Shown here: piece after piece, positions 1 to 64,000 of the stretch | How the letters are laid out: each line of letters begins with the position of its first letter | How positions within the stretch are numbered: the first letter of the stretch is position 1 | Assembly (NCBI GenBank): GCA_964540065.1 | Contig: CAZIKY010000001.1 | Coordinates: 14,798 to 78,797 of the forward strand | DNA: 64,000 nucleotides | Origin: Candidatus Woesearchaeota archaeon | GTDB taxonomy: Archaea > Nanobdellota > Nanobdellia > Pacearchaeales > JAHJTO01 | Direction of reading: 5' to 3' | The notes under the pieces: generated by a model | Database searches by the model: none | Seen by the model: only the letters and a program-made list of their open reading frames with translations | Told to the model about the DNA's origin: nothing | Made by a program: the position numbers and the translations under genes

Positions 1-2
1 GA

Positions 3-182
3 AACTGCAGAGTTCCTGGAAAGATGAGAAGGAGATTATGGTTGAGAGAGGGGGATATCGTTCTTGTAGAGCCTTGGGAGCACCAAAGCGAGGAAAAAGG
101 CGATGTAATCTTCAAATACACTCCTACCGCAGTCCAATGGCTTAAAAAGAAAGGCTATATTAAAATCGAATCAGAATTCTAA
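3..182 (+). CDS. eif1a: translation initiation factor aIF-1A, 3' portion (5' end outside the window)
   Basis: Frame-3 translation ...VPGKMRRRLWLREGDIVLVEPWEHQSEEKGDVIFKYTPTAVQWLKKKGYIKIESEF* matches the conserved C-terminal OB-fold region of a/eIF-1A (REGDIVxV...GDIIxxY...QVxWL..KGY). Stop TAA at 180-182. Confidence 0.8.
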   Translation, partial: NCRVPGKMRRRLWLREGDIVLVEPWEHQSEEKGDVIFKYTPTAVQWLKKKGYIKIESEF

Positions 183-191
183 TTATTGAAG

Positions 192-911
192 ATGGCAAAT
201 AAAGAGATCTTCAAGACCTACAAAAATGTCTTTGATGAGAAAACAATCAAGGCAATTTGGTGGCTCATTACACACAGAAAATTTGAAGGTTTGGAAAGCC
301 CAATAAAGATTGGCAAAGAATCAAACATTTTCAGCGCATTAACGAACACAAATGAAAGAGTCGCAGTTAAAATCTTTAGGATAAACTCCTCTAATTTCTT
401 CAAGATGTCTAGGTATCTTGCAATGGATCCAAGGTTCAGAAAAGTTAGAAACATAAGAAGTGTAATAATGACCTGGGCAAAAAGGGAATTCATAAACTTA
501 ACACGAGCTTATGAAACCGGAGTAAAAGTTCCAAAGCCTATTGCAATAAGGGATAATGTGATAGTCATGGGTTTTATCGGGACTCAGCCCCCAGAACCAC
601 CTCAAGCAGCTCCTCTTCTGAAGGATAACTGCGAAAATCCGCAGGAGATTTACAATAATCTAATAAAGAATGTCAAAACCCTCTACAAGACTAAACTAGT
701 TCATGGGGATTTGAACGAATTCAATATGATAAATGATGATGGCGATCCAACAATCATCGACCTCTCACATGCTACTCCCATATCTTCTCCGGCAGCAGTT
801 CAGATCCTCGAAAGAGACATAGAAAACCTATGCCGATTCTTCAACAAAAAAGGTCTTAAACTGTCAAAAGAAGAGGTTTTCAAGGAAATAACCAAAAACA
901 GTGAAAATTAA
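192..911 (+). CDS. RIO-type serine protein kinase (Rio2-like catalytic domain; no N-terminal wHTH visible)
   Basis: ORF track 186..911 starts at TTG; the ATG at 192 is the more likely start. Motifs: IGKESNIF (GxGKES P-loop-like), VAVKIFR, catalytic loop LVHGDLNEFNMI, metal-binding IIDLSHA. Conserved archaeal neighbourhood aIF-1A - RIO - KH. Confidence 0.8.
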   Translation: MANKEIFKTYKNVFDEKTIKAIWWLITHRKFEGLESPIKIGKESNIFSALTNTNERVAVKIFRINSSNFFKMSRYLAMDPRFRKVRNIRSVIMTWAKREFINLTRAYETGVKVPKPIAIRDNVIVMGFIGTQPPEPPQAAPLLKDNCENPQEIYNNLIKNVKTLYKTKLVHGDLNEFNMINDDGDPTIIDLSHATPISSPAAVQILERDIENLCRFFNKKGLKLSKEEVFKEITKNSEN

Positions 912-935
912 AAACATTCGATCCCTATAAACAAA

Positions 936-1448
936 ATGGAAATAACTTTCGTTTCTGATGTAAATCGGGTAAAGAAATCAAAAATAGCTATAGAGAAAGC
1001 CATAGATGTCAAGCTCAACATCACCCCTGAAAAGGTTGAAATCAGCGGGGAAGACGGACTTGCAGAGCATATAGCTGTCCAAATAGTTGAGGCAATTGAT
1101 TTTGGATTCAAAACTACTGCTGCATTAAATCTTAAGAACGAGGAATTTATGTTTGAAAAAATAAGCATCAAAGATTATGTAAGGACAAGCAGGCTTCAGA
1201 CAATAAAAGGAAGAATCATAGGCAAGCAGGGAAGGGCGAAAGAGATTATCTCAGAATTAACTGATTGCGACATTGTAATAAAAGATTATTATGTTGGCAT
1301 AATAGGAAGAACCCATGATGTTATTGCAGCTACGAATGCTTTAAAAGATCTAATTCTGGGTCTCCCACATGCAAAAGTATATGCCTACCTGGAGAAAAGC
1401 AGGAGATTAAGGGAAGAAAAGTTCGAAGAAGAAGGCAGTTTGAAGTAA
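936..1448 (+). CDS. KH-domain RNA-binding protein (Dim2/Krr1-like)
   Basis: 170 aa with GXXG KH signature 'IIGKQGRAKEI' and a second KH-like segment. Immediately downstream of the RIO kinase, as is common in archaea. Confidence 0.65.
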   Translation: MEITFVSDVNRVKKSKIAIEKAIDVKLNITPEKVEISGEDGLAEHIAVQIVEAIDFGFKTTAALNLKNEEFMFEKISIKDYVRTSRLQTIKGRIIGKQGRAKEIISELTDCDIVIKDYYVGIIGRTHDVIAATNALKDLILGLPHAKVYAYLEKSRRLREEKFEEEGSLK

Positions 1449-1545
1449 TAAAAAGCTTTTTAATCCCCCTTTATTTAAAATTATTGAAGCCCGATTAGCT
1501 CAATACGGGAGCAAAATATATAAACTTGGAGCCCCTAAGTAAATT

Positions 1546-2316
1546 ATGTACTTAATCCTCAAAAAAGGAGAATTAAGAAAGATAATACGTTACTCTTTAG
1601 ATAAAGCTGGTGGAGTTAAAGCTTTGGTAGATAAAGTAAAAATACCTCCGAGTTCTATCTGGGAATATTATGCCGAGAGCAGGTCTATCAGGGGAGATCG
1701 GCTTAAAAAATTAGAAGAATATAGCGGCATAAAAATTAAAGAAACGGATATTCTTAAAAGCTTTCAAGATAATTGGAGGCAGATAAAAGGGGGAATTAAG
1801 GGAGTCAGGTTAAAGAAAGAAAATGGAACATTTGAAGAACAATTAAAATTTGCTCGCGAGAAGAATTCTGAAAAACTAAGACAATGGCATAAAAAAATGA
1901 AAGCTGAAAGGCCCGAGGAATATTATAAAATACAATATTCGCGATTTAAAAAAATAGGTTTGGACAAATTTACCACATTAAACGGTGAGAAAGTCAGAAA
2001 TTCTTTCGAGAAAGACGTAGCAGACATCCTATTTAAAAAAAGAATTTCTTACAAATATGAACCCTTGGTGGCTGTAGGAAAGAAAGCATTTTTCCCAGAT
2101 TTCTTATTGGATAATAATATTATAATTGAATGCACTATGTGGAGAGGAAGCGACAAAGCCATAAAACTAAGGAACAAAATTAGAAAGTTAGGTAAAAATT
2201 ATAAGGTCTTTGTAGTCATTCCAAAAAATTTATATAGCTACTATAAGATCCTTGATGATAACCTTATCCAAGGTTTAGAAGAGTTTGCCCGAGTAGCTCA
2301 GACTTTTAAATCTTAA
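1546..2316 (+). CDS. hypothetical protein; C-terminal region loosely resembles a PD-(D/E)xK-type nuclease fold
   Basis: 256-aa ORF, K-rich; C-terminal segment '...AFFPDFLLDNNIIIECTMWRG...' has an hhhD...E-like pattern but no clear catalytic Lys. The last ~10 codons overlap tRNA-Asn, which starts at 2287. Confidence 0.45.
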   Translation: MYLILKKGELRKIIRYSLDKAGGVKALVDKVKIPPSSIWEYYAESRSIRGDRLKKLEEYSGIKIKETDILKSFQDNWRQIKGGIKGVRLKKENGTFEEQLKFAREKNSEKLRQWHKKMKAERPEEYYKIQYSRFKKIGLDKFTTLNGEKVRNSFEKDVADILFKKRISYKYEPLVAVGKKAFFPDFLLDNNIIIECTMWRGSDKAIKLRNKIRKLGKNYKVFVVIPKNLYSYYKILDDNLIQGLEEFARVAQTFKS

Positions 2317-2430
2317 GTGATAAAAAGGAGCAACAGGTAGAGCAGCTGACTGTTATAAGTTGTTCGCCGAAGGATTATGGCGGACTTGCTGGAAATCAGC
2401 GGGTCGAAGGTTCGAGTCCTTCCTCGGGCG
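2287..2430 (+). tRNA. tRNA-Asn(GUU): tRNA-Asn (anticodon GUU) with a ~35-nt D-loop insertion and a 39-nt canonical 37/38 intron
   Basis: Acceptor GCCCGAG (2287-2293) pairs perfectly with CTCGGGC (2423-2429), discriminator G2430. D-stem GCTC(2296-2299)/GAGC(2340-2343) encloses a long insertion. Anticodon stem GCTGA(2345-2349)/TCAGC(2396-2400); loop CTGTTA + intron (2356-2394) + A gives CUGUUAA. T-arm GAAGG-TTCGAGT-CCTTC (2406-2422). No encoded CCA. Confidence 0.7.
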
Positions 2431-2445
2431 CTCTTAAAATTTAAA

Positions 2446-2817
2446 ATGAGGAAATTAGAATTATTAGAATGGGACCACGTGCAGGACACATATTATCTCG
2501 GGCCAAAAAATAAAAAGGTCAGAGTAAAACTTCTTGAAGAGCCACTCGTTCTTAAAATTAGAGGCAAAGTTCCTGAAGAAATTTTGTCCGGAGCGATTCA
2601 CGAAAGAGCTCCAAGAAGTGCTGAAGCCTATTTACTAGCGCGAATAGGAGAATCAAGATCTACGAGATATGGGGTAGCTTATTTCAAACTGCCAAAAGGG
2701 AGCCCCGATAAATCCATTAGTTTGTCCATGCAGGACTTATTCAAATTTCTAGGCCGTTCAAAAAAATCTTACCAGAATTACCTAAGAGCAATACAAGATA
2801 CAGAATCGGTTGCTTAG
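2446..2817 (+). CDS. hypothetical protein (start uncertain)
   Basis: ORF track gives 2377..2817, but 2377-2430 lies inside the tRNA-Asn exon/intron. The first ATG after the tRNA is 2446 (MRKLELLEW...). No recognisable domain. Confidence 0.3.
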   Translation: MRKLELLEWDHVQDTYYLGPKNKKVRVKLLEEPLVLKIRGKVPEEILSGAIHERAPRSAEAYLLARIGESRSTRYGVAYFKLPKGSPDKSISLSMQDLFKFLGRSKKSYQNYLRAIQDTESVA

Positions 2818-2819
2818 AA

Positions 2820-2963
2820 CTAGATCCCCATTCTCTGAAGGATCTGGTTTGACATCTTTACTATGTAATTTATCACTTCTTCATCCCTTGCTCCAGGATT
2901 CTCATTCTTATATTTCAAAGCAGTAGATACTGCCGCAACCATCGCCATCTTAACATCAGCCAT
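2820..2963 (-). CDS. small hypothetical protein (47 aa)
   Basis: MADVKMAMVAAVSTALKYKNENPGARDEEVINYIVKMSNQILQRMGI*. GGAGGT Shine-Dalgarno-like motif 8 nt upstream of the ATG (revcomp of 2961-2978). Below the 60-aa cutoff of the ORF track. Confidence 0.35.
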   Translation of the reverse strand: MADVKMAMVAAVSTALKYKNENPGARDEEVINYIVKMSNQILQRMGI

Positions 2964-3054
2964 CTTTTTTACCTCCAAATTTAATTCAAAAACTTTAAGT
3001 GATTTATATATCTTATGCAGAAATTTTTACCAATTTATAGAAGTATCAAAAGAT

Positions 3055-3876
3055 TTACAGTTTTATTCTTTCCCGGTATAAAGCTGCCCTATTAGCCTCT
3101 TCCTTTGTTCTTCCCGGAGAAAACAATCCTTTTATCTTTGAAAGAAGTCTAGGATCGTTATATCTCTCTCCTATCAGGCAAGCAGCTAATTTCTTGTATT
3201 CTACACTGAGGTCATGAGAAGGATCATATAAAGAAGCAGGAGTTGCGTTTGCAAGCGCCTCAAGAACCTTTTCACTTTCTGGAAGAACTGCAAGCACGGG
3301 AACTTCTGAAAGATCTTCTACATCTTTAAGAGTCAGCTCAAAATTTTTACCCCTTCTTTTGTTCAAAACTAAGCCAGTTATAGGAGTATTCTTCTGCTTA
3401 GCAAGTTTTATCGCTCTAACCGTGCAGCTAAGAGTAGGATAATCCGGAGAGGTAACGACAAGAAGTTCATCGCTTGCAAGCATTGTCGCAAGTATCTCTG
3501 AATTTAAAGTCGGCGAAGAATCTATCAAAACAACATCATAATTCTTTTTGAAATCTCTCAATTTTTTCTTCAAAGCATAAACATCTACACTTCCGGAAGA
3601 GACTAAAGATCCCGGCATAAAATGGAAGCCTGCATCGTGAATATATGTGGCCTTTTCGGGCGCAGCCTTGCCCAAGATAACATCATGCACAGTAGATTTT
3701 TCTGGCTTAACAACCCCCAGATGCAATCCAAGGTTCGGTGCAGAAAAATTAGCATCAACAATTAGAACTTTTTTATTAAATTGATTAGCGAGAACTGCCC
3801 CGAGATTTGTAGTGACAGTCGTCTTTCCGACACCGCCTTTAATTGAAATCACTCCGATAGTCTTCGACATTTTCAC
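3055..3876 (-). CDS. ParA/MinD-family P-loop ATPase (deviant Walker A)
   Basis: N-terminus ...IGVISIKGGVGKTTVTTNLGAVLA... (KGGxGKT deviant Walker A), followed by a Walker B-like 'VVLIDSSP'. No CxxC motif, so not an Mrp/ApbC Fe-S carrier. Last gene of the minus-strand cluster that starts with the giant surface-protein gene. Confidence 0.85.
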   Translation of the reverse strand: MKMSKTIGVISIKGGVGKTTVTTNLGAVLANQFNKKVLIVDANFSAPNLGLHLGVVKPEKSTVHDVILGKAAPEKATYIHDAGFHFMPGSLVSSGSVDVYALKKKLRDFKKNYDVVLIDSSPTLNSEILATMLASDELLVVTSPDYPTLSCTVRAIKLAKQKNTPITGLVLNKRRGKNFELTLKDVEDLSEVPVLAVLPESEKVLEALANATPASLYDPSHDLSVEYKKLAACLIGERYNDPRLLSKIKGLFSPGRTKEEANRAALYRERIKL

Positions 3877-3881
3877 CTTCT

Positions 3882-4781
3882 TTATTTGTAAACTTCTTTT
3901 ATTTCGCCGAGCATATAATGCCTGACTGAATTAGTTTTACTCTCCCCTTTCTTATCTAATTTATTGGGTTTTCCCTTTAATAAACCTTTCTCTTCACCGG
4001 GGACTTTCACCGACGGTGAAGGCTTAACAAAAGACAAAATTTTACTTGATCCGTTGGAGTCCATTTTCTTGGCCCCGATTACAAAATTCTTTTCATTTTG
4101 CACTTTTTTGGAAGGCTTATCATAAAGGTCTTTTATTTCTCCAGTTAATTTCTGTGAAGTCGTTTCTTTGTGGGGCTTTATCACTTTCTCAACCTTTGAG
4201 GCAATTTCCATAACCTTAGAAGGCTGAACCGAGGGCTGCTCAGATTTCTGCCTGCTTCTAAGATATTTCTCCTTTTCTTCTTGAACGATCGCAGAAACCC
4301 CTTTGTATTTGTCGGCTGCTAACCATCCTCTCCTTGGAATTGGAACTCCCTCATTCCTCTGTGAAAATGAAACGACTTGGCTCCTTTCACGAGGTTTCAT
4401 TATAGGATCCATTATAGCTGGACCGATTCCTCCAGAATGCTTGACAATCTTAAGCTCTCCAGAAGGCCCTTTTCGCAGATAGCTTCCAAGCTCCTTGTCA
4501 AATTTGCTTCTTTTCTTAAATGCGCCTAAAAGAGACAGAACTTCATTTTTAGAGCGATTTTTGACTCTCGAAATCTTATCTGAGAAAGGCTCTTCGACCC
4601 TAGTTCCGGGCATTATTCCGGAAATCTTTGAATGATTAGACCTCATAAGGTCTTTTTTAATTTCTTTATGTAATGGAGTTACATTTCTGACAACTTTTAA
4701 TTCTCTTCTAACTTCTCTTGGAATAAAATCTGCCTCCCCCTTTTTATTGGAAAAAAGTTTTCCTATAAATGAATTACTCAC
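3882..4781 (-). CDS. soluble basic protein paralogous to the cytoplasmic tail of the giant surface protein
   Basis: 299 aa, no TM. Segment LGSYLRKGPSGELKIVKHSGGIGPAIMDPIMKPRERSQVVSFSQRNEGVPIPRRGWLAADKYKG and C-terminal ...HYMLGEIKEVYK closely match residues near the C-terminus of the 6856-aa protein (...YLKKGPSGELKIVKPSGGIGPAIMDPIMKPRERSQIVSFSQRNEGVPIPRRGWFAADKYKG...EWMLGELKGVYD). DNA 4380-4470 is ~90% identical to 5880-5970. Confidence 0.7.
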   Translation of the reverse strand: MSNSFIGKLFSNKKGEADFIPREVRRELKVVRNVTPLHKEIKKDLMRSNHSKISGIMPGTRVEEPFSDKISRVKNRSKNEVLSLLGAFKKRSKFDKELGSYLRKGPSGELKIVKHSGGIGPAIMDPIMKPRERSQVVSFSQRNEGVPIPRRGWLAADKYKGVSAIVQEEKEKYLRSRQKSEQPSVQPSKVMEIASKVEKVIKPHKETTSQKLTGEIKDLYDKPSKKVQNEKNFVIGAKKMDSNGSSKILSFVKPSPSVKVPGEEKGLLKGKPNKLDKKGESKTNSVRHYMLGEIKEVYK

Positions 4782-4865
4782 AATCTTTCACCTCTTTCTA
4801 ATGTTCTTAGACCTAATGTAAATGAAGGATTTAGGGATATTAAAACCTTATTCTTTTCATGAAAA

Positions 4866-4882
4866 CTATGAATATTCATAGG
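4866..4882. promoter_or_regulatory. palindromic putative operator CTATGAATATTCATAGG upstream of gene 3882..4781
   Basis: Perfect 16-bp palindrome CTATGAATATTCATAG. Related copies sit upstream of two wHTH genes at 5159-5176 and 26306-26319. Confidence 0.5.
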
Positions 4883-4947
4883 AATATACCTCTTAATATT
4901 ATTACCTGTTAAAACCAATTCTGCATTCAGCAATAACCCTTTACCCA

Positions 4948-5142
4948 TCATCTCACAACCCATAAATTCACCCCTGCTTTTTTCATTCTTGTGACTTTTT
5001 CATCAAGTGCGAGCTCTAAAAGATGCTTTTCTGCAGTGTTCCATGAAACGCCAAATTCCTCGGCAATCTCGCTGGTTGTCACTACTTTAACCTTTCCCAC
5101 TTTCTCTATTATTTTCTTTTTTAGTTCACTAATTTGTACCAT
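4948..5142 (-). CDS. small winged-helix DNA-binding protein (paralog 1 of 3)
   Basis: 64 aa MVQISELKKKIIEKVGKVKVVTTSEIAEEFGVSWNTAEKHLLELALDEKVTRMKKAGVNLWVVR; helix-turn-helix plus wing pattern. ~75-80% identical to the proteins at 5227..5424 and 26043..26240. Preceded by a palindrome at 5159-5176. Confidence 0.7.
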   Translation of the reverse strand: MVQISELKKKIIEKVGKVKVVTTSEIAEEFGVSWNTAEKHLLELALDEKVTRMKKAGVNLWVVR

Positions 5143-5158
5143 CTTTTTTGTGAATAAA

Positions 5159-5176
5159 CCTATGAATACTCATAGG
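5159..5176. promoter_or_regulatory. palindromic putative operator CCTATGAATACTCATAGG upstream of wHTH gene 4948..5142
   Basis: Near-perfect palindrome (one central mismatch) in the 84-bp spacer between the two wHTH genes. Confidence 0.5.
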
Positions 5177-5226
5177 ACTATTAATATTAATATAACTATT
5201 AGCAAAACCTAAAATTCCATGCATTT

Positions 5227-5424
5227 TCATTTTACTACCCATAAATTCACCCCTGCTTTTTTCATCCTAGTAATTTTGCTATCAAGTGTAAGTTCAAGCA
5301 AATGCTTCTCTGCAGTGTTCCATGAAACCTTCAATTCTTCAGCGATTTCGCTTGTAGTGACTACTTTGGTCTTTTCAACAAGCTTCATTATTTCCTTTTT
5401 GAAATCACGGCTGTCCATTTTCAT
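5227..5424 (-). CDS. small winged-helix DNA-binding protein (paralog 2 of 3), start overlapping the stop of the giant gene
   Basis: 65 aa MKMDSRDFKKEIMKLVEKTKVVTTSEIAEELKVSWNTAEKHLLELTLDSKITRMKKAGVNLWVVK. ATG (5424-5422 on the minus strand) overlaps the TAA (5426-5424) of the 6856-aa ORF, giving TAATG. Confidence 0.7.
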   Translation of the reverse strand: MKMDSRDFKKEIMKLVEKTKVVTTSEIAEELKVSWNTAEKHLLELTLDSKITRMKKAGVNLWVVK

Positions 5425-8400
5425 TAATCATAAACTCCTTTTAGCTCTCCAAGCATCCACTCCCTTACCGCAGCAGAATTATCCCCTATGCTTTTTTTCT
5501 GAGATTCTTTTTTCTTTGATACCATTTTTACATTAGATTTAGCCGAACCGCTAAAGACCGATCTAATCCTAGTTGCATCTTTAGCCCCAATTACTGCTCT
5601 CTCGACTGGCTTGGAATAAACTGCTTTAATTTCCCCTGCAGTTTTATTAAGAATCGAAACTGGCGCAGGCAATATCTTTTCCAGTCTGAAAGCTTTGTCA
5701 ACTTTAGCTGCAAGTCCACTTATTTTTGACGGCTGCACTGAAAGCTGGATAGCCCGCTCTCTGCTCTTAAGATATCTCTCTCTTTCTTCCCGCACAAGAG
5801 AAGATATTCCCTTATACTTGTCGGCAGCAAACCATCCTCTCCTTGGAATTGGAACTCCCTCATTCCTCTGAGAGAATGAAACGATCTGGCTCCTTTCACG
5901 AGGTTTCATTATAGGATCCATTATTGCCGGACCGATTCCTCCAGAGGGCTTGACAATCTTAAGCTCTCCAGAAGGCCCTTTCTTCAGATATCTTTCAAGA
6001 TCTTTGTCAAGTTTGCTTCTGTCCTTCAAGCCATCCCACAACGAGGTGAATTCTTTCCTGATTCTGGCTCCGCTTCTTCTGAACTTTTCAGAAACCGGAT
6101 CTTCAACAAATGAAGGTTCAACTATAGGAGATAACTTAGAATCTTGCTTCTTGAAGTTAAACTTAAACTCTTTCTCAAACAAAGGAGCTTTCCTTTCAGA
6201 GATCTTTGAAGGGCTTAAAGGTTTATGAGGTTTAATCTTTATTTCTCTGTACTCTTCATTTCTTGAACTGAAGATCTTCTCCCCGATCTCGACAATAGAA
6301 GAAATTATCTGTGTCCTCTTCCTTGAATTCAGATAGCTGTTCAACTCTTTATCAAGATTATTATTTCTCGTACTTAAACTGTAAGGTACTTTTTGCTTTA
6401 CCAGAGACTTATTGCTTAGGCTCTTCTGCAGCTGTTCAAGCTCAAATTGAGATTTGGCAGAGGATAAATCAAGCCATTTTTCAGAGAATTTAGGTTTATT
6501 CTGCTCATTTTTCAAAGGAAGTTCATTAACATGGACATAAGAGCCTGAGCCCAACTGTCCTCTCTCGCCATAGAAAACCGGCCTCTTTACTCTCTCATGA
6601 TAATAATTTGTTTTAAAAGAAATAGTTCTGCTTATAGACTCTCCGAGTCTGTCGAAGTAGTTCTTGAAAGGAACATCATAGTGCTTTCTAATAACCCCGA
6701 AGATCCAGCCGTCAGTCCTTTCTAGATACCTTGTTATTACAAATTCGTCATGCTTTCTTCTTCTCCAAGCTATGATAAGCAGCAAGACTAAGAACAATAT
6801 CAATGCAGTCCACAAAATCATCTCCCAAGGAATCTCTTTCTTCTCCACTACTGGGGCAGGTGTAGGAGTCATACAGACTCCATTCTCGCAGTTCTGGCTC
6901 TTGCAGTCAGAATTAAGGTAGCATCTCTTTCCATTATCGCATCTTTCAGAGCAAGTCTTTCCTCCGCAGTCTACATCGCTTTCATCCTGGTTCAGCTTAT
7001 TATCTTTGCAGAAGCTGACTGGTGCAGCAACTTCACATTCTTCATCCAAGGCAGGCCTGTCATCAGTGGTTCCGCAATTATTCTGGTCACTGCAGAACCT
7101 GCTTCTCAATCCTCCAGAGCATGCGCTCCATTCAGTGCAGATCCAGTCTTCTTCACAAACCGGAGTCACAACAGCGCCTCCGCCACCGCCTCCTCCTCCG
7201 CCACCGGAAGGTGCAGGCGCTGCAGGAAGCACAACTGAGAAAGTTACATTCTTGCTGTCAAGATTTCCGGCACTGTCATTTGCAAATGCAATTAGGGTTG
7301 TCGAACCTTCAGGGAAGGTCACATTTACAGGAGAGGTGTAAGTGATATTTGTTCCATTGAAATTATAGAAAATAGTATTCACCCCAGATCCATTGTCCGT
7401 AGCAGACAGATTAACAAGGATAGACTGGCTGCTGTAAGTGATATTCTCCGGACTGTGTATTGTCACATTTGGTTTTATCGTATCCACTGTAAACACTCTG
7501 GTCGCATTTCCGCTGTTTCCTGCAGTATCGTTAACTGTAGCATTGAGAGTTATCGAACCTTCAGGGAAGGTTACAAAGTGTGTAGTGTTATAAACTGCAA
7601 AAGTTCCATTCCAATTATATCTTACAGTGTCAACAGTTCCATTAGGCCCATTAGTAGTGGTTAGGTTCACAAGGATTGTCGCATTATTGTATGTTTTGTT
7701 CTCAGGGCTTACAATCGTAACTGTAGGAGCAGTCACATCAACAGTAAAGGTCACAGTTGCAGATCCTAAATTGCCTACAGTATCATTAGCATAAGCCTTC
7801 AAAGTTATAGATCCTTCAGTAAAGTTAACTATTACTGGAGAGGTGTAAGTAGTGTTTGTGCCGTTCCAATCAAAGAATATCGTAGAAACTCCTGCTCCAG
7901 AATCTGTAGCGCTTATATTTACTAAAAGAGTCCGATTATTGAAAGTTGCTGTTGTAGGATGTATTATTGTAACAGTTGGTGCGGCCGAGTCTACAAAGAA
8001 CAAAATACTGCTTTCATTTGTATTTCCTGAAGTATCATTTGCAATTACAGTCAGGTTATAAGTTCCATTCTGAGGTGGCAATGTGAAAGTGGTATTGTAC
8101 TTATTGCCTGCAACGTTAGTTAAGTTAAACTCATTCACCGCATTGTCTGGATATCTTATTCTTGCGATTACATTATTAACTGCGATATTGTCCGTTACAT
8201 TTGCAGCCACTTCTATCACAGAAGATAAAGCGAAGAAGCTTCCATTCAAAGGCCTAAGATCAAAGACTACTGGCTTCGTTCCATCAGAAGCATTGAAGAA
8301 AGTTGTTTCACTGTTATTAACACTTCCACTAGAGTCATTCGCGAAGAAGCTTACATTGTATCTTCCGAGAAGCTCAGGTATTGCGAATGAAGCATTGAAC

Positions 8401-11400
8401 TTTCCGCTGCTTGTTGCTGGACCGCTTACATTTGTTAAGGTCAGCTGCTGCACAGTCCCATTAGGGAAAGTTACATTTGCTCTTACAGAGCTTACATTTG
8501 CAAATACAGTTGTAACATTAGCGGCGATTTCAATAACATTCGAAGTATTGAAGCTGCTGTTAGCTACTGGTCTAAGATTTTCAACCTTAGGGATTACACT
8601 TCCGAAAGTTACTGTAAGCTGGGCAAAGTCTGCTCCGAAAGCAGCATCATTTCCGTTAGTTGTAATGGTCACATTTATCTTATACCTTATTTGCACAAGT
8701 TTAGTTGTGCTATTTACGAAATCAACAAAAGATCCTCCTAAAGAGGTTGTAGCATTACCCTCATTGATAATGCTTCCATTATATGTTCCAACCTGCTGGA
8801 AAGCTCCTGCTGTCCAGTTGAATAACTCTATAGCAGTTGAATTCTCAGCTACTCCTCCTGGAGCGGATCCTCCGCATGTGAAAGCCCCAGTAGAATCATC
8901 ATTCAAGCAGTGCTCAAGCAAGAAAGTCATGTTTGTTATATCCGAAGCTGAAGCCCCACTAAGCACCCCGCTTAAATTATATGTCAGGTTAAGATGTGTA
9001 TTAAGATCGTTCTGAGCTCCAGCGCCATTGTTCCTTCTTACTGCAAAGTAAACTTGGTCATTTGCCTGTGTAGCAGCAAATGTATTTACCACTTCACTAT
9101 GTCCCTCTCCGAAAGGATCATAAGATCCTTGATCAGGGGTTCCATTTGTAGGATTTTGCTCGGAGAATCCAGGATCTGTAGCATTGTTAATCGTTATAGT
9201 GTAAGTTTCTCCAGGAGTCAAGTTTCTGACAAAGGAATATCCATCATTGCATGTAGTTGTAGAGATTGTAAAGTTCTCACACTTGTAAAGCACAGTTCCG
9301 TTCGCTACTGCAGTCAGGTTTATTGAAGTGAAGTTCAATCCAGAAGGGTCTATGCCGTATGTCTGGGCAAACAAGCTTGAATCGTTCGTCCTGTTTGCAA
9401 TCTTAATCAAAGCGTAAGGTGAAGTTTCAGAGTACCCAGAGACAATTAAAGAGGAGATAGTCTGATTTGTAAGATTTACTGTTACTGTAAGTATTCCAGA
9501 GGAATTCAAGATGACAACTTGAGCGTTATTTATAGAATCTCCGGCAGGATTTACTACATCAAACGTTCTGTTGCCTTCAACGACTCTTGTGAATATAACT
9601 GTAGTTGCATTATTGACATTATTCAAAGTGTCATTTGCTATAATCCTTACAAGATAAGTGCCCTTCTGATCTAGATCCGAGAAAGTGGTGTTGTATGATG
9701 CACTTATATTGCTTGTCTGAAGATCTGTTGTGCTTCCATTAGGGAAAGTGATTCTAACTAGCACAGTATCTACTCCCGTGCTATCTGTTACCAAAGCAGT
9801 CACGCCAACAGTATCGTTCACCCTAAATGTGCTTCCATTTGTTGGGGAAGTGATTGTAACTGAAGGGTTGTTCAACTCACTTACAATAAAGTGCGTCTTT
9901 TCAGTGTTATTCAAATTATTGCTCGTATCATTTGCAACAATAGTCACATTATACCTTCCTTGAAGATCACTAGGCACGCTAAAGCTGGCATTAAACTTGT
10001 TTCCAGAAGTATTGTTTAGAGTCAAAGTGTTTGTAGCTCCATCTGGATAGGTTATTGTGGCTAAAACAGAACTTACAGCAACATTATCGGTAACATTGGC
10101 TGCAATTTCTATAGTTGAACCTAAATTGAATGTTGAGCCATTCAATGGAACTAAACCGGTAACATTTGGATTGATTACATCTAATGCATTGAAGAAAGTA
10201 GTTGAAGTGCTATTTGCATTATTATTTGTATCATTTGCAATGTAAGTGATATTGTATCTTCCAATCAAACTACTTGGCACAACAAAAGATGTATTGAATT
10301 TGTTGCCAGTAACATTTGTCAAAGTTAATTGCTGCACAGTTCCATTAGGCAAGGTTATATTCACAATCACAGTAACTGGGCCGTCATTATCTGTAGCATT
10401 GGCTGCGATTTCTATAGTTTGAGATAAGTTGAAGCCGCTGCCATTTGTAGGCACTAATCCGAATACAGAAGGCTTGATTGTATCTCCAACAATGAAAGAG
10501 GTAGTTGTAACATTGACATTGTTGTTAGTATCATTAACAATGAAAGTTAAGTTGTATTGTCCTTGAGGTGTGCTTGGTATTGTGAAGCTTGTATTAAACT
10601 TGTCTCCAGTTACATTTGTCAAAGTCAACTGCTGGACAGTTCCGTTAGGTAATGTCACATTCACAAGCACTGTTCCAAGAACGCCATTGTCAGTTGCATT
10701 TACAGCAATCTCAATTACATCAGAGACATTGAAGCTGGATCCATTAGAAGGTATAAATCCAAAGACTGCGGGCTTGGCAGTATCGTTTGCTATAAAGAAT
10801 GTTGTTCCAGTGCCGTTCACGTTTCCAAAGGAGTCGTTTGCTACAAAAGTTAAGTTATATCTTCCCTGAAGAGCGTTAGGTATTATAAAGGAAGTGTTGA
10901 ACTTATCTCCCGTAGTATTTGTCAAAGTAAGAACTTGGACAGTTCCATTAGGCAAAGTCAAGTTGGCCTTCACAGAATTTATCTGTCCGCTGTTTGTAAC
11001 ATTAGCCGATATTTCAACCACATCCGAAACATTGAATTGCGTTCCATTAACGGGCCTTAAGTCGAACACGCTTAAAGGAGTAGTATCTACATTTATTGTT
11101 ACATTTTCGGGGTTATTTACATTTCCGGAAGTGTCATTAACGAATACGCTCACAACAGTTGTTCCTTCAGGGAAGGTTACAAACACTGGAGAAGTGTAAG
11201 TCTGATTTGCAGTTCCGTTAAAGAACAATATTGTACTGACTTGGAAGTTATCTGTAGCAGTTATGTTCACCAGGATAGTCGCATTAGTGAAATTTCCCGC
11301 AGATGGGCTGTTAATTGTTACTTGAGGCCTTGTAATGTCATTGACAGTAAAGTTAGTCTTCTCACTAGAGTTAACATTCCCAAATGTATCGTTAGCGATT

Positions 11401-14400
11401 ATTGTTACATTATAGACTCCTGGAACATTGCTGCTCGAAGTTGCAAAGATAGTCGTATAAGTTGCTCCAGACAAAGCCATTGTTTGATTCTGCACAGTTC
11501 CGTTCGGCAAGGTGAATTGAGCAATCACCTTATCAACAGATGTTGTTGCATCGCTTACTGTAGCCACAATAGTCGTTTCTTGTGTCTGATTGATAGAAGC
11601 TTTAGTTGAAGCTACTCCTGTCACACTTGGAGGCACAGAATCTATGAAGATCGTTACCGATTCTGTATCATTCAAGTTTCCAAAAGTATCATTTGCATAA
11701 ACTCTCATTACAGTTGTTCCTTGAGGGAATGTCACAAAAACTGGAGAGGCGTAAGTTTGATTTGCAGTTCCGTTAAAGAACAATACATTCTCAACCGCAT
11801 TATCATCAACAGCAGTTATGTTGACAAGAAGGGTTGCATTAGTGAAGTTGCCGCTTGCAGGACTTACTATAGTAACGTTAGGATTAACCTCATTTGCCAA
11901 AACGAAGAAAGTTGTACTTGTAGAATTGACATTATTTGTGGTGTCATTTGCAGTAAAGGTTATGTTATAGGTTCCAGGCAAGTTAGGTATGCTGAACGAA
12001 GTGTTAAACTTGCCGCCATTTGCAAGAGGGCCAGACACATTTATCAAAGTAAGCACTTGCAAAGTTCCATTTGGCAATGTTAAGTTAACACGCACATCAC
12101 TAACGGCAATATTATCTGTTACATTAGCCGCAATCTCAATATTTTGAGCCACACTAAATGTACTATTAGCAACAGGTATTAATCCGGAAACAGACGGTTT
12201 CTCACTATCTCCCCCTATGAAAGAAGTCCTAGCAGTGCTATTCACATTATTATTAGTATCATTAGCGATGTAGGTTATATTATATGTTCCCTGTATGCCT
12301 GAAGGCACAATAAATGAATTGTTGAACTTAGGGGTGCTTCCAACCTGAGACAAAGTCAAAACGTTTACAGTTCCATTTGGCAGAGTAACATTAGCTAAAA
12401 CGGCATCTATGACTCCATTGTCCGTAACATTTGCAGCGATTTCGACGACCTGGCTTGTATTAAACACCGAGCCATTTACCGGAAGTAATCCAGAGACTGC
12501 AGGGTTAATTGTATCTCCGACAATGAAGGTCGTAATAGTTGTGCTGTTCAGATTGCCATTTGTATCATTTACTAAGAAAGTCAAATTATATTGCCCTTGA
12601 GGAGTATTCGGAATAGTGAATGAACTATTGAATTTATCTCCTACAACACTTGCTAAAGTAACTAGCTGAGAAGTGCCATTAGAGAAAGTGATATTCGCAA
12701 TAGCTGAACTTATAACGCCATTATCGGTTGCATTTATTGCAATTTCAATCACATCTGAAGCGTTGAAGCTTGTTCCATTTGCAGGGACTGCCCCAAAGAC
12801 TGCAGGTCTAACAGTGTCATTTGAAATGAAGAATGTAGTCTCAGTCGAATTAACATTATTGCTCGTGTCATTAGCAATGAACGTTATATTGTATCTTCCT
12901 TGAGGGGTGTTTGGTAGAGTGAAACTAGCATTATACTTGCTTCCAGTAGCTAAGCTCAAGTTAAGCTGCTGTACCGTTCCATTAGGGAATGTTACATTAG
13001 CTCTCACAGAGCTAACTCCGAAGTTGTCGGTTACGTTTGCAGCTAATTCAACGGTGTCAGAAGCATTGAACTGAGTTCCTGCAACAGGAACTAAACCTAC
13101 AACAAGAGGTTTTGTTGTATCTCCGCCTATGAAGAAAGTTGTTTCCGTGTTATTTACATTGTTATTTGTATCATTTGCAATGAAAGTTACATTATATCTT
13201 CCAGCTATATTTGGTATGCTGAAGGAAGTGTTATACTTGTCTCCCCCAACATTTGTTAAGACAAGGTTATTTGTCGCACCATTAGGATATTTCAACTGGG
13301 CCTTTACAGTATCAACGACTCCATTGTCGGTCACATTTGTCGCGATTTCTATGCTTACAAGAGTAGGGAATGTAGTGTCATTTGGAGGGATAAATCCAAA
13401 GACACTAGGCTTTATCGTATCATTCGCGATAAAGAAGGTAGTTACAGAACTGTTTACATTGTTTTTAGTATCATTCGCGATAAAGGTTAGGTTGTACCTT
13501 CCTTGAGGTGTGTTTGGTATTGTGAAGGAAACATTGAATTTGTTTGCAGCACTGTGATTTGTTATCGCACTTACATTTGTCAAAGTCAGCTGCTGCACAG
13601 TTCCATTAGGGAATGTTACATTTGCTAAAACTGCACTTATGTTTGAAGATAAGTCACTTATATTAGCGGCTATTTCAACAACATCTGAAACATTAAATGT
13701 AGCTCCAGCATTTGGAGATACAATATCGATAGACGGGCCAAAGATATCGCTTACATTGAAGAAAGTTCTTTCAGTGTTGTTAACATTATTGCTGCTGTCA
13801 TTAGCAAAGAAGCTTACATTATACCTTCCGCCAAAGTCAGGTATTGTGAATGAAGCATTATACTTATCTCCCCCTGCGTTAACCAATGCAAACTCTTCAA
13901 ATGCCCCATCTGGATAAGTGACTGTAACTGAAACTGTGCTTACTGCCACATTATCTGTGACGTTTGCAGCTATCTCTATGACGCTAGTAGCTGCAAAGTG
14001 GCTTCCATTAACTGGGATGAGGCTAAATACTCTTGGAGCCAAAGTATCATTTGCATTAAAGAAGCTTGTTACAGAGCTGTTTACATTGTTATTTGTATCA
14101 TTTGCAATGTAAGTCAGATTATATCTTCCAGCAAGATTAGGGACAGTAAAGGAAACATTGAATTTGTCTCCAGTTGCATTTGTCAAAGTAAGCTGTTGCA
14201 CCGTTCCATTTGGCAAGGTTACATTTACAATTGCAGCGCTTATAACTCCGTTGTCTGTTATATTGGCTGCAATCTCTACAATATCTGCGATGTTAAATGA
14301 GCTCCCATTAATAGGCCTAGAATCAAAGACTGCAGGATTTATTGTATCTCCAACAGTAAATACTGTAACTACTGTGCTATTCACATTGTTGTTGCTGTCA

Positions 14401-17400
14401 TTTGCTATAAATGTAACATTATACTGTCCCTGAAGATCATTTGGAATAGTGAATGAAACATTATACCTGGAGCCGTTAGCCAAGCTTAATGTTAAAACAT
14501 TTACGGTTCCATTAGGCAAGGTTACATTTGCAGTAACAGAACTTACTGCGACATTATCTGTAACATTTACTCCAATTTCGATAGTGTCCGAAACATTGAA
14601 AGACGTTCCATTAGCAGGAATCACCCCGGATACTGCCGGAACAAGAGTGTCTGCTACAGTGAAGAAAGTCTTCTCAGAACTGTTTACATTATTGTTAGTA
14701 TCATTTGCAATAATTGTAACATTATAAGTTCCCTGCAATACTGGTATTGTGAATGAAGTGTTGAACTTGTCTGTGCCAGAAATTTGGCTGAGTGTTAGGA
14801 CATTTACAGTTCCATTTGGCAAGGTCACATTTGCAATTACTGCACTTATCACTCCATTGTCGGTTACATTTGCAGAAACTTCAATTATATCAGAAGTGTT
14901 GAAGCTGCTTCCATTTGTAGGCAACAGCTCGAACACGGCTGGCCTAATCGTGTCTCCAACTATAAATGTGGTCGTGGTGCTACTATTTACATTGTTATTT
15001 GTATCATTTGCTATGAAAGTTAAGTTGTACTGTCCTTGAGGTGTGCTTGGTATCGTGAAGCTTGTATTAAACTTGTCTCCAGTTACATTTGTCAAAGTCA
15101 ACTGTTGGACAGTTCCGTTAGGTAATGTCGCATTCACAAGCACTGTTCCAAGAACGCCATTGTCAGTTGCATTTACAGCAATCTCAATTACATCAGAAAC
15201 ATTGAAGCTAGTTCCGTTTGCAGGAACTGCTCCAAAGACTGCAGGATTAATTGTGTCTCCAACAATAAAGTTGGTAGTTATGCTGCTATTCAGGTTATTA
15301 TTGGTGTCATTTACTAAGAAAGTCAAATTATACTGTCCCTGAGGTGTGTTTGGTATTGTGAAGGAAACATTGAATTTATCTCCACCAACACTAGTCAAAG
15401 TCAGCAACTGAGATGTTCCATTAGACAAAGTCAAGTTAGCTATAACTGAACTTATTACTCCATTGTCTGTTGCATTTACTGCAATCTCTATTACATCCGA
15501 AGAGTTGAATGATGTCCCTGCTGCAGGTATGGCTCCAAACGCTGCAGGCTTTACCGTGTCATTAGCAATAAAGAAAGTTGTTTCTGTGGAATTCAAATTA
15601 TTGCTCGAATCGTTAGCAATGAAGGTTATATTGTACCTTCCCTGCAATGCTTGAGGTATCGTAAAGGAAGCATTGAATTTATCTCCCAACACATTTGTCA
15701 AATTCAAGACCTGTACTGTTCCATTAGGAAGAGTCACATTAGCTTTTACTGCACTGACTGCAAAGTCATCTGTAACATTAGCAGATATTTCTACGACATC
15801 TGAAACATTGAATGCCGTGCCATTTACTGGCTTGATATCAAGGACTGAAGGCCTTGCTTGATCTCCTCCTATGAAGAAGGTAGTTTCAGTATTGTTGACA
15901 TTATTGTTCGTGTCATTTGCAATGAAGGTAACATTGAATCTTCCATCAATATCTGGAACAGTGAAAGAAGTATTGAATTTATCACCCCCCACATTGGTTA
16001 AAGTCAAGGTATTGGTTGCTCCATTAGGATATTTGATCTGGGCCCTTACTGTACTTATTACTCCATTATCCGTTACATTAGCTGCGATTTCAATCACATC
16101 AAGACTTCCAAAAGTCGTTCCATTTGGAGGGACAAGTGCAGCAACACTTGGCCTTATAGTGTCATTTGCAGTGAAGAAAGTTGTATTCGTCCCAAGGTTA
16201 TTCAAAGTATCATTCGCTATGAAAGTAATGTTGTACCTTCCCTGCAGAGCATTAGGAATAGTGAATGAGACATTAAACTTGTTTGCAGCACTGTGATTAG
16301 TTATAGCACTTACATTTGTAAGAGTCAACTGCTGGACAGTTCCGTTGGGGAAAGTAACGTTTGCAATAACTGCGCTTAAATTAGAATTTCCGTCAGAGAC
16401 ATTAGCGGATATCTCAATTACATCTGAGACGTTGAATAAAGCTCCATCACTAGGAGAAGTAATTATTATTGATGGGGCAAAGACATCCCCTACTTCAAAG
16501 AAAGTCGTCTCAGTATTGTTGATGTTATTGGATGTATCATTCGCAAAGAAGCTTACATTATACCTTCCGCCAATATTTGGAATACTTAATGAAGCATTGT
16601 ATTTATTCCCTGCAGCATTTACAAGAGTAAGATCGACAGTCGCCCCATCAGGATAAGTTACTGTAGCAGAAACAAAGCTTACTGCCGCGTTATCCGTAAC
16701 ATTAGCGGCAACCTCTATGCTCGTGAGACTAGTAAAGTTAGTTCCAGCAGAAGGGATGAATCCAGATACCTGTGGAGCGGAAGTGTCATTTACTTCAAAG
16801 AAGCTTGTTACTGAGCTGTTTACATTATTATTTGTATCATTGGCAATGTAAGTCAAATTATATCTTCCAGCAAGGTCTGGAATAGTGAAGCTAGCATTGA
16901 ACTTGTCTCCAGAAACATTTGCCAAAGTTAAAGTTTGTAAGGTTCCATTAGGCAAAGTCAAGTTTGCCACCACTGCACTAATCACCCCATTATCAGTCAC
17001 ATTTGCAGATATTTCAATGACATCTGCAACATCAAATTGGCTGCCATTTACCGGTCTGACATCGAAAACTTCGGGCTTTATTGTGTCTCCTGCAACGAAG
17101 AAAGTTGTTTCTGTAGAGTTTACATTATTAGCAGTATCGTTCGCAATATAAGTTATGTTATATTGGCCTTGAGGAGTATTTGGCAGGGTAAAGGAGGTAT
17201 TGAATTTATCTCCCAACACATTTGTCAAATTCAAGACCTGTACTGTTCCATTAGGAAGGGTTACATTGGCCAAGACTTTGCTTATAGCAACATTATCCGT
17301 AACGTTCACAGCCACTTCTATTGTGTCTGAAACGTTGAAGCTGCTGTTTGAAACGGGCCTAAAATCAAAGACTAAAGGACTAGTCGTATCTGCTACATTA

Positions 17401-20400
17401 AATGAAGTCGTTTCAGTAGAATTCACATTCCCTGCAGTGTCATTAGCAATAAACCTCGCAGAATAAGTGCCCTCCAAGCCAGAAGGCAAAGTGAAGGAGG
17501 TATTGAATTTACCCCCATTAATCAAAGGCCCGCTTACATTTGTCAAGGTCAAAACTTGAACAGTCCCATTAGGAAGAGTAATATTAGCACTTACAGAATC
17601 TACTCCTGAGAATTGTTCGGTCAAATTAGCTGCTATTTCAATAGTTGCTGAAGAGGTGAATGAAGAGTTGTTTGCAGGAACCAATCCGGATAATCTTGGG
17701 GCAACAACATCTGTTGCCTCTACAGTGAAATTAACCAAAGAAGCGCTTATTGGCGGGAAGGTTAAAGTTTTAAGAGTAGTATTTACGACAGTGTCATTAG
17801 TCAAATCGAAAGTCCCGCTGGAGTTCGTGAAGTTAACTGTAAATCTCGCTTCTTCATCTCCTTCAGGCAAATAAGTAGAATAATTGGTAAAGACAGTTAT
17901 ATTTCTTATGGATCCAGTTTGCACAAAGATGGTTTCCAAATCAACTCTCCATCTTTTTACAGTAGTCTCATTAAGCGTAAAGGTTTCATTATCTATCAAA
18001 GCATTTTGATATTCTACCCGAGCAGTATTATTTATAGCGCTGCTTCCACCTATAAACTCAGTCCGATAGTTTATGACGTTCCCGGTAAAAACAGTCAAGT
18101 TTTCAAGAGGCATCAAAGACACATTATCTGATGCCCAGAATCCGCCTGTCGAGTTATAAACCCTGGTTTTATTCGCTATGACTCTCTGCCCAAATCTACC
18201 GAGAACTTCTAATGCTTGGAACAGATTTATTCTTCCACTATTAGCAGAGGTATTATTGAGCAAAATTGTATGGTTAACTGTGACGTTAAGCGTTTGATCT
18301 GGCCCTATTGTTAAATTGAAGCTTTCCTGCTTGTTTTCAATTATCTCTGTAATCACGTTAAGGGGTTCTGGATGGTGAATTTCTAGATTAACCTCCTGAT
18401 CAGAATAATTATAGAACAAATTAACCGAAACATTGGTCGTACTTGAAAGGCTCGAGTCTGCATCGCAATGTATATGCATAGATAAGAAATTTGTTTTTCC
18501 AATGGTAACACCATCTAGGGTAGCATTTTGCTCGAACAAAGTAGGGGTCGTTGTTAGGCTGCCTGAAGGCTCTCCACATAGTTCATAGGTGTCTTCTAAA
18601 TTCGATGTGGATAAGTGATAACATAGTTTTGGCTTGCAAACATTGTTCGCGGAAGCAGATAAGTTTGCCCTCATAGTTACTATCCCCTGCATGTTGAAGT
18701 TTCTTAAGAAGCTGCAAGGCACATTAGTATTAGAGCCACAGAAGAAGATTCTCAAGCCATTCACATCAGTTTGATTAGGGGAAATAGACATATTAAAAGT
18801 CTTATTTACATATGAGGTAGAGTTAGGTGCAACTTTAGATAGCCAGGTAGTGGAACTAGATAGATTATTATCTGTTCCTCCAAAGAAGATGTTCCCAGTA
18901 TTAATTATGTAATTAAGCCAGAAAGTGCTTGCGACAGTGCTGCTTGAAGCAGCATTCATTGAAGGAGAACTGCAGCTCAGAGTATAATTAGTTATGTCAA
19001 ATTCTATGGTATTGTCTAGGCTTCCAGAATAATTCCCAGTAGTACTGTTGAAAGTAAGTGTAGTCACAGAATTCGAATTATTTGAGGTAACATTACATGT
19101 CCCATCGACTATAGGGGCAGAATTTATTGGATTAACATAACTTGCCTCAAATAAAATAAACACTTTGACTCCAAAATTTGGATTTTCTTCTGCAGTTGCC
19201 GCGGTTCCCTGGAAGTATTCAGTCTTATCTGTGGAAAGAGTGGCATTTGAAACCCCATCAAAGGTGAAATTTGTTCTTTCGGTGGAATTCAAATTATTGC
19301 TCGTATCATTAGCAATAAATGTTACGTTATATGTCCCTTTAAGATTTGGTATACTGAAAGATTGATTGAACTTATCTGTACCCGTAACTTGATTGAGTGT
19401 TAGTACATTTATCGTTCCATTTGGAAGAGTGACGTTTGCTAAAACAGTGTTTATCTCAAAGTTATCTGTAACATTTGCAGAGATTTCAATTACACTTAGA
19501 TTAGAAGCATTAAATCCGCTTACCGGCCTTAAATCAAACACTAAAGGTCTAACCGTATCTCCGCCTATGAAGAAAGTTGTTTCCGTGTTATTTACATTGT
19601 TATTCGTGTCATTTGCGATGAAAGTTACATTATATCTTCCAGTAACGCTTGGTATTGTGAAGGAAACATTGAATTTATCTCCTCCCACCGAAACCAGTGT
19701 GAGAGTATTTGAAGCTCCGTCAGGATAATCAATTTTAGCTAAAACTTTGTCAATTACTCCATTGTCCGTTACATTTGCGGCGATTTCTATTACACTTAAG
19801 CTAGGGAATGCACTCGAATTAGGCGGAACCAAACTTGCAACTGAAGGCCTAATCGTATCATTGGCTATAAAGAAGGTAGTAACCGTGCTGTTGACATTGT
19901 TCCTAGTATCGTTCGCAATAAAGGTTATATTATATCTCCCTTGAAGATTGTTTGGAATCGTGAAAGAAGTATTAAACTTCCCGCCGTTAGCAAGCGGCCC
20001 AGAGACATTAGTCAGAGTTAAAACATTAACAGTTCCATTTGGAAGTGTAAGATTAGCCGACACAAAACTTACATTGGAATCTGAATCTGTAACATTTGCA
20101 GAAATTTCAACTACATCCGATACATTAAATACTGTCCCGTTAGTAGGTGTAGCATTTATAACTAAAGGTGCAAATGCATCTCCGGCTATGAAGAAAGTAG
20201 TTTCTGTATTGTTTATGTTTCCAATTGTATCCTGCGCAAAGTAGCTTAGATTATATCTTCCTTCGATATTAGGTATAGTGAAGGAAGTGTTGAACTTATC
20301 TCCATTAGGATTAACCAGACTTAAGGTAATCGTGGCCCCGTCTGGGTATGTTACAGTTACATTAGCTGAAATTGAGCTAAGGTCTGTGATATTTGCTGCA

Positions 20401-23400
20401 ATCTCTATTGTTGCATTCGTCAAGAAGTTAGTTCCAGCAGAAGGAATCAAACTAAAGACTAACGGACTTTCATTATCTGTTACTTCAAAGATAATTATTT
20501 CAGTGTTATTTAGGTTATTATTAGTATCGTTCGCGAGGAATCTTACCGTATAAAATCCTCCTTCTCCAGGAGCAGTAAATGAGGCGTTGAATTTATTCCC
20601 CGTAACATTTGCCAATGTCAGCAATTCTGCAGTTCCGTTAGGGAAAGTTATATTCGCAATAACTGTACTGATAACACCATTATCGGTCACATTTGCAGCA
20701 ATTTCTATCGTATCCCCAACAGTAAAGCTTGTCCCATTCAAAGGCTTTAGGCCAAATACTGCGGGCCTAACAGTATCATTTGCAATGAAGAAGGTAGTTT
20801 CAGTAGAGTTTACATTATCTGAAGTATCTGTTGCGATGAACGTGATATTGTATCTTCCCTGAGGAGTATTTGGAAGGGTGAAGCTTCTATTGTACTTGCT
20901 ATTGCCAACATTTGAAAGTGTCAGATTTTGAACTGTTCCATTAGGGAAAGTTACATTAACTGAAACAGCGGCAACTGCTCCATTATCAGTGACATTAGCA
21001 GCAATCTCAATAGTATCTGAAACATTGAATTGAGTCCCATTTACTGGTGTGACGATTATAACATTCGGGGGAGTCGCATCTCCCTGCAGCAAGAAGGTCG
21101 TGGTAGTGCTGTTTACATTATTATTGGTGTCATTAGCAATAAACGTAATGTTATATTGTCCGACCAAAGATGGCACGGTAAAGGAAGTGTTAAACTTCCC
21201 TCCGCCAATAAGGGAGCCGCTTACATTTGTCAAAGTCAAAACGTTTACAGTTCCATTTGGCAGGCTTATGTTTGCCAAAACTGTATCGATGACTCCGTTA
21301 TCAGTCACATTTGCAGCTATCTCAATAACCTGAGAAGCCATAACATTTAGGCCTTCAGGAGGGTGGACTGAAACTACTCTTGGATTTACAGTGTCTCCTG
21401 CAATGAAATTAGTTATAGTCGTAGCATTAGTGTTCCCCGTGGAATCGTTAGCAATGAAAGTTATATTATACTGACCCTGCAATTCGTTAGGAATTGTGAA
21501 GGAAACATTGAATTTGTCAGTCGAATTAAATTGACTTAAAGTCAAGACATTTACTGTGCCATTTGGCAAGGTTAAATTAACTCTCACGGTCTGCAGATCC
21601 AAATTATCCGTTACGTTAGCGGCTATTTCAACAACATCAGATACATTAAAGGATGTCCCATTTTGAGGAGATAATAGTGTAACTGAAGGATTCCTTGTAT
21701 CTCCTGCATTGAAAAATGTCGTTTCAGTGTTATTCACATTATCATCTGTATCATTGGCGAAGAAGGTCAGGTTGTATCTTCCCAAAATATTAGGTATTGT
21801 AAAGCTTGCGTTGAACTTATCTCCGACAGAATTGTTTAAGACAAGAGTGTTTACTGCCCCATCAGGATAAACAATCGTCACAGAGACAAAGGATAAGACT
21901 CCATTATCCGTTACATTAGCTGCGATCTCAATTGTATCAGTCAAACCGAAATCTGTATCTTCAACTGGAACTAAGGAGGAGACCAAAGGAATTTGCGTGT
22001 CTGCCCCTATGAATGTCGTTGTTTCAGTGCTGTTGACGTTTCCCCTAGTATCATTTGCAATTATCCTTACAGTATATTGCCCTATCAAACCAATAGGGAT
22101 TGTAAAGCTGGTATTGTACTTTGTTGTGCTTGTATTTGTCAAAGTTAAAGTCTGCACAGTTCCATTTGGAAGGGTGACATTTGCAAGTACCTGACTCACA
22201 GCTGAAAGGTCATCAGTCACATTCGCAGCTATTTCTAAAGTTTCAAGCAAATTGAATGTCGTACCGTTTGCAGGCACTAATCCGATAACTGATGGAGGAT
22301 CAAAGTCGCCGCTGAAGAAGTGAGTTTTCTCAGTGTTGTTTGTATTTCCATTGGTATCATTTGCAACAATAGTCACATTATATCTTCCGATCAAATTTGG
22401 AACCAAGAAAGAAGTGTTATACTTATCTCCTACAGCGTTAGATAATGTCAAAGTGTTTATGGCCCCATCAGGATATTGAACAAGGGCCCTTACAGTTTGA
22501 ATTACTCCATTATCCGTGACGTTTGCGGCAATTTCTATGGTAGATAGAACCTCAAAGCTTGTTCCTGCAACGGGGATCAGGTCAAATACAGAAGGTCTAA
22601 CCGTATCGTTAGCTATGAAGAAGGTTGTTTCGGTATTGTTTACATTATTATTCGTGTCATTAGCAATGAACGTGATATTGTATCTTCCTTGAGGGGTGTT
22701 TGGCAGAGTAAAAGAAGTGTTGAATCTTGTGTTATTGCTAAGAGGGCCGCTAATATTCGCCAAAGTAAGTAGCTGAGAAGTCCCATTAGGGAAAGTTATA
22801 TTGGCTAATAAAGCGCTTATGACTCCATTATCTGTAACATTGGCTGCAATCTCAATGGTGTCAGAAACATTGAATGGTGTTCCATTTGGTTTAAAGTCAA
22901 AAACTCTTGGGTTAATAGTATCTCCTACAGTAAAGTTGGTCCTTTCAGTAGTATTGAAAGAGTTGCTGGAATCGTTAGCAATGAAGGTTATATTGTAGGT
23001 TCCTTGCAGATCATTTGGTATGTTGAAGGAGGTGTTAAACTTGCCTCCAAGAGAGAGCAGTCCACTCACATTGGTCAAAGTTAGCTGTTGTACCGTTCCA
23101 TTAGGGAAAGTTATATTGGCACGGACAGCACTTACAGCTACATCATCAGTCACATTTGCAGCTATTTCAATTACGTCTGAGGTGTTGAATGAAGTGTTGT
23201 TTACCGGCCTTAAATCAAAAACACTTGGGATCGTCACGTCATTAGCAATGAAGAAAGTTGTTGTTGTAGAATTAACGTTATTGCTTGAATCGTTCGCAAC
23301 AAAAGTAACATTATATCTCCCAGTGATATTGTAAAGAGTAAAGGAATTGTTGAACTTATTAGTTGTGCTGTTATGGCTAACTAAAGCGCTCACATTATTC

Positions 23401-25994
23401 AAAGTCAAGACATTTATTGTCCCGTTAGGCAGGGTAATATTTACAAAGACTGCACCTATGACCCCGTTATCAGAAACATTTGCTGCAATTTCAATAACGC
23501 TTGCAACATTAAATTCCGTTCCATTTACAGGCTTGGCATCAAACACTGAAGGGAAAATATTGTCTACCGCTACAAAGATGATCCTTTCAGTGGAATTAAG
23601 ATTATTGTTCGAGTCGTTAGCAATAATTGTAACGTTGTAGTTTCCTTTTAGGGCATTAGGAATAGTGAAGCTTGTATTGAATTTATTATTTGGACTGCTG
23701 TGATTTGCGAGCGCGCTGACATTGTTCAATGTAAGCAATTGAACAGTTCCATTAGGAAAAGTTACATTTGCACGAACTGCACCGAGCACTCCATTATCGC
23801 TAACATTAGCTGCAATTTCAATGGTCTCTGAAACGTTGAACTGAGTTCCATTTAATGGCCTCAAACCAATTACTCTCGGCCTTATCGTATCGTTAGCGAT
23901 AAAGAAAGTAGTATTTGTTCCAATGTTATTCAAGGTATCATTCGCTATGAAAGAGATATTATATCTTCCTTGCAAACCTGAAGGAACAGTAAATGTTGTG
24001 TTAAACTTACCAGAGCCGCTAAGTGCACTGGTATTAGTCAAGGTCAGCTGCTGAACAGTTCCGTTGGGGAAAGTAACGTTTGCAAGAACCGTTTGTATAA
24101 TTAGGTCTGTAGTAACGTTCGCTGCTATCTCAATAGTGTCAGAAACATTAAACTGAACATTACTTACGGGCCTTAAATCAAAGACTCGCATATTTACTTG
24201 CTCAGTCCTCGTAATCCCAACCCTCATTTGTTTTATCTGGGCAGTCCCGCCATCAAGCGCTCTGAACCTTATCTTAATTGTATGGGCACTCGCATTCAAA
24301 GTTAGGTTTTGTATCGAAGCAAAACTAAGCCATTCTGATCCATCAAGAGGATGCATTGAGATATTGCCATAGGTAACGCCATCAACCTCAAGTACCGCCC
24401 TTATACCATTTGCTTGAGGGGCAGCGGTGGTCTGCCTTATATCTGCTGTTCCAAATATAAGATACTCTCCAGTAAATGTAGGAGTAAATACTGTGGTCAT
24501 TGCATCTTGGAGAGTAGTAGTATTTGTAGTGGACTGGATGTCACTGGTTTGATTATTTGCAAAAATGAACTGATCTTGCTGCCTTATAGCAGTTATTCTC
24601 GTCCGGTTTATTTTCCCGGTATCTCCCGAATTTGCAAAACCCTGCATAGTCAGATTATGGGGCGAAGCAGAAAGGTTCAAAGTTACGCTTGTAAAGTAAA
24701 CTTTTTTGTTGGTTGCAGCTTTTTTGGCATATGTAAAGTTGCTGTATTCTGTTCCATCTACTAAGAATCTAGCATTAGCAAGATCATTAAGTCCATCTGG
24801 AGCAAGCTCGGCAGAGGCCATTATAAGATAAGTTCCGGCAGATGGAGGAGTGAAAGTTAAAGTTTGTACATCTGCAAAAGATCCCACATTTAACGTCTGG
24901 GTAGTATCAGTAGAATTGTAGAAAACCTCATCAGATTTTAATGCAATGAGTCTTGCATTTCTTATAAGTGCTGCAACTGATCCGCTTCCAGATTTCCACT
25001 GTATTGTTGCAGTATGACTGCCAGCGCTTAAGTTTACAGTTTTATGAACTGAGAAAGATTCAAAACCTGTGGCGACAATTGGCCTGTAGATCATCTCTCC
25101 TTCATCAACTCCATCAAGAAGCAGTCTAGCAGAAACTTCGGTATTGGTTGCATCCTCTCTTATTTCTGAGCTTACGATTATTGTGTAATTGCCTGCTTCA
25201 GAGGCAGTGAAGGTCAAAACAGTTTTATTTATATAAGTCGTCGAAGTAGTTGAATTCTCTCCCACGCTTTCTCCGAACTCTCCGAAACCCGGGTCATCCG
25301 GAGTTAAAAGGAAAGTGTATTGCTGTCCAGGAACCAAGCCTGTCTTAAACAAGGTCCAATTTCCAAAGCATGTTTGGGTTGTAAAGTTCCACGCCTTACA
25401 TTTATGCAATTCTGTTCCAACTGCAGTTACGGTAACAGTTGCATTGTCAAAATCAAGCTGAGTCGGGTCTATTGCATAAACCCTTGAAAATCCATTAGTT
25501 GGAGCAACATCATCTATTCCAAGGGCAATTGATCTGCTGACATTTGAAGTCCTCACATTGTAAAGCACAATCCGATTTACTGGACCGCTTGATGGAACGA
25601 TCTCTATTCCATCAGAAGTTTCAGTTATCTGCATAGGAATTTCATTGCCTGCGCTGTCCCTTATTCTAAGCAATTCGCTCAAGGCCCTTACAGTTTCCCT
25701 CAGCTCCTCGATAGACTCTTTCAGAGATTCTGTGCTCTCCCTAAGCCCTTCAATTTCTGCGTTTGTTCTATTGCTTTCAGCAATTTGCGTAACAACTTTC
25801 CCGGTCACGGGGCTTCCAAAATAGCTGAACTCCGGATTTATGTATCCGAGGATCAACAGCGTGAGCAGGCTGGCCAAGAATGCACCGATAAGAATTGCTC
25901 CCACCAGCCTGCTTCCGCTAAGATTTTTGCCCTCTTTTTGTCCGGAATATGAATTTCTTTTTTCTCTTCTGTTATGTTTTCTGTGTCTTGACAT
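5424..25994 (-). CDS. giant membrane-anchored surface protein (6856 aa); putative glycosylated adhesin / S-layer-like protein with a cytoplasmic tail
   Basis: Uninterrupted 20.6-kb ORF. N-terminal basic segment plus hydrophobic anchor (LVGAILIGAFLASLLTLLILG), then a ~600-aa unique region. More than 50 tandem ~96-aa repeats (consensus ...PSVFDLRPVNGTxFNVSDVIEIAANVTDNGVISxVxANVTLPNGTVQxLTLTNVSGDKFNTSFTIPNxLQGxYNITFIANDTNNNVNSTETTFFIANDT...), dense in N-x-S/T sequons. A central ~515-aa Cys-containing unique region and a second repeat type near the C-terminus (VTIxSPxN.TY....LVN...TDNGSGV.TIFYN.NGTN.TYTSPV.VTFPEGS). Then a Pro/Ala stretch, G10 linker, 6-Cys module (CEEDWICTEWSACSGGLRSRFCSDQNNCGT...C...C), TM helix (ILWTALILFLVLLLIIAW, ~6764-6826), and a ~450-aa Lys-rich cytoplasmic tail. 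Confidence 0.9.
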   Translation of the reverse strand: MSRHRKHNRREKRNSYSGQKEGKNLSGSRLVGAILIGAFLASLLTLLILGYINPEFSYFGSPVTGKVVTQIAESNRTNAEIEGLRESTESLKESIEELRETVRALSELLRIRDSAGNEIPMQITETSDGIEIVPSSGPVNRIVLYNVRTSNVSRSIALGIDDVAPTNGFSRVYAIDPTQLDFDNATVTVTAVGTELHKCKAWNFTTQTCFGNWTLFKTGLVPGQQYTFLLTPDDPGFGEFGESVGENSTTSTTYINKTVLTFTASEAGNYTIIVSSEIREDATNTEVSARLLLDGVDEGEMIYRPIVATGFESFSVHKTVNLSAGSHTATIQWKSGSGSVAALIRNARLIALKSDEVFYNSTDTTQTLNVGSFADVQTLTFTPPSAGTYLIMASAELAPDGLNDLANARFLVDGTEYSNFTYAKKAATNKKVYFTSVTLNLSASPHNLTMQGFANSGDTGKINRTRITAIRQQDQFIFANNQTSDIQSTTNTTTLQDAMTTVFTPTFTGEYLIFGTADIRQTTAAPQANGIRAVLEVDGVTYGNISMHPLDGSEWLSFASIQNLTLNASAHTIKIRFRALDGGTAQIKQMRVGITRTEQVNMRVFDLRPVSNVQFNVSDTIEIAANVTTDLIIQTVLANVTFPNGTVQQLTLTNTSALSGSGKFNTTFTVPSGLQGRYNISFIANDTLNNIGTNTTFFIANDTIRPRVIGLRPLNGTQFNVSETIEIAANVSDNGVLGAVRANVTFPNGTVQLLTLNNVSALANHSSPNNKFNTSFTIPNALKGNYNVTIIANDSNNNLNSTERIIFVAVDNIFPSVFDAKPVNGTEFNVASVIEIAANVSDNGVIGAVFVNITLPNGTINVLTLNNVSALVSHNSTTNKFNNSFTLYNITGRYNVTFVANDSSNNVNSTTTTFFIANDVTIPSVFDLRPVNNTSFNTSDVIEIAANVTDDVAVSAVRANITFPNGTVQQLTLTNVSGLLSLGGKFNTSFNIPNDLQGTYNITFIANDSSNSFNTTERTNFTVGDTINPRVFDFKPNGTPFNVSDTIEIAANVTDNGVISALLANITFPNGTSQLLTLANISGPLSNNTRFNTSFTLPNTPQGRYNITFIANDTNNNVNNTETTFFIANDTVRPSVFDLIPVAGTSFEVLSTIEIAANVTDNGVIQTVRALVQYPDGAINTLTLSNAVGDKYNTSFLVPNLIGRYNVTIVANDTNGNTNNTEKTHFFSGDFDPPSVIGLVPANGTTFNLLETLEIAANVTDDLSAVSQVLANVTLPNGTVQTLTLTNTSTTKYNTSFTIPIGLIGQYTVRIIANDTRGNVNSTETTTFIGADTQIPLVSSLVPVEDTDFGLTDTIEIAANVTDNGVLSFVSVTIVYPDGAVNTLVLNNSVGDKFNASFTIPNILGRYNLTFFANDTDDNVNNTETTFFNAGDTRNPSVTLLSPQNGTSFNVSDVVEIAANVTDNLDLQTVRVNLTLPNGTVNVLTLSQFNSTDKFNVSFTIPNELQGQYNITFIANDSTGNTNATTITNFIAGDTVNPRVVSVHPPEGLNVMASQVIEIAANVTDNGVIDTVLANISLPNGTVNVLTLTNVSGSLIGGGKFNTSFTVPSLVGQYNITFIANDTNNNVNSTTTTFLLQGDATPPNVIIVTPVNGTQFNVSDTIEIAANVTDNGAVAAVSVNVTFPNGTVQNLTLSNVGNSKYNRSFTLPNTPQGRYNITFIATDTSDNVNSTETTFFIANDTVRPAVFGLKPLNGTSFTVGDTIEIAANVTDNGVISTVIANITFPNGTAELLTLANVTGNKFNASFTAPGEGGFYTVRFLANDTNNNLNNTEIIIFEVTDNESPLVFSLIPSAGTNFLTNATIEIAANITDLSSISANVTVTYPDGATITLSLVNPNGDKFNTSFTIPNIEGRYNLSYFAQDTIGNINNTETTFFIAGDAFAPLVINATPTNGTVFNVSDVVEISANVTDSDSNVSFVSANLTLPNGTVNVLTLTNVSGPLANGGKFNTSFTIPNNLQGRYNITFIANDTRNNVNSTVTTFFIANDTIRPSVASLVPPNSSAFPSLSVIEIAANVTDNGVIDKVLAKIDYPDGASNTLTLVSVGGDKFNVSFTIPSVTGRYNVTFIANDTNNNVNNTETTFFIGGDTVRPLVFDLRPVSGFNASNLSVIEISANVTDNFEINTVLANVTLPNGTINVLTLNQVTGTDKFNQSFSIPNLKGTYNVTFIANDTSNNLNSTERTNFTFDGVSNATLSTDKTEYFQGTAATAEENPNFGVKVFILFEASYVNPINSAPIVDGTCNVTSNNSNSVTTLTFNSTTGNYSGSLDNTIEFDITNYTLSCSSPSMNAASSSTVASTFWLNYIINTGNIFFGGTDNNLSSSTTWLSKVAPNSTSYVNKTFNMSISPNQTDVNGLRIFFCGSNTNVPCSFLRNFNMQGIVTMRANLSASANNVCKPKLCYHLSTSNLEDTYELCGEPSGSLTTTPTLFEQNATLDGVTIGKTNFLSMHIHCDADSSLSSTTNVSVNLFYNYSDQEVNLEIHHPEPLNVITEIIENKQESFNLTIGPDQTLNVTVNHTILLNNTSANSGRINLFQALEVLGRFGQRVIANKTRVYNSTGGFWASDNVSLMPLENLTVFTGNVINYRTEFIGGSSAINNTARVEYQNALIDNETFTLNETTVKRWRVDLETIFVQTGSIRNITVFTNYSTYLPEGDEEARFTVNFTNSSGTFDLTNDTVVNTTLKTLTFPPISASLVNFTVEATDVVAPRLSGLVPANNSSFTSSATIEIAANLTEQFSGVDSVSANITLPNGTVQVLTLTNVSGPLINGGKFNTSFTLPSGLEGTYSARFIANDTAGNVNSTETTSFNVADTTSPLVFDFRPVSNSSFNVSDTIEVAVNVTDNVAISKVLANVTLPNGTVQVLNLTNVLGDKFNTSFTLPNTPQGQYNITYIANDTANNVNSTETTFFVAGDTIKPEVFDVRPVNGSQFDVADVIEISANVTDNGVISAVVANLTLPNGTLQTLTLANVSGDKFNASFTIPDLAGRYNLTYIANDTNNNVNSSVTSFFEVNDTSAPQVSGFIPSAGTNFTSLTSIEVAANVTDNAAVSFVSATVTYPDGATVDLTLVNAAGNKYNASLSIPNIGGRYNVSFFANDTSNNINNTETTFFEVGDVFAPSIIITSPSDGALFNVSDVIEISANVSDGNSNLSAVIANVTFPNGTVQQLTLTNVSAITNHSAANKFNVSFTIPNALQGRYNITFIANDTLNNLGTNTTFFTANDTIRPSVAALVPPNGTTFGSLDVIEIAANVTDNGVISTVRAQIKYPNGATNTLTLTNVGGDKFNTSFTVPDIDGRFNVTFIANDTNNNVNNTETTFFIGGDQARPSVLDIKPVNGTAFNVSDVVEISANVTDDFAVSAVKANVTLPNGTVQVLNLTNVLGDKFNASFTIPQALQGRYNITFIANDSSNNLNSTETTFFIANDTVKPAAFGAIPAAGTSFNSSDVIEIAVNATDNGVISSVIANLTLSNGTSQLLTLTSVGGDKFNVSFTIPNTPQGQYNLTFLVNDTNNNLNSSITTNFIVGDTINPAVFGAVPANGTSFNVSDVIEIAVNATDNGVLGTVLVNATLPNGTVQQLTLTNVTGDKFNTSFTIPSTPQGQYNLTFIANDTNNNVNSSTTTTFIVGDTIRPAVFELLPTNGSSFNTSDIIEVSANVTDNGVISAVIANVTLPNGTVNVLTLSQISGTDKFNTSFTIPVLQGTYNVTIIANDTNNNVNSSEKTFFTVADTLVPAVSGVIPANGTSFNVSDTIEIGVNVTDNVAVSSVTANVTLPNGTVNVLTLSLANGSRYNVSFTIPNDLQGQYNVTFIANDSNNNVNSTVVTVFTVGDTINPAVFDSRPINGSSFNIADIVEIAANITDNGVISAAIVNVTLPNGTVQQLTLTNATGDKFNVSFTVPNLAGRYNLTYIANDTNNNVNSSVTSFFNANDTLAPRVFSLIPVNGSHFAATSVIEIAANVTDNVAVSTVSVTVTYPDGAFEEFALVNAGGDKYNASFTIPDFGGRYNVSFFANDSSNNVNNTERTFFNVSDIFGPSIDIVSPNAGATFNVSDVVEIAANISDLSSNISAVLANVTFPNGTVQQLTLTNVSAITNHSAANKFNVSFTIPNTPQGRYNLTFIANDTKNNVNSSVTTFFIANDTIKPSVFGFIPPNDTTFPTLVSIEIATNVTDNGVVDTVKAQLKYPNGATNNLVLTNVGGDKYNTSFSIPNIAGRYNVTFIANDTNNNVNNTETTFFIGGDTTKPLVVGLVPVAGTQFNASDTVELAANVTDNFGVSSVRANVTFPNGTVQQLNLSLATGSKYNASFTLPNTPQGRYNITFIANDTSNNVNSTETTFFISNDTVRPAVFGAVPANGTSFNASDVIEIAINATDNGVISSAIANITFSNGTSQLVTLASVVGDKFNSSFTIPNTPQGQYNLTFLVNDTNGNLNSTTITTFIVGDTINPAVSGLLPVNGSVFNTSQVVEIAANVTDNGVIDAVLANVTLPNGTVNVLTLSQVGSTPKFNNSFIVPSGIQGTYNITYIANDTNNNVNSTARTSFIGGDSEKPSVSGLIPVANSTFSVAQNIEIAANVTDNIAVSDVRVNLTLPNGTLQVLTLINVSGPLANGGKFNTSFSIPNLPGTYNITFTANDTTNNVNSTSTTFFVLANEVNPNVTIVSPASGNFTNATLLVNITAVDDNAVENVLFFNGTANQTYASPVFVTFPQGTTVMRVYANDTFGNLNDTESVTIFIDSVPPSVTGVASTKASINQTQETTIVATVSDATTSVDKVIAQFTLPNGTVQNQTMALSGATYTTIFATSSSNVPGVYNVTIIANDTFGNVNSSEKTNFTVNDITRPQVTINSPSAGNFTNATILVNITATDNFQVSTILFFNGTANQTYTSPVFVTFPEGTTVVSVFVNDTSGNVNNPENVTINVDTTPLSVFDLRPVNGTQFNVSDVVEISANVTNSGQINSVKANLTLPNGTVQVLTLTNTTGDKFNTSFIIPNALQGRYNLTFVANDSFGNVNGTGTTFFIANDTAKPAVFGFIPSNGSSFNVSDVIEIAVNATDNGVLGTVLVNVTLPNGTVQQLTLTNVTGDKFNTSFTIPSTPQGQYNLTFIVNDTNNNVNVTTTSFIVGDTIKPSVFGLVPTNGSGFNLSQTIEIAANATDNDGPVTVIVNITLPNGTVQQLTLTNVTGNKFNTSFVVPSSLIGRYNITYIANDTNNNANSTSTTFFNALDVINPNVTGLVPLNGSTFNLGSTIEIAANVTDNVAVSSVLATITYPDGATNTLTLNNTSGNKFNASFSVPSDLQGRYNVTIVANDTSNNLNNTEKTHFIVSELNNPSVTITSPTNGSTFRVNDTVGVTALVTDSTGVDTVLVRITFPNGSTTDLQTSNISASYNTTFSDLDQKGTYLVRIIANDTLNNVNNATTVIFTRVVEGNRTFDVVNPAGDSINNAQVVILNSSGILTVTVNLTNQTISSLIVSGYSETSPYALIKIANRTNDSSLFAQTYGIDPSGLNFTSINLTAVANGTVLYKCENFTISTTTCNDGYSFVRNLTPGETYTITINNATDPGFSEQNPTNGTPDQGSYDPFGEGHSEVVNTFAATQANDQVYFAVRRNNGAGAQNDLNTHLNLTYNLSGVLSGASASDITNMTFLLEHCLNDDSTGAFTCGGSAPGGVAENSTAIELFNWTAGAFQQVGTYNGSIINEGNATTSLGGSFVDFVNSTTKLVQIRYKINVTITTNGNDAAFGADFAQLTVTFGSVIPKVENLRPVANSSFNTSNVIEIAANVTTVFANVSSVRANVTFPNGTVQQLTLTNVSGPATSSGKFNASFAIPELLGRYNVSFFANDSSGSVNNSETTFFNASDGTKPVVFDLRPLNGSFFALSSVIEVAANVTDNIAVNNVIARIRYPDNAVNEFNLTNVAGNKYNTTFTLPPQNGTYNLTVIANDTSGNTNESSILFFVDSAAPTVTIIHPTTATFNNRTLLVNISATDSGAGVSTIFFDWNGTNTTYTSPVIVNFTEGSITLKAYANDTVGNLGSATVTFTVDVTAPTVTIVSPENKTYNNATILVNLTTTNGPNGTVDTVRYNWNGTFAVYNTTHFVTFPEGSITLNATVNDTAGNSGNATRVFTVDTIKPNVTIHSPENITYSSQSILVNLSATDNGSGVNTIFYNFNGTNITYTSPVNVTFPEGSTTLIAFANDSAGNLDSKNVTFSVVLPAAPAPSGGGGGGGGGGAVVTPVCEEDWICTEWSACSGGLRSRFCSDQNNCGTTDDRPALDEECEVAAPVSFCKDNKLNQDESDVDCGGKTCSERCDNGKRCYLNSDCKSQNCENGVCMTPTPAPVVEKKEIPWEMILWTALILFLVLLLIIAWRRRKHDEFVITRYLERTDGWIFGVIRKHYDVPFKNYFDRLGESISRTISFKTNYYHERVKRPVFYGERGQLGSGSYVHVNELPLKNEQNKPKFSEKWLDLSSAKSQFELEQLQKSLSNKSLVKQKVPYSLSTRNNNLDKELNSYLNSRKRTQIISSIVEIGEKIFSSRNEEYREIKIKPHKPLSPSKISERKAPLFEKEFKFNFKKQDSKLSPIVEPSFVEDPVSEKFRRSGARIRKEFTSLWDGLKDRSKLDKDLERYLKKGPSGELKIVKPSGGIGPAIMDPIMKPRERSQIVSFSQRNEGVPIPRRGWFAADKYKGISSLVREERERYLKSRERAIQLSVQPSKISGLAAKVDKAFRLEKILPAPVSILNKTAGEIKAVYSKPVERAVIGAKDATRIRSVFSGSAKSNVKMVSKKKESQKKSIGDNSAAVREWMLGELKGVYD
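7175..7206 (-). repeat. GC-rich GGN codon run encoding a Gly10 linker
   Basis: gcctccgccaccgcctcctcctccgccaccgg in an AT-rich gene encodes ...PAPSGGGGGGGGGGAVV.... An equivalent tract occurs at 49748-49782 in gene 49231..50634. Confidence 0.9.
7990..17700 (-). repeat. tandem array 2 of ~288-bp coding repeats (about 34 Ig-like domain repeats) inside the giant gene
   Basis: Periodic protein repeats, and periodic antisense ORFs in the ORF track of the form ...VSFAMKVTLYLP.... Some copies are near-identical at the DNA level (e.g. 10560-10780 vs 15040-15260). Boundaries approximate. Confidence 0.8.
19250..24190 (-). repeat. tandem array 1 of ~288-bp coding repeats (about 17 Ig-like domain repeats) inside the giant gene
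   Basis: Same repeat family as array 2, separated from it by a ~1.5-kb unique region (about 17700-19250). Boundaries approximate. Confidence 0.75.
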
Positions 25995-26042
25995 TTTTCG
26001 CTTTCTTGTTTCTTGATTTTTGATTAAACTTTTTCTAAAAGT

Positions 26043-26240
26043 TTACTTTACAACCCAGAGATTCACCCCCGCTTTTTTCATTCTAACAATTTTTTGGTCG
26101 AGAGTTAGCTCAAGAAGGTGCTTTTCTGCAGTGTTCCAAGAAATCTTCAGTTCTTCAGCGATCTCGCTAGTAGTGACTACCTTAGTTTTCTCTACTAGCT
26201 TTATGATCTCCTTCTTGAGATCGATCCCTCTCTCTACCAC
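26043..26240 (-). CDS. small winged-helix DNA-binding protein (paralog 3 of 3), 48 bp upstream of the giant gene
   Basis: 65 aa MVERGIDLKKEIIKLVEKTKVVTTSEIAEELKISWNTAEKHLLELTLDQKIVRMKKAGVNLWVVK. Confidence 0.7.
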   Translation of the reverse strand: MVERGIDLKKEIIKLVEKTKVVTTSEIAEELKISWNTAEKHLLELTLDQKIVRMKKAGVNLWVVK

Positions 26241-26305
26241 TTTTCTTTATATCCAGTACTGAACACTCATTGTATGATACATTATAGTATACATTACATC
26301 ATACA

Positions 26306-26319
26306 TATGAATATTCATA
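26306..26319. promoter_or_regulatory. palindromic putative operator TATGAATATTCATA upstream of wHTH gene 26043..26240
   Basis: Same motif as 4866-4882, in the AT-rich divergent intergenic region 26241-26406. Confidence 0.5.
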
Positions 26320-26363
26320 AATAAGGCTAAAGGTAATATATAAACCTTACCTCATACATAAAT

Positions 26364-26428
26364 CGTGTACATATGTACATAAAGAAAATATTTAAATAGT
26401 GTACATGTGTACATAAATAATGTACACT
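26364..26428. promoter_or_regulatory. cluster of TGTACA palindromes (GTGTACATATGTACAT ... GTGTACATGTGTACAT ... TGTACACT) in a divergent promoter region
   Basis: Five TGTACA hexamers within 65 bp between the divergent genes 26043..26240 (-) and 26407..26913 (+). Confidence 0.4.
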
Positions 26429-26913
26429 ATAAAATGATTCCGAAAAAAGAGAGCACAATTGAGAGATCATTCGAAAAATGTCAAAAAACATTCGTTCAGA
26501 TAGACCGGGCAAGTTATTTGACCTATAAAGAAGAAGCTTTGAGCGATTTGGATTCTGCCTACAAAGAGCAAAAAGAAGGAAATGCTAAATGGGCCATAGT
26601 TAAAGCGTATCAAGCATTGTTTCTTCAATGTACTGCAGTCTTAGTAAAAAATTTAGGGATATATTCTAAAGATCATGGTTGCCTACTGATTGCGTTGCTG
26701 AAAAATAATCTTCTTAAAAAAGAAACATTTGAAAAAGTAAAAGGTCTTTTGAATAATAAGGCGACAATTTACGAAGAGATTGATCATATTAGAATTTTTA
26801 GGAACAAAGCATTATATTTCCCAAAGGTTCAAAGTAAAATTGGCCAAGAAGATACTGAAAAAACCCTCAATGAGATAAGAGAAATAATATCTTTAATTGG
26901 AGAGCATTTATGA
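26407..26913 (+). CDS. hypothetical alpha-helical protein; possible HEPN-like partner of the adjacent nucleotidyltransferase
   Basis: 168 aa; its stop overlaps the start of the next gene (ATGA at 26910). No clean Rx4-6H motif is visible, so the HEPN call is tentative. The true start may be the internal Met (MIPKKE...). Confidence 0.4.
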   Translation: MYINNVHYKMIPKKESTIERSFEKCQKTFVQIDRASYLTYKEEALSDLDSAYKEQKEGNAKWAIVKAYQALFLQCTAVLVKNLGIYSKDHGCLLIALLKNNLLKKETFEKVKGLLNNKATIYEEIDHIRIFRNKALYFPKVQSKIGQEDTEKTLNEIREIISLIGEHL

Positions 26914-27524
26914 TAAATCAACTTCTACCACTTTCAAGAAAGAAAATTGAAACTTTAAGATATATCTACGAAAACGACTCTGCACATCTTAGACGAATAT
27001 CCTTAGAACTTGAAATTCACCCATATCAATTGAAGAAGATAATAGACGAATTGGTTTCGAATAAAATTTTGGAGCAGAAAAAAGTAGGGAAAACGATCTT
27101 ACTAAGCCTCAACAGACTATCAGAGAATATAGAACAAGTGTTTTATCTAATAGAAGGTTATAAGCAAGAAAGTGAGAATAAGGTTCTTAAGAATATTATC
27201 AAAAATCTTTGGATTTTTTCAAAAAACTCGGAAATATTAAGTTGTTGCGTGTTTGGTTCTTATGCAAGGAGTGCAGAAACGAAAGAAAGTGATGTAGATG
27301 TATTGTTTATAGTGAAAAATAAAAACATTGGGCAGGATATTATAAAAAAAGTTTCTCAAATAGGAACCCTGCTCCATCTAAAATTTAGCCCCGTAATAAT
27401 GGATGAAAGGGAATTCTTAAGAGCAATTGAGATTAAGGAGCCCACTTTACTTACTATAATAAAACCTTCTCAAAGAATAATCACTTTTGGGATAGAATAT
27501 TTTCTGAAGCAAACTTATTTTTAA
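26910..27524 (+). CDS. winged-helix plus minimal nucleotidyltransferase (MNT) domain protein
   Basis: N-terminal HTH (LRRISLELEIHPYQLKKIIDELVSNKILEQKKVGKTILLSL), then the NTase signature 'CCVFGSYARSAETKESDVDVLFIV' (GS...D.D). Confidence 0.65.
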   Translation: MINQLLPLSRKKIETLRYIYENDSAHLRRISLELEIHPYQLKKIIDELVSNKILEQKKVGKTILLSLNRLSENIEQVFYLIEGYKQESENKVLKNIIKNLWIFSKNSEILSCCVFGSYARSAETKESDVDVLFIVKNKNIGQDIIKKVSQIGTLLHLKFSPVIMDEREFLRAIEIKEPTLLTIIKPSQRIITFGIEYFLKQTYF

Positions 27525-28708
27525 TATAAAAACTGGTAAGCTATCCCCGCTACAAACACTGCTATAAGAACTGCGGCCCCAAGCCAGTTCAAAGGAACAC
27601 TGTATTCCGGCTTTCTCTGGCTTCTTTTCTTAGCATATAGGGCAGTAAGAACAAGGATTATTCCTTCAATCCCTCCAGCTACTGCCCCGGTAAGACCTAT
27701 AACCCCTATAAAAGATCTGGCCCCTAAGCTAAAAAGTAAAAGGGGAACAATCCAAGTTAAGAACCAGGAAACCCCCCAAGGCAGCCCATAATCATATCTC
27801 AACATCCACTTCATTGCCAGCCCCAAAAGCAGGAATGAAGATGCCATCGAAAATATTGCAAAAAGATTTCCAAGAAAGATCATTCTTTGCCCAATTAGCT
27901 GCCCCAAACCAATCGTACTTATTTCAGTAGTTGAAATTCCCGTAGACCCGACAACCACGAAAGTAAAAAGAGCATAGAGCAGGATTACAGAAGCGCTTCC
28001 GATGAAAATCGCTTTCTTGAGTTTTTTAGGATCTTTGACAAGCTCCGCCCTCATCTCAGGAATGGCAGATGCCCCCACAAAGGCGAAGAAGATTACACCA
28101 TAAGGCAAGAAAGCATTCGCCAGATCATAGCCTTTCAGGTTTTCAAATTCTACATGAGGTGCCCCAAAGATTATGATTAAGATCATTAAAACAACCATCA
28201 CTCCTGCAAGAATGAGCTCGGATCTGGCAATGAAATCTAGGTTGAAGAAAAGCATAGCAGAAAACAGGGCAAAGAAGATAAAACTCCATATGAGTGGGGT
28301 GCCCCCTAAGATTGCAGATAAAGCCTCTCCCTCTCCAATTGTATATGCGATCAAAGCCCCATAAATCCCAAAAACAGTTGTCAAGGTTAAAATCTCTTTC
28401 CACCACTTTCCAAGATAAATTCCAGCATATCCTGCAAGCATATGGTTATCCTTGGTCCTCAAAGAAATCTCTCCGACATAAAGGTTCATCAGAAGGATTA
28501 TCGCGCCGAGAATCAGAATGTTAAGGATTCCAAAGATGAAACCCGACTTAGCAACAACATAAGGGATTCCAAGAACCCCTGCCCCTATTACTGTCCCGAT
28601 AAGAAGGGCAAATGATTCTATAAATCTCGACCTCTTTTCAAACATTATTAAAAGAATATCTCGGCTGTTATAAACATAACGCTGTTCATCGACGTCCAAT
28701 AGACTCAC
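27521..28708 (-). CDS. polytopic membrane permease, APC-superfamily-like (putative amino-acid transporter)
   Basis: 395 aa with about 11 hydrophobic helices and Gly-rich TM segments (GTVIGAGVLGIPY...). Family assignment from overall architecture only. Confidence 0.5.
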   Translation of the reverse strand: MSLLDVDEQRYVYNSRDILLIMFEKRSRFIESFALLIGTVIGAGVLGIPYVVAKSGFIFGILNILILGAIILLMNLYVGEISLRTKDNHMLAGYAGIYLGKWWKEILTLTTVFGIYGALIAYTIGEGEALSAILGGTPLIWSFIFFALFSAMLFFNLDFIARSELILAGVMVVLMILIIIFGAPHVEFENLKGYDLANAFLPYGVIFFAFVGASAIPEMRAELVKDPKKLKKAIFIGSASVILLYALFTFVVVGSTGISTTEISTIGLGQLIGQRMIFLGNLFAIFSMASSFLLLGLAMKWMLRYDYGLPWGVSWFLTWIVPLLLFSLGARSFIGVIGLTGAVAGGIEGIILVLTALYAKKRSQRKPEYSVPLNWLGAAVLIAVFVAGIAYQFLY

Positions 28709-28740
28709 ATTTTTAAATCAAACAAACTTCCTTAGATTGT

Positions 28741-28831
28741 GGGCCCATCGTCTAACGGATAGGACAAACGGCTTCGGAGAACATAATTTCGGAGAGACCG
28801 TTTAATTGGGGTTCGAATCCTCATGGGCTCA
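28741..28831 (+). tRNA. tRNA-Arg(UCG): tRNA-Arg (anticodon UCG) with a ~19-nt canonical intron
   Basis: Acceptor GGGCCCA / TGGGCTC, discriminator A. D-arm GTCT-AACGGATA-GGAC. Anticodon stem AACGG/CCGTT enclosing CTTCGG + intron (AGAACATAATTTCGGAGAG) + A. T-arm TGGGG-TTCGAAT-CCTCA. The motif TTCGGAGA is duplicated across the intron boundary. Confidence 0.75.
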
Positions 28832-29542
28832 TCAAACTTCTATGGCTCGTTTAGTATCGATCTCTATCCCTTTATTTGTTATGCCCATAGGAAAGGTCTT
28901 CTCGGGGATCTTAGTGCTCCTCATCTTAAGAACTTCCAATCCCCTAAATCTCACACCTTTCTTTTTAGTGTGGTAAAGAATAATTATGCTGTCCACTTCA
29001 AAACCTAGTTCGGAATCTGCCGAGATGCTGTCTTTTTCTATAGCCTGCGAAGTCAAGAGCGCAGTGCATCCCCACTGATTAATTAACTCAAAGAGAGCAA
29101 GCGCAGCCTCTTTCCTCATAAGCTCGCTCTGATAAAGCAACGCAAAGGAGCTTATGCTGTCTATAACGATTCTTGTCGCTTTAATGTCCTCTATTATTTC
29201 TTCGATTTCTCCGCCACCCTCGGTTATAAGCCTCTTAACCTGCTCAGGGGTATATTCCAAAAATACGAACTTCCCTTTCTTTTCATAACTTTCAAAATCC
29301 CAACCAAAGGGGACAAGATCGCTGTATGCTTTTTTCTTTTTTTCTTCAAAGGTAACATAAATGCAGCTTTCACCGTTTTTCAATCCCTCCATAAGGAATT
29401 GAAAGGATAATATTGTCTTTCCAGATCCAGCACCTCCAGCAACGAGGTTCACAGAATTTTTCTTAAAACCTCCGATTAATTTGTCTAGGTTGACTACTCC
29501 AGTTTTAGCCCGATTGTTTTTTGAGGTTTTTTTAATTGCCAT
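28832..29542 (-). CDS. KaiC/RadA-like RecA-superfamily ATPase (COG0467-type, single domain)
   Basis: GVVNLDKLIGGFKKNSVNLVAGGAGSGKTILSFQFLMEG...CIYVTFEE (Walker A), RIVIDSIS (Walker B), and the C-terminal ...RGLEVLKMRSTKIPEKTFPMGITNKGIEI typical of KaiC-like proteins. Confidence 0.85.
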   Translation of the reverse strand: MAIKKTSKNNRAKTGVVNLDKLIGGFKKNSVNLVAGGAGSGKTILSFQFLMEGLKNGESCIYVTFEEKKKKAYSDLVPFGWDFESYEKKGKFVFLEYTPEQVKRLITEGGGEIEEIIEDIKATRIVIDSISSFALLYQSELMRKEAALALFELINQWGCTALLTSQAIEKDSISADSELGFEVDSIIILYHTKKKGVRFRGLEVLKMRSTKIPEKTFPMGITNKGIEIDTKRAIEV

Positions 29543-29585
29543 ATAAATAAAATTTAAGCAGTGTTTTTTAAAGTTTTAGGCCGAT

Positions 29586-30116
29586 CTAGATGCTCATTAT
29601 TGCGTCTGCAAACATAGAAATATCTGCAAGAAGGTCTTTTCTTTTTTCACGCGCAAAAAGATATACTGATTTAGTATCTTTTTTATGGAGTTGGGTTATT
29701 AAGGAATGCAAAAACTGCATCACTTTCGTTTCATCATTGTACAAAAGGATGCTTGAGATGTTATCAATAAGCAAAAATTTTATTTTCTCTTTTCTGAATG
29801 TGCGATTTAAAACAGAGGCAAGTTCGATCAGAGAAGTGGGAGAAGTTAAATGGATATTCCCGTTTCCAGTTTCAAAGTGTTTTTTCGGAAAGCAGTCTAT
29901 GATGATATACTTAGAAGAATCTATGCCTTCTTCACCCAATTTTTTAGCAAGCAATTCGGCAGGTTGGGTAAAAGAGACTAAAAGAATTTTTTTAAATTTG
30001 TCTGAAGCAGAACTGCATAAGTTCAAAACAGCTTTAGGACAAGATTTAGCCTCGCATACTGCAACAATATTTTGGTTTTTCTTGAGATGATCAATGACTT
30101 TTTTTCCGTCCCCCAT
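29586..30116 (-). CDS. degenerate KaiC-like protein lacking a P-loop (putative pseudo-ATPase partner)
   Basis: 176 aa. Retains the KaiC-like layout (ILLVSFTQPAELL..., IIIDCF, LLIDNISSIL, ...DLLADISMFADAIMSI) but no GxxxxGK[TS]. Confidence 0.45.
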   Translation of the reverse strand: MGDGKKVIDHLKKNQNIVAVCEAKSCPKAVLNLCSSASDKFKKILLVSFTQPAELLAKKLGEEGIDSSKYIIIDCFPKKHFETGNGNIHLTSPTSLIELASVLNRTFRKEKIKFLLIDNISSILLYNDETKVMQFLHSLITQLHKKDTKSVYLFAREKRKDLLADISMFADAIMSI

Positions 30117-30117
30117 A

Positions 30118-30495
30118 TTAATCTTCTCCTAAAATCTTTCTTACCTTGCCCTTAAATCCCTTTAAGTCTGCTATGGGTTTCTGGAAATATTCTTCCGGCT
30201 TCAGCTTGGCAATAATTTCTTTTCCGGGATGGCTTAGTCTCACAACAGTTAAAAGCGCTACCTTCTGGCTCTTGAGTTTTGGATCCTTTCTTATTTTTTC
30301 TAAAACTGCCCTTCCAGACATCTTGGGCATTATAATATCAAGCAAGACTAGATCAAATTTGGCCTTTTTCAAGGCATCTATTGCACTCTTTCCATCAGGG
30401 GCTTCTGAAACTTTGTAGCCCATACTTTCAAGAACCATCCTAGTAGAATCACGGATCTCTTTATCATCATCTACAACAAGTATGCTTTTCACCAT
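30118..30495 (-). CDS. response regulator, receiver domain only (CheY-like)
   Basis: ILVVDDDKEIRDSTRMVLESMGYKV...FDLVLLDIIMPKMSG...KVALLT; phospho-acceptor Asp in LLDI; 125 aa. Confidence 0.9.
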   Translation of the reverse strand: MVKSILVVDDDKEIRDSTRMVLESMGYKVSEAPDGKSAIDALKKAKFDLVLLDIIMPKMSGRAVLEKIRKDPKLKSQKVALLTVVRLSHPGKEIIAKLKPEEYFQKPIADLKGFKGKVRKILGED

Positions 30496-30582
30496 ATTAC
30501 ACCCTTTTGATTATAAATTTAAATAAATTCTCCTGCTATTTAAATTCTTCCAGACTCTGCCATTTTAGGTAAGAGAAGAGAA

Positions 30583-32091
30583 TCACTTTTTAGACGGGAG
30601 ATAGAAGTAAAAAGTGGAGCCCTTACCCGGCTTGCTTTCCAGCCATATCTTTCCTTTATGCTGCTCGACTATTCCCTTGCATATAGACAATCCAAGACCT
30701 ATCCCTTTGACGGCTTTTGTACGAGGCATCTTAGCCTGGAAAAATGGAGAGAACAAGTTCCTTTGATCTTCTTTAGATATGCCGATACCCGTATCTGCGA
30801 TTTTGAAAGTTATGCCCTTTTCATCTCTTCCATAATCAAGAGTGATACTCCCGCCACTAGAAGTAAACTTAAAGGCATTATCTATTAGGTTGATAAAAAC
30901 CTGCTCGATCCTCCTTGGATCACAAGAAACCACCAAGTTGTCAGGAATATTGTTTACTAAGGAGATCTTATTTTTGTCAGCAATAGGCAGGTATTTTTTC
31001 ACGACCTCTTTAACCATCTTTCCCACATCAGAACCTTTAATCTCCAATGAAATGCCTTTGATGTGGATCCTTGATGCCAAGAGGATGTCTTCTATAAGGC
31101 TGTTAAGGCGTTGCATGTTCCTCAAGATAGTATTGAGGCTCTCTTTTTGTTTGTCCGAAACCTTTCCAAAATCTCCTTCCTTCATCATCTGGGTCTGGAT
31201 CATAATCGGAGTTAATGGAGTTTTTAGTTCATGCGAGGTCCTAAACAAAATCTGCTCACGGGCTTTGTCTACCTGCTTGCCTATTTCAACTTCCCGTTTA
31301 AGTTTAGACAACTCTTCTCTGGCCTCTTCGATCTTTTCAAGTGCAGCCACCCCTTTGTTAAACGCTTCTCCAAGATCCTGGAACTCGTTTCCAGTCTTAA
31401 GCTTCACCCTCGACTTAAAGTCCCCTCCTTCAACTTTTTTATTCGCCTTTATAAGAGTTTCAATAGGCTCGGTTATCTCCCTTAAAGTCCTTAATGACGC
31501 CGCCATTGTGACTGCCAATAATATAGCCATCAGAGAAAAGAACAGGTTCCGATTAAGCTTCTGTTGACTTGTCACCTGCAAAAGTGTCCGATCATGGAGC
31601 TCGTTTGAAAGGTCGACGATTAACTGCGAAGTCGCCAGCAATTCTTCGGTCTTTTTTTCTTCAAAATTTAACGCAAGATCTATTTCCTCTTTAGGCGCCT
31701 TTTCTCTGATAAGCTTATGAAGATTTTCATGTGACGATGCCCATTCATTAAACAAGTTGCCGAAAATAAGATAGCCAACCCTTATCTCCCTTACAAAATC
31801 AGATTCCCTCTCTTCCTCTTCTACCCTCTGCAAAACAGATAATCCGGAATCGTATACTGGCTGCCATCGATTTTTTAATCCGTTGAGCCATTCATCGGTA
31901 TGTGTTGAGGCGCCAGGATCTCTTACAATGAGGTTAAGCTCAAATACCAGGTTCCTGGTGCTCTCTGCTAACAACAGCTTCGCGTCTTCTTTAGCGATGA
32001 GATTAAAGACAACCGCTTGCGAGATCATAAGGGTGCCAATTAAGATTATGGAAGTTAAAATGCTAGTGTTAAGTGTAGTTTTTATCTTCAT
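30583..32091 (-). CDS. sensor histidine kinase (two TM helices, extracytoplasmic sensor domain, HAMP, HisKA, HATPase_c)
   Basis: H-box 'TSHELKTPLTPI', N-box '...LIDNAFKFT', G-boxes 'DTGIGI' and 'GIGLGLSICKGIVEQHKGKIWLES'. TM1 near the N-terminus, TM2 'LFFSLMAILLAVTMAASL'. Confidence 0.9.
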   Translation of the reverse strand: MKIKTTLNTSILTSIILIGTLMISQAVVFNLIAKEDAKLLLAESTRNLVFELNLIVRDPGASTHTDEWLNGLKNRWQPVYDSGLSVLQRVEEEERESDFVREIRVGYLIFGNLFNEWASSHENLHKLIREKAPKEEIDLALNFEEKKTEELLATSQLIVDLSNELHDRTLLQVTSQQKLNRNLFFSLMAILLAVTMAASLRTLREITEPIETLIKANKKVEGGDFKSRVKLKTGNEFQDLGEAFNKGVAALEKIEEAREELSKLKREVEIGKQVDKAREQILFRTSHELKTPLTPIMIQTQMMKEGDFGKVSDKQKESLNTILRNMQRLNSLIEDILLASRIHIKGISLEIKGSDVGKMVKEVVKKYLPIADKNKISLVNNIPDNLVVSCDPRRIEQVFINLIDNAFKFTSSGGSITLDYGRDEKGITFKIADTGIGISKEDQRNLFSPFFQAKMPRTKAVKGIGLGLSICKGIVEQHKGKIWLESKPGKGSTFYFYLPSKK

Positions 32092-33035
32092 TTCTTATGC
32101 AAGCTAGGGATTGTTATTTTAAGCATTTTTTTCATAATCTCTGGATCAAAATAAAGAATCAGGAAGAATATTGCAACAAGAGTCAAAAGAGATGGGATCA
32201 CAAACTTAAGCATTCTCAGTCTGAAAATTTCCATTTCTGCCGCTTCTACTTGCTCCCTTACGCTTGCTTCATGGAACCTATTTCTAAATTTATTCCATGG
32301 ATGTATTCTTTCCCCAGTCGTTAAGTTATAATAATAAGCAGTTGTGCGATCTTCATATTTTATCATCCTGCCGGTTATGGGCTCAACCCATAATTGCAGA
32401 TTGACATCCAAGTTTATTCCCCTTTCTTCGGGCACGCCAGGAAGATGCCCCAGATTTTCAGTTTGGTCAGCTTTATAATTCGTTTCGTATCGATAAACTC
32501 TAAGGCCTTTAACTTCAGCTTCCTCTTTTAATTCCATATTAGCAGGATTATTATAATTTACATGCCAATAAGTAAAGTTCCGGCCTTTCTCAGGGTTTCG
32601 CGGAGCAAAAAGGTATCCTTCCCGATCCCTGTCGCCGTATCCCGGAACATGCTCTCCGGTTCGCGGATCTATTCCGTACAACCTTTCAACTGAAAAGATC
32701 TTCTCTCCAGTAAATCTTTTGACATCAAAAGTATTTTTGATAATCAAAATCCCATCTTTTTTATCAACGACTTCATAGAAGAAATCTGTATCTGAAAAGA
32801 ATTCTCCTCCGAAATCCAGCTTTGATTCATCATAAAAATTATCTATCGAAAAGATTTCTGCATTGTAAGAAAAGTCGTCAGGTATTTTTTCAATATTCGG
32901 AGAGATGTAGAATATCCAAACAGGAACCATGAGCAGCAAGATTATTGCAACAAAGAGTAAATTTTTGTTGCTTCTCTTACTCCCCAAGCCTTCATTCTTG
33001 CCTTTAAACATGTTTACCCCTCTCTTTGCAACCAT
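32088..33035 (-). CDS. hypothetical membrane protein (N-terminal and C-terminal TM helices flanking an extracytoplasmic domain)
   Basis: 315 aa. TM near residues 25-47 and at the C-terminus (FVIPSLLTLVAIFFLILYF). Start overlaps the HK stop (32088-32091). Confidence 0.5.
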   Translation of the reverse strand: MVAKRGVNMFKGKNEGLGSKRSNKNLLFVAIILLLMVPVWIFYISPNIEKIPDDFSYNAEIFSIDNFYDESKLDFGGEFFSDTDFFYEVVDKKDGILIIKNTFDVKRFTGEKIFSVERLYGIDPRTGEHVPGYGDRDREGYLFAPRNPEKGRNFTYWHVNYNNPANMELKEEAEVKGLRVYRYETNYKADQTENLGHLPGVPEERGINLDVNLQLWVEPITGRMIKYEDRTTAYYYNLTTGERIHPWNKFRNRFHEASVREQVEAAEMEIFRLRMLKFVIPSLLTLVAIFFLILYFDPEIMKKMLKITIPSLHKK

Positions 33036-33075
33036 TTATAATAAAAGGAGAAGGCAATTTATAAACTTGCCCAAA

Positions 33076-34044
33076 TCAGAAGCCGGAAAAGATCCCGCCG
33101 AATGCTAATCTTACAAGGAAAAACAGCCCTAGGCTCAGCAAGATTAGCACGGGGATATACTTCACCCCTTCAGTGCCCCTTCCTTTGCTTATCAATCCAA
33201 TGATTATCCCTCCGAAGATATCTAGCATTACAATTACTGAAATGATATATCCTAAAATAAATCCTTCAGATATTACTGGCACTCCAAAGGTCAGAGGAAG
33301 AGCTACACCTGAAGGTATCTCTATCTGAGAAAGCTGAGTTATAACCACTTTAGAAAGCAGCGCAGAAAGCGCAAAGATTATCGGCGTAGCAAAAACTAGC
33401 GCCGAAAGAATAAAGATAGAGTACATTAAAACTGAAGCCCTAATTCTTTCTTCCATCTGTGCCTGATTCCTAAGATTCTGTGCAGTTTGAGTCAGAAGCA
33501 GGGCCAATTTCCCTCCGCTCCTCATTCCATAAACTATAAGCGAAGCTGTCCTGCTAAGCTTCTCACTTCTTACCCTTTTAGTCATGTCAAGAATAGCATA
33601 CTCAAAACTTTTTCCAGTAGCTATCTCCCTTCCTACAATAGAAAGTTCAGTTGCGAGGGGGCCAAGTTCATGCCTGACACTTGTAAGCACCGCTTTTTCA
33701 ACAGGCAGACCTGCCTTCAAATTAGAGGCTATAAGCTGAAGCGCATCTGGCAGAACTTCCTCGATAAACTTAGCTTTTTTATCTGCCCTAAAGATCAGAT
33801 AAAAGTAAAGCGCTCCTTGCAAAAGAACCGAGGTCACAAGAAAAACAATTGCAGAATAGAGTAAGGTATATCCGAAGAATAAATTCAGCACAAAAGAAAG
33901 TAACAAACCAGTTGAAAGGCTGAAAAAGATCATAAAACCGACAAAATAATCTTTGTCGACTTTCATGTCAGAATACTTCATAAGATTAGAAACATTATTC
34001 CTGAATGCTGGAGGATAGAACTTAGCTATTATTTTGTATACCAT
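33076..34044 (-). CDS. type II secretion system F-domain membrane protein (TadB/FlaJ-half-like)
   Basis: T2SSF-like segment ...LPDALQLIASNLKAGLPVEKAV...GKSFEYAILDMTKRVRSEKLSRTASLIVYGMRSGGKL... plus TM helices. Overlaps the upstream gene at 34044-34046. Confidence 0.75.
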   Translation of the reverse strand: MVYKIIAKFYPPAFRNNVSNLMKYSDMKVDKDYFVGFMIFFSLSTGLLLSFVLNLFFGYTLLYSAIVFLVTSVLLQGALYFYLIFRADKKAKFIEEVLPDALQLIASNLKAGLPVEKAVLTSVRHELGPLATELSIVGREIATGKSFEYAILDMTKRVRSEKLSRTASLIVYGMRSGGKLALLLTQTAQNLRNQAQMEERIRASVLMYSIFILSALVFATPIIFALSALLSKVVITQLSQIEIPSGVALPLTFGVPVISEGFILGYIISVIVMLDIFGGIIIGLISKGRGTEGVKYIPVLILLSLGLFFLVRLAFGGIFSGF

Positions 34045-34045
34045 T

Positions 34046-34885
34046 TTACAGCAGACTAGGCCTCCTTGAACTTACCATCCCTATGAACATTATCTGTAGG
34101 AATAAGAAAACAAAATATGCCCCGTAAAATACTCCCCTTGCAGCTTCCGCGGAGATATTAACGAAAGAAAGGAAGATGACCAAGAAAGTTACGCTTAATG
34201 CCGGAAGAATAACTGCAATAAGCATGTAAAACATAGCCAGAGGAGTTAATCTGCTTCCATAATTCTGAATTTGGATTATCTGCTCTTCCGTGAGGGCTCT
34301 ATTTGTTTCTTCAATAACTGCTGAAATGTCTGCCCCGCCGCGCATCCCATTAATTATCTGCCATATCGCTCTTCTGAAGAATTTTGAGGGATTCCTTTCA
34401 GCCAAATCCTCCAAGGCTTTTATCTCGGGTTTTCCCGAGTTTATTTCTTTGACGGTTTTTTTCAATTCCTTTGAAATTTCCCCATAATCTGCCCTTGAGA
34501 TATTCACGAGCACTTCAAAAAGAGTTATCCCAGAGTTTATCTGCACATGTATACTCTGAAGGGCTGCAGAAAGATTCCTATCTAAGTTTCTAACCCTAAA
34601 AACTGCCTTTAAATTTGGCGAAAACATCTTTTGAAAAAATACAACTATTGAAAGAAGAAATGCAGTAAGCAAAGCCCACGAATATCCATTGTTTTCAAAA
34701 ATCAAGAGCACAAAAAAGAGCGCTAAAAGTGAAAAGGCAAAGAAAAACGAAGCGATCATCAGCGCTTCGGCAATATATTCTACTTCATCTTTTTCTATTC
34801 CGGCCTGAATGAGTTTGAGCTTTAAGTTAGGAAAAAACCTTCTAAGAAGATTTGCTGTCCCAAGGAAAGAATTGATTAAAGCCAT
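34046..34885 (-). CDS. type II secretion system F-domain membrane protein (TadC/FlaJ-half-like)
   Basis: ...LSAALQSIHVQINSGITLFEVL...KPEIKALEDLAERNPSKFFRRAIWQIINGMRGGADISAVIEE... plus TM helices. Together with 33076..34044 this looks like a split FlaJ. Confidence 0.75.
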   Translation of the reverse strand: MALINSFLGTANLLRRFFPNLKLKLIQAGIEKDEVEYIAEALMIASFFFAFSLLALFFVLLIFENNGYSWALLTAFLLSIVVFFQKMFSPNLKAVFRVRNLDRNLSAALQSIHVQINSGITLFEVLVNISRADYGEISKELKKTVKEINSGKPEIKALEDLAERNPSKFFRRAIWQIINGMRGGADISAVIEETNRALTEEQIIQIQNYGSRLTPLAMFYMLIAVILPALSVTFLVIFLSFVNISAEAARGVFYGAYFVFLFLQIMFIGMVSSRRPSLL

Positions 34886-34930
34886 TTTATTTACTTAAAT
34901 TATTATTTCTGAAGAAGTCCCCTCATCATC

Positions 34931-36376
34931 TTATCTTTTGGTATAATAATCTTTGATCGCTTTACCTACTTCTTCTATACTTCTGATATTCTTTTTGACT
35001 AAATTATCGAGTATCTTCTGTTTCTCTTCAAGATCTTTGTTTATTTCCCTCATGTCCATCCCAGTCACTCTGCTAAGATTATCGAAAAAAACTTGGCTCT
35101 TTGCATGAGGCAGGATCTTGTCAGTTCCCGGATGATACCTGTAAAGAATATTAGGGGTTATTTTAGTGCCTCCTTCTTCTTCGGTCTCGATGAACTCTCC
35201 AAGCTGGTAAATTCTTCTCACTCCCTTTCTCCTGTCTCTGAACATGACAACTCCAAGATGAACTGCTTTAAGCTGATTTGGGGGGACTGAAATCGGAGGA
35301 TTGACCAATCTCGTAACAGTATCTGCGATGGTGTCTGCATGCACGGTGGCATAAACGGAATGTCCCGTATGCATTGCTTCAAATAAAACTTCCGCCTCCT
35401 CCTTTCTTCTTATCTCTCCGAGAATTATTCTGTCCGGCCTCATTCTAAGACTGTTTACAAGCAGATCTATCATCCCGACTTCTCCTTTGCCTTCCGGGTT
35501 AGGAAGTCTTGTAACAAGCGGAGCCCAATAGAGGAAAGAAGGCAATTGAAGCTCTCTTGTCTGCTCAATAGTGATTATCCTGTGGTTCGGAGGAATGAAT
35601 GGCATCATTACATTCAGCAAGGAAGTTTTTCCAGAGGCAGTTCCACCAGAAACCAGAACGTTCATTTCGTACTGCACCGCAAGCCATAAGAGCGAAGCAA
35701 TCTCTGTAGTCAGAGTTTTATTCTTAATCAAGTCTACTATTGTCCAAGGATCTCTTGCAAACTTTCTGATAGTTATTGTATTTCCCTTAGTACTTATGGG
35801 ATAAAGAACGGCATTTGCTCTGTCTCCAGTAACTATGTGTGCATCAAGAAGAGGATTCAAAGTAGTAATCTGCCTTCCAGCACGCCTTGCAATAATATTT
35901 GAATAATTGACTATCTGCTCTTCACTTTCCGGAGTGATATTGGTCTCAAGCCAGCCATAAGACTTATGGTAAACCCTTATCGGTTCCTTTGATGAAGAGA
36001 TTACAACTTCCTCGAGAGCCGTATCGCCCAAAATAAATTCTATATCCCCCAACCCAAGCATGTCATTTATCAAAATCCCTATAAGAATATTTTTGGAGCT
36101 TTCATCAAGCCTCATTTCTTTTTCAAGGATCTCCGCGGCTGTAAACCTAAATCTTTCCTTAGATTTTTCAATCACGTTTGGATCCAAGATTTCTGTGGGC
36201 CCGAGAGCAACCTCTGTAATAAGCTTTTTTCTTATCTCTGAAAGGAAAGCATGAGTTGCAGGAGAAATTTTTGGAGGATAAAGCTTATAGAAAAAAGCTT
36301 TCTTTCCTTCTCCTTCAATCACAACATCTACTTTAATGCCTTCTGATTCGACTTTGTACTTTTCAATTATCACCAT
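34931..36376 (-). CDS. FlaI/TadA/VirB11-family secretion ATPase (type IV pilus assembly ATPase)
   Basis: Walker A 'VLVSGGTASGKTSLLNVMM'; Asp/His boxes 'RPDRIILGEIRRKEEAEVLFEAMHTGHSVYATVHADT'. 481 aa with an N-terminal domain typical of archaeal FlaI-like ATPases. Confidence 0.85.
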   Translation of the reverse strand: MVIIEKYKVESEGIKVDVVIEGEGKKAFFYKLYPPKISPATHAFLSEIRKKLITEVALGPTEILDPNVIEKSKERFRFTAAEILEKEMRLDESSKNILIGILINDMLGLGDIEFILGDTALEEVVISSSKEPIRVYHKSYGWLETNITPESEEQIVNYSNIIARRAGRQITTLNPLLDAHIVTGDRANAVLYPISTKGNTITIRKFARDPWTIVDLIKNKTLTTEIASLLWLAVQYEMNVLVSGGTASGKTSLLNVMMPFIPPNHRIITIEQTRELQLPSFLYWAPLVTRLPNPEGKGEVGMIDLLVNSLRMRPDRIILGEIRRKEEAEVLFEAMHTGHSVYATVHADTIADTVTRLVNPPISVPPNQLKAVHLGVVMFRDRRKGVRRIYQLGEFIETEEEGGTKITPNILYRYHPGTDKILPHAKSQVFFDNLSRVTGMDMREINKDLEEKQKILDNLVKKNIRSIEEVGKAIKDYYTKR

Positions 36377-36396
36377 CTTATTACTATTTGAATAAA

Positions 36397-37338
36397 CTAC
36401 TTCTCTTTTGGAGATTTTTCTTTTTCACCGCCTTTCTTTTCCTTTCCAAGGACAAGCTCCACTTCCCCAAAAGGCGGATATCGAATATATGCAAAATCAT
36501 TATCTTCCATTATTCTTGCCCACTCTTCTGCTTTCTCCCTGGAAATGTCAAATGTTCCCGCAATCTCGCTTAGCTTCATCTTGCCGAGTTTCTGGAGTAA
36601 ACTCAGTAATCTGTCGAGGTCTGTTTCTATCTTGGCTCCAGTTTGGGGTGGAACCTGGATAAACTTTGTTATTTTTTCTGCGCTTACTCTCCTCTTCATC
36701 AGAGTCGGAGTGAGTGTAGCGATGAGCATAGCGACGATAGAAAGAACGAATGCCAGAATATTCACTTCAATGATTGAAGCGACGTTTAATGTAAGGATAA
36801 ATGGCCAGGCCATAAGGTATATGGCATATTTTCTTTCTTCTGGGGCCAAAGTTTGCCTATAGCACAAAAAGTCCAGGACCAATATAAGCATAGCAATGGC
36901 ATAAGAAAAGAAATCTTTTTTTAGCAAAGCTAAAATTGAGAGAAGCAAACTAAGAAACATAAATCCCAAGTAAACTTTGCTATATCTCTTAAGCTCCTTT
37001 TCCCTAAACTTATATGCCCTCTCAACTGGAGGAGTCATAACTTTCGGCTTTTGTTCTAAAATTCTTTTAAGTGAAATCGGGGCAGCTTTGGTTTTGGCTT
37101 TGGCCTTCTCTTCTTTCTTGCTCTTTTTGAGTTTCTTCTTGGCCCGTTTAAACTTAGATTTAATGGAATCCCTTGCAGAAACAAAATAATCCGTAAGATG
37201 GTGGGCAGGCTTTGAAACTTCCCGGGTTATCTGTGCCTTGGCTGAAGGTTTCCTGCTTTTGCCGCCAAAAAGCCTAAAAGCCTCTCTTTCAAACTTGCGC
37301 TGCTTCCTCTTTTCTTCTATTTCATCAAATATACCCAT
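36397..37338 (-). CDS. membrane protein with N-terminal basic disordered region, ~4 TM helices and a C-terminal winged-helix-like domain
   Basis: 313 aa. KKAK-rich N-terminus, TM helices (YLGFMFLSLLLSILALL, YAIAMLILVLDFL, ...), and a C-terminal ...DLDRLLSLLQKLGKMKLSEIAGTFDISREKAEEWARIMEDNDFAYI... resembling a wHTH. Sits between the pilin-like genes and the FlaI-like ATPase. Confidence 0.5.
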   Translation of the reverse strand: MGIFDEIEEKRKQRKFEREAFRLFGGKSRKPSAKAQITREVSKPAHHLTDYFVSARDSIKSKFKRAKKKLKKSKKEEKAKAKTKAAPISLKRILEQKPKVMTPPVERAYKFREKELKRYSKVYLGFMFLSLLLSILALLKKDFFSYAIAMLILVLDFLCYRQTLAPEERKYAIYLMAWPFILTLNVASIIEVNILAFVLSIVAMLIATLTPTLMKRRVSAEKITKFIQVPPQTGAKIETDLDRLLSLLQKLGKMKLSEIAGTFDISREKAEEWARIMEDNDFAYIRYPPFGEVELVLGKEKKGGEKEKSPKEK

Positions 37339-37446
37339 CGGTAAACGAAATTCTGCGAATAATTGCGCAGAAATACACCCCTTTTAAACTAAATAATCTA
37401 AAATATATAATCTCGTCGCGTTTATAAACCTTAATCAGTCCGTCGT

Positions 37447-38337
37447 CTACTCTTCAGAGATGCTTATTCCAGACACCCTTTCCGTATCAGAAATGCTTAC
37501 ATTAATTGCTCCCTTGAAAAGGTCTATTTTTACCTTCTCAGATGTAGGGCTCAAGCGGATAATTTTGGTAGTCACATCAATTTCATTGTCATTGTTCGTC
37601 CATATTTCCAGCAGATTATCCTTCAAGTCAATCATTACCTTATTCCCTCCAACAAAAAATATCTGGACCTGATGATTTCTGGAAGGATCGACATAGGATT
37701 GCTCAACAAAATTGTTTCCCAGATCATCGCTTGCGACAACTCTAAATAAAAAGCTTCCGGGCTGCCTAAAGTTAGACTGCACTTTGTCTATAGTGGTTGT
37801 CCCGCTGTCAACCGTAACTTCATAGCCGCTGGAATTCACACCTTCTTCAGATACGCTAAGAGTAACTTGCCCCGTAGCCCATGAACGGGAATATGTGAAA
37901 TTATACGGCTGGACAACAAGCGGGAGCTCCTTATCTTTAAGCAGGCTAACATCAAGTTTAACATGCTCATCCTCAGATTCAACAAAAGTTTTGAATTTGT
38001 CTATCTTCTCGCTAAATTCCTCGCCCCAGTCATTTTTGTTCCTAGAGATCTTTTCATTAAAGCTTACATTTACATATCCGTCTGGATCACGGACTATCTC
38101 TATGTTCAAGTCATAATAGAAAAGGATGATCTTTTTTATGCTTAATTCAACAGAGTTTGAAAGGTCATAGACTCTACTTGCTAAAGTATTCTCTCCGGTG
38201 CTTACTCCCGTTTCCACAAATAGGGCTAGAATCAAAAGAGAAATTAAAAAGTAAGCGCTTAAGGTAAAAAAGAATCCCTTCTTTCCAGCCAATATTCTTT
38301 TCCCCTTCATTCTTTTCCATACCCTCATTTTTTCCAT
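37447..38337 (-). CDS. pilin-like protein with class III signal peptide (large C-terminal domain)
   Basis: N-terminus ...GKKG|FFFTLSAYFLISLLILALFV: basic residues, Gly, then a hydrophobic helix, typical of archaeal prepilin-peptidase substrates. Confidence 0.6.
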   Translation of the reverse strand: MEKMRVWKRMKGKRILAGKKGFFFTLSAYFLISLLILALFVETGVSTGENTLASRVYDLSNSVELSIKKIILFYYDLNIEIVRDPDGYVNVSFNEKISRNKNDWGEEFSEKIDKFKTFVESEDEHVKLDVSLLKDKELPLVVQPYNFTYSRSWATGQVTLSVSEEGVNSSGYEVTVDSGTTTIDKVQSNFRQPGSFLFRVVASDDLGNNFVEQSYVDPSRNHQVQIFFVGGNKVMIDLKDNLLEIWTNNDNEIDVTTKIIRLSPTSEKVKIDLFKGAINVSISDTERVSGISISEE

Positions 38338-38780
38338 GTCCAGTAAGTAATAACGCCGAAGGCTACAATTTCTTCCTCGCTTTCAGCAACAAAAAACCTT
38401 TTCCCTGTCCCGACAAAATCGTTACTGCTGGCATTCCCTCCAAATGCCAAACTGACTTTTTGCTCAAGATTTACATCTGAGTAGGTAAGATTAAATCGCA
38501 TGTTATCAGAAGTCAAAGTATCCAAAACTTCTTCAACATCTTCTGGAATCTCATCTAGGCCATCCAAATCAATCCCTGTAATCACGCCGTTATTTTCCAA
38601 GGCCCTTACAACATCACTCCCCTGCCGAGTAAGATATGTTTTCACAATCTGGTTATCAGCTTTTGAATAATGCAGGAAAAGAGAAGCAAAAAGTAGAAGT
38701 AAAAGGACAACAGCAAATAAAGCGTCTAGGCTAAAGATAAAACCTTTCTTTCCCGTCCTGTGAATTTTGAAAAATTTCAT
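38325..38780 (-). CDS. pilin-like protein with class III signal peptide
   Basis: ...TGKKG|FIFSLDALFAVVLLLLLFASLFL. Confidence 0.6.
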   Translation of the reverse strand: MKFFKIHRTGKKGFIFSLDALFAVVLLLLLFASLFLHYSKADNQIVKTYLTRQGSDVVRALENNGVITGIDLDGLDEIPEDVEEVLDTLTSDNMRFNLTYSDVNLEQKVSLAFGGNASSNDFVGTGKRFFVAESEEEIVAFGVITYWTWKK

Positions 38781-38781
38781 T

Positions 38782-39279
38782 TTATCTCCATAAAGTGAAT
38801 CTTAGCTTTGAATTTGAGCCATTGAAAAATACTATCCTCTCAATAGTGGCTGCCCTCGCTCCAGAAGGAACGCTCCCGCAGGTGACAGCTCCGCTCAAGT
38901 TAAAATAAAAGGGATAGTCTATATTCAGCAAACGGGAGATGTCACTTTCAGGAATGGAACAGAACTCTTGAGCCTTCTCAAAAGAGATGATCCGGTCTTC
39001 AGAAGCAAGCCCAAAAGCAATAACATTGCTGCTATCCCAATTTGAAGGCTTCCCGGGAGTTTTAATTAAGATCTCGCTTATTTCCAAAGCTTGTAGCGCC
39101 ATTTCATTGTACTCCGAATTTTGAAAGAAATTGGCATTATTGGAGTTTATTACAGAGAAAAGAGTCACAAGTAGAAAGGCAAAAATAGACAACGCAATTA
39201 AAAGATCTAGCGAAACGATCTGCCCTTTTGCACCCATAAAACTCTTGCCCCAATCATCTTCTTCTCGCATTCTTCCCAT
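38782..39279 (-). CDS. pilin-like protein with class III signal peptide
   Basis: ...GAKGQ|IVSLDLLIALSIFAFLLVTLF. Confidence 0.6.
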   Translation of the reverse strand: MGRMREEDDWGKSFMGAKGQIVSLDLLIALSIFAFLLVTLFSVINSNNANFFQNSEYNEMALQALEISEILIKTPGKPSNWDSSNVIAFGLASEDRIISFEKAQEFCSIPESDISRLLNIDYPFYFNLSGAVTCGSVPSGARAATIERIVFFNGSNSKLRFTLWR

Positions 39280-39281
39280 CT

Positions 39282-39644
39282 TCAGACAATTGACACTTGA
39301 CCTCCAAGATTTTTTATGACTATGTTGCCTTTAAGACCGGAGACAGAAATATTTGTAAAAATACTACAGCTAACATCCTCCATTTTCATAAGCCCATTAC
39401 TTGCCGTTAAATTGTAATTGCTAAAAGTCCTAGCAGAAGTTCCATCTCCAGACAGATAAACATCAGAAATCAAGGCAGAAATGCGAACACATTCAGTTTT
39501 CTTTTCAAAGTAATCCTTTTCTTCGGCCACTCCGGCCTGCCTCTGAAGATAAAATAAGAGATATACGAGGAGTAATAAAACTAAAAAGCTGACTGCGATC
39601 AAAAATTCGTAGCTAATCTGTGATTTGGATGACATTGTTTTCAT
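39282..39644 (-). CDS. pilin-like protein with class III signal peptide
   Basis: ...SSKSQ|ISYEFLIAVSFLVLLLLVYLLFY. Confidence 0.6.
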   Translation of the reverse strand: MKTMSSKSQISYEFLIAVSFLVLLLLVYLLFYLQRQAGVAEEKDYFEKKTECVRISALISDVYLSGDGTSARTFSNYNLTASNGLMKMEDVSCSIFTNISVSGLKGNIVIKNLGGQVSIV

Positions 39645-40026
39645 TTTTTATCAGGATATTGGAAGTTCCTTGAGAAATGCTTATGCTCCCATTTATTGTT
39701 GCTTTAGTGACTGCAACAAAATCTGAAACTGAGCCGAAAATTCTCATCTTCATGGCAACTTCTTTTCCCTGCAGAGTTATGCTCTCAACACCTCCCGGGA
39801 TAACAATCGAAAGAGTATCCTGTGATCCCGGTCCAAGAAAATAAACAAAATCGGCAGTTTCTGCTATCCTGTTTATCATATCATTTGCTTGGTTAAGCCG
39901 AAGATTGTTATTTAGGTTAGTAAGTGAATAATAAAAAACAGGTAGTAAGGCCACTAGAACAAAGCCCATTATAATTAAATATTCTGCAGAGATCTGCCCC
40001 TTTTTATTAAAATCATTACGAACCAT
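39613..40026 (-). CDS. pilin-like protein with class III signal peptide
   Basis: ...NKKGQ|ISAEYLIIMGFVLVALLPVFYY (QxSxEYLI pattern). Confidence 0.65.
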   Translation of the reverse strand: MVRNDFNKKGQISAEYLIIMGFVLVALLPVFYYSLTNLNNNLRLNQANDMINRIAETADFVYFLGPGSQDTLSIVIPGGVESITLQGKEVAMKMRIFGSVSDFVAVTKATINGSISISQGTSNILIKNENNVIQITD

Positions 40027-40140
40027 TTAACAACCCCTTTTATAGAGGATAAGAAGTAAGATTTATATACTTAATCTCGCACACTAATATAGATTGTTTA
40101 TATTCATAGATAATCAAACTTTTTAAAAGGAGGGTTAAAA

Positions 40141-40587
40141 ATGACAAAAAGAGGACAGGCAGCCTTGGAGTTTTTGATGACTTACGGCTGGGCAATTTTA
40201 GTAGTTCTGGTCGCTATAGGGGCATTAGCTTACTTCGGCGTACTTAAACCAACTACCTTTTTGCCGGAAAAATGCGTAATCGCTGCAGGAAGCGGTTTGT
40301 TCTGCGATGACTATAGTGCATCTGGAACAGATCTTACCTTAAGGGTTAAAAATATCCTACCCGACGCAGTTAACGTCACAAGTATAGCTGTGACCGCAAC
40401 TGGAGAGACATGTACTACATGGACTGGGGGAACTTCTATAAACACGGATGAAACTGCAGACTTTACAGTTACCTGTGGAACTCTAGCAAGCGGGGATAAG
40501 TTGACCGGAGATCTAGCTATTGGTTATTCAAGAGCTGGAGGCTTAGCAAGAACCACTACAGGACAGATAGTCACAACATCTGCCTAA
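40141..40587 (+). CDS. type IV pilin-like protein (class III signal peptide), probable major pilin, divergent from the minor-pilin operon
   Basis: MTKRGQ|AALEFLMTYGWAILVVLVAIGALAYFG: canonical archaeal pilin/archaellin-type N-terminus. GGAGG 7 nt upstream of the ATG; T-rich tract downstream. Confidence 0.75.
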   Translation: MTKRGQAALEFLMTYGWAILVVLVAIGALAYFGVLKPTTFLPEKCVIAAGSGLFCDDYSASGTDLTLRVKNILPDAVNVTSIAVTATGETCTTWTGGTSINTDETADFTVTCGTLASGDKLTGDLAIGYSRAGGLARTTTGQIVTTSA

Positions 40588-40593
40588 TAAAAA

Positions 40594-40650
40594 GTTTGTT
40601 TTATTTTTTTATTTTTAGTCTTTTTCTATTTCTTTTCTTTTTAAGAATTA
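40594..40650 (+). terminator. oligo-T-rich putative archaeal terminator after the pilin gene
   Basis: ttttatttttttatttttagtctttttctatttcttttcttttt directly after the stop at 40587. Confidence 0.4.
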
Positions 40651-40673
40651 GACGTAAGTCTCAAAGAATTAGA

Positions 40674-41714
40674 TCAGGCCTCTACGGCCTCAGAAGAATA
40701 AGCTTCTCCCATAGGCCTCAAAGACCCATACCCATTTGAAATGAATCCATGGTCTTTATCTTTAGGCGGGCCATTTCTATTGTTTGTCGCAACGGTCATG
40801 TTTGCTTTATTTGAGAGCAAGTCGGCAAGGTTTTGATAAAGCCCTTTCCTGCGCGCAGCATTTTTCCTCCACTCGTGATCTGCCCCAAGCATTTTTATGC
40901 TGTTTGCAATGGCTTTGTAAGGCTCATTTAAACGCGACTGCATATACTTAAAAGGATATCCATTTGCAGCCGCCTCCTTCAAAAAATACAACTTCTTGGC
41001 AAACCCCATATGCTCTGCTCTTTTCTTCAATAAATCCTTGCGCTTTTGCTTTTCAGCAGATCTTTTGTTGAATTCTATCCTATTCCTCAAGTCAATAACA
41101 CTTTTGAAATCTTCATTGCACTTCACTACCCTGTCAAAAATATTCTTAAGATTGCCGACAGAGTATTTGCCCCGAGGATCAATCTCTTCGAAATCTATCC
41201 CTTCTCCAAAGCGTTCAAGAATATCAGTTAATTCTTCGGCAGTATACCTGCTTAAGTGAAAAGAAAGATAGCGGTCGGCAATTTTCTTGTAATACTCTCT
41301 TGGAAAGCCCTTGAAAGAAAGATCATTTATATCTAAAACCGGAAGGGAAAAAGCGCTTTCCCTTCTGTACAAAACTCCGCTGCTTCTTGAAGCCAAATGA
41401 TGCTTCGGAAAATATCTTACTTTGGGCTCTTTTTCAGGAGAAAAAGCTTTCAAAACTTCTCCGCGCTTCTCGCGTTCAGACCATCTTGCCTCAAATTGAA
41501 TATACCACGCCCTATCAGACATCATCATTCTCTCTTCCTTCTGCCTGATCCTAAATTGTTTATTATTTTCGCGCCATCTTTTTTGGAGGCCTTCTCTTTT
41601 GAGGAGAGATTTAATTTTAGAAGAAGAAAGCCTTAATTTTTCACTGGCTTTCTCCAAAGGAGTGCCGTAATAAGCTACTTCAAGAACCGCGATATCTAAA
41701 TCTTTCTTCTTCAT
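40674..41714 (-). CDS. hypothetical protein with an N-terminal HTH-like segment
   Basis: 346 aa. N-terminus LDIAVLEVAYYGTPLEKASEKLRLSSSKIKSLLKREG resembles a sigma-70 region-4 / LuxR-type HTH. Remainder uncharacterised. Confidence 0.45.
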   Translation of the reverse strand: MKKKDLDIAVLEVAYYGTPLEKASEKLRLSSSKIKSLLKREGLQKRWRENNKQFRIRQKEERMMMSDRAWYIQFEARWSEREKRGEVLKAFSPEKEPKVRYFPKHHLASRSSGVLYRRESAFSLPVLDINDLSFKGFPREYYKKIADRYLSFHLSRYTAEELTDILERFGEGIDFEEIDPRGKYSVGNLKNIFDRVVKCNEDFKSVIDLRNRIEFNKRSAEKQKRKDLLKKRAEHMGFAKKLYFLKEAAANGYPFKYMQSRLNEPYKAIANSIKMLGADHEWRKNAARRKGLYQNLADLLSNKANMTVATNNRNGPPKDKDHGFISNGYGSLRPMGEAYSSEAVEA

Positions 41715-41826
41715 CTTTATTATTCCGTTTTCAATTCACAGCAAAAACGGCGAACCTTTAAAAAGGTAACTGAGAAATCATCAAACATCCCACAATATTT
41801 ATAAGACTCGGAAGACTGCGTCAATA

Positions 41827-43287
41827 ATGGTCAAAGAAGCTAAACAAAAAGAGGAGAAGAAAGGAATTACTGTAAAAAAGGAGGAGAACTTTTCCGAATG
41901 GTATCAGGATCTTATCCTTAAATCTGAGCTTGCAGATTATTCGAGCGTCTCCGGATGCATTGTCTTCAGGCCAAGATCTTACGCTGTTTGGGAGAAAGTC
42001 CAAAAAGTAATTGATGCAGAATTCAAAAAGATAGGAATCCAGAACACATACTTCCCATTATTTATCCCAGAATCTTTGCTTTCAAGAGAGCAGGAGCATG
42101 TTAAGGGATTCGTTCCAGAAGTGGCATGGGTAACCCATGCCGGAGAAACCAAGCTTAATGAAAGGCTTGCAGTCCGGCCAACGTCAGAAGCAATTATGTA
42201 CGAATCTTACTCAAAATGGGTAAGGAGTTGGAAAGATCTTCCGCTTAAATTAAACCAATGGAATTCAGTGGTGCGCTGGGAGTTCAAGCATGCAGTCCCA
42301 TTCTTAAGAACAAGAGAATTTTTGTGGAATGAGGGCCACAATGTTTATTCTAATGAGCAAGACTTGGAAAAAGATAGAAAAGATATCCTGAAAATCTACG
42401 CTGATTTCCTCAAAGATTACATGGCCTTGCCATCACTGGTCGGGAAGAAGACTGACAGGGAAAAGTTCGCAGGAGCTAAAGCGACATACTCTATAGAATT
42501 AATTCTTCCAAATGGAAAGGCGATACAAGGCCCGGATTTCCATGATGACGGGCAAAACTTTGCTAAGGCCTACAACATAAAATTTCTAAACAAAGACAGC
42601 AAAGAAGAGTATGCATATCAAGCAACATATGCTATAACTACAAGAATGCTTGGAGTAATGTTTGCGATACATTCGGATGATAAAGGACTTGTTCTCCCGC
42701 CGAAACTAGCAGATAACCAAGTAGTAATCATTCCCATCCTTTTCGATGAAAGTAAAAAAGCAGTTCTAAAAAAAGCTGGGGAAATAAGAAAAACACTCTC
42801 CGATCTTAATCCGCATCTCGATGACAGAGAAGGCTACAGCCCTGGTTGGAAATACAGTGAATGGGAGCTTAAAGGAGTTCCATTAAGAATAGAGCTTGGG
42901 CCAAAAGACCTAGAGAAGAATCAAGTAATGATTGCAAGAAGAGATAATGGGGAGAAGATTGCAGTCAAGATAAAAGATTTGTCAAAGAAAGTGCCTCAAA
43001 TGCTTGAAGACATGCAGAAAAATCTGTACAAAAAAGCTGAGAAATTAATAGAAGAGGGCCTTGTAGAAATAAAAACCATGCCTGAGCTGCAAAAGGCTGT
43101 ACAAAATAAAAAGATCGCTCTTGCTCCGTTTTGTGGAGATCCCGAATGCGAAGAGAAAGTCAGAGAAAAGAATGAAGGAGTCAAATCTCTGAATAGCCCT
43201 CTAAATCAGAAGCCTTTGAAAGGAAAGAAATGTTTCTCATGCGGGAAAACCGCGGAATTTATGGTTTATTTCGGAAAAAGCTACTGA
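41827..43287 (+). CDS. proS: prolyl-tRNA synthetase, archaeal/eukaryotic type
   Basis: 486 aa. Class II aaRS motifs (...FRPRSYAVWE..., ...WNSVVRWEFK...PFLRTREFLWNEGH...). C-terminal Zn-binding extension with ...CGDPECEEK...CFSCGK... and terminal ...YFGKSY, typical of archaeal ProRS. Confidence 0.9.
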   Translation: MVKEAKQKEEKKGITVKKEENFSEWYQDLILKSELADYSSVSGCIVFRPRSYAVWEKVQKVIDAEFKKIGIQNTYFPLFIPESLLSREQEHVKGFVPEVAWVTHAGETKLNERLAVRPTSEAIMYESYSKWVRSWKDLPLKLNQWNSVVRWEFKHAVPFLRTREFLWNEGHNVYSNEQDLEKDRKDILKIYADFLKDYMALPSLVGKKTDREKFAGAKATYSIELILPNGKAIQGPDFHDDGQNFAKAYNIKFLNKDSKEEYAYQATYAITTRMLGVMFAIHSDDKGLVLPPKLADNQVVIIPILFDESKKAVLKKAGEIRKTLSDLNPHLDDREGYSPGWKYSEWELKGVPLRIELGPKDLEKNQVMIARRDNGEKIAVKIKDLSKKVPQMLEDMQKNLYKKAEKLIEEGLVEIKTMPELQKAVQNKKIALAPFCGDPECEEKVREKNEGVKSLNSPLNQKPLKGKKCFSCGKTAEFMVYFGKSY

Positions 43288-43295
43288 TAATTTTC

Positions 43296-44618
43296 TTACT
43301 TAGGCTTTAAATGGCCCCATTTTTCAAGAGCCTGTTTTAATTCAACATTAGAACCTGATTTAGAATATTCTTCTAGGCTGATTTTTTTCATATGAGCTTC
43401 AATTGCCTGCATTGCAGCTTTGGCCCCAGCCCTTGTACCCTTAGGATGTCCATGAATTCCTCCTGAAACAAGCAGCCCTATATTCGTTCCGAGCGCATCC
43501 AAAATATCCGGGATTATTCCAGGATGAACCCCTCCCGAAGAAACAGGAAGCGTAGGTTTTATGTGTCCCCAGTTTTGTTCAAGATAATGACGCTCTTTTC
43601 CGATCGTTTTTTCTTCTCTCAACACTTTAGAAGTTATCTCTCTCTCAATATCCGTAACTTCATGCTTGCCTCCAACAAGTTTCCCGACAACAGTCCCGAC
43701 ATGGATTTGGTCAACCCCAATAAGCCTCATAAGTTTAGCCAAGAAAAGCATGGTTATCCCATGCTTTGGATTCCTGTCAAAAGAAGCATGCATTGCCCTA
43801 TGTGCATGAATTGCTAAACCATAATCATCACAGACCTCCCTAAGAGTTTGAACCGAAGCAGCTCCGGCAGTTACAACATCAATCATGCAATATTCCCATC
43901 CTAAATCGCGAAGGAATTTTGCTCTTTTCTTCATCAGCTCAGTCTCCCCAGTTATATTCCATAAAGCAGACTTTCTCTCTCCAGTAAGTTTCTCAGCTTT
44001 ATCCCTCAACCTTGTGGCAAGAACCACTCTTTTCTCAAAATTGTTGAAAGAAGTTGAAGTCAAATTCTCATCATCTTTCAAAAGATCAAAACCTCCCATC
44101 CAGGTTTCAAAACCAATGTTGGCCTGCTCTTCCGCGCTCCAGCCGATCTTAGGCTTGGGAACAGATCCAGTAATCGGCCTTTTATTTACTTTAAGCATTT
44201 TTCTTAGTCCGCTGATGCCGTACTGCGGCCCCTTAAAACTTTTAACATAACTTTTAGGGAAAGAAGCATCAACCAACCTCAGATTTTCTATAGCTTTCAT
44301 TCCAAAAATGTTTCCTGCAATTCCGCTAAGAAGCTGCGGGGCATTACCTTTCTCCCATAATTCAATCGGATAAGAGATCTTGACAAAATTTCCATCTATT
44401 TCATAAGCAGTGGCCATGACCTTCTTTATTCTTGCAGGAAGTTTGGCAAGAGTTGTCCAAGTCCCGGCGGAACTTTCAGAAGCGATTCTTCCAGCAGCTT
44501 CTTTTATTGAAATGCCTTTTGCAGGCTCAAAGTAGAAAAGAACATTTATGTCTTCTTTAGAGGGTTTATATTTAAGGTTTACAAAATCAGTATACCACTC
44601 AAGTTTAGGGTTATCCAT
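43296..44618 (-). CDS. rbcL: ribulose-1,5-bisphosphate carboxylase large-subunit homolog, form III (archaeal type)
   Basis: 440 aa. N-terminus MDNPKLEWYTDFVNLKYKPSKEDINVLFYFEP...; GGFDLLKDDENL (GGxDxxKDDE active-site motif); IHAHRAMHA; C-terminal ...GGVHPG... loop-6-like region. Confidence 0.9.
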   Translation of the reverse strand: MDNPKLEWYTDFVNLKYKPSKEDINVLFYFEPAKGISIKEAAGRIASESSAGTWTTLAKLPARIKKVMATAYEIDGNFVKISYPIELWEKGNAPQLLSGIAGNIFGMKAIENLRLVDASFPKSYVKSFKGPQYGISGLRKMLKVNKRPITGSVPKPKIGWSAEEQANIGFETWMGGFDLLKDDENLTSTSFNNFEKRVVLATRLRDKAEKLTGERKSALWNITGETELMKKRAKFLRDLGWEYCMIDVVTAGAASVQTLREVCDDYGLAIHAHRAMHASFDRNPKHGITMLFLAKLMRLIGVDQIHVGTVVGKLVGGKHEVTDIEREITSKVLREEKTIGKERHYLEQNWGHIKPTLPVSSGGVHPGIIPDILDALGTNIGLLVSGGIHGHPKGTRAGAKAAMQAIEAHMKKISLEEYSKSGSNVELKQALEKWGHLKPK

Positions 44619-44689
44619 CTTCCTCTTTTCCTGTCAAACCAACATCAAACAGATATAAAAGCTTATCGAATTTAGATTGCTGATTAATA

Positions 44690-45715
44690 TCAAGCATAAC
44701 TTTCAACAATTTCCCTGAATCTCTCAAGGTCTTGCTCTCTTATTGAAGCTCCGCATGCTTGCGGATGTCCTCCCCCATTCCCGTGGATCTCTTCAAGAGC
44801 TTTGGCAACTATAACCCTAAGATCTTTGCCTTCCGGACCGCTCATAGAGATATTAACCCTATCCCCTTTCACAAAGGCTACAACAACGATTTTCTTCTGC
44901 CCATTAAGATAAAAAAGTTCATTGCATATTCCTCTAGAAAGAGCCATTGCCCCAGAATATTTGAAGAAAACGATCTTGCCATAAGCCTGAGAGGTTGCTT
45001 TCTTAAGAATTTTTTGGTGGAATTTGTTAAGCTTATCGTATCTTCTCCTTATGGGCTCAAATTTCTTGTCAAGAAGAATTTCGTAAGGGCTTTTAACATC
45101 AAAAAGCAGATAGAGCATCTTCATTACATTGGTGGTAGTATCCTTCATTCCATGCCCAAGGATAAAAACTAATTTTCCAAGATCGCTGTTAAATGTTATC
45201 TCTGCAGGATCTTTAGTTTTTGGCACAATATCTGGATATTCTTTTGCAACTTTATCAAAAAATTCAGGCACATGCCAATCGGCGATACAACCGATTAAGG
45301 CCAGCCAGTCATCTTTCTGCGTAGCTTTCCAGCAAATGTAAGAGGTAGGCCTACTCAGAGAATCTATTCCTTTCAAAGGATTATAGTAAAAAACATTCTC
45401 GGGATTCTGCGGAGGATGATGGTCTATCCAAATGACTGGAAGATTATGCTGTCTTGCATATTCAAGAAAACCTTTTGAGACTAAAGGTTTATCCAAAATA
45501 AAGATTTTATCAGGATTCAGCTCTTCTATCCTGCGTATATAGCCCTCATCAAGCTCTGGAAAAGATTTTATCGGCACTCCTTTGCCCCTTCCGATAAATC
45601 TTCTAAGAACCAGGAAACTGATAAGCCCATCAACATCGTTATCAAAAAAGAAAAGCGGATTTTGGCTGGACTCCAGGTGTTCTTTTATTTCAGAAAATTG
45701 TTCTTCATTCAACAT
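44690..45715 (-). CDS. DHH/DHHA1-family phosphoesterase (NrnA-like nanoRNase / pAp phosphatase)
   Basis: DHH motif in ...PVIWIDHHPPQNP...; DHHA1 motif ...HGNGGGHPQACGASI... near the C-terminus. 341 aa fits NrnA-like proteins and is too short for archaeal GAN/RecJ. Confidence 0.7.
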   Translation of the reverse strand: MLNEEQFSEIKEHLESSQNPLFFFDNDVDGLISFLVLRRFIGRGKGVPIKSFPELDEGYIRRIEELNPDKIFILDKPLVSKGFLEYARQHNLPVIWIDHHPPQNPENVFYYNPLKGIDSLSRPTSYICWKATQKDDWLALIGCIADWHVPEFFDKVAKEYPDIVPKTKDPAEITFNSDLGKLVFILGHGMKDTTTNVMKMLYLLFDVKSPYEILLDKKFEPIRRRYDKLNKFHQKILKKATSQAYGKIVFFKYSGAMALSRGICNELFYLNGQKKIVVVAFVKGDRVNISMSGPEGKDLRVIVAKALEEIHGNGGGHPQACGASIREQDLERFREIVESYA

Positions 45716-45798
45716 TTTACAATAACAATCAACGGCCTTAAAAAACGGCAGGACTTTTTATATTATGCTAAAATCTAGAAACTAGAAGAACTAGAACC

Positions 45799-46335
45799 TT
45801 AGTGCTTCTGCTTTCTTCCCTTAACAAGAAGGCCCCTGGATTTTCTTCCAGCGCTTGTCAATCCCCTAAATGCTCTTCCCTTATTTTTGCTTGAAGAAAC
45901 CCAGTTGATTTTTGGATCAGCCTTTATTTGGGGATGATTTGGATCTACAAGAATGACTTCGTAATAAGCATATTTCCCATCTTCTCCAACCCAGTAGCTG
46001 TTTAAGACTTCAAGATTTTGATATTTTCTTGCAGCTCTTTGTTCTGCAACTCCCTGATAATTCATATGTAATGTAAGCCTATTGGTCTTCCTTTTGCTTC
46101 TTCTCCCTACATTCACAACGGGCCTTCTTCTTCCTCCCCTCATAAGCCTTACACGAAGAACAACAAATCCTGGCTTGGCGCTGTATCCAAGAGCTTTAGC
46201 TCTGTCAAGCCTCAAGGGTCTTTCGACTCTCTCAACAGCATTGCTTCTTCTCCAAGCAATCATCCTTGATCTTAAAACACTTATATCCGGCTTTTTCCAA
46301 GCTTCGCGAAGATAGTGCATTAATCCATTAGCCAT
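45799..46335 (-). CDS. rpl15e: ribosomal protein L15e
   Basis: MANGLMHYLREAWKKPD...RSRMIAWRR... matches the conserved L15e N-terminus; 178 aa, very basic. Confidence 0.85.
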   Translation of the reverse strand: MANGLMHYLREAWKKPDISVLRSRMIAWRRSNAVERVERPLRLDRAKALGYSAKPGFVVLRVRLMRGGRRRPVVNVGRRSKRKTNRLTLHMNYQGVAEQRAARKYQNLEVLNSYWVGEDGKYAYYEVILVDPNHPQIKADPKINWVSSSKNKGRAFRGLTSAGRKSRGLLVKGRKQKH

Positions 46336-46368
46336 ATTTTAGACTGCATTTGACCGTTTTTAAACGTT

Positions 46369-46614
46369 TTGATGCTGTCAAAACCATTATGTGGAAAAGT
46401 ATTTAATGCCTCTAACCTCAATAAAAATATGAATAAATGGCTTGAATTACTTTTGGGCTTAGTGCTTGTAATCGCACCAATTGTAGTTGCTTTGGCTTAT
46501 CCTGCATCGTGGGGAGCAGCAACTCTTTCCTTCATCATGGGGGGATTGGTGGTTTTCGTAGCACTTATCGGCTTGATGTTTATAATGCTAGGCATTAGCG
46601 ACATAACAGCTTAA
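46369..46614 (+). CDS. small two-TM membrane protein (hypothetical)
   Basis: 81 aa with two hydrophobic helices (LLLGLVLVIAPIVVALAY; GGLVVFVALIGLMFIMLGI). Confidence 0.4.
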   Translation: MMLSKPLCGKVFNASNLNKNMNKWLELLLGLVLVIAPIVVALAYPASWGAATLSFIMGGLVVFVALIGLMFIMLGISDITA

Positions 46615-46681
46615 TTTGCCTGATCGATTCTTTAAGATAGTTTAACAGGAATTTTATTAGATTTTACTTTATCTTAGTTGC

Positions 46682-47329
46682 TTATTTTCTAAAACCGTCG
46701 TAATATTTTCTTATGGCTTCAGCTTTCTGTTTATACTTAGTTCTTAGATAGAAAGCATAAATCAAACCAGTAACAAGTCCTCCCAAATGGGCAGTATTCC
46801 CTATTGGAAGGCCGGCAGCTACAGAAATTGCCCAAAGGCCGAACATAATAAAAATAACTCCAAGCCACATAGGCATTGCGATTGGGATAAACATTATGTA
46901 AACAGGAAGCCTCGGAGTAAGAACTGCAAGCATCCCCGCCAATCCGAAAATTGCCCCGCTTGCTCCGACAGCCGGAACATTAAGTTCTCCAGTGATATAG
47001 CTCTCGATAATAAAGAACAATGCAGCGACTATCCCAGAAACAAAATAAATCCCCAAAAATCTATTCTTTCCGATAAGCCTCTCCAAAAATCCCCCCAAAA
47101 AAAAGAGAGACATCATGTTTGCAAAGATATGCAAAACCCCTCCGTGCATAAACATGCTCGTGATTATAGTCCAGAGATACTTTCCAGAAAGAACATTCGC
47201 GGGAACCAAAGCAAAAAATTCTAGAAGATTAGGATAAAAAGCTATCAGTGGAAATACGATAAAGAAAAAAGCTGCATTTATCATGACAATAGTCAGGGTA
47301 ATACTTAACTTGCTTTGCCTTCTAATCAT
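46682..47329 (-). CDS. rhomboid-family intramembrane serine protease
   Basis: Six TM helices; catalytic GxSG in 'VGASGAIFGLAG' and catalytic His in 'AHLGGLVTGLIYAF'. Confidence 0.85.
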   Translation of the reverse strand: MIRRQSKLSITLTIVMINAAFFFIVFPLIAFYPNLLEFFALVPANVLSGKYLWTIITSMFMHGGVLHIFANMMSLFFLGGFLERLIGKNRFLGIYFVSGIVAALFFIIESYITGELNVPAVGASGAIFGLAGMLAVLTPRLPVYIMFIPIAMPMWLGVIFIMFGLWAISVAAGLPIGNTAHLGGLVTGLIYAFYLRTKYKQKAEAIRKYYDGFRK

Positions 47330-48093
47330 CTTCGCTTCTTTCCCTTAGATTTTTTAGTTTTTGTTTTAGCTCCGGATTTTTTCCCGGATTTCTTCTTGCC
47401 CTTTTGGGCCGACTCTGCGGCCCTGAGCCTCTTCAGCTTCTTGGCCCTTTTGGCTCTCTCAGCCTTCTTCAGGGCCTTCTCTTTCTTCTCCTTGCGTATC
47501 TCTTTTTTCTCCCTTACTTCACTTAGCTTATCCAATTCAACCTGTATAGTGGAGATCTCCGCGTTCGCAGCATTTATCTTGGACTTTAACTCCTCTATCT
47601 CTTTTTCGTAATTTTGAGGTTGAAGAAGCTGCCCGCATTCTTGGCATATAAAATCATGGAGCAGGGCATTTTCTTCGCTGGTCTCAATGTCTCCATTCGG
47701 ACAGACATAAAACCCTTTCGTCTGCCTGCTATGAAGGAGGTGCTCATAGTTCTTTATTTCCTTCTTCTTAAGATCGACAAAATTGCTGAGAGCTTTAGCC
47801 ACATCTATTGTCCAAGAATAAATGTACCACCCTTTCTTCTCATCTTTCTTTCTTACAGAAGAAACAATGCTATGGGCAGACAGTTTATACAAAATATTCC
47901 TTGTCTGGTTGATGGTCAGCTTTAGTTTTTCGGCTATCTTGAACTCATTTATTGGTTTATCTCCTGCAATTATATCTACAATAGGCTCTGAAGACTCTCC
48001 TGCGAACCTTCCAACGAGCTCCTTGAGCAGCGAAATCTGCTCTTTAGAAACTTGGTTCCCACTACTTTTCCCTTTCTTACTTTCTTTCGGCAT
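47326..48093 (-). CDS. tfe: transcription factor E (TFE-alpha / TFIIE-alpha homolog) with a Lys-rich C-terminal extension
   Basis: N-terminal winged helix (...ISLLKELVGRFAGESSEPIVDIIAGDKPINEFKIAEKLKL...), zinc ribbon 'YVCPNGDIETSEENALLHDFICQECGQLL', then a coiled and basic tail. Stop overlaps the rhomboid start. Confidence 0.6.
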   Translation of the reverse strand: MPKESKKGKSSGNQVSKEQISLLKELVGRFAGESSEPIVDIIAGDKPINEFKIAEKLKLTINQTRNILYKLSAHSIVSSVRKKDEKKGWYIYSWTIDVAKALSNFVDLKKKEIKNYEHLLHSRQTKGFYVCPNGDIETSEENALLHDFICQECGQLLQPQNYEKEIEELKSKINAANAEISTIQVELDKLSEVREKKEIRKEKKEKALKKAERAKRAKKLKRLRAAESAQKGKKKSGKKSGAKTKTKKSKGKKRR

Positions 48094-48268
48094 CCACGAT
48101 TCCCCTTATATAGTAGTTAAAAGGGGCTCATCTCTTAAATAAATACTTTTTCATTAACTGTAACTACTCTATAATGTATCATAACTTTTATATAACGCCT
48201 AAAGGCTTTATAAATAAAGGATGAATTATTAATGCAACTGGCCAGTAACTGCCGATTATTATCTTAAA

Positions 48269-48793
48269 ATGGGTCTTTTTGGAAAGAAAAAAGAGGTTAA
48301 AGAATTGAGGCTTCCTGAATCGCCTTTGACATTCCCTGAACTGCCCAAGGAAATGCCCGAAGACGAAGAAATGGATATGATGAGCTCGAAACCAAATCTC
48401 CCTAATTTACCTTTGCTCAAAGCATCAGACTCACTTCCAGGGGTTCCAAGCCTTCCAGAACTCCCCACAATAGAGTTTCCAAGAAAGAATTCTCTGTCTC
48501 CTCAAAGCCCTCCAAGACTAAGTATCCCTAAAAGGATAGCAGAATTAACCGAGAAAAAGGTCGAAATGGGAAGGAAAGAGCCGGTATTCGTCAAGATCGA
48601 CAGATTCAAAGATGCCATGTCAAGTTTTGAAACGATTAAAAAGAAATTGAACGAAACTTCTTCGCTTCTTGAAAAGATAAAGGAAGGCAGAAAGGAAGAG
48701 GAAGAAGAGCTAAATAGGTGGACTGAAGAGCTTGAATCTATAAAAAACAAAATTTCTGTAATCGATAAAAAAATTTTCAGCAGTTTAGAATAA
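48269..48793 (+). CDS. hypothetical charged/coiled-coil protein (paralog of 48807..49211)
   Basis: 174 aa. Pro-rich N-terminal half with LP[EN]LP repeats; C-terminal 'VFVKIDRFKDAMSSFETIKKKLNE...' shared with the next gene ('VFIKMDREDALESRKGLLEISESAIKLQ'). Confidence 0.45.
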   Translation: MGLFGKKKEVKELRLPESPLTFPELPKEMPEDEEMDMMSSKPNLPNLPLLKASDSLPGVPSLPELPTIEFPRKNSLSPQSPPRLSIPKRIAELTEKKVEMGRKEPVFVKIDRFKDAMSSFETIKKKLNETSSLLEKIKEGRKEEEEELNRWTEELESIKNKISVIDKKIFSSLE

Positions 48794-48806
48794 GTTTTCT
48801 GTAAAA

Positions 48807-49211
48807 ATGAGATCTAAAGATGAATCAAAGAGCAGAAATGGGAACAATAACGTTTTCATTAAAATGGATCGCGAAGATGCTCTCGAATCAAGAAAGGGAC
48901 TTCTTGAGATCTCCGAATCTGCAATAAAACTCCAGCTCGTCAGCAAAAAGGTAAGAGAGGTAAGCAAGAAAGAACTCAAAGACCGGAAAGATCTTAAAAA
49001 ATCTATGAAAGAAATAGCTTCAGAGATATCAAAAATAGAAAACGATTTTCCCAACGTGGAAGATTTTGACCTTAAATCTATAAAGAAAAGTGCCCATCGT
49101 GCAAGTTTCGAGGAAGAGGGCAAAAAACCACATCATGGCGATGAGAAATTAAAAGATGAGCTTCTCGAAATCAGAAGAAAGCTCGAAGGCTTAGAAGACA
49201 TGAGAATCTAA
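48807..49211 (+). CDS. hypothetical charged/coiled-coil protein (paralog of 48269..48793)
   Basis: 134 aa, Lys/Glu-rich; shares the VF[VI]K[IM]DR... segment with the preceding gene. Confidence 0.45.
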   Translation: MRSKDESKSRNGNNNVFIKMDREDALESRKGLLEISESAIKLQLVSKKVREVSKKELKDRKDLKKSMKEIASEISKIENDFPNVEDFDLKSIKKSAHRASFEEEGKKPHHGDEKLKDELLEIRRKLEGLEDMRI

Positions 49212-49230
49212 AAGTTTAGCTCCTTTTCAC

Positions 49231-50634
49231 TTATTTTTTCAGATTAATTATCTTATTATAAAGCTTGATCGCATGGTGATGCACCTTTCCAAATTCTTTC
49301 TTTGATAAGACGTGCCCATACTTCTCCATTCTGCTTTTCAGCTCAGAATATTCAGCTGAAGCCTTCTTGTAATCTCCTTTTGAAGCATAGTCTTCTCCCC
49401 GAGAGATGATCTCCAAGGCCTCTCTATAGGGCTTCTTGCTTCCAATAAATGCTTTCACAATCATGTAAATCAAGATTATGATTATCAATCCGAAAATAAA
49501 GGCAAATACTATAAGCAAGTTGCCCACTTTGCCTTCAGAAACGCATATTCTTTCTTCCCAAGGTTTATCCTCTTCAGTTCCGCATTCATTAACATCTTGG
49601 CATAATCTTGTTTGTTTAAATCCAACACATTCAGACCATGGAGAGCATTCCCACTTTTCCTTGCAGATTATTTCCGGAGCCAATTCTATTTCTTCTTCAG
49701 AGATATTCGTCTCCTCTTCTTCTACAGGAGTGATATTGATTATTCTGCCTCCACCTCCACCGCCGCCACCGCCTCCACCGCCAGTATCCGGCGCAGGAGT
49801 TGCCGGATTTTCAGCAGCAGAGTAAACAGTGAAATGAGTGACATTAAATGTTAAAGTTCCTCCGGAATAATTTACTCTCGTGCAAACAGAAGAAGAGCAA
49901 GTTACCCCGTTCCTTAGAATTATTGGATCAGTAAAGGTTAGCCCAGATAAAGTAAGCTGCGCTTTCTTGTTTAGATTAGGCAGGTTTCCAACATCAACTT
50001 CTATTCGATTGAAAGATAGGTTAACATTACTGTCAAAATCAACTAAATTGTCTTGGGGATTAAAATCATCAGTAACATTCACTGTATCTATAAACTGAAT
50101 TTTACCGTGCCTGGTATCCTCAAAGGTAAGATTTGAAATGTTGCCCAGCTCTTCTAAAGTAAAATCATTTAGATTGGTAGAATTCCCCTTAAATTCCCCG
50201 GCGAAACTGCTGAAATTAATTGTCAGCCGGGTTGTATTCACTGTAAAGGTTATATTCTGAGCATCGACGCCAAAGCTGTTATTTGCATAAATAAATAGGG
50301 TATGATTTCCGGATGAAGCATTGAACCTAGCCGTTGTTTGGCTGCCGGGAAAGGTAAAATTCTCACCATTATCTACATTGAACCACCAATAATCTATGCC
50401 CAATAAAATAAGCTCGATTGGCAGAGAGTCATTAACCAAATAAGTCCCGCTGGTAGGCTTAACAATCGCAAATGCTGGAATTCCTGCTCCAACTTCAATG
50501 GAAACTGCCAAAGAAGCTTGAGTAGCCTTTCCCGTAACCTCTTTCGCGTAAACAGAGCCAGATACTGAAAGTAAAATTATCAGAACAGCTAAAAGCAGTA
50601 TAAAAGCAAAAGACCTCTTTTCCATCATAAACAA
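49231..50634 (-). CDS. secreted, membrane-anchored surface protein sharing the poly-Gly / 6-Cys stalk module of the giant protein
   Basis: Signal peptide (MFMMEKRSFAFILLLAVLIILLSVSGSVYA), sequon-rich ectodomain, ...PATPAPDTGGGGGGGGGGGG..., Cys module CKEKWECSPWSECVGFKQTRLCQDVNECGTEEDKPWEERIC, TM (LLIVFAFIFGLIIIILIYMIV), 85-aa cytoplasmic tail. Confidence 0.75.
   Translation of the reverse strand: MFMMEKRSFAFILLLAVLIILLSVSGSVYAKEVTGKATQASLAVSIEVGAGIPAFAIVKPTSGTYLVNDSLPIELILLGIDYWWFNVDNGENFTFPGSQTTARFNASSGNHTLFIYANNSFGVDAQNITFTVNTTRLTINFSSFAGEFKGNSTNLNDFTLEELGNISNLTFEDTRHGKIQFIDTVNVTDDFNPQDNLVDFDSNVNLSFNRIEVDVGNLPNLNKKAQLTLSGLTFTDPIILRNGVTCSSSVCTRVNYSGGTLTFNVTHFTVYSAAENPATPAPDTGGGGGGGGGGGGRIINITPVEEEETNISEEEIELAPEIICKEKWECSPWSECVGFKQTRLCQDVNECGTEEDKPWEERICVSEGKVGNLLIVFAFIFGLIIIILIYMIVKAFIGSKKPYREALEIISRGEDYASKGDYKKASAEYSELKSRMEKYGHVLSKKEFGKVHHHAIKLYNKIINLKK
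49748..49782 (-). repeat. GC-rich GGN codon run encoding a Gly12 linker
   Basis: cctccacctccaccgccgccaccgcctccaccgcc encodes ...DTGGGGGGGGGGGGRII... in gene 49231..50634. Parallel to the tract at 7175-7206. Confidence 0.9.
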
Positions 50635-50698
50635 AGCTCTGGAAGATATTTAAAAGTTATTAGCCTCGCTTAAAGATATAGGAATAAGATAAATAAAC

Positions 50699-51262
50699 TT
50701 ACTTCTTCTTTTTTCTAAGATACCTTAATATTGCCCACAAGACAATTATCAAGGCAATTACAACTGCAAAGAAAGCTGTAAGATTCTCTCTTGAAGGTGC
50801 GGGCTGTTCTTGAGCAGACTTATCAACAACCCTTACTGGGAAGCTGATATCAAGTGCAGAGCCAAAAGCGATCCCATTACCACTGTCACGGGTTACAGTT
50901 CTCAAAGACAAAGTTACAGAGTATTCTGAACCAATAGGGGCATTTTCTGGAATCTCTATCAAAACTTGCGCATAATTACTTGAGCTACCAGCAGCCAGAA
51001 GATATTCTTTATTTTCCGTACTTGCAATTTCTCCACCGTTAGTTACGGAAAGCTGAACTGTGACATCTTCCTCTCCTGCGACATTCTGAAGATTTACTGG
51101 AAGGCTTAAAGATTCTCCAGGAGCTAAAAGCAAGGGATTATTTCTCGAAGGCCCTAATGAAACCCCCAGGGCGCTTGCAAATGAAGATAAACTTACTAAA
51201 ACAACAAAAGATATTGCAAGGAAGGTTATTCCCTTTTTTCCATCCATTTTATTTTGTACCAT
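50699..51262 (-). CDS. secreted protein with a C-terminal TM anchor and KKKK tail
   Basis: N-terminal signal/anchor (ITFLAISFVVLVSLSSFASA); C-terminal ...LTAFFAVVIALIIVLWAILRYLRKKKK. Confidence 0.55.
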   Translation of the reverse strand: MVQNKMDGKKGITFLAISFVVLVSLSSFASALGVSLGPSRNNPLLLAPGESLSLPVNLQNVAGEEDVTVQLSVTNGGEIASTENKEYLLAAGSSSNYAQVLIEIPENAPIGSEYSVTLSLRTVTRDSGNGIAFGSALDISFPVRVVDKSAQEQPAPSRENLTAFFAVVIALIIVLWAILRYLRKKKK

Positions 51263-51289
51263 TTTATCTTTTTATATCTTTATTTATCC

Positions 51290-52333
51290 TTAAAAAGTTG
51301 CTTTAAGTGTCCAAGCCCCTTCAGCGGAAGTGGTGTAATTCTGCCTTGGCAATGAAGGGACTAAGTTAACGCAATATCTGTTTGTAATGAATTGATTTGG
51401 ATTGCCTGCATCAGTCTGCACCTTCGGCAAAAATCCATATGAGGCAGTTGAATTGGCAGTCACTATGAAATCATAATTTATCAATTGTGTACCTTGACAT
51501 ACATTATTTAAACCAGTGGCATTTGTTTGAGCTCCGGTTGAATTGGCGGTTGCAGAGGTGAAATTACCTGCATAAAGGACAAAGCCTGTTAAGACGTTAC
51601 CTACAAGATTGGTTGAGTTCAGCTCGACTGTTAACGCTTGAGTATTTCCAGTATTGTTAATCGTGTTGTTGTTATCAGAAGTTACGTTTGCAACCCCTAC
51701 AGTCAAATTAGATAATGTAATGGATAAAGGTGCCACGGTTACTGCCGTAAGACTGTTAATAGACTGGTTCTGCGAGCTATTTTCTCCGCGAGCTCCTGCA
51801 AAAATATCCTTAGTTGTGGCATTCACTTTCCAGCTATTAGTTTCATTGCTTGCACAGTCGAAATACTGGAAAGTTACAGTGCAGGTGAAACTTAAAGTAT
51901 TCGAGGTTGCAGAAGGGACGCTTTGGTTAGTACATAAAGCTCCCCTGTTTCTTGATTCCCCATTGCAATTAGTATAAGAGACATTAAGGAAAGTTTGAGT
52001 CAGGTTGATGTCTGTAGCCCCATCAAGATCAAAGACAGTAACATTGTAGCTTCTAGAAGTTGTAGTACCCTCAGCTAGATCTATTGTAGAATTAACGTTT
52101 GAGCATGCGAGGAAACTTCCAGTGCTATTTGAACACAAAACTGTCCTTACTTCAGGAGCAGTATTCGAAGTTACAGTTGCTGTAACATTTGTCCCTGCGC
52201 TGGTTGCTCTTCCAGTAAAAAGATCGAAAAAACCTGCAGAAGCAAGTGGAGCTAAAGAAAGTGTAATTAGTATGATTCCAAGAATTAATGCTTTTTTAGA
52301 CTGCATCTTTCCCTCTTTTGATTTTATAAACAA
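51290..52333 (-). CDS. secreted sequon-rich Cys-containing protein (hypothetical)
   Basis: Signal peptide (ALILGIILITLSLAPLASA), many N-x-S/T sequons, several Cys; no C-terminal anchor. Confidence 0.5.
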   Translation of the reverse strand: MFIKSKEGKMQSKKALILGIILITLSLAPLASAGFFDLFTGRATSAGTNVTATVTSNTAPEVRTVLCSNSTGSFLACSNVNSTIDLAEGTTTSRSYNVTVFDLDGATDINLTQTFLNVSYTNCNGESRNRGALCTNQSVPSATSNTLSFTCTVTFQYFDCASNETNSWKVNATTKDIFAGARGENSSQNQSINSLTAVTVAPLSITLSNLTVGVANVTSDNNNTINNTGNTQALTVELNSTNLVGNVLTGFVLYAGNFTSATANSTGAQTNATGLNNVCQGTQLINYDFIVTANSTASYGFLPKVQTDAGNPNQFITNRYCVNLVPSLPRQNYTTSAEGAWTLKATF

Positions 52334-52400
52334 ACTGCCGGGGTTTATAAACTCTTCTTCAAAAGGTTAATGGAGCAAGAGTGGTAAATTTACTTATATC

Positions 52401-54170
52401 TTAGATTTTTTTCCTGGCCCGGACATAGACTGTATAAATATTTCTAGGATCCTTGCCCATCATCCTTGCAATCTCTGAGTTCGTAAGTCCTTTCTCTCTA
52501 AGATGCAGGATAATTGTTTCTAAGATGCTCTTTTCTCTTCCTTCAAAGACCTTCAGGGGAATCCCTAAAGATTCAGAGATCACAAGTTCAGTTCCCCTCT
52601 TACTTGCAATGTTATATTCATTCCATATAGTCCTGTCATCCCTATTCAGCAAGCTGGCTATTTCACTGAACTTCTTTCCACGATTCTCCTTTAAGTACTT
52701 AACAAGGATTTCTGCAGGGCCCAATCCCTTTGTGGAGAAGATAGAGATAGGAACAGATAATTCTTCTTCGAGAGCTTCTTGTTCCCCAGATTCTGATTCT
52801 TTAATCAAAGAAGCAATTTCTTCTACGCTTATATCAAACTTCTCCTTAAGCTCATCATTCAAATCTTTTAGGCTTATTCCATGCCTTTTCTTCAGCTCGC
52901 TTTCAAAGAAGCCTAAGTTATCTCCCTTTTCATCTTTCTTGCCTTTCTTTTTCTTTCTTCCAAGAGAGAATGCTGCAAGCAAAGTAGATATCTCAATAAA
53001 CCAAGGATTTCCATTGGTTGAGTAATCTTGTCTTTTCAAAAGAGGAACTTCTGGAATGCAATAATAGATCATTCCAAGACCTTGGCCTGCAGAATTATTG
53101 CCTCTAGCAATAAACAAGCCAGTGACATCGACATTAGTGTTATTTATCAGTCGGTCTCCAGCACATTCAACTGGAGGACTTGTACTTGTAGAATTGCTGA
53201 CGGTGAAATTTCCAGAGCTTATCGTGAAGGAAGAATCTATGCTTCCAACAAGATCAATTGCTTTCACCTTTACTGCGGTGAAATTTACATTTCCAGTATT
53301 GTTCACCGTGGTGAAATTATTAGCAGTCGAATTTATCGCGCTGCTGTTGATTGTCCACTCAATTCTTGAAGGAGAGATAGTCATTGCAGTAAGAGAATTG
53401 TATGTGAAGTTTGTGCTAGAATTGTATCCAGTATTTCCTTGAATATCGCTCACAGAAACATTTACGATCCATGTTCCAGGAGCATCAAAGTACCACATAT
53501 TCACTGAACAGGAGAAATTAACTCTGTTGACATCAATGCTCCCCTCACTAGTGCAGCTTCCAGTTCGAGTGGTCTCTCCTCCCATGCTGAATCTTGCAAT
53601 CGCGCTTTGAGCATCCAAGTCTATGTCGTCATCAAAGGCGACGAATGAGAAATTTACGGATCTGTAGGTTCCTTCTATAGGGTCAACTGCAGATATTACA
53701 CTTACCGATTCGATTATAGGGGTATTGTTCGCTAAAGCAAACCATCCAACATTCAGGCTATATGAAGTAGAAGAACCAGAGCTTCCGCCTTGCTGATAAG
53801 TTCCGGTGAACCTCGAACTGAAACTCGTGCTAAGGCTAGTGTTCTTTCCGGCAAGACCTATGTGATGAGATTCTACCGCATAGGAAGAGGATCCGGAAAC
53901 ATTGAAGTTGCTCCCCCCAGCAACCAATCCAGTTATATCAAAAGATCCAAACTCGACAAAAGAAATCAAAGAAATTGCCATGGAAAAAACAATGAAGATC
54001 CCGAAGGAAAGAAGGACTTTTTTCTTCCTGGAAAATTCCTTGTTCTGCTCTTCCCTTTGTTCCCTGGCCGCTTCAACTCTTTTGAAGTAGAGTTTCTGGT
54101 AATCAGAATAGGTGTCCCAATTGGTGCCGTATTTCTGACTACCAGTTTGCGCAAACTCTATCTTCCCCAT
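52401..54170 (-). CDS. membrane protein with a sequon-rich ectodomain and tandem C-terminal cytoplasmic HTH domains (putative transmembrane one-component regulator)
   Basis: N-terminal cytoplasmic segment plus TM (VLLSFGIFIVFSMAISLISFV), ~330-aa ectodomain, second hydrophobic segment (FIEISTLLAAFSLG) followed by KKKKGKK. Two HTH-like units: ...KKFSEIASLLNRDDRTIWNEYNIASKRG... and ...LTNSEIARMMGKDPRNIYTVYVRARKKI (sigma-70 region-4 / LuxR-like pattern). Confidence 0.6.
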   Translation of the reverse strand: MGKIEFAQTGSQKYGTNWDTYSDYQKLYFKRVEAAREQREEQNKEFSRKKKVLLSFGIFIVFSMAISLISFVEFGSFDITGLVAGGSNFNVSGSSSYAVESHHIGLAGKNTSLSTSFSSRFTGTYQQGGSSGSSTSYSLNVGWFALANNTPIIESVSVISAVDPIEGTYRSVNFSFVAFDDDIDLDAQSAIARFSMGGETTRTGSCTSEGSIDVNRVNFSCSVNMWYFDAPGTWIVNVSVSDIQGNTGYNSSTNFTYNSLTAMTISPSRIEWTINSSAINSTANNFTTVNNTGNVNFTAVKVKAIDLVGSIDSSFTISSGNFTVSNSTSTSPPVECAGDRLINNTNVDVTGLFIARGNNSAGQGLGMIYYCIPEVPLLKRQDYSTNGNPWFIEISTLLAAFSLGRKKKKGKKDEKGDNLGFFESELKKRHGISLKDLNDELKEKFDISVEEIASLIKESESGEQEALEEELSVPISIFSTKGLGPAEILVKYLKENRGKKFSEIASLLNRDDRTIWNEYNIASKRGTELVISESLGIPLKVFEGREKSILETIILHLREKGLTNSEIARMMGKDPRNIYTVYVRARKKI

Positions 54171-54185
54171 ATTAAGTACTTAATT

Positions 54186-54254
54186 ACTTAATATGTATGA
54201 TTTTATACTTAAAAACGTTCCTATTTTAGGTATAAAATACTTAATTTGTATGAT
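54186..54254. promoter_or_regulatory. 17-bp direct repeat TACTTAAT(A/T)TGTATGAT x2 in the promoter region of gene 52401..54170
   Basis: Copies at 54186-54202 and 54238-54254 with one mismatch, 52 bp apart, 16-84 bp upstream of the start codon at 54170. Confidence 0.4.
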
Positions 54255-54312
54255 AAATCAAATTAAGGAAAAAGTGGTTAAAATACGGGGAAAAACTAGA
54301 AAATAAGGAGTC

Positions 54313-54591
54313 TTACTGCTGCGGTTGCTGTTGAGGAAGCCTAAGGCATTCTACTGCAATAAGATTAAGGGTAACATTATTTGCAGTTAAAGGAACTGCC
54401 TGGCAAGTTGCTGCTTGCTGCATTATTTCGACAACTGCGCTTTCAAAACCATACTGGGCGCCCGCTTGGACTAAACCAAGCTGCTGCTTGCTTTTGACAT
54501 TTTTGTAAACACCATAACCGGTATAAGATAAAGATAAAACTAAAAGAACAGCTAATACCCAAATAACAACCCTTTGTTTATCTCTCTCCAT
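54313..54591 (-). CDS. small N-terminally anchored protein with Gln-rich C-terminus (hypothetical)
   Basis: 92 aa. TM VVIWVLAVLLVLSLSYTGYG; ends ...PQQQPQQ. Between the fibre gene and the HTH-membrane gene. Confidence 0.4.
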   Translation of the reverse strand: MERDKQRVVIWVLAVLLVLSLSYTGYGVYKNVKSKQQLGLVQAGAQYGFESAVVEIMQQAATCQAVPLTANNVTLNLIAVECLRLPQQQPQQ

Positions 54592-54633
54592 TTTGCTAAT
54601 TTTAGTTGTAATTACCTATTTAAATATTTTAGC

Positions 54634-57600
54634 CTAATAAAACAAACCGATAAATCTCTGCCATAATCCTCTGAAGTTAAACCCTTCACCCAATTTGCCT
54701 ACTGCTTGGCCAGTTATAGTTAAAGCAGGCTCTTCCTCTGAAGCATTTTCTGGAGCAGAGATATTTTCTTCAACAGGCTCGGTTAATGGCAATTCTTCAG
54801 TTAAATTCTCCGGGATATTTACGATCTCTTCTGTAGGCTCTTCAGGCAGGATAGTTTCATTGGAGGATTCAGGAACTTCTGAAGAAGGTTCTTCTACCGG
54901 GGCAGATGCCTCTTCCTCTTCTTTAGGTTTTTCATCCTTAGGGACTTTCTCTGGAACTTCAACTATCAGCTCCTCTTTTGGAATGTTTCCTGGCTTCTTC
55001 TGAATGCTAGGAAGGTCAGCATTGTTAAAAGATGCTTGCCAAGTAAACACAACGTTATTAGTTTGTGCTCCGCTTATTACAACAGAGAATCCGGAGGCAT
55101 CCACATCCTTCACTCCATAAAAGAAATTAGGCAAGCCAACAGGGGTAACAGTTACTATTGGAGCTTCATTAAACTTCTCTCCAAACTCAATCCTAGCCTC
55201 AACAAATCCTGGAGAGATTTCTATCTGTCCCGCAAGGCTTTGTTTAGTTCCATTCTGAAGAGAAGGCAAAGTTGAAGCAGCATTGTTTCCAGAAGATAAA
55301 GCTTCAACTTGGGCTTGAAGCTCCTGTATCGCCTTAAGAAGCTTCCATGGGTTTGGCTGCTCTACAAACAATATTCCGCCCTCTTCATGCACTAATTCGG
55401 GAGCAACTTCTTCAACTTCTTGTGCAATAACTCCTGTAGTCTCCTTCCCAGAAACCTTTACAGTATAATCTCGGACTTTTATCTTCTTGAATTCTTCAAG
55501 AGCAGATTTTGCATCTTTAATATCTCTCTTCAATTCTTCATCGGAAGAACATGAGGTAACAAGAGATCCGGAATCTGGATCCAAATCACATGTTCCGTCG
55601 CTATCCTGTATTCTTACCGTAGCTCCTTCTCCCGCTTGTTGCACATGCAGTCTCACTCCCGGAGCTGTTGTTCCTATGCCTACATTATTCGTTGTGTTTT
55701 GTATCAGCATTGCATTAGTTCCATGCGGCATAAAAACAATGTTTCCAGCATTGCCGTTATTAAGAGTCTCTATAAATGCTCCTTTATTTGTGCTATCATC
55801 TCTGAATCCAATTCTTAATACCTCAGCAGTTTGAAGTGCGCTTGCATTGAATGATATTGCAGAGTTTATTCCTCCAGCACCTCCATTCCCAATAATCCTG
55901 ACTGGAGAGTTATCGCTCGATTGTACAGTAAGTCTGTTCGAAGGAGATGTAGTTCCTATGCCTATATTACCACTGCTTCCAGGCATTATAACAAAGTCAT
56001 TCTGCAGGTTCAGATCTAGTCTTCCGCTGAGATCACGGGTAAAGTTAGAGGCCCCATTATAGAATAATAATTTGGCAGCATTAGATGAAATGGCTAAAGA
56101 CGAGCCAGCAACATCTAGGCTTCCATCAGTCTTTATAGTCGCAGTAGTAGAACGATAAAGATTTGCAGAGCTGTCAGTTCCAAACTGCAAACCATCAGTA
56201 GATGCGCTTGGGCTTCCGCCATGTATCTGAAGCAGAGCATTAGGGGAGGAGGACCCTATTCCGACATTCCCGCTGCTCTGATTCCAAAACATTATAGGGG
56301 TTGCCCCTCCATTTTTCAAAAACACAATGTTATATGTAGGAAGCATAGAATCTGGATTTAGATAGAACCATTTATTTGTTGTGTCTATTCCAAATTCTGC
56401 GGCTTGTCCACCATCAGCAGAAGTTGATAGTCTTAATATATCTCCAGATGCAGTGGTTTTGATTTCTAGCTGATCATCTGGGGTGGATGTTCCAATTCCT
56501 ACTTTCCTAGTTGCTCCTGCAACTACAAACGCAGGAGTTGAGAAATTTGTGGTTCCATTGCCCACAGAGGGAGTAATCTCGAACCCATTGTCAACATTCT
56601 GCTGCGCTCCGACCAAGAAATTATATTTTAACCCGGTATCATGGGTAAATCGAATATATCTTGCATCATTACCTGTAATTTGAACATGTGGGGCGCTGCC
56701 TTTTAATTCCAAAAGTGCACTAGGGGTAGTCGTTCCAATCCCAACATTCCCGCTGCTTGTAGCAAGCAGCGTCTGTCCTGAAACATTCAATGTTGATGTT
56801 ACAACATTTGAAGGGTTGAAAGTTTCGGCATAAAGTGTTCCTGTGATATTTGCATTTCCTGCGACATGAAGGAGCTGATTAGGGGAAGTTGTTCCTATCC
56901 CCAACTTCCCACTCGAAGTGAAGCGGAACCTCTCGTTGTTGGAGCCGTCGCTCAACTGAAGAATATAATTCGCTTCTGTCGAAGCTGTACCAGCAAATAC
57001 CTCAAGCCCAAATCCATCAGCTGCATTTGTATTCCTAACGAATGCAACTGTGCTTGCTGGCGCAGATTTTGAAACTGTAAACGTGCCGCCGACGTTCAGA
57101 TTGCTTGTGATATTAGCATCTCCGACAACGTTCAGCTTATTTGACGGTTCTGCTGTGCCTATTCCGACATCTCCAGTGTTTCTGACGAAGAAACCAGTTC
57201 CCGCTCCAGTATAGACTGCTAAACCAAATCCAGATTCAGAACCTAGATTCTCTATTGAAAGACCATAAGCACCAGAATTTGTATTAAGTATTTTTGCAGT
57301 CCAGTCTGCAACGCTTGTGTTTACAACAAATTTAAATCCAGGACTAGCTGTCCCGATTCCAACATTTCCCGCGTCTGTAATTCTAAAAAGATTAGTGTTT
57401 GAAGAAATAAGATCGATATTAAAACCGCTAGTATCTCTCTCTAGCCTTAGGGATCCGCCTTCATCTTTATCTTCTAAAGTCAAATGGCCGCTCGTAGCGT
57501 TTATATGAAAGATACCTGTAGGATTTGCAGTCCCGATCCCCACATTTCCGCTGCTTCCAGCAATTACTAAGGCATTGTCTGGGGCATTTCTTGAAACTAG

Positions 57601-60600
57601 AAGCTTATGTCCAGTGGTTCCAGCGTTGCTCCCCAGACCTACATAAGTCCCATTATTAAAGACATACCCTATATTATCCGAATCACCCAATGCATCAAGC
57701 CTTATCACTGCTGAACCAGAAGAATTTATATGCAATGGCTGTCCTGGAGAAGTAGTCCCTATTCCAACGTTTCCATTATCTTTAATCATCATTCTGACAC
57801 TTGGAGAAAGGAACCAGTAAAAGTCATTTCCGCCAGTATCATCCACATCATCTATGCCCGTAGTCCAAACATTGCTTTCACCCGAAGCAAATTGAATATA
57901 TGTGTTATTGCCCGTATTCTCTAATCTGAGAGCGTCTTGATTTGAAAAGGCGCCTTTTATGTGTAGTTTAGAGGATGGTGAGGTTGTCCCTATACCGATA
58001 TTCCCTCCATTATCTGCCAAGAAAATATTATTGGGAGTTGCTCTTATATACAAGTTCCCGCCTTGGGCGGCTATTTCTGGATCAGTTGCCCCCAAAGTTA
58101 AATTTTGAGAATTTGCAGGGTTAGTTATCTTGATCCCATAAGCATCTCCTCCCTGATTTATCGTAAGCCTATGATTTGAAAATGGAGCCGCAGTTCCAAT
58201 CCCAACCCTTCCGCTGCTTGTTGCAAGCAGCGTCTGACCAGAAACATTCAAAGTAGAAGTCACGACATTTGAAGGGTTGAAAGTTTCGGCATAAAGAGTT
58301 CCAGTAACATTAGCATTGCCAGCCACTTCTAACAATTGTGAAGGTGTTGTGGTATTTATCCCAATTTTATTTCCCTTAACATTCAGTCCGGTCCCTATCG
58401 CCTGCCCGCTTTCAACCAAAAATCCTGCTCCCCCAGAAGTTCCAATAACTAGAGCATTATTCGTTCCGTCATAGAACTGTATTCTTGGGCTTCCAGTTCC
58501 TTGGAAGTTTGCAAGGACTTCATTCCCTCCACGGACATCCAAGTTATAGGAAGGATCCGCTGTCTTAATTCCTACTTTTCCAGCGGTCTTATTCACATAA
58601 AGAGTGTTATTAAGATTAACATCCCCTACAACAGTTAAAAGATGTGAAGGAGTAGTTGTTCCGATACCGACATTGCCTGATGTATCTATTGCTAATCTAA
58701 CTGCCGAAGCATCACTGCCAACAGTGGAATCCATTATTTCGAAATTGTCATTTCTAGCCCCTACTGTTTGGATAGTGTAATGTCGGGCATCATTTTGAAT
58801 TCTGATGTGAGGATTGCTGTTTGTAAAGGAATTATTTAATAGAAGCATAGAAGCAGTTCCTAAAGCATCACTGGTTATATGGACTCTATAATCCTCTGGA
58901 CTAGTAGTCCCAATGCCTACGTTTCCCTTATAAGAAAGCGTAAGAACATCTGTAGGGCTATTAGATTGTAAGTTTCTAAATCTCACTTTTGAGTCAGTAG
59001 TATTCACATCCAAACCTATGCCAAATGCAGTATCACTATTAGTGGCTATAGAAAATAAATCATCTATCGTTCCAGCAGTATTTCCATAATCTGCCCTCAT
59101 AATCCAATATATATTTCCGCCCTGAGAAGCTGCTCCAGATACATGCAACGGCGCAGAAGGACTTGCCGTTCCGATTCCTACCCTTCCAGAAGAGTCTATC
59201 CTCATTCTTTCATTAAGCCCATTTGTTGAAAAGGTTATCGCTTTGTTGCCTGCATCAAATTCTATCGCCCCTAGATTATCAGCAGTAGAATTTCCGAATA
59301 GTATCCTTGGATCAAAAGCTGTATCATTCACCAAAAACCTTAGTACCGCATTATTGCTTGCAGTATTTTCAATCCTTAGTTCTGTTTGGTCAGTGTTTGA
59401 TAGGTGCAGTTTTGTTCCAGAGTTTGGACTTGAGGTCCCTATGCCTACATTAGTTTCAACTAACAACCCATCAGAGGGGGCAGTTGTAGAGGGGGCAAAA
59501 CCAATATTGACTCCTCCGTTAACCGTAAGCTTGCTCCCAGTAGCACTAGAAGGTCCTGCAGCGATGTCTCCGATGATCACATCTCCATCAGCCGCGCTCA
59601 TGAAAAGCGTTTGAAATCCTGAAGTTTTGAAGCTAAATCCATTCTCCTGCCATTGGTTATCCACTAAGAATGTAGAATTGATTATTGCTTGGTCTGACCT
59701 TATAATGCTTACACCATCAAGAGTAGAAGCGTTAATAGTTAATTTATTTGAAGGGTTTGTCGTTCCGATCCCAACGTTGCCATTTGTGAATAAGGTTTTA
59801 GCAGATCTTATCTTCAAGTCTGCAAATGCGTTATCTGCATCATTGACTGCATCTATGGCTACTGCCCCTAAATGATCTCTTACGACTAAATTTTCATTTG
59901 TTGCAACCTTTACGTTAAATTTATCTAAGGGAGAAGTCGTTCCAATTCCAACATTCCCGCTGCTCGTCGCAAGCAGCGTCTGCCCAGAAACATTGAGAGT
60001 GCTTGAAACCAAGCCATTTGGCGTAAAGGTCCCTGCATAAAGTGTTCCAGTTATGTTTGCATCTCCAAGGACATTTAATTTGTTTGCAGGAGTGGCAGTT
60101 CCCAAACCTATGCCTACGTTGCCGTTATCACCTATTCTTAAAATTCTCGTTCCCCCATAAGCAATCGATAGCGCATTGCCGTCAGCGATGAATGTGTAAG
60201 GAAATGCCTGCCCCGTATCATTAATAACTAATGCAGGCCCATCATTTCCAGCAATGACCAAAGCGTTGTCTGATCCTAAAACAGTTCCAGGTGCAGTAGT
60301 TCCAATGCCTACCTTGCCTGTGCTGCTGATGTGCAATCTGCTTGCTGAGGCAGATTCGTCATAAATGTCAAACTCATCATTTACAACCCTTCCCAAGCCT
60401 ACAGACCAATTTCCTAAGGGAGTGTTTATCCTTAGGCCCGCAACACTATTTCCGTCAGTCTGGGTGATTATTTGTTGTGTTGACGACCCTGAGATATGCA
60501 AATGGCTTTGGGGGTTGGTAGTTCCCATTCCCACATTACCGGACTGATCAATTGTCAAGAATTGGTCTGCCCCGCCACCATCTCCCCGTATATAGAATTT

Positions 60601-63600
60601 GAATGAATCATCGTCATCGCTTCCTATAGACCATTTTCCAGTACCATCATTATTTAAGGATAATTGCGGATCTCCAGTGCCTGCAGCATTTATCAATGTT
60701 GATACGAATCCGGATCCATTTATTTCAAGTTCTGTAGAAGGAGTTGTTGTACCGATACCGACATTCCCGGTAACATTTTGTATAAAGATTCTTGTTGAGG
60801 CACCTTCTGCGATTTCAAATGCATCTGTTGCAACATTCACTCTTGGACCTACTGCCCATTTACTCGTTCCGGCGTTGTTTAACCATCTTAGTCCTCCGCC
60901 ATAAGTTGCATCCGCATTATTTTGTATTTTCAACAAAGGAGAGCTCCCATTAACCAAAATATTCCCCCCATTTACTTCAAGTTTCTCTGAAGGGCTTGTA
61001 GTGCTTATCCCTAACTTCCCCTGATACTGAGATATCCCTGCAACAAAGGAGCCTGTCCCCGCATCATAAAGTGTCCAGCCGCCATTTGCAAGATTATTTA
61101 GGGCAAATCTTTTAGCTCCGCTTCGATTTGATACTGCGAGAGCAGTAGATCCATCATCATTGCTGATCTGAAGCCCATAGTTTATTAGGGCGGCATCTGT
61201 GCTGCCGATTGTGACTTTTCCGTTAGAGGTTGCTAAATGGGTTGTGCTTGAGGTATTTAGATTATTAGTGGAAATTGTTGATGGGCTAAACGTTCCAGCA
61301 TAAAGTGTTCCAGTTACATTTACCGACCCATCATCTCTTAAAATTAGCCTATATTGGCCATCATCGATATTGTAAAAATAAAGTCCATTTGCAGTAGAGT
61401 CGCTACCTATTGCCCAATCCTCTTGGGCAGGATCATTGAGTACAATTTCATTTTGATAATAAATTTGTCCAGTAATATTGGTGTCTCCAAGAACATTTAA
61501 TGCATTGGCGGGGTTGGCAGTCCCTATTCCCACCTTGCCGTTTCCCTGGGCAATAAAAACCGTAGATGAAGAAGCATTAATGATTTTTACTAAGTCAGTT
61601 ATGGCGGTATTTAATCCTTGTAAATACAGCCCCCTCGTGCTAGAAGTGATAATATCAAGGGTAATATCATCAGCATCCGTAGAATTTATTCTTACGCCTT
61701 TTCCATCACTAGTTTGCAGTATTTCTAATCTAGCGGAAGGGCTCGTTGTTCCAATCCCCACATTCTGACTATTGGTCTTCAAAGTGAGTGAAGCAGCGCC
61801 AAAGGATCCCCCGGCATCTTGGGTTGCAAACTCTACTCTTGAGTTAGCCTCATCAACCGCAATATCCAGGCTAGTCGGCGAGGCAGTATCTGAAGAAAAT
61901 CTTGCTCCGGCGCCAACAGAATGTAAGACTCTTAAAGGAGAAGTTGTTCCGATCCCAACATTGCCCCCAGGAGTAATCCTCATCCGCTCATTTGCTCCAC
62001 TGTTAAGACTTGCATTGGTGGCAAAAACGATTGGAGATTCTGAGCCCCCAATCAAGTTCAATCCTGCTTCTCCAATAACAAATCCGCTGTTGTTTGCGGC
62101 AAAGAAAGAATTTGTTGAAGAAAATGTCCCTAGCTGAGTGAAATAAGTTGGATTATAAACTGCGATTGCGTTTCGAGTATCGGAGCTAGAAGTAAATTTT
62201 GATAGAACACCACTAGTTGGAGTACCTACGACTTCTAACTTATTGGACGGACTCGATGTTCCCAATCCAATATCGCCATCTGATTGGATCACCAATGGAG
62301 CAGTTAACCCGGATCTTTCCAAAGCAAAACTTCCATTACCTATTCCAGTAAAGCCATCTCCAACAACTATATCCCAATATCCTGCATTAGTATTCGTATT
62401 ATTGATTCTTATCCCTGCACGATTGTCTGCCTCAGATCCTTGAACTTGTAATAAACGCGTTGGACTAGCCGTTCCTATGCCAACATTCCCCCCACTCGTC
62501 GCAAGCAATGTTTGTCCCGTAGTGTTTAAAGTGCCGGTCACTAAATTATTTGGGCTGAACGTTCCTGCATAAAGGTTTCCAGTAACGTTTGCATTACCTG
62601 CAACGTGAAGAAGTTGACTTGGAGAAGTCGTATTTATTCCGACCTTACCTGAAGAGTCAATGAAGATTCTAGAGGCTTCTGATCCTCCATCCCAAGTGTC
62701 TATCTGAAAAGATACAGCACCAGTCCCAGAATCACGGGTAATTGCCCTAAGCCTAACATTTGAAGTTCCGCTTACACTGGCACCGCCGTCTGTTAGGAAT
62801 GCAACTTGTGCTTCATTCCCTATTGCTGCTCCAGCCGGATTGTCTATTGCAAAGACTGGGCCTAAAGCGCCGCTTGCAGATTGAGAAACATGGAGTATGT
62901 CTTCGGGGCTTGTAGTCCCGATTCCCACATTCCCTGAACTATCAATCCTTAAACGAGGGATTCCAGTTGTTTGAAAATCCAAGCTATCTCCGGAGCTTGC
63001 AGGGCCAAATTGCGTATCCCCTGTACCCGTAATAATCCACTGAGAAGTGCCGGCTCCAGATCCTGTCCTTTGCAATCTTAACTCTGAATCTGCAGAATCC
63101 CTTATCAAATGCAGAAGAGCTTCAGGCCCTGAAGTTCCTATCCCGACATTTCCTCCTGCAGCATTAAAGAAAGTAGTTCCATTGCCGAGTATCTGTGCGC
63201 TGACAATTCCATTATTATACCACTGCTGAAATACCCTGTCATTGCTTCCGTCCCTTCCAATTCTAGTTAGAAGATTGGACGTAGCGGTGTTGTAAAGGGC
63301 AATGCCCCGGTCATTTGCATTTGTATAAACAGTCAAGGGATAATCTGTCGGAGTTTCTGAGCCAATTGAAACATATTGTGCCACAGTCAAGTTATTTGTA
63401 ATGTTAACATTCCCAGTAAATCTAAGATAACCATCAACAATATTATCTATCATTTCATTAAATGAAAAAGTTATCTTTTGTCCGATTGTCAGGTTTGTGT
63501 TTGGATTGATATCCTCTTCAGCTATGTCTCCCAGCGGAGCATAGAAGAACTGCCTGTCAACATTGCTGCTCGTGAGGTTTGTGAAGTTGACATCTTCGCC

Positions 63601-63966
63601 GTTTATTCTGTAATCCATCCAATATTTTTTTCCAAATTCAAGTGAAAGAGGATTAGAACCATTTTCTCCAAGCATGACATTCCACTGCCCGTTAGAAATT
63701 CCGTTTGGAAAAGTTTCGTCATAAATTAAACTGCCTCCGGATGGAGAATCGTAGACTAAAACCCTCAAACTGCCAGTCGAAAGCAGGGAGCCGGACGTCT
63801 TGTTACGGACATCCGTCCCCTGGTTCGACAAAGAGACGTTCAGAGACGCTAAGGTTAGAGAAGATGAAAATAAAATGAGGAGTAAGACTGCCGAAACCAA
63901 GACGTAGGCTTTTCGATTGAAATTAAAAAGATCATTTCTCATTTTGCAACTTCTTAAGATTTTCAA
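54634..63966 (-). CDS. giant secreted fibre protein (3110 aa): tail-fibre-like repeat protein with a C-terminal Peptidase_S74 intramolecular-chaperone domain and an H-type-lectin-like module
   Basis: N-terminal signal/anchor (AYVLVSAVLLLILFSSSLTLASL). About 33 repeats of [ST]GNVGIGT[TA][ST]P. S74 / CIMCD signature '...SSDEELKRDIKDAKSALEEFKKIKVRDYTVKVSGKETTGVIAQEVEEVAPELVHEEGGILFVEQPNPWKLLKAIQELQAQVEAL' (about 55290-55560). Then '...VEARIEFGEKFNEAPIVTVTPVGLPNFFYGVKDVDASGFSVVISGAQTNNVVFTWQAS' (H-type-lectin-like, tentative), an acidic PE-rich tail, and C-terminal ...GLWQRFIGLFY. Confidence 0.85.
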   Translation of the reverse strand: MKILRSCKMRNDLFNFNRKAYVLVSAVLLLILFSSSLTLASLNVSLSNQGTDVRNKTSGSLLSTGSLRVLVYDSPSGGSLIYDETFPNGISNGQWNVMLGENGSNPLSLEFGKKYWMDYRINGEDVNFTNLTSSNVDRQFFYAPLGDIAEEDINPNTNLTIGQKITFSFNEMIDNIVDGYLRFTGNVNITNNLTVAQYVSIGSETPTDYPLTVYTNANDRGIALYNTATSNLLTRIGRDGSNDRVFQQWYNNGIVSAQILGNGTTFFNAAGGNVGIGTSGPEALLHLIRDSADSELRLQRTGSGAGTSQWIITGTGDTQFGPASSGDSLDFQTTGIPRLRIDSSGNVGIGTTSPEDILHVSQSASGALGPVFAIDNPAGAAIGNEAQVAFLTDGGASVSGTSNVRLRAITRDSGTGAVSFQIDTWDGGSEASRIFIDSSGKVGINTTSPSQLLHVAGNANVTGNLYAGTFSPNNLVTGTLNTTGQTLLATSGGNVGIGTASPTRLLQVQGSEADNRAGIRINNTNTNAGYWDIVVGDGFTGIGNGSFALERSGLTAPLVIQSDGDIGLGTSSPSNKLEVVGTPTSGVLSKFTSSSDTRNAIAVYNPTYFTQLGTFSSTNSFFAANNSGFVIGEAGLNLIGGSESPIVFATNASLNSGANERMRITPGGNVGIGTTSPLRVLHSVGAGARFSSDTASPTSLDIAVDEANSRVEFATQDAGGSFGAASLTLKTNSQNVGIGTTSPSARLEILQTSDGKGVRINSTDADDITLDIITSSTRGLYLQGLNTAITDLVKIINASSSTVFIAQGNGKVGIGTANPANALNVLGDTNITGQIYYQNEIVLNDPAQEDWAIGSDSTANGLYFYNIDDGQYRLILRDDGSVNVTGTLYAGTFSPSTISTNNLNTSSTTHLATSNGKVTIGSTDAALINYGLQISNDDGSTALAVSNRSGAKRFALNNLANGGWTLYDAGTGSFVAGISQYQGKLGISTTSPSEKLEVNGGNILVNGSSPLLKIQNNADATYGGGLRWLNNAGTSKWAVGPRVNVATDAFEIAEGASTRIFIQNVTGNVGIGTTTPSTELEINGSGFVSTLINAAGTGDPQLSLNNDGTGKWSIGSDDDDSFKFYIRGDGGGADQFLTIDQSGNVGMGTTNPQSHLHISGSSTQQIITQTDGNSVAGLRINTPLGNWSVGLGRVVNDEFDIYDESASASRLHISSTGKVGIGTTAPGTVLGSDNALVIAGNDGPALVINDTGQAFPYTFIADGNALSIAYGGTRILRIGDNGNVGIGLGTATPANKLNVLGDANITGTLYAGTFTPNGLVSSTLNVSGQTLLATSSGNVGIGTTSPLDKFNVKVATNENLVVRDHLGAVAIDAVNDADNAFADLKIRSAKTLFTNGNVGIGTTNPSNKLTINASTLDGVSIIRSDQAIINSTFLVDNQWQENGFSFKTSGFQTLFMSAADGDVIIGDIAAGPSSATGSKLTVNGGVNIGFAPSTTAPSDGLLVETNVGIGTSSPNSGTKLHLSNTDQTELRIENTASNNAVLRFLVNDTAFDPRILFGNSTADNLGAIEFDAGNKAITFSTNGLNERMRIDSSGRVGIGTASPSAPLHVSGAASQGGNIYWIMRADYGNTAGTIDDLFSIATNSDTAFGIGLDVNTTDSKVRFRNLQSNSPTDVLTLSYKGNVGIGTTSPEDYRVHITSDALGTASMLLLNNSFTNSNPHIRIQNDARHYTIQTVGARNDNFEIMDSTVGSDASAVRLAIDTSGNVGIGTTTPSHLLTVVGDVNLNNTLYVNKTAGKVGIKTADPSYNLDVRGGNEVLANFQGTGSPRIQFYDGTNNALVIGTSGGAGFLVESGQAIGTGLNVKGNKIGINTTTPSQLLEVAGNANVTGTLYAETFNPSNVVTSTLNVSGQTLLATSSGRVGIGTAAPFSNHRLTINQGGDAYGIKITNPANSQNLTLGATDPEIAAQGGNLYIRATPNNIFLADNGGNIGIGTTSPSSKLHIKGAFSNQDALRLENTGNNTYIQFASGESNVWTTGIDDVDDTGGNDFYWFLSPSVRMMIKDNGNVGIGTTSPGQPLHINSSGSAVIRLDALGDSDNIGYVFNNGTYVGLGSNAGTTGHKLLVSRNAPDNALVIAGSSGNVGIGTANPTGIFHINATSGHLTLEDKDEGGSLRLERDTSGFNIDLISSNTNLFRITDAGNVGIGTASPGFKFVVNTSVADWTAKILNTNSGAYGLSIENLGSESGFGLAVYTGAGTGFFVRNTGDVGIGTAEPSNKLNVVGDANITSNLNVGGTFTVSKSAPASTVAFVRNTNAADGFGLEVFAGTASTEANYILQLSDGSNNERFRFTSSGKLGIGTTSPNQLLHVAGNANITGTLYAETFNPSNVVTSTLNVSGQTLLATSSGNVGIGTTTPSALLELKGSAPHVQITGNDARYIRFTHDTGLKYNFLVGAQQNVDNGFEITPSVGNGTTNFSTPAFVVAGATRKVGIGTSTPDDQLEIKTTASGDILRLSTSADGGQAAEFGIDTTNKWFYLNPDSMLPTYNIVFLKNGGATPIMFWNQSSGNVGIGSSSPNALLQIHGGSPSASTDGLQFGTDSSANLYRSTTATIKTDGSLDVAGSSLAISSNAAKLLFYNGASNFTRDLSGRLDLNLQNDFVIMPGSSGNIGIGTTSPSNRLTVQSSDNSPVRIIGNGGAGGINSAISFNASALQTAEVLRIGFRDDSTNKGAFIETLNNGNAGNIVFMPHGTNAMLIQNTTNNVGIGTTAPGVRLHVQQAGEGATVRIQDSDGTCDLDPDSGSLVTSCSSDEELKRDIKDAKSALEEFKKIKVRDYTVKVSGKETTGVIAQEVEEVAPELVHEEGGILFVEQPNPWKLLKAIQELQAQVEALSSGNNAASTLPSLQNGTKQSLAGQIEISPGFVEARIEFGEKFNEAPIVTVTPVGLPNFFYGVKDVDASGFSVVISGAQTNNVVFTWQASFNNADLPSIQKKPGNIPKEELIVEVPEKVPKDEKPKEEEEASAPVEEPSSEVPESSNETILPEEPTEEIVNIPENLTEELPLTEPVEENISAPENASEEEPALTITGQAVGKLGEGFNFRGLWQRFIGLFY
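55866..63165 (-). repeat. array of about 33 degenerate ~80-100-aa fibre repeats centred on GNVGIGTTSP, including several near-identical ~120-bp DNA copies
   Basis: Protein periodicity. DNA 56740-56860 matches 58200-58320, and 59940-60060 matches 62480-62600 (segment ...GTLYAETFNPSNVVTSTLNVSGQTLLATSSGNVGIGTTSP recurs four times). Boundaries approximate. Confidence 0.8.
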
Positions 63967-64000
63967 TAACTAGGCTCTTGACGAATTCGGTTTTCTTTAT

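Follow-up and report, generated by a model that had tools for sequence, protein, structure and literature searches.

A lysine-rich tail gene and a MinD-like ATPase gene form a conserved pair at a giant surface protein locus in DPANN archaea

Why should the gene for a MinD-like ATPase lie directly behind the gene for a soluble paralog of a giant surface protein's distal cytoplasmic tail? In the window (the whole 64-kb stretch of DNA analysed), the genes of this cluster lie on the minus strand in the order wHTH3, the giant 6856-aa gene, wHTH2, wHTH1, the free 299-aa tail gene and the MinD-like ATPase. The giant gene, the free paralog, the ATPase and the wHTH genes were all found where the original prediction had placed them. 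Positions below refer to the window, and the genes and protein features of the cluster to its minus strand.

The giant gene (5424..25994) was characterized by its ORF call, hydrophobicity and domain matches. Hydrophobic segments occur at just two places in the protein: aa 30-51, an N-terminal signal/anchor (nt 25842-25907), and aa 6390-6410 (nt 6765-6827), the C-terminal TM helix WEMILWTALILFLVLLLIIAW, which is followed by RRRKH (positive inside). The ectodomain, consisting of Big_7 and other Ig-like repeats with a Cys-rich juxtamembrane module (nt 6870-7160), has a net charge of -251, and the 445-aa cytoplasmic tail (5427..6764) is rich in Lys (12.6%) with a net charge of +38. Most of the tail was modelled with low confidence in structure prediction, and HMM searches with this low-complexity sequence recovered almost no family.

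The free tail protein (299 aa, 3882..4781), examined through its ORF, its alignment to the giant tail and structure prediction, contains 16.4% Lys, has a net charge of +32 and possesses no hydrophobic segments or TM helices. With 49% identity to the giant tail (E 2e-71), it is indeed a tail paralog, but it spans only the distal ~290 of the 445 aa (5427-6290 in the giant gene) and not the entire tail, as had been proposed. The same proposal saw the adaptor in a highly conserved core of ~70 aa shared by the two proteins (5808..6020 in the giant tail, 4299-4511 in the free protein). The core is near-identical in both copies, with a 34-nt exact match confined to these two places in the window, but it was found neither in orthologous tails nor in the orthologous free protein, so that the conservation exists only between the two copies of this genome. 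In the core, pS was 0.28 and pN 0.02-0.05 (dS 0.35, dN 0.02-0.05), whereas in its flanks dS was saturated and dN was 0.6-0.8. The core is thus a local gene-conversion patch, and it is predicted to be disordered; an adaptor role of the core is not supported.

Judging from the sequence comparisons, the conserved element of the tail is its extreme C-terminal helix together with two short internal motifs. The helix is amphipathic and has the consensus basic-x-[WYF]-[ML]-x-x-[EK]-L-[KR]-[EG]-[VA]-[YH], or in short form [WYF][ML]xxELKE[VA][YH], and is represented by VREWMLGELKGVYD in the giant tail (5427..5468) and by VRHYMLGEIKEVYK in the free protein (3885..3926), where structure prediction placed a helix at residues 283-298. 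The internal motifs of the free protein are QPSKVMEIASKVEK (4176-4226) and GEIKDLYDKP (4113-4145). A strict form of the helix pattern had 11 matches among the 732 six-frame ORFs of 100 aa or more, every one of them a gene upstream of MinD; a loose form gave 19 matches in 3145, 16 of them in MinD-upstream genes.

The ATPase (273 aa, 3055..3876) was assigned by profile matches and motifs. It carries the deviant Walker A motif KGGVGKTT (3817-3840) and lacks the CxxC motif, just as originally described. Its profile scores were 161 bits as MinD and 58.6 bits as ParA, the alignment spans the full MinD fold, and the best solved relatives are the Pyrococcus and Archaeoglobus MinD proteins. The best NCBIfam match was minD_arch, yet the score was below the cutoff of that family; among PHROGs, ParA-like partition proteins were matched. 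Near the C-terminus, the amphipathic stretch RLLSKIKGLF (3121-3150) resembles the membrane-targeting sequence (MTS) of bacterial MinD. In VDANF (3745-3759), Asn43 stands where the catalytic Asp is expected, a replacement present in all DPANN MinDs examined, and dynamic ATP-driven patterning may therefore be weak or absent. The cluster contains no homolog of MinC or MinE, and a division role for this MinD is not indicated.

The tail and the ATPase form a conserved gene pair, which supports the link between them drawn in the original prediction. Distinct DPANN loci with a MinD at least 56% identical (56-84%) numbered 18 (the window, L001, L002, L004-L006, L008-L010, L022/L051, L024-L027 and L047-L050), and in every one of them a motif-bearing Lys-rich gene preceded MinD on the same strand. 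This count of 18 of 18 represents one ancient event retained rather than 18 independent events, since the tail-linked MinDs form a single clade. At ~16 more distant MinD orthologs (49-55% identity), no partner gene was found. The tail gene adjoins MinD in most loci, with wHTH genes intervening in L001, L002 and L050, and a stop/start overlap or a gap of at most 25 nt occurs in the window, L004, L005, L008, L009, L022, L024, L026, L027, L047 and L048.

A pairing of this age could simply reflect inherited gene order, with a housekeeping MinD beside a surface-protein locus and a helix that is unrelated to MinD and serves the surface protein, for example by associating it with the membrane or by oligomerisation. 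The single clade of linked MinDs fits such an explanation, and so does a KH / RIO / eIF-1A / MCM block that is also syntenic in L001, L002, L004, L005 and L050; part of the linkage could indeed be inherited in this way. We nevertheless regard it as rather unlikely to be the whole story. The flanks of the pair vary, with at least five different downstream contexts, and the pair was kept despite total turnover of both flanks in L006, L008, L010, L047 and L049. It also outlasted replacement of the ectodomain, as the extracellular part of the tail protein ranges from none (L047, 146 aa) to more than 6000 aa, and the tail occurs fused to a giant adhesin in most lineages, on a membrane stub of 146-246 aa, or free. 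Even where the tail was split off as an independent gene (L004, L047, L048, L051), the pair was kept: in L004, stalk, TM helix, tail and motif constitute a 246-aa gene of their own immediately 5' of MinD. The invariable upstream, same-strand position of the tail piece and the common stop/start codon overlaps also speak against mere gene order, as does a second giant ORF of the window (54634-63966), which has neither a MinD neighbour nor the terminal motif.

The free protein bears on which tail is the partner. Its ortholog P0123 occupies the equivalent position in L022/L051, and in L051, a sister organism, the giant protein has no distal tail and the motif is carried by the free protein alone. 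To judge from these sequences, the free protein is therefore more likely to be a MinD partner itself than a decoy of the competitor kind that the original prediction considered. At the same time, a covalent link between adhesin and motif is then not required, and this makes the simple version, in which MinD positions the adhesin through the adhesin's own tail, less compelling. The free gene could instead lack a function of its own and be the decaying rest of a second giant gene that suffered an internal deletion. Its origin by deletion of a duplicated giant gene is suggested by L051, where the DNA past the wHTH gene preceding the free-tail gene matches the window's leader between wHTH3 and the giant gene, and the free gene is not present in L001, L002 and L050. 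Outside the conversion patch, dN is high and dS saturated between free and giant tail, too far for selection on the free protein to be measured. We consider a remnant unlikely, because two organisms with MinDs 16% apart both have the ORF unbroken and with a Shine-Dalgarno-like GAGGTGA, and both retain its breakpoint at the N-terminus as well as its internal and C-terminal motifs. Moreover, the free gene ends 5 nt short of the MinD start codon in the window and overlaps it by 1 nt in L022/L051, and L051 has no other carrier of the motif.

We propose that tail and ATPase constitute a two-gene module in which a membrane-bound MinD is coupled to adhesin tails through a partner helix, a reading to which we give about an even chance. 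ATP-bound MinD dimers would be held on the membrane by the C-terminal amphipathic helix, and the terminal helix of the tail would dock on MinD much as the peptides of MinE, MinC and ParB/ParG bind to their cognate ATPases. MinD might then capture, cluster or place the tail-bearing adhesin; alternatively, the tail might tether or regulate MinD. In this genome, the soluble duplicate of the distal tail, bearing the same docking helix, would most likely be the MinD partner acting in trans. The pairing thus points to an undescribed archaeal MinD partner in DPANN symbionts, which may serve to place the attachment protein of the cell; that this would happen at a host-contact site is pure inference.

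No comparable tail-MinD module was found in the literature searched, and the closest known systems each share only some of its features. In bacterial MinCDE, too, an adjacent gene encodes the partner of a deviant-Walker-A ATPase that carries an amphipathic membrane-targeting helix at its C-terminus, and the present partner is likewise proposed to act via a short helix. The cluster differs from MinCDE in lacking homologs of MinC and MinE, in having Asn at the position of the catalytic Asp (D40 in E. coli) and in the nature of the partner, a disordered, Lys-rich tail that in most cases belongs to a giant surface protein anchored in the membrane. In ParA-type cargo positioning (PpfA-TlpT, ParC-ParP, McdA-McdB, PomZ-PomXY), the ATPase recognises a short, charged, disordered peptide, usually N-terminal, on the cargo or adaptor encoded next to it, and the nucleoid is the matrix. 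The same logic of an ATPase and a cargo-borne peptide from neighbouring genes may apply here, but with a C-terminal helix, the membrane as the likely matrix and a giant adhesin as the would-be cargo. Giant surface proteins of DPANN and CPR (e.g. nanohaloarchaeal SPEARE) are, as here, extracellular, repeat-rich and several thousand residues long, occur in ultra-small symbionts and are presumed to mediate host contact; we know of no description of a conserved motif in their cytoplasmic tails or of a link to MinD, and none was found in the literature searched. Among archaea, MinD4 of Haloferax volcanii positions archaella and chemosensory arrays, and MinD-like genes were reported only in Euryarchaeota in that study (bioRxiv 10.1101/2020.04.03.021790). 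MinD4 resembles the present protein in being an archaeal MinD-family member with an MTS and a role in placing surface machinery (proposed in our case) rather than in division, but it has no known partner protein, and the present MinD comes from DPANN and scores below the minD_arch cutoff.

A tail peptide beside a MinD-fold protein also recalls CapA-CapB and Wzc BY-kinase modules, where a membrane protein's cytoplasmic C-terminal peptide meets the P-loop protein of the next gene; the MinD-like kinase CapB becomes complete and active through the last 29 residues of CapA (PMC2422856). By analogy, the tail could activate the ATPase, which would phosphorylate the motif Tyr. Besides the architecture, the Tyr kept in most motifs and weak matches to BY-kinase models are in favour of this idea, which we nonetheless hold to be highly improbable. 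In L008, L009, L024, L027 and L048 the motif has His or Asn instead of the Tyr, the C-terminal tyrosine cluster and the DTPP Walker B are absent, D-A-N replaces DxD, and BY-kinase models scored 33-40 bits against cutoffs of 108-230. In addition, the complete MinD fold means that the ATPase needs no complementing peptide.

The remaining genes encode three small wHTH proteins with 71-83% pairwise identity: wHTH3 (65 aa, 26043..26240; HTH_DeoR 23.8 bits, cutoff 21), 48 nt upstream of the giant gene, wHTH2 (65 aa, 5227..5424), whose start overlaps the giant stop (TAATG), and wHTH1 (64 aa, 4948..5142). The three best matches to a 14-bp palindrome in the 64 kb are all intergenic within the cluster (0.62 expected at no more than 3 mismatches): the perfect palindrome CTATGAATATTCATAG (4866..4881), 85 nt upstream of the free-tail gene, CTATGAATACTCATAG (5160..5175), 18 nt upstream of wHTH1, and ATATGAATATTCATAA (26305..26320), which lies upstream of both wHTH3 and the giant gene, has 2 mismatches to CTATGAATATTCATAG and is a candidate operator for the wHTH proteins. 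The same palindrome occurs upstream of wHTH genes in L001, L002 and L051, which fits the regulatory role foreseen for these proteins; they may autoregulate the cluster through it.

ATPase, small DNA-binding proteins and palindromes could alternatively form a ParABS-like system for DNA segregation or anchoring, with the palindromes as centromere and the basic tail as membrane tether. In type Ib plasmid partition (ParF-ParG), a MinD-like ParA similarly occurs together with a small DNA-binding protein, which is dimeric, and with repeated palindromic sites. The palindromes here come in arrays of 2-4 copies, the tails carry net charges of +32 to +38, and the PHROG match is to partition proteins. 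In Thermococcus, too, a wHTH gene of 71 aa stands before a gene for a MinD-like protein. Many loci have genes for small DNA-binding proteins along with the pair (wHTH in the window, L001, L002, L008, L009, L048, L050 and L051; RHH in L004, probably also in L010; AbrB-like in L047), but none was found between or beside the pair in L005, L006 and L049. Unlike ParF-ParG, the locus is chromosomal among housekeeping genes, and its invariant third component, the motif-bearing tail, has no ParFG counterpart. The palindromes all lie shortly before the start of a gene, where operators are expected, the profile scores of the ATPase clearly favour MinD over ParA, and an MTS-like helix putatively takes the place of known DNA-binding residues, all of which makes a partition system quite improbable.

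The tail/MinD cluster lies on the minus strand, and a plus-strand block of archaeal housekeeping genes (eIF-1A, RIO kinase and KH protein) occupies the low-coordinate end of the window. In the order of transcription, the cluster consists of wHTH3 (26240-26043), the giant ORF of 6856 aa (25994-5424), wHTH2 (5424-5227), whose ATG has one base in common with the TAA of the giant ORF, wHTH1 (5142-4948), the free tail ORF of 299 aa (4781-3882) and the gene for a 273-aa MinD-like ATPase (3876-3055), which starts 5 nt past the stop of the 299-aa ORF. The ORFs, transmembrane helix, tail, wHTH genes and ATPase of the original prediction are thus all present. The giant surface protein is composed of Big_7 and further Ig-like repeats and has only two hydrophobic segments: an N-terminal signal or anchor, and residues 6390-6410. 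The latter segment is followed directly by RRRKH and the 445-aa cytoplasmic tail, which contains 12.6% Lys and has a net charge of +38 (ectodomain: -251). The free 299-aa protein (net charge +32, no hydrophobic segment) aligned with the distal ~290 residues of this tail with 49% identity (E 2e-71). It is therefore a paralog of the distal ~60% of the tail and not, as had been stated, of the entire tail.

The best match of the ATPase among all models was the archaeal MinD model TIGR01969 (minD_arch) with 161.1 bits (E 2.7e-47), which is below the curated cutoff of 201.75 bits; the bacterial MinD model gave 100 bits, and the Pfam models AAA_31, CbiA and ParA each exceeded their cutoffs. The nearest solved structure was P. 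furiosus MinD (1G3Q; E 2.5e-32), aligned over residues 3-231, that is, over the whole fold. It was followed by 1ION and 1HYQ; the solved relatives are the MinD proteins of P. furiosus, P. horikoshii and A. fulgidus, with bacterial MinD and FleN weaker. The protein carries a deviant Walker A motif with the signature lysine (xKGGxGK[ST]; SIKGGVGKTT, aa 11-20). At the Walker A' position, where DxD would be expected, it has VDANF (3745-3759; aa 40-44), with Asn43 at a position that we take to be that of the catalytic, water-activating Asp, D40 of E. coli MinD (also D40 in P. furiosus). VDANF was found in all 34 aligned DPANN sequences, and the Thermococcus outgroup has VDGDL. This substitution suggests that throughout the DPANN family the ATPase is slow or depends on a partner, whether or not its gene is linked to a tail. 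The stretch RLLSKIKGLF (aa 243-252), followed by an extension of ~20 aa, resembles the C-terminal amphipathic membrane-targeting sequence of bacterial MinD; it is kept throughout the clade of tail-linked MinDs and, judged by its sequence, is a candidate membrane helix.

Other identities of the ATPase were considered. The absence of a CxxC motif, noted at the outset, was confirmed, and the Mrp/NBP35/ApbC family can be dismissed, with 57.9 bits for MrpORP (cutoff 450) and 33.7 bits for ApbC (cutoff 348). A BY-kinase of the CapB/Wzc type was likewise rejected: the corresponding models, with cutoffs of 108-230 bits, gave 33-40 bits, the motif is D-A-N and not DxD, and near the C-terminus only one Tyr is present instead of a tyrosine cluster. 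Since neither MinC nor MinE genes were found in the cluster or in related loci, we conclude that the ATPase is not part of a bacterial Min system.

The tail and the free protein matched nothing in Pfam, NCBIfam, PHROGs, PADLOC or Rfam (no E below 0.004 and no score above any cutoff), in line with the earlier statement that the tail belongs to no named family; an origin from a defence system or a phage was rejected, with no PADLOC or PHROG match. An HMM built from the two tail copies of the window, as originally suggested, was run exhaustively against 1.8e9 representative proteins and recovered almost no family: it gave five matches, two of which were the queries themselves. Word-indexed homolog searches with the free protein and with a seven-sequence tail alignment returned the query alone, as low-complexity words saturate the candidate list. 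The tail is thus no recognisable sequence family at HMMER sensitivity. Because the profile search yielded only three non-self matches, comparative evidence was taken from loci anchored on the ATPase, which has more than 2700 homologs on record; those from Nanoarchaeota, Pacearchaeota and Woesearchaeota are 56-90% identical.

Loci around MinD orthologs were drawn from genomes, single-cell genomes and metagenomes. Where MinD was at least 56% identical, all 18 distinct loci, including the window, had, upstream of MinD and on its strand, a gene for a Lys-rich polypeptide ending in a common motif, the terminal helix of the tail. In the window, the giant protein ends with ...VREWMLGELKGVYD and the free protein with ...VRHYMLGEIKEVYK; the C-termini in other loci were ...VKDWMKSELGEVYK (L001), ...IKEFMLSELKEVYN (L004), ...IKSYMLDKLKETYR (L005), ...KEYLLKKLKGAYKI (L006), ...HLLNKLKEVYK (L049), ...NILKHLKEVHKHD (L008) and ...LISQMQEVYRNE (L047). 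The motif is carried by very different proteins: giants of 2600 to more than 6800 aa, proteins of 1400-1600 aa in which the tail is a coiled coil (L008, L009 and L010), a 246-aa protein consisting only of a signal peptide, Cys-rich stalk, transmembrane helix and tail (L004), a 146-aa protein comprising a transmembrane helix plus tail (L047), a 99-aa soluble protein (L048) and the free proteins of 286-299 aa (window and L022/L051). In most loci the motif gene abuts or overlaps the MinD start, and the downstream neighbourhoods of the pair are of at least five different kinds. Near-clade tails also share P-x-x-V-M-E-L-x-x-K-V-E-K and an internal E-I-K-x-x-Y, the latter echoing the terminal motif. 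On the marine contig L048 (7658-10008), the large MinD-linked protein is apparently divided among ORFs of 470, 175 and 99 aa, by gene fission or assembly frameshifts; the 99-aa ORF, which bears the motif, overlaps the MinD start.

The specificity of the motif was controlled with two patterns searched in six-frame ORFs of all fetched loci and the window. Among the 732 distinct ORFs with a length of 100 aa or more, the strict pattern matched 11, every one of them a gene upstream of MinD; with the looser pattern, 16 of the 19 matches (among 3145 ORFs) were such genes. In ~16 more distant loci, in which MinD was 49-55% identical, no motif was found within 10 kb, and the genes upstream of MinD were unrelated ones (RNase-Z-like, tRNA or on the opposite strand). 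Because all linked MinDs formed one clade in a neighbour-joining tree, the link to the tail is a single old acquisition kept through extensive rearrangement and not 18 independent events. The retention of the pair is good evidence for selection on the pairing.

A tail-MinD adaptor system had been postulated, and its gene linkage is indeed conserved, but the part of the tail that had been singled out as the adaptor, the ~70-aa core, was the wrong one. The DNA of the two core copies, which lie 1.5 kb apart, is ~93% identical over ~185-210 nt (4299-4511 versus 5808-6020), whereas the flanks are near saturation. Nei-Gojobori counting gave dS 0.35 and dN 0.02-0.05 for the core, and saturated dS with dN 0.6-0.8 for the flanks. 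Since the synonymous sites of the core are far younger than their surroundings, the core is best explained as a gene-conversion patch between the two tail copies. It is conserved neither in the orthologous giant tails (L001, L002 and L050) nor in P0123, the orthologous free protein of L022/L051. In an AlphaFold2 model of the free protein, residues 112-159 had pLDDT below 50, weak evidence given the shallow alignment; the same model placed helices at 66-104, 153-181, 187-201, 209-221 and 283-298. We therefore reject the core as a folded adaptor domain. An RNA element was also rejected, with no Rfam match and a folding z-score of 0.05, that is, no excess folding.

The free tail gene is not unique to the window genome: it is also present in L022/L051, whose MinD is 84% identical and sister to that of the window in the tree. 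There the order is giant, wHTH, the free tail protein P0123 (286 aa, ending WMVSELKEVYKE) and MinD, with a stop/start overlap of 1 nt. The L051 giant has kept the Cys-rich stalk and the transmembrane helix, but its tail is only ~190 aa long, lacks the terminal motif and stops almost exactly where homology to the free protein begins. Full tails and no free gene were found in L001, L002 and L050. Since the L051 leader after the wHTH gene (4212-4260; ACTTTTTAGAAAAAAGTTTAATCAAAAATCAAGAAACAA...) is nearly identical to the window leader between wHTH3 and the giant (25995-26042), the comparison suggests that the free gene arose from a second, duplicated wHTH-giant unit in which nearly the whole ORF was lost. 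In the simplest history, the motif would ancestrally have been on the tail of the giant, a duplication of the distal tail in the common ancestor of the window and L051 would have given rise to the free gene, and the cis copy of the motif would have been lost in L051. If so, the motif can function in trans, and for this reason the free protein may be better viewed as a partner of MinD than as a decoy.

The three wHTH proteins share 71-83% mutual identity. wHTH2 (24.1 bits) and wHTH3 (23.8) exceeded the gathering cutoff of the DeoR-type HTH (PF08220; 21 bits), and wHTH1 (20.9) was just below it. A 14-bp palindrome, TATGAATATTCATA, a candidate operator, is located upstream of wHTH3 (26305-26320), wHTH1 (5160-5175) and the free-tail gene (4866-4881). 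These sites are the best palindrome matches of the window, with 0.62 expected at up to three mismatches, and the palindrome also precedes wHTH genes in L001 (9196 and 9486), L002/L003 (L002: 9087, 9411 and 9700) and L051 (3962). These positions support a role of the wHTH proteins as putative autoregulating repressors or activators of three transcription units: wHTH3-giant-wHTH2, wHTH1, and free tail-MinD. Less probably, the small DNA-binding proteins are ParG-like adaptors of a ParA-type ATPase; small wHTH genes and iterated palindromes are present in the cluster, and the ATPase itself reached 58.6 bits with the ParA model NF041546 (cutoff 180). In other lineages, the equivalent place holds an RHH gene (L004, probably L010), an AbrB-like gene (L047) or no such gene (L005 and L006). 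In the Thermococcus MAG locus L020, a 71-aa wHTH gene (9084-9299) directly precedes a MinD-like ATPase gene (9363-10196; 28% identical), which hints that small wHTH genes accompany MinD/ParA-like ATPase genes more widely in Archaea. Divergent from wHTH3 is a pair of genes for a HEPN-like protein (168 aa) and an HTH-nucleotidyltransferase (204 aa; MntA-like, PADLOC PDC-M05A) at 26407-27524 on the plus strand; such a pair also lies upstream of the wHTH gene in L008 (3654-4734). Repeated ATGTACA(N)ATGTACAC elements are found in the intergenic region between wHTH3 and this pair (26241-26420).

A MinD-partner module is the best-supported reading of the tail-MinD pair: MinD on the membrane would recognise a basic, disordered tail, mostly that of a giant adhesin, by the terminal helix of this tail. 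The logic would be the same as in MinE/MinC-MinD and in ParA-adaptor cargo systems, and the architecture, the tail of a membrane protein with an adjacent MinD-fold protein, is like that of CapA-CapB (PMC2422856). The system as a whole may have a positioning function. It is possible, though in our view rather doubtful as a complete account, that this is an undescribed archaeal MinD-partner system in which the C-terminal helix of the tail is the long-missing MinD partner peptide, fusion of tail and adhesin lets DPANN of the Pace/Woesearchaeota type use MinD to place or cluster the host-attachment apparatus, the soluble paralog is a trans regulator and wHTH repressors set expression.

To our knowledge, no partner protein has been described for any archaeal MinD, nor has the arrangement of the host-contact surface of ultra-small DPANN symbionts been explained. 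Functional studies of archaeal MinDs have been confined to MinD4 and MinD2 of H. volcanii; both affect the motility machinery, and for neither is a partner known. According to the MinD4 study, MinD-like genes occur in Euryarchaeota only (bioRxiv 10.1101/2020.04.03.021790); our data show that MinD-family genes also exist outside this group, in DPANN, with the unusual Asp-to-Asn exchange at the catalytic position. In the literature searched, we found no description of a link between MinD and a giant protein or tail in DPANN, and the pair would add a previously undescribed form to the ParA/MinD partner systems. As a conserved, sequence-defined pair, it offers a testable handle on both the archaeal MinD partner and the organisation of the DPANN host-contact surface, the objects being a 14-residue helix, a 270-aa ATPase and a 14-bp candidate operator.

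Three further features were observed. A Cys-rich double module precedes the transmembrane helix of the giant protein (window 6870-7160), with the pattern C-x-E-x-W-x-C-x-x-W-x-x-C … C-G-T, then N-Q-D-E-[ST]-D-V-D-C-G-G …. It matched nothing in Pfam and is kept in giants of many lineages (L001, L002, L004 at 9252-9992, L005, L010 and L051), as well as in the stand-alone 246-aa protein of L004. A second very large ORF (54634-63966, minus strand; more than 3110 aa) possibly continues past the window end; its C-terminus is different and hydrophobic (…GLWQRFIGLFY), with no Lys-rich tail, terminal motif or adjacent MinD. Finally, as read from translations only, the minus strand at 28832-32091 encodes a cluster of two KaiC/RecA-like ATPases, a receiver-domain protein and a HAMP histidine kinase.

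Follow-up and report, generated by a model that had tools for sequence, protein, structure and literature searches.

Archaeal autoregulated wHTH repressors, such as MDR1, Phr and the Lrs14-type proteins, have a palindromic operator that lies at or just downstream of the TATA box. The giant surface proteins of the ultra-small DPANN archaea are thought to mediate host attachment, and the archaea with such proteins are almost all uncultured. To our knowledge, nothing is known about the control of their expression. AspA of the Sulfolobus plasmid pNOB8 binds a 23-bp palindrome that precedes its own gene and from there extends across >200 bp, and the archaeal SegAB system has two sites that are tens of bp apart (PMC5120986).

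In the 64-kb stretch of DNA analyzed in this study (the window), the minus strand carries a chain of genes in which small wHTH proteins accompany a giant surface protein. Three palindromes stand in this chain, and they are probably the autoregulatory operators of a family of small stand-alone wHTH proteins found at giant surface-protein operons. The genes and palindromes are as follows.

26043..26240, minus strand, wHTH-3 (65 aa), first gene of the operon
5424..25994, minus strand, giant surface protein (6856 aa), 3' of wHTH-3
5227..5424, minus strand, wHTH-2 (65 aa), without a palindrome; its best upstream match has 4 mismatches
4948..5142, minus strand, wHTH-1 (64 aa)
3882..4781, minus strand, free-standing paralog (299 aa) of the C-terminal tail of the giant protein
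3055..3876, minus strand, MinD/ParA-type ATPase, last of the chain
26305-26320, palindrome ATATGAATATTCATAA (minus-strand reading TTATGAATATTCATAT), termed site 1, in the promoter of wHTH-3 and the giant gene
5160-5175, palindrome CTATGAATACTCATAG with 1 central mismatch, 5' of wHTH-1
4866-4881, perfect palindrome CTATGAATATTCATAG (0 mismatches), 5' of the tail-paralog gene

The gene identities given in an earlier note on this DNA, i.e., three wHTH proteins of 64-65 aa and a 299-aa tail paralog, hold. The tail paralog, which is presumably cytoplasmic, is 49% identical to the C-terminal tail of the giant protein over 269 aa (E 6e-71), and the ATPase matches the minD_arch model (TIGR01969) with an E value of 2.7e-47 and 161 bits, which is under the curated cut-off of 201.75. 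The stop codon of the 6856-aa giant gene and the ATG of wHTH-2 share bases (ATGA, 5421-5427), an overlap that suggests translational coupling of wHTH-2, as one of the regulator copies, to the 3' end of the giant ORF. The 20.6-kb giant gene has a direct repeat on either side, formed by wHTH-3 (26043-26240) and wHTH-2 (5227-5424); the two proteins are 85% identical, the mean column identity of the three-copy DNA alignment is 81%, and the identical runs are short. Such repeats could in principle cause the giant gene to be deleted or amplified. Another giant ORF, of ~3100 aa, is located on the minus strand at 54634-63966, with its start at about 63942-63966, and the end of the preceding gene (...LVIENLKKLQNEK, followed by the stop) overlaps its ATG. 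Neither a wHTH gene nor a palindrome is found in the 58 nt visible 5' of this second ORF.

The claim of three near-identical palindromes, each 5' of a minus-strand gene start, is borne out in its coordinates, and the palindromes are far beyond chance. When up to 3 mismatches are allowed, the window contains 5 matches, where 0.62 would be expected, and this number was attained in none of 100 shuffles. A 20-bp weight matrix trained on 90 sites, all from other genomes, gives 25.9 bits for the palindrome at 4866 (the best of the window), 24.2 bits for that at 5160, and 22.8 bits for that at 26305. The next-best score is 11.0 bits, within the giant coding sequence, and the maximum in randomized sequence averages 11.5 bits; no further promoter with the palindrome was found when the full window (64 kb) was scanned with the matrix. 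The palindrome at 5160-5175 is nested in an 18-bp palindrome, CCTATG-N6-CATAGG, at 5159-5176, and the perfect 14-bp core of the one at 26305-26320 corresponds to 26306-26319. The distances to the gene starts, all on the minus strand, are 84 nt to the GTG at 4781 (tail paralog), 16-17 nt to the ATG at 5142 (wHTH-1), and 64 nt to the GTG at 26240 (wHTH-3). A palindrome had been assigned to each wHTH cassette, and this part does not stand, because wHTH-2, with its ATG on the stop of the giant gene, lacks one. The equivalent of wHTH-2 in the relative L004, unlike that in the window, has its own palindrome.

Among the three window copies, identity is 81-94% in the palindrome and 20-60% in the flanks. 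The regions of 4866 and 5160 are 94% identical in the palindrome and 50-60% identical in the flanks and share descent by tandem duplication of about 280-295 bp; because of this common ancestry, these two copies are not fully independent observations. Homology of the two that reaches well past the palindrome is what would be expected if the repeats were by-products of tandem duplication, or RNA hairpins or terminators, with no role as operators, and a terminator scan does flag 5176-5159 as a hairpin with a T-run that folds better than its shuffles (z -3.4). We consider this explanation very improbable. The palindrome is kept across dozens of genomes with unrelated flanks, and this conservation excludes a mere duplication remnant, while the site 5' of the first operon gene has nothing to terminate. 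The hairpins of the three palindromes have energies of -3.6 to -9.6 kcal/mol, and only one of them folds better than shuffled sequence. Symmetric variable positions are complementary no more often than by chance, i.e., in 30 of 90 cases for positions 1/16, 46 of 90 for 6/11, and 57 of 90 for 7/10, with 27.9, 45.1, and 60.3, respectively, expected if the positions are independent. The absence of covariation and the weak RNA hairpins argue for a protein-DNA site rather than a nucleic-acid structure, and the candidate of an RNA hairpin or terminator was rejected on these two points and on the presence of sites 5' of first genes.

The loci compared across genomes comprise 80 from one-genome-per-species contigs and two long contigs, and a site was taken as CTATG-N6-CATAG with at most 1 mismatch, within roughly 150 nt 5' of a wHTH match. 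Such a site is present just 5' of 50 of the 73 wHTH genes in the genome-collection loci. Among the 23 genes without it, many have versions with 2 mismatches, and some are downstream copies in tandem arrays. The density of sites is 3.83/kb upstream of wHTH genes vs 0.019/kb in the other 372 kb, and a site occurs in 0 of 599 AT-matched control windows and in 9 of 1460 shuffled upstream regions. On loci outside the training set, the matrix scores 25.2 and 21.7 bits (L085), 23.3 and 23.2 bits (L087), and 18.6, 16.4, and 14.1 bits (L083). The palindrome, with the consensus wTATGAATATTCATAw, accompanies the wHTH family in most of the 82 loci and is essentially absent elsewhere in them, and in the sequence examined from these genomes its association with wHTH genes is exclusive. 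The window palindromes are local copies of this site, which stands 5' of the wHTH family in over 50 related genomes. As for the exact 16-mer, 5 of 108 distinct metagenome matches and 0 of 18 viral matches are located beside a wHTH gene, and the remaining matches are scattered over unrelated DNA regardless of G+C content. Outside wHTH-encoding genomes the 16-mer thus has no diagnostic value, and the specificity inside such genomes is unaffected by this result.

The same data bear on whether the palindrome is bound by some other, unlinked factor, or is an unusual core-promoter element, with the wHTH protein doing something else. TATA-like sequence borders the A/T-rich site or overlaps with it, the protein is linked to the site by co-occurrence, and the wHTH fold is also found in eS25 and Zalpha, which are non-regulatory. 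The site is, however, no general feature of promoters, being absent from all 599 AT-matched windows and from every other promoter in the 64 kb. The site also stays with the wHTH gene while the downstream context changes among a giant gene, a ~260-aa protein, and an ABC ATPase, and it precedes internal tandem wHTH copies as well. Together with the conserved recognition helix described below, these observations make an unlinked factor or core-promoter element quite unlikely in our view.

The wHTH proteins of this family are 63-68 aa long, and the family is narrow and highly conserved, with no curated model of its own. A word-indexed search returned 178 homologues, and clusters at 50% identity with E <=1e-10 numbered only 31 among 1.84 billion representatives; the records that bear the wHTH gene are named Nano-, Woese-, or Pacearchaeota. 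The AlphaFold2 model (32-sequence alignment, pLDDT 89) has the order H1-b1-H2-H3-b2-b3 and is a confidently predicted minimal wHTH. Its Foldseek matches are generic wHTH structures, including Zalpha, ZitR/MarR, AspA of pNOB8, HlyU/ArsR, and eS25 (TM about 0.75-0.9). The Pfam matches of the three window proteins are weak and extend over many HTH families, none of them clearly matched. HTH_DeoR (PF08220) scores 23.8-24.1 bits, barely over its cut-off of 21, and PF04703 (FaeA), which has a cut-off of 20.7, scores 21.9 for wHTH-1, 18.9 for wHTH-2, and 18.7 for wHTH-3, with other HTH families scoring alike. DUF7342 scores 21-24 bits against the three window proteins, eS25 (PF03297) scores 20-21 bits, under its cut-off of 28.8, and all NCBIfam matches of the wHTH proteins are far under the cut-offs. 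Identity with eS25 was rejected on the basis of its sub-cut-off score and of the three tandem or flanking copies beside the surface-protein gene. Membership of the DeoR family was likewise rejected, as the window proteins have 64-65 aa and consist of the HTH alone, with no C-terminal sugar-phosphate-binding/oligomerization domain.

In the recognition-helix stretch SWNTAEKH, S-W-N-T and E39 are invariant among the 32 aligned members, and the rest is at least 90% conserved; the recognition helix SWNTAEKHLLEL is common to all three window paralogs. A near-invariant recognition helix paired with an invariant half-site is the usual signature of a cognate pair, and it is this pairing that argues further against an unlinked factor. 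The 65-aa protein has no obvious separate dimerization element, and binding as a dimer is thus an assumption.

Around the window palindromes, the following promoter elements are recognized.

26337..26348, minus strand, predicted BRE/TATA box AAGGTTTATATA, which matches orthologous promoters
5188..5195, minus strand, putative A/T-rich TATA-like element TTATATTA, 12 nt 5' of the palindrome
4893..4904, minus strand, putative A/T-rich TATA-like element TAATAATATTAA, 11 nt 5' of the palindrome
26261..26320, minus strand, five 12-nt units with ATG in phase, TTATGAATATTC / ATATGTATGATG / TAATGTATACTA / TAATGTATCATA / CAATGAGTGTTC
26257..26272, degenerate second palindrome (minus-strand reading CAATGAGTGTTCAGTA), aligned by MAFFT with the other two palindromes

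In the main promoter of the window, the palindrome is located 16 nt further on from AAGGTTTATATA (26348..26337), and the orthologous promoters read AAGGTTTAAATA-N10-CCTATGTATCCTCATAGG (L001) and AACCTTTATATA-N10-CCTATGTATACTCATAGG (L002). Across the lineages examined, TATA-like boxes are positioned 0-16 nt 5' of the sites. The gap of 10-16 nt in the window is unlike the abutting layout that is common in other lineages. In many of the latter, site 1 directly adjoins a T/A-alternating, TATA-like stretch and another palindrome extends over the start codon, which results in proteins with MNIH N-termini (ATG AAT ATT CAT). If the TATA box is centered near -26, transcription is predicted to start within the palindrome, near 26314 in the main promoter, and the same is predicted for all three window promoters.

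The ATG inside each window palindrome opens a short minus-strand ORF, i.e., 4778-4879 (MNIHSFHEK..., 33 aa, the TGA of which overlaps the GTG of the tail paralog), 5129-5173 (MSIHRFIHKKDGTN, 14 aa), and 26247-26318 (MNIHMYDV..., 23 aa). The same palindrome ATG is the true wHTH start in many homologues, which have MNIH N-termini, and the short ORFs of the window may be remnants of such a start or, alternatively, small upstream ORFs. Two further features were observed around the wHTH-3 promoter. A 19-nt inverted repeat, CGAAAAATGTCAA[G/A]A[C/A]ACA, which is unique in the window and has 17 of 19 positions identical, is present at 25982-26000 and 26472-26490; one arm lies over the ATG of the giant gene and the other over the ATG at 26478 of a divergent HEPN ORF, so that the repeat brackets wHTH-3 and its entire promoter (471 nt). 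It could represent a sequence context common to the two translation starts, or the two arms could delimit an invertible segment; no recombinase gene was seen near it. On the side of the wHTH-3 promoter that faces the divergent genes for HEPN (26407..26913) and a nucleotidyltransferase (26910..27524), the segment 26366-26417 contains TGTACATA-type repeats and the palindromes GTGTACATATGTACAT and GTGTACATGTGTACAT, and this array is a candidate second operator for a different regulator.

The five-unit array spans the region from site 1 to the degenerate site 2, as aligned in the register table, and TRF reports a period of 12 at 26277-26306. Degenerate site 2 is 48 nt from site 1 and 17-32 nt 5' of the GTG at 26240, which is the same offset from the gene start as that of the wHTH-1 palindrome; that the site at this homologous position is degenerate speaks against the operator reading. 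Over 74 homologous upstream regions, self-identity is 0.412 at lag 12, 0.384 at lag 24, and 0.376 at lag 36, with a baseline of about 0.31, and coding controls have 3-nt periodicity only. Several loci have ATAGGTAT-like units every 12 nt between two sites, and the spacings between two full sites in the inspected loci include 24, 36, 48, and 60 nt.

This phasing raises the possibility that the palindrome nucleates an extended nucleoprotein complex like that of AspA, in which dimers load and then spread over the 12-nt repeats; with the MinD/ParA-type ATPase of the window lineage, such a complex could serve in positioning or like a centromere, or it could silence the giant gene. AspA itself binds a palindrome 5' of its own gene and spreads (PMC5120986), and Foldseek ranks it among the best matches (4rs8 and 5k5q; TM about 0.82, rmsd 1.1), although the structural match is generic, with Zalpha, MarR, ArsR, and eS25 equally good, and the identity with AspA is about 21%; a profile search of PDB sequences returns no AspA. 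The periodicity at 12, 24, and 36 nt, the paired sites 24, 36, 48, or 60 nt apart, and the five phased units of the window all fit spreading, but spreading also fits ordinary repression, with no centromere implied. The MinD-type ATPase closes the gene chain in the window and in L004, where an 83% identical gene is found, yet its synteny holds only with the closest relative, and in the 82 related loci it adjoins the wHTH gene in only one. No ParB-like adaptor is present, and what is conserved downstream are genes for surface proteins rather than for segregation. We regard an AspA-like complex as unlikely; what keeps it as a minority reading is the similarity in fold, the phasing of the repeats, and the neighboring MinD-type ATPase. 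A related and rather improbable speculation is that wHTH dimers polymerize from the palindrome over the promoter and the 5' end, which would make a dedicated silencing or switching device for giant-adhesin operons, in the window lineage perhaps coupled to the MinD-type ATPase and possibly to the 19-nt inverted repeat. If this is true, a polymerizing device sets when a DPANN cell displays its host-attachment protein.

The reading of the palindromes as operators of the small wHTH proteins, with autoregulation, had been proposed in the earlier note and is strongly supported by comparative genomics. In this operator model, the two TATG/CATA half-sites, which are about 11 bp apart, would be occupied by wHTH dimers at the predicted transcription start, and the bound protein would occlude RNA polymerase and thereby cause negative autoregulation. 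One type of regulator would act on three promoters, the first for wHTH-3, the 6856-aa surface protein, and wHTH-2, the second for wHTH-1, and the third for the free tail paralog and probably the MinD-type ATPase that follows it. The phased partial half-sites and the degenerate site 48 bp away suggest cooperative occupancy of the start region by multiple dimers. We infer the assignment of the regulator to the site from co-occurrence only; the start sites, the oligomerization and stoichiometry, and the sign of regulation are likewise predictions. Repression fits best because the site is downstream of the predicted TATA box, with activation or dual action as less likely alternatives.

The module takes the order of a TATA box, the palindrome, often 12-nt repeats with a second palindrome, the wHTH gene, and a giant surface-protein gene; its hosts are Woese-, Pace-, and Nanoarchaeota (DPANN), and a ~260-aa protein often precedes the giant gene. 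Giant proteins encoded directly 3' of the wHTH gene have 4819 aa (L001), 5559 aa (L002), and 3941 aa (L083), and a dozen further ORFs of more than 1000 aa 3' of wHTH genes run off their loci. The ~260-aa protein is located between the wHTH gene and a long ORF in 47 of the 82 loci (L040:3159-3941, L054:993-1772, and 45 others), and in all 14 inspected loci it is followed by an ORF of more than 640-770 aa that runs off the locus. It has an N-terminus resembling a class-III signal and conserved cysteines, has no Pfam match, and has no homologue in the window. Identification of these ORFs as ParA/MinD was rejected, and with it a general partnership of the wHTH with ParA, as tblastn finds the ATPase in L004 only and the ORFs belong to a family of their own. 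Other genes, e.g., one for an ABC ATPase, follow the wHTH gene in a few loci. In the closest relative, the single-cell genome AM-311-I10, the order is palindrome, wHTH, 5559-aa giant, palindrome, wHTH, palindrome, wHTH, wHTH, and MinD, which is the layout of the window and thus counts for the operator reading. The module heads the giant-adhesin operon itself, a widely conserved role and a point absent from the earlier note.

Control of the tail paralog had also been claimed there. The full-strength site upstream of the gene makes such control plausible, and a parallel is found in L083, which belongs to an unrelated lineage. At L083:9073-9935, an 18.6-bit palindrome lies on the start codon of a gene for a 286-aa protein, directly 5' of the wHTH gene and the 3941-aa giant. 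By eye, the 286-aa protein looks like the C-terminus of the giant, with a Cys-rich stalk, a transmembrane segment, and a tail, and the locus appears to be an independent parallel to the operator and tail paralog of the window.

Co-regulation of the pilin gene, with a half-site in its promoter, had been put forward as a possibility, and it is not supported here. The half-site ATATTCATAG is present at 40100-40109 in the promoter of the pilin gene (40141..40587), but it is at chance level. Scored as a full site, it reaches 3.1 bits and rank 12, and about 18 such sites are expected by chance; the exact 10-mer ATATTCATAG, for which 0.24 occurrences are expected in all, is seen once outside the palindromes and shares part of its sequence with the TATA-like TTTATATT. 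The closest orthologous pilin promoter, that of an 82%-identical pilin, reads TATCTTCATAC, in which the key G is lost while the region is otherwise conserved, and three more distant orthologous promoters have no site, the maximum at the pilin loci being 6.7 bits. Pilin co-regulation was therefore rejected, on the 3.1-bit score and on the loss or absence of the site in orthologous promoters. Assembly of type IV filaments is probably encoded by the minus-strand cluster at 27521-40587, which adjoins the pilin gene (40141..40587; class-III signal MTKRGQAALEFLMTYGW). This pilin belongs to a very large family, with 4983 homologues at E <=1e-5.

The wHTH protein and its palindrome provide a concrete, widely conserved candidate regulator-operator pair, in which a 65-aa wHTH (SWNTAEKH) is matched with wTATGAATATTCATAw at the head of giant operons. 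The pair is testable with synthetic DNA and recombinant protein alone. It is usable for the prediction of regulons in any Woese-, Pace-, or Nanoarchaeota genome and for flagging loci of giant adhesins along with the accessory genes, namely those of the ~260-aa protein and the tail paralogs, and it offers a handle on the regulation of the presumed host-attachment proteins of uncultured archaea. The literature searched contains no description of the wHTH family or of its link to DPANN giant surface-protein operons.

Some databases name the homologues of these wHTH proteins after PapI/FaeA (PF04703) or the DeoR-type HTH (PF08220), and the profile scores of 19-24 bits single out no HTH family. PapI and FaeA are similar in that they are stand-alone wHTH regulators of roughly 70 aa that act on surface-fiber (fimbrial) operons. 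PapI, however, acts via Lrp at GATC-containing sites and without a palindromic operator, and nothing comparable was seen here, whereas DeoR regulators have a large C-terminal effector domain that is absent from the present proteins. Like SegB of the archaeal SegAB system, beside which it is set by description, the wHTH protein is a small, putatively site-specific DNA-binding protein with imperfect palindromes 5' of an operon that has a ParA-type ATPase; on the other hand, the gene order differs, and the conserved partners of the wHTH gene are surface proteins rather than the ATPase. AspA (4rs8 and 5k5q) resembles the present proteins in its wHTH core (TM about 0.82) and in the palindrome 5' of its own gene, the phased repeats found here are compatible with spreading, and a ParA/MinD-type ATPase is downstream in the window as it is in the AspA system. 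In contrast to that system, no ParB gene is present, the link to the ATPase is confined to the clade of the window, and the extra C-terminal dimerization helix of AspA is missing.

The closest likeness in promoter layout is to MDR1, Phr, and the Lrs14-type repressors. In both cases, a small wHTH protein has an inverted repeat 5' of its own gene, positioned after the TATA box (here a predicted one) and before the start codon, where the bound protein would block RNA polymerase, and the regulator is co-transcribed, here presumably, with its target genes. Unlike those repressors, the wHTH described here is bare (63-68 aa), without a sensor or a separate dimerization domain; its operator is often within the start codon and accompanied by 12-nt repeats in many genomes, its gene is present in 2-4 tandem copies in many genomes, and its targets would be DPANN operons for giant surface proteins. 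Small wHTH regulators that control themselves through a palindromic operator are a familiar kind, whereas the present family and its link to giant operons are undescribed in the literature searched.

Follow-up and report, generated by a model that had tools for sequence, protein, structure and literature searches.

The window, by which we mean the whole 64,000-nt stretch of DNA that was analysed, carries one giant open reading frame on the minus strand, with small genes on both sides in the same orientation. Archaeal markers are present in the window (L15e, TFIIE-alpha and RuBisCO), and no tRNA, rRNA or Rfam family was found in its 64 kb. The NCBIfam search also returned one "MiiA motif" match, for which the literature offered no interpretation. 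The features are listed below in the direction of transcription; residue numbers (aa) refer to the giant protein.

26043..26240, minus strand: small winged-HTH (wHTH) gene, copy 0, 65 aa; 48 nt lie between its end and the ATG of the giant
5424..25994, minus strand: giant ORF, 6,856 aa, 731 kDa; predicted ectodomain pI 4.27, tail pI 10.0
25839..25994, minus strand, aa 1-52: N-terminal basic stretch (pI 11.7) followed by a hydrophobic segment of ~22 residues
25275..25637, minus strand, aa 120-240: N-module with 2 Cys, YAIDPT..NF..ATVTV..G..LYKC..WNF..Q.C..W..PGQ.Y.F.L.P.DPGF.E
24207..25274, minus strand, aa 241-596: beta-rich region with PPC-like (pre-peptidase C-terminal) matches (PF04151, E 3.4e-6, 2 stretches)
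19254..24206, minus strand, aa 597-2247: array 1, Ig-like type-A repeats A1-A16
17715..19253, minus strand, aa 2248-2760: central unique domain, 513 aa, 8 conserved Cys
11889..17714, minus strand, aa 2761-4702: array 2, type-A repeats A17-A35 (n=19)
11085..11897, minus strand, aa 4700-4970: B1, A36 (divergent), B2
9582..11090, minus strand, aa 4969-5471: type-A repeats A37-A41
8607..9581, minus strand, aa 5472-5796: second unique region, 4 Cys, beginning with N-module copy 2
7983..8606, minus strand, aa 5797-6004: type-A repeats A42-A43
7221..7991, minus strand, aa 6002-6258: tandem type-B repeats B3-B5
6840..7220, minus strand: membrane-proximal stalk (linker, poly-Gly run, 14-Cys region)
6759..6827, minus strand: predicted C-terminal transmembrane (TM) helix WEMILWTALILFLVLLLIIAW (aa 6390-6410), then RRRK
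5427..6758, minus strand: predicted cytoplasmic tail, ~444 aa, K/S/E/R-rich, net charge +37, pI 10
5227..5418, minus strand: small wHTH gene, copy 1, 63 aa, starting 5 nt past the giant's stop codon
4948..5142, minus strand: small wHTH gene, copy 2, 64 aa, downstream of the giant
3882..4781, minus strand: stand-alone tail paralog, 299 aa, 49% identity to the tail, ending ...RHYMLGEIKEVYK
3055..3876, minus strand: archaeal MinD-like deviant-Walker-A ATPase, 273 aa, starting 5 nt past the paralog's stop

The giant ORF is a real and intact gene. It spans 20.6 kb, starts with ATG and encodes 6,856 aa with zero internal stops, as an earlier note on this DNA had described, and the ~0.7 MDa given there is matched by a calculated mass of 731 kDa. 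The same note had raised the concern that the frame could be a pseudogene or an assembly collapse of repeats. We observed that the repeats of the giant share a mean nucleotide identity of 58% (maximum 87%), that the longest exact nucleotide repeat is shorter than 80 nt and that repeat-versus-repeat dN/dS is ~0.21 with dS of ~2. These values indicate that the repeats are old and under purifying selection, and therefore that the gene results neither from assembly collapse nor from pseudogenization. Two observations could still be read as signs of mis-assembled repeats or of a decaying pseudogene left open by chance: the gene is spanned by a single assembly, since for the same run (SRR5011273) the Logan assembly is broken within the neighboring, duplicated tail paralog and thus provides no independent assembly of the giant, and frame breaks occur inside the giants of related loci L005 and L066. 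However, 6,856 sense codons without a stop, repeats too diverged for collapse, a dN/dS of about 0.2, a coherent domain order from signal to TM helix to tail, and dozens of genomes with homologous architectures speak against an artefact, which is already largely refuted and which we consider extremely improbable.

The giant contains 43 type-A repeats with a period of 100-110 aa (model length 103), grouped along the chain as 16, 19, 1, 5 and 2. More than 50 repeats of ~96 aa in two tandem arrays had initially been described: the tandem repeats and the arrays of 16 and 19 were recovered, but the count and the period were not, and the groups of one, five and two come in addition. Array 2 contains a 9-unit super-repeat (A19-A24 are similar to A28-A33). 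BLASTP self-comparison identified exactly five type-B repeats of 86-89 aa each. This is in line with the three to six ~90-aa repeats previously noticed near the C-terminus, except that two of them flank A36 (aa 4700-4970). Repeats B3-B5 match the NCBIfam OmpL47-type domain and Pfam Big_13. The Pfam family Big_7 (PF17957) scored 122, 220 and 121 bits on the giant (cut-off 24.1), with 5+12+6 reported stretches and a best E-value of 3e-66 per segment, and Big_3_3 and Big_13 also match the repeats. The AF2 model of one type-A repeat, a check proposed in the earlier note, is confident (pLDDT 95.6) and presents 8 strands; Foldseek searches of the PDB with this model returned Ig-like domains (TM 0.65-0.74), including the HPI S-layer protein of D. 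radiodurans (8cka). The predicted structure shows that type-A repeats adopt an Ig-like beta-sandwich fold, the fold that had first been proposed from the sequence. Cys residues are absent from all repeats.

All 28 Cys of the giant fall within the predicted ectodomain, and the modules that bear them each contain an even number (2, 8, 4 and 14); the tail is Cys-free. The N-module, whose second copy lies at aa ~5540-5612, has no Pfam match, and a profile search against PDB sequences was empty. The beta-rich region at aa 241-596 has a homolog, P0028. BLASTP self-comparison did not confirm the three suspected internal repeats in aa 250-596, and the single line of evidence for a repeated beta-sandwich there is the PPC-like Pfam matches. 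The central domain, predicted to be all-beta and marked by the motif Y(V/I)YNSTGxLWASDNxSAGAP, corresponds closely to the ~515-aa unique region with paired Cys that had been pointed out before. Full-length homologs exist in three other woesearchaeal giants (46, 37 and 32% identity) with 8/8 Cys conserved. Neither Pfam nor a profile search against PDB sequences returned a relative, and its AF2 model, also proposed as a check, reached a pLDDT of 36 from a 5-sequence alignment, too poor for a fold search, so that no fold was obtained. The region is a conserved module, but its mid-chain position, the lack of a Pfam or PDB relative and this model leave the suggested ligand-binding head no more than a candidate role. 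The second unique region has homologs in L028 (55% identity) and L012 (48%). In the stalk, the first part of the Cys region reads CxxxWxCxxWSxCS and the second C.D...NQDESDVDCGG..C..C, a module common to many archaeal and bacterial proteins; the Cys-rich stalk had no Pfam hit and gave chance matches only in the PDB search.

We searched for the type-A repeat in other genomes and found 213 matching stretches in 72 loci, almost all of them in Woesearchaeota/Nanoarchaeota/DPANN MAGs. The best repeat identity among GTDB representatives was 67%. Several MAGs contribute two loci each, which correspond to paralogous large proteins, and the unique modules of the giant recur in other giants as shuffled Cys-containing modules. 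All 72 loci are annotated as hypothetical in the reference MAGs. In genomes of the Woesearchaeota type this is the main family of large surface proteins, and the locus gives one complete member of it.

The N-terminus is predicted to be a Sec signal peptide or signal anchor (aa 1-52; hydrophobic segment at aa ~30-52), and its layout, basic then hydrophobic, is common to most family members. The predicted ectodomain of ~6,330 aa is acidic (pI 4.27). The tail beyond the TM helix ends in ...REWMLGELKGVYD, and over its last ~260 aa it duplicates the 299-aa protein encoded downstream. The N-terminal hydrophobic segment, the TM helix followed by RRRK, the difference in pI (4.27 vs 10.0) and the placement of Cys and sequons fit a topology with the ectodomain outside, a single C-terminal TM helix and the basic tail inside. 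The protein may be anchored at both ends, in which case it would be looped instead of extending as a free fibre. Pfam and NCBIfam searches identified no domain in the tail, neither VirB4/TraG nor any other enzymatic domain. We rejected the possibility of a PGF-CTERM/archaeosortase substrate, which would carry a PGF motif with its TM helix at the very C-terminal end, because a 444-aa tail follows the TM helix and the NCBIfam search gave no PGF-CTERM hit. The N-terminal signal or anchor, the 14-Cys stalk, the C-terminal TM helix and the 444-aa tail were all missing from the earlier note.

N-x-S/T sequons are strongly enriched in the giant: 508 of the 511 lie in the ectodomain and 3 outside, whereas composition-preserving shuffles gave an expectation of 179±11. 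The reverse motif S/T-x-N occurs 196 times. Type-A repeats carry 9.2 sequons each on average, at 11 recurrent positions, five of which are kept in >90% of the repeats with S and T interchanging. In the one modelled repeat, 8/10 sequon Asn lie in beta-strands and 6/8 main strands bear one, which agrees with the initial impression of sequons in nearly every strand-like segment. The relatives of the giant present 3.4-8.4 sequons per 100 aa. This enrichment, extreme, conserved and restricted to the ectodomain, supports the view already expressed that the sequon load fits heavy N-glycosylation, and we infer from the sequence that the ectodomain is heavily N-glycosylated. No AglB gene was found in the 64-kb window. 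The ~nine conserved sequons per repeat, on exposed beta-strand faces, would most likely be used by the archaeal oligosaccharyltransferase AglB, whose N-glycans would coat the fibre. Such a load predicts a fibre with more glycan than protein.

We further analyzed the neighboring genes. Gaps of 5 nt separate the giant from wHTH copy 1 and the tail paralog from the MinD gene. The paralog and the MinD gene have GTG starts and, with the giant's tail, form an operon-like row. The tail copy fused in the giant is under purifying selection (core dN 0.10, dS 0.54), and the paralog has a very weak ParB-family match (TIGR00180, E 0.004, below cut-off). The wHTH proteins gave weak HTH family matches only. 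An HMM search found them in the closest lineage only, plus a weak match upstream of the L025 giant, indicating that the wHTH gene is not a general feature of the giant family. The best family of the ATPase is TIGR01969 (minD_arch; E 2.7e-47), with a score of 161.1 bits that falls below the NCBIfam curated cut-off of 201.75, and it therefore represents a distinct MinD subfamily; the match to ParA_partition is much weaker (E 5.9e-16). Its best PDB matches are the MinD proteins of P. furiosus (1g3q, E 2.5e-32), P. horikoshii and A. fulgidus. Five orthologs carry the deviant Walker A motif (KGGxGK[ST], including the signature lysine) without any variation, as IKGGVGKTT, and the orthologs share a conserved basic amphipathic C-terminal segment (LLSKIKGLF, TKVKDFF, GKLKQFF, WKRFLEKF), a candidate membrane-targeting helix, followed by 10-25 more residues.

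The genomic association of the tail with this ATPase, absent from the earlier note, is the least ordinary feature of the locus. A query made of stalk, TM helix and tail was swamped by poly-Gly and Cys-rich words and returned Cys-repeat proteins only, and the tail alone was used instead. An exhaustive search of 1.84 billion representatives found the tail only in the giant itself, in the adjacent paralog and in two proteins of one related lineage, where the gene order giant - wHTH - paralog - MinD is conserved. At three further loci (L017, L015 and L037) the giant's own tail (708, 514 and 410 aa, respectively) abuts or nearly abuts the MinD gene, and the wHTH gene is absent from these junctions. 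Across n=7 loci, the tail of a large surface protein or a stand-alone tail paralog, ending in ΦLxxLKxΦY, abuts a member of the MinD subfamily. A regular expression for this C-terminal motif matched 12/41 C-termini versus 0.4% of controls; it was written after seeing the data and is exploratory, and we replaced it by a PSSM trained on six C-termini and tested on independent loci. The PSSM picked L084 and L077, two independent MinD-anchored metagenome loci in which a different TM-anchored surface protein ends in the motif of the giant's tail, with scores above 99.7% of 1,591 control C-termini. This test is strong for these two loci only and does not convincingly cover small soluble partners. In many loci of the MinD subfamily, the protein encoded upstream is small and soluble and bears a loose motif only, and the overall enrichment of the motif upstream of the subfamily is modest (P = 0.03; Mann-Whitney test). 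A MinD gene lies downstream in only 3/~47 type-A-repeat loci with a visible C-terminus, and the link is therefore confined to a subfamily. Within that subfamily, gene order and C-terminal sequences show that tail and MinD gene are linked.

On balance, we lean towards interpreting the giant as a membrane-anchored, heavily N-glycosylated surface fibre of a DPANN archaeon of the Woesearchaeota/Nanoarchaeota type, probably an adhesin, whose placement or inheritance is controlled by MinD. The N-terminal signal or anchor would export the ectodomain, and the single C-terminal TM helix would hold it in the membrane, with the disulfide-rich stalk before it. The ectodomain would form a chain of roughly 55-60 beta-sandwich modules: the Ig-like repeats (43 of type A and five of type B), the PPC-like domains, both N-modules, the central domain with its 8 Cys, and the second unique domain. 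Assuming ~4 nm per Ig-like module, the fibre would be roughly 200 nm long, about one cell width. Candidate binding sites would be the N-terminal region, the central domain and the second unique domain; Pfam and NCBIfam searches recognised no known ligand-binding domain in the giant. By analogy and from the literature, its most likely job would be to attach the archaeon to a surface or to another cell, be it a partner or a host. The earlier note mentioned that giant surface proteins of small-genome archaea are proposed host-interaction factors, and the literature does make this proposal for giant surface proteins of DPANN archaea (PMC6642349, PMC10266531, PMC6792436). In archaea, MinD4 positions archaella and chemosensory arrays and requires a membrane-targeting sequence (10.1101/2020.04.03.021790). 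By analogy with MinD4, FlhG and ParC, an ATP-bound, membrane-associated MinD dimer would recognise the tail and the soluble paralog and would thereby control the membrane site, the copy number or the inheritance of the adhesin at division. The flanking small wHTH proteins would serve as local transcription regulators. More tentatively, it is possible, though we would not expect it, that a DPANN MinD subfamily recognises a short C-terminal motif (ΦΦxxΦK-x-Φ-Y/F) on giant-adhesin tails, with the soluble tail copy as competitor or adaptor, and so places, counts or partitions a host-attachment fibre. If true, these ultra-small cells would have a dedicated system that governs the polarity or inheritance of one giant glycoprotein, and the recognition motif would be joined in cis to the cargo.

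Other interpretations account for part of these observations. The giant could be a passive envelope component (a glycocalyx, a sheath or an S-layer-associated spacer) in which the unique modules serve assembly rather than ligand binding. The density of glycan sites, extreme and uniform along the chain, would be expected of such a component, as would the S-layer Ig-like domain 8cka among the Foldseek matches, the several paralogous large proteins per genome and the lack of any recognised ligand-binding domain. However, S-layer lattice proteins are usually far smaller and without long cytoplasmic tails, the shuffling of conserved non-repeat Cys modules among giants is the usual pattern of adhesins (extender plus binding domains), and a dedicated cytoplasmic tail with an ATPase linkage speaks for regulated placement. 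We consider a passive role unlikely.

The MinD cassette could also be independent of the giant: DNA segregation or another positioning task would fall to the wHTH protein, the ATPase and the basic 299-aa protein, and the tail copy would be an accidental fusion or duplication. A small wHTH gene followed by one for a basic, adaptor-like protein and one for a Walker ATPase is an order reminiscent of tripartite partition cassettes of archaea such as AspA-ParB-ParA of pNOB8, where a small wHTH protein, a ParB-like adaptor and a ParA ATPase share one operon; SegAB likewise acts in DNA segregation. The very weak ParB-family match of the paralog points the same way, and many loci of the MinD subfamily have small soluble upstream partners with no giant nearby. 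Yet the ATPase is MinD-like rather than ParA-like, the wHTH gene is missing at the L017, L015 and L037 junctions, and purifying selection acts on the fused tail copy. The motif is also carried by TM-anchored surface proteins encoded immediately before MinD at no fewer than five other loci (L017, L015, L037, L084 and L077), and its recurrence with different ectodomains or tails makes an accidental fusion unlikely. Overall, an independent cassette appears rather unlikely. A secretion or invasion device of the SPEARE type, delivering effectors to the host through or along the fibre, would explain the shared logic of a DPANN giant whose ectodomain of Ig-like arrays is followed by a C-terminal TM helix and a cytoplasmic part, with an ATPase gene next to it (PMC10266531), but the tail lacks VirB4/TraG or any other enzymatic domain, the neighboring ATPase is MinD-like and not VirB4, and no protease or laminin-G type domain was found in the giant, which makes this very improbable.

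DPANN depend on cell contact, and attachment outside Nanohaloarchaeota is almost unknown; the locus brings a domain map and a confident repeat fold for woesearchaeal giants. The giant surface protein as such belongs to an already known type, and the MinD-coupled tail appears to be new. Should the MinD link prove spurious, the giant would still be a well-described representative, though an ordinary one, of a class already known.

Among the closest known proteins are the SPEARE of Nanohaloarchaeota, such as SVXNc_0300 (9,409 aa) and BNXNv_0298 (8,880 aa), which are proposed to act in host interaction (PMC6642349, PMC10266531). In these nanohaloarchaeal giants too, a huge ectodomain anchored by a TM helix goes together with an ATPase in the cytoplasm (PMC10266531). 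Like them, our giant is a DPANN protein of >5,000 aa that has an N-terminal export signal, long Ig-like or fibronectin-like arrays (Ig-like here) and a C-terminal TM anchor; part of the chain is cytoplasmic, and an ATPase gene lies just downstream. SPEARE contain a VirB4/TraG ATPase domain on the cytoplasmic side, a second VirB4 ATPase is encoded downstream, and they have been proposed to be secretion devices (PMC10266531). In contrast, the giant has a basic, non-enzymatic tail that terminates in a short motif, accompanied by a separate MinD-like ATPase and a soluble tail paralog. The sequon load of the giant is also far above that of SPEARE. We rejected SPEARE membership because the VirB4/TraG domain is missing from the tail and the downstream ATPase is MinD-like.

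Salmonella SiiE, Marinomonas MpIBP and Pseudomonas LapA are giant repeat adhesins with Ig-like extender arrays. Staphylococcal Ebh/Embp and a 7,651-aa adhesin of Mobiluncus are likewise giant Ig-like repeat adhesins (PMC10619420, PMC9302970). Bacterial giant adhesins resemble the giant in that dozens of tandem Ig-like domains form an extender and a few non-repeat modules form binding sites, no other protein in the respective proteome is as large, and Big_7, Big_3_3 and Big_13 match the repeats of the giant. Unlike the giant, they leave the cell through T1SS or sortase pathways and stay attached to the outer membrane or wall; they are stiffened by Ca2+ or internal cross-links, are not known to be N-glycosylated at such density, and are devoid of a transmembrane helix or cytoplasmic tail. 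A T1SS/RTX-type adhesin, which would have a T1SS signal at the C-terminus, RTX repeats and a retention module at the N-terminus, was rejected: the C-terminus is a TM helix with a 444-aa tail, no RTX/hemolysin-type Pfam domain was found in the giant, and the organism is archaeal.

Archaeal S-layer glycoproteins and the halomucin of Haloquadratum are also surface-exposed proteins modified by AglB at N-x-S/T. The S-layer proteins, much smaller than the giant, assemble into 2-D lattices. With 9,159 aa, halomucin illustrates that archaea can make proteins of ~9,000 aa (Bolhuis 2006, cited in PMC10266531); it is secreted and mucin-like, whereas the giant is predicted to be a TM-anchored Ig-repeat fibre. 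Neither archaeal S-layer glycoproteins nor halomucin are known to be coupled to a MinD ATPase.

Finally, the neighboring ATPase shares with MinD4 and MinD2 of Haloferax volcanii its archaeal MinD affinity and the deviant Walker A motif, and its amphipathic segment near the C-terminus is a candidate for membrane targeting. What archaeal MinDs position are machines of the envelope, namely archaella and chemosensory arrays, and not the divisome (10.1101/2020.04.03.021790; PMC11588486), and no comparable partner motif or cargo is described for MinD4 or MinD2 in these studies. Unlike for MinD4 and MinD2, the proposed cargo here is the tail of a giant adhesin, with the partner encoded in cis. If the link is true, the cargo range of archaeal MinDs would extend from motility and chemotaxis machines to adhesins.

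The open reading frame at 5424..25994 (-) begins with ATG and runs through 6,856 codons to its only stop, which is terminal, as the earlier note had proposed; the computed mass of the product, hereafter the giant, is 731 kDa, in agreement with the ~0.7 MDa claimed. Its G+C content (~39%) is the same as that of the remainder of the window. The type-A repeats, one of the two Ig-like repeat kinds of the giant, present mean identities of 54% (amino acid) and 58% (nucleotide). The nearest pair reaches 87% nucleotide identity. Exact nucleotide repeats within the coding sequence extend to between 60 and 79 nt at most. Pairwise dN/dS between these repeats is about 0.21, with dS about 2 and synonymous sites near saturation. 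Repeat divergence and dN/dS contradict the concern that the giant is a pseudogene or a product of assembly collapse, and the type-A repeats are ancient duplicates under purifying selection. A super-repeat of nine units in array 2, where A19-A24 resemble A28-A33, records one later block duplication. The giant is spanned by one assembly only: in the Logan assembly of the same run, the sequence is broken within an adjacent duplicated segment. We regard it as practically certain that the giant is a real gene. Two antisense ORFs at this locus, 8083-9015 (+) (310 aa) and 5219-5536 (+) (105 aa), had no family matches and are most likely by-products of opposite-strand repeat composition.

An HMM built on the recurring IEIAANVTD anchor (model length 103 positions) identified 43 type-A repeats in units of 100-110 aa, and a second HMM identified five type-B repeats of 86-89 aa. 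The initial count of more than 50 repeats of ~96 aa is thereby revised to 43 + 5 repeats of ~103 and ~87 aa, while the second repeat kind near the C-terminus (expected as three to six copies of ~90 aa) was recovered. The type-A repeats correspond to Big_7 in Pfam, with overlapping Big_3_3 and DUF4625, and the type-B repeats match an OmpL47-type domain in NCBIfam. NCBIfam NF053582 'MiiA motif-containing surface protein' also matches the repeats over short stretches, at aa ~1878-1891 and elsewhere (35.5 bits vs a cut-off of 24). Structure prediction of one type-A repeat by AlphaFold2, using the other 40 repeats as alignment, bore out the Ig-like assignment with eight strands (pLDDT 95.6). The model resembles varied Ig-like domains of the PDB (TM 0.65-0.74), among them that of an S-layer protein and several Ig domains appended to enzymes; the fold is a generic E-set Ig-like sandwich.

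Modules of the giant, from N- to C-terminus
N-terminus: 29 aa, very basic, then a hydrophobic segment of ~22 residues and a short coiled-coil-like stretch
aa 120-240: N-module, two Cys
between N-module and array 1: beta-rich region with PPC-domain matches
aa 597-2247: array 1, 16 type-A repeats
aa 2248-2760: central 8-Cys domain
aa 2761-4702: array 2, 19 type-A repeats
aa 4700-4970: two type-B repeats, with one type-A repeat (aa 4784-4886) between them
aa 4969-5471: five type-A repeats
next: second unique region, 325 aa, 4 Cys
aa 5797-6004: two type-A repeats
aa 6002-6258: three type-B repeats in tandem
next: poly-Gly linker, then 14-Cys stalk
aa 6390-6410: single transmembrane helix, RRRK directly after
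C-terminus: tail, 444 aa, pI 10.0, net charge +37

The N-terminal hydrophobic segment is predicted to be either a signal peptide or a signal anchor, and the N-module has a second copy at aa ~5540-5612 (E 4e-14). The ectodomain has a pI of 4.27 and contains all 28 Cys, with an even count in each module. The giant is very probably a surface fibre held by its C-terminal transmembrane helix.

Of the 511 N-x-S/T sequons in the giant, 508 fall in the ectodomain; composition-preserving shuffles yield 179±11, and the reverse motif was counted 196 times. Each type-A repeat carries 6-12 sequons (9.2 on average), which recur at 11 positions of the alignment. Five of the 11 are retained in >90% of the repeats, with Ser and Thr interchanging and a variable middle residue. 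Eight of the 10 sequon Asn of the modelled repeat lie in strands, and relatives in other genomes present 3.4-8.4 sequons per 100 aa. These patterns provide strong indirect evidence of selection on N-glycosylation sites, and the giant is likely N-glycosylated. No AglB was found within the 64-kb window; to our knowledge, this enzyme is near-universal across Archaea. Taken together, the sequence shows a gene under selection whose exported product is an acidic chain of beta modules, Ig-like and other, saturated with sequons, with a disulfide-capable stalk, one transmembrane helix and a basic cytoplasmic tail.

The unique centre with paired Cys, first put at ~515 aa, was located at nt 17715-19253 (513 aa, 8 Cys). 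It has no Pfam family and no match in a PDB profile search, and its AlphaFold2 model is of low confidence (pLDDT 36). Its relatives are few among 5.8 billion proteins, and all come from 'Nanoarchaeota' or unnamed metagenomes. Three other giants have full-length homologs (loci L005, L026 and L066; 46%, 37% and 32% identity), all of which keep the eight Cys and the motif YVYNSTGxLWASDNxSAGAP and are directly followed by type-A repeats. In L005 (~8951-9122) and L066 (~6425-6539), the giant is split after or around this domain into two overlapping ORFs in different frames; an error in sequencing, a genuine frameshift or a programmed one could each account for this. Homologs of the second unique region occur in two loci (L028, 55%; L012, 48% identity), and the N-module was found in >25 loci.

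Scanning GTDB representative genomes with the repeat alignment yielded 72 loci with 213 matching stretches. Almost all come from Woesearchaeota, Nanoarchaeota, Pacearchaeota or Aenigmatarchaeota MAGs, several of which contain two loci each. We infer that hits labelled 'uncultured Methanosarcinales' represent mislabelled bins. The shortest ORFs have about 750 aa and the longest at least 5,902 aa; an N-terminal hydrophobic segment is present in most of them and a C-terminal transmembrane helix, with tails of 5-708 aa, in many. The HMM made from the giant detects 1-8 type-A repeats in relatives versus 43 in the giant, and the long arrays therefore represent a lineage-specific expansion. Sequence comparison places the giant in a large DPANN family with shuffled modules. 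The window carries archaeal markers (L15e, TFIIE-alpha, form-III-type RuBisCO and RIO kinase), and GTDB matches to the giant's repeats reach at most 67% identity; the source is therefore a DPANN species without a GTDB representative, an assignment based on where homologs occur.

The tail and its neighbours are encoded as follows.

Genes flanking the giant
26043-26240 (-): winged-HTH gene, ends 48 nt before the giant's ATG
5227-5418 (-): winged-HTH gene, begins 5 nt after the giant's stop
4948-5142 (-): winged-HTH gene
3882-4781 (-): tail paralog, 299 aa
3055-3876 (-): MinD-like ATPase, 273 aa, begins 5 nt past the paralog stop

The three winged-HTH paralogs (63-65 aa) bracket the giant, the two downstream copies (63-64 aa) lying between it and the paralog. 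Their family matches are weak (DeoR/Lrs14-like). One homolog occurs at the same place in L002, a related metagenome contig, and a weak one directly upstream of the L025 giant.

An exhaustive phmmer search of 1.84 billion representatives with the tail returned four matches: the giant itself, the adjacent paralog and two proteins of one related lineage. The paralog is 49% identical to the last ~260 residues of the tail. A 91-aa core presents dN 0.10 and dS 0.54 with saturated flanks, which points to later homogenisation plus constraint. The deviant-Walker-A ATPase has archaeal MinD TIGR01969 as its top family (E 2.7e-47, under the family cut-off) and Pyrococcus and Archaeoglobus MinD as its top solved relatives. 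L002 keeps the order partial giant, winged-HTH, tail-like protein and MinD (84% identity), its partial giant having type-A repeats, the same Cys stalk, a transmembrane helix and a shorter tail. In three GTDB loci, it is the giant itself whose long tail extends to the MinD gene. This tail has 708 aa in L017, where the giant measures at least 5,902 aa and the gap is 46 nt; it has 514 aa in L015, with a gap of 10 nt, and 410 aa in L037, with two genes inserted. One motif is common to all these C-termini (WMLGELKGVYD, YMLGEIKEVYK, WMVSELKEVYK, YLLKKLKGAYK, RRLQQLKNIYK, DTLERLKRYFK).

As an independent test, metagenomes were scanned with the MinD alignment as seed, which yielded about 45 loci of this MinD subfamily (39-61% identity). 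A PSSM trained solely on the six C-termini picked L084 and L077, each of which outscores 99.7% of 1,591 control ORF C-termini. L084 is a 1,482-aa surface protein of different domain content (CarboxypepD_reg, MG2), with a transmembrane helix and a 122-aa tail that ends MLAQLKGVYE; L077 has a transmembrane helix, and its tail of 111 aa ends ILNDLKKVYKIE. Many other loci of the subfamily have small soluble upstream proteins with a looser I-I-x-x-I-K-E-like ending, which we did not count as confirmed. In L104, L112 and L115, a conserved protein of ~105-130 aa (…FY.S.G.SAGSL.E.L.KLK…HHV…NDFA.WI…GD..LGRRV.KLK…, ending K-x-I-I-x-x-I-K-E/D) lies immediately upstream of MinD and overlaps its start; it may be a further partner family.

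The adjacency of motif-bearing tails and one MinD subfamily is conserved. The link is limited to a subfamily: three of the ~47 type-A loci that could be evaluated have it, as do the window, L002, L084 and L077. It could also be explained by a separate positioning or segregation cassette that has more than once come to lie beside surface-protein genes and fused with them. Functional coupling of the tail to MinD, by analogy with H. volcanii MinD4, bacterial FlhG and ParC, has in our judgement even chances. MinD4 needs its MTS and governs the placing of archaella and chemosensory arrays (10.1101/2020.04.03.021790; PMC11588486). At their C-termini, the MinD orthologs have in common a basic amphipathic segment whose resemblance to the membrane-targeting sequence of MinD is suggestive only. 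Under functional coupling, an ATP-bound, membrane-associated MinD dimer would engage the tail motif, the soluble paralog would act as adaptor or competitor, and the two would jointly control the placement, copy number or inheritance of the fibre. The winged-HTH proteins are probably local regulators. The fibre, with about 55-60 modules of roughly 4 nm, would extend roughly 200 nm; AglB would put dense N-glycans on it, and its non-repeat modules would bind a partner cell or surface. We lean slightly towards an adhesion role for the giant.

Other loci in and near the window were also annotated.

26407-27524 (+): HEPN / nucleotidyltransferase pair (toxin-antitoxin-type module), divergent, just upstream of the giant locus
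28832-32091 (-): KaiC-like ATPase (PF06745), second small KaiC-like ORF, CheY-like response regulator and histidine kinase in a row, between the giant and pilus-like loci
32088-40026 (-): locus resembling those of archaeal type IV pili, 6-14 kb upstream of the giant
43296-44618 (-): RuBisCO large-subunit homolog, both Pfam domains (E 4.5e-76)
54634-63966 (-): second giant ORF, 3,110 aa, of a quite different kind

The pilus-like locus encodes a PorA-like (PF11271) membrane protein, two T2SSF/TadC-like proteins, a T2SSE/FlaI-like ATPase and several small ORFs with class-III-signal-like N-termini, and may form one surface toolkit with the giant. The RuBisCO homolog is typical of the nucleotide-salvage form that DPANN genomes contain. 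The 3,110-aa ORF contains dozens of repeats with G-N-V-G-I-G-T-(T/A)-S-P, a Peptidase_S74 intramolecular-chaperone domain (aa 2808-2860), also present in phage tail fibres and endosialidases, and an acidic proline-rich C-terminal region; its product is probably a trimeric surface fibre that cleaves itself. Past the window's left end, L156 of the same genome contains a large ORF (5870-10861, at least 1,664 aa, truncated at the contig end) about 5 kb past the RIO kinase and eIF genes. With the two giants of the window, at least three very large proteins are therefore encoded in about 75 kb of genome.

DPANN archaea were already known to have giant surface proteins, and the giant adds one member. 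For Huberarchaea, 'large surface proteins, some Cys-rich' are reported (PMC6792436). The nanohaloarchaeal SPEARE-type proteins (5,000-9,400 aa) combine Ig-like arrays and a transmembrane helix with a VirB4/TraG ATPase domain in the cytoplasm, and another ATPase is encoded downstream (PMC6642349, PMC10266531). The giant shares this design logic but lacks the defining VirB4 feature, and we therefore rejected its membership in SPEARE. In the literature searched, we found no description of a module combining a cis-encoded tail motif, a soluble paralog and MinD. Relative to bacterial extender-type adhesins (SiiE, MpIBP, Ebh), the giant would work similarly, but export, anchoring and glycosylation differ.
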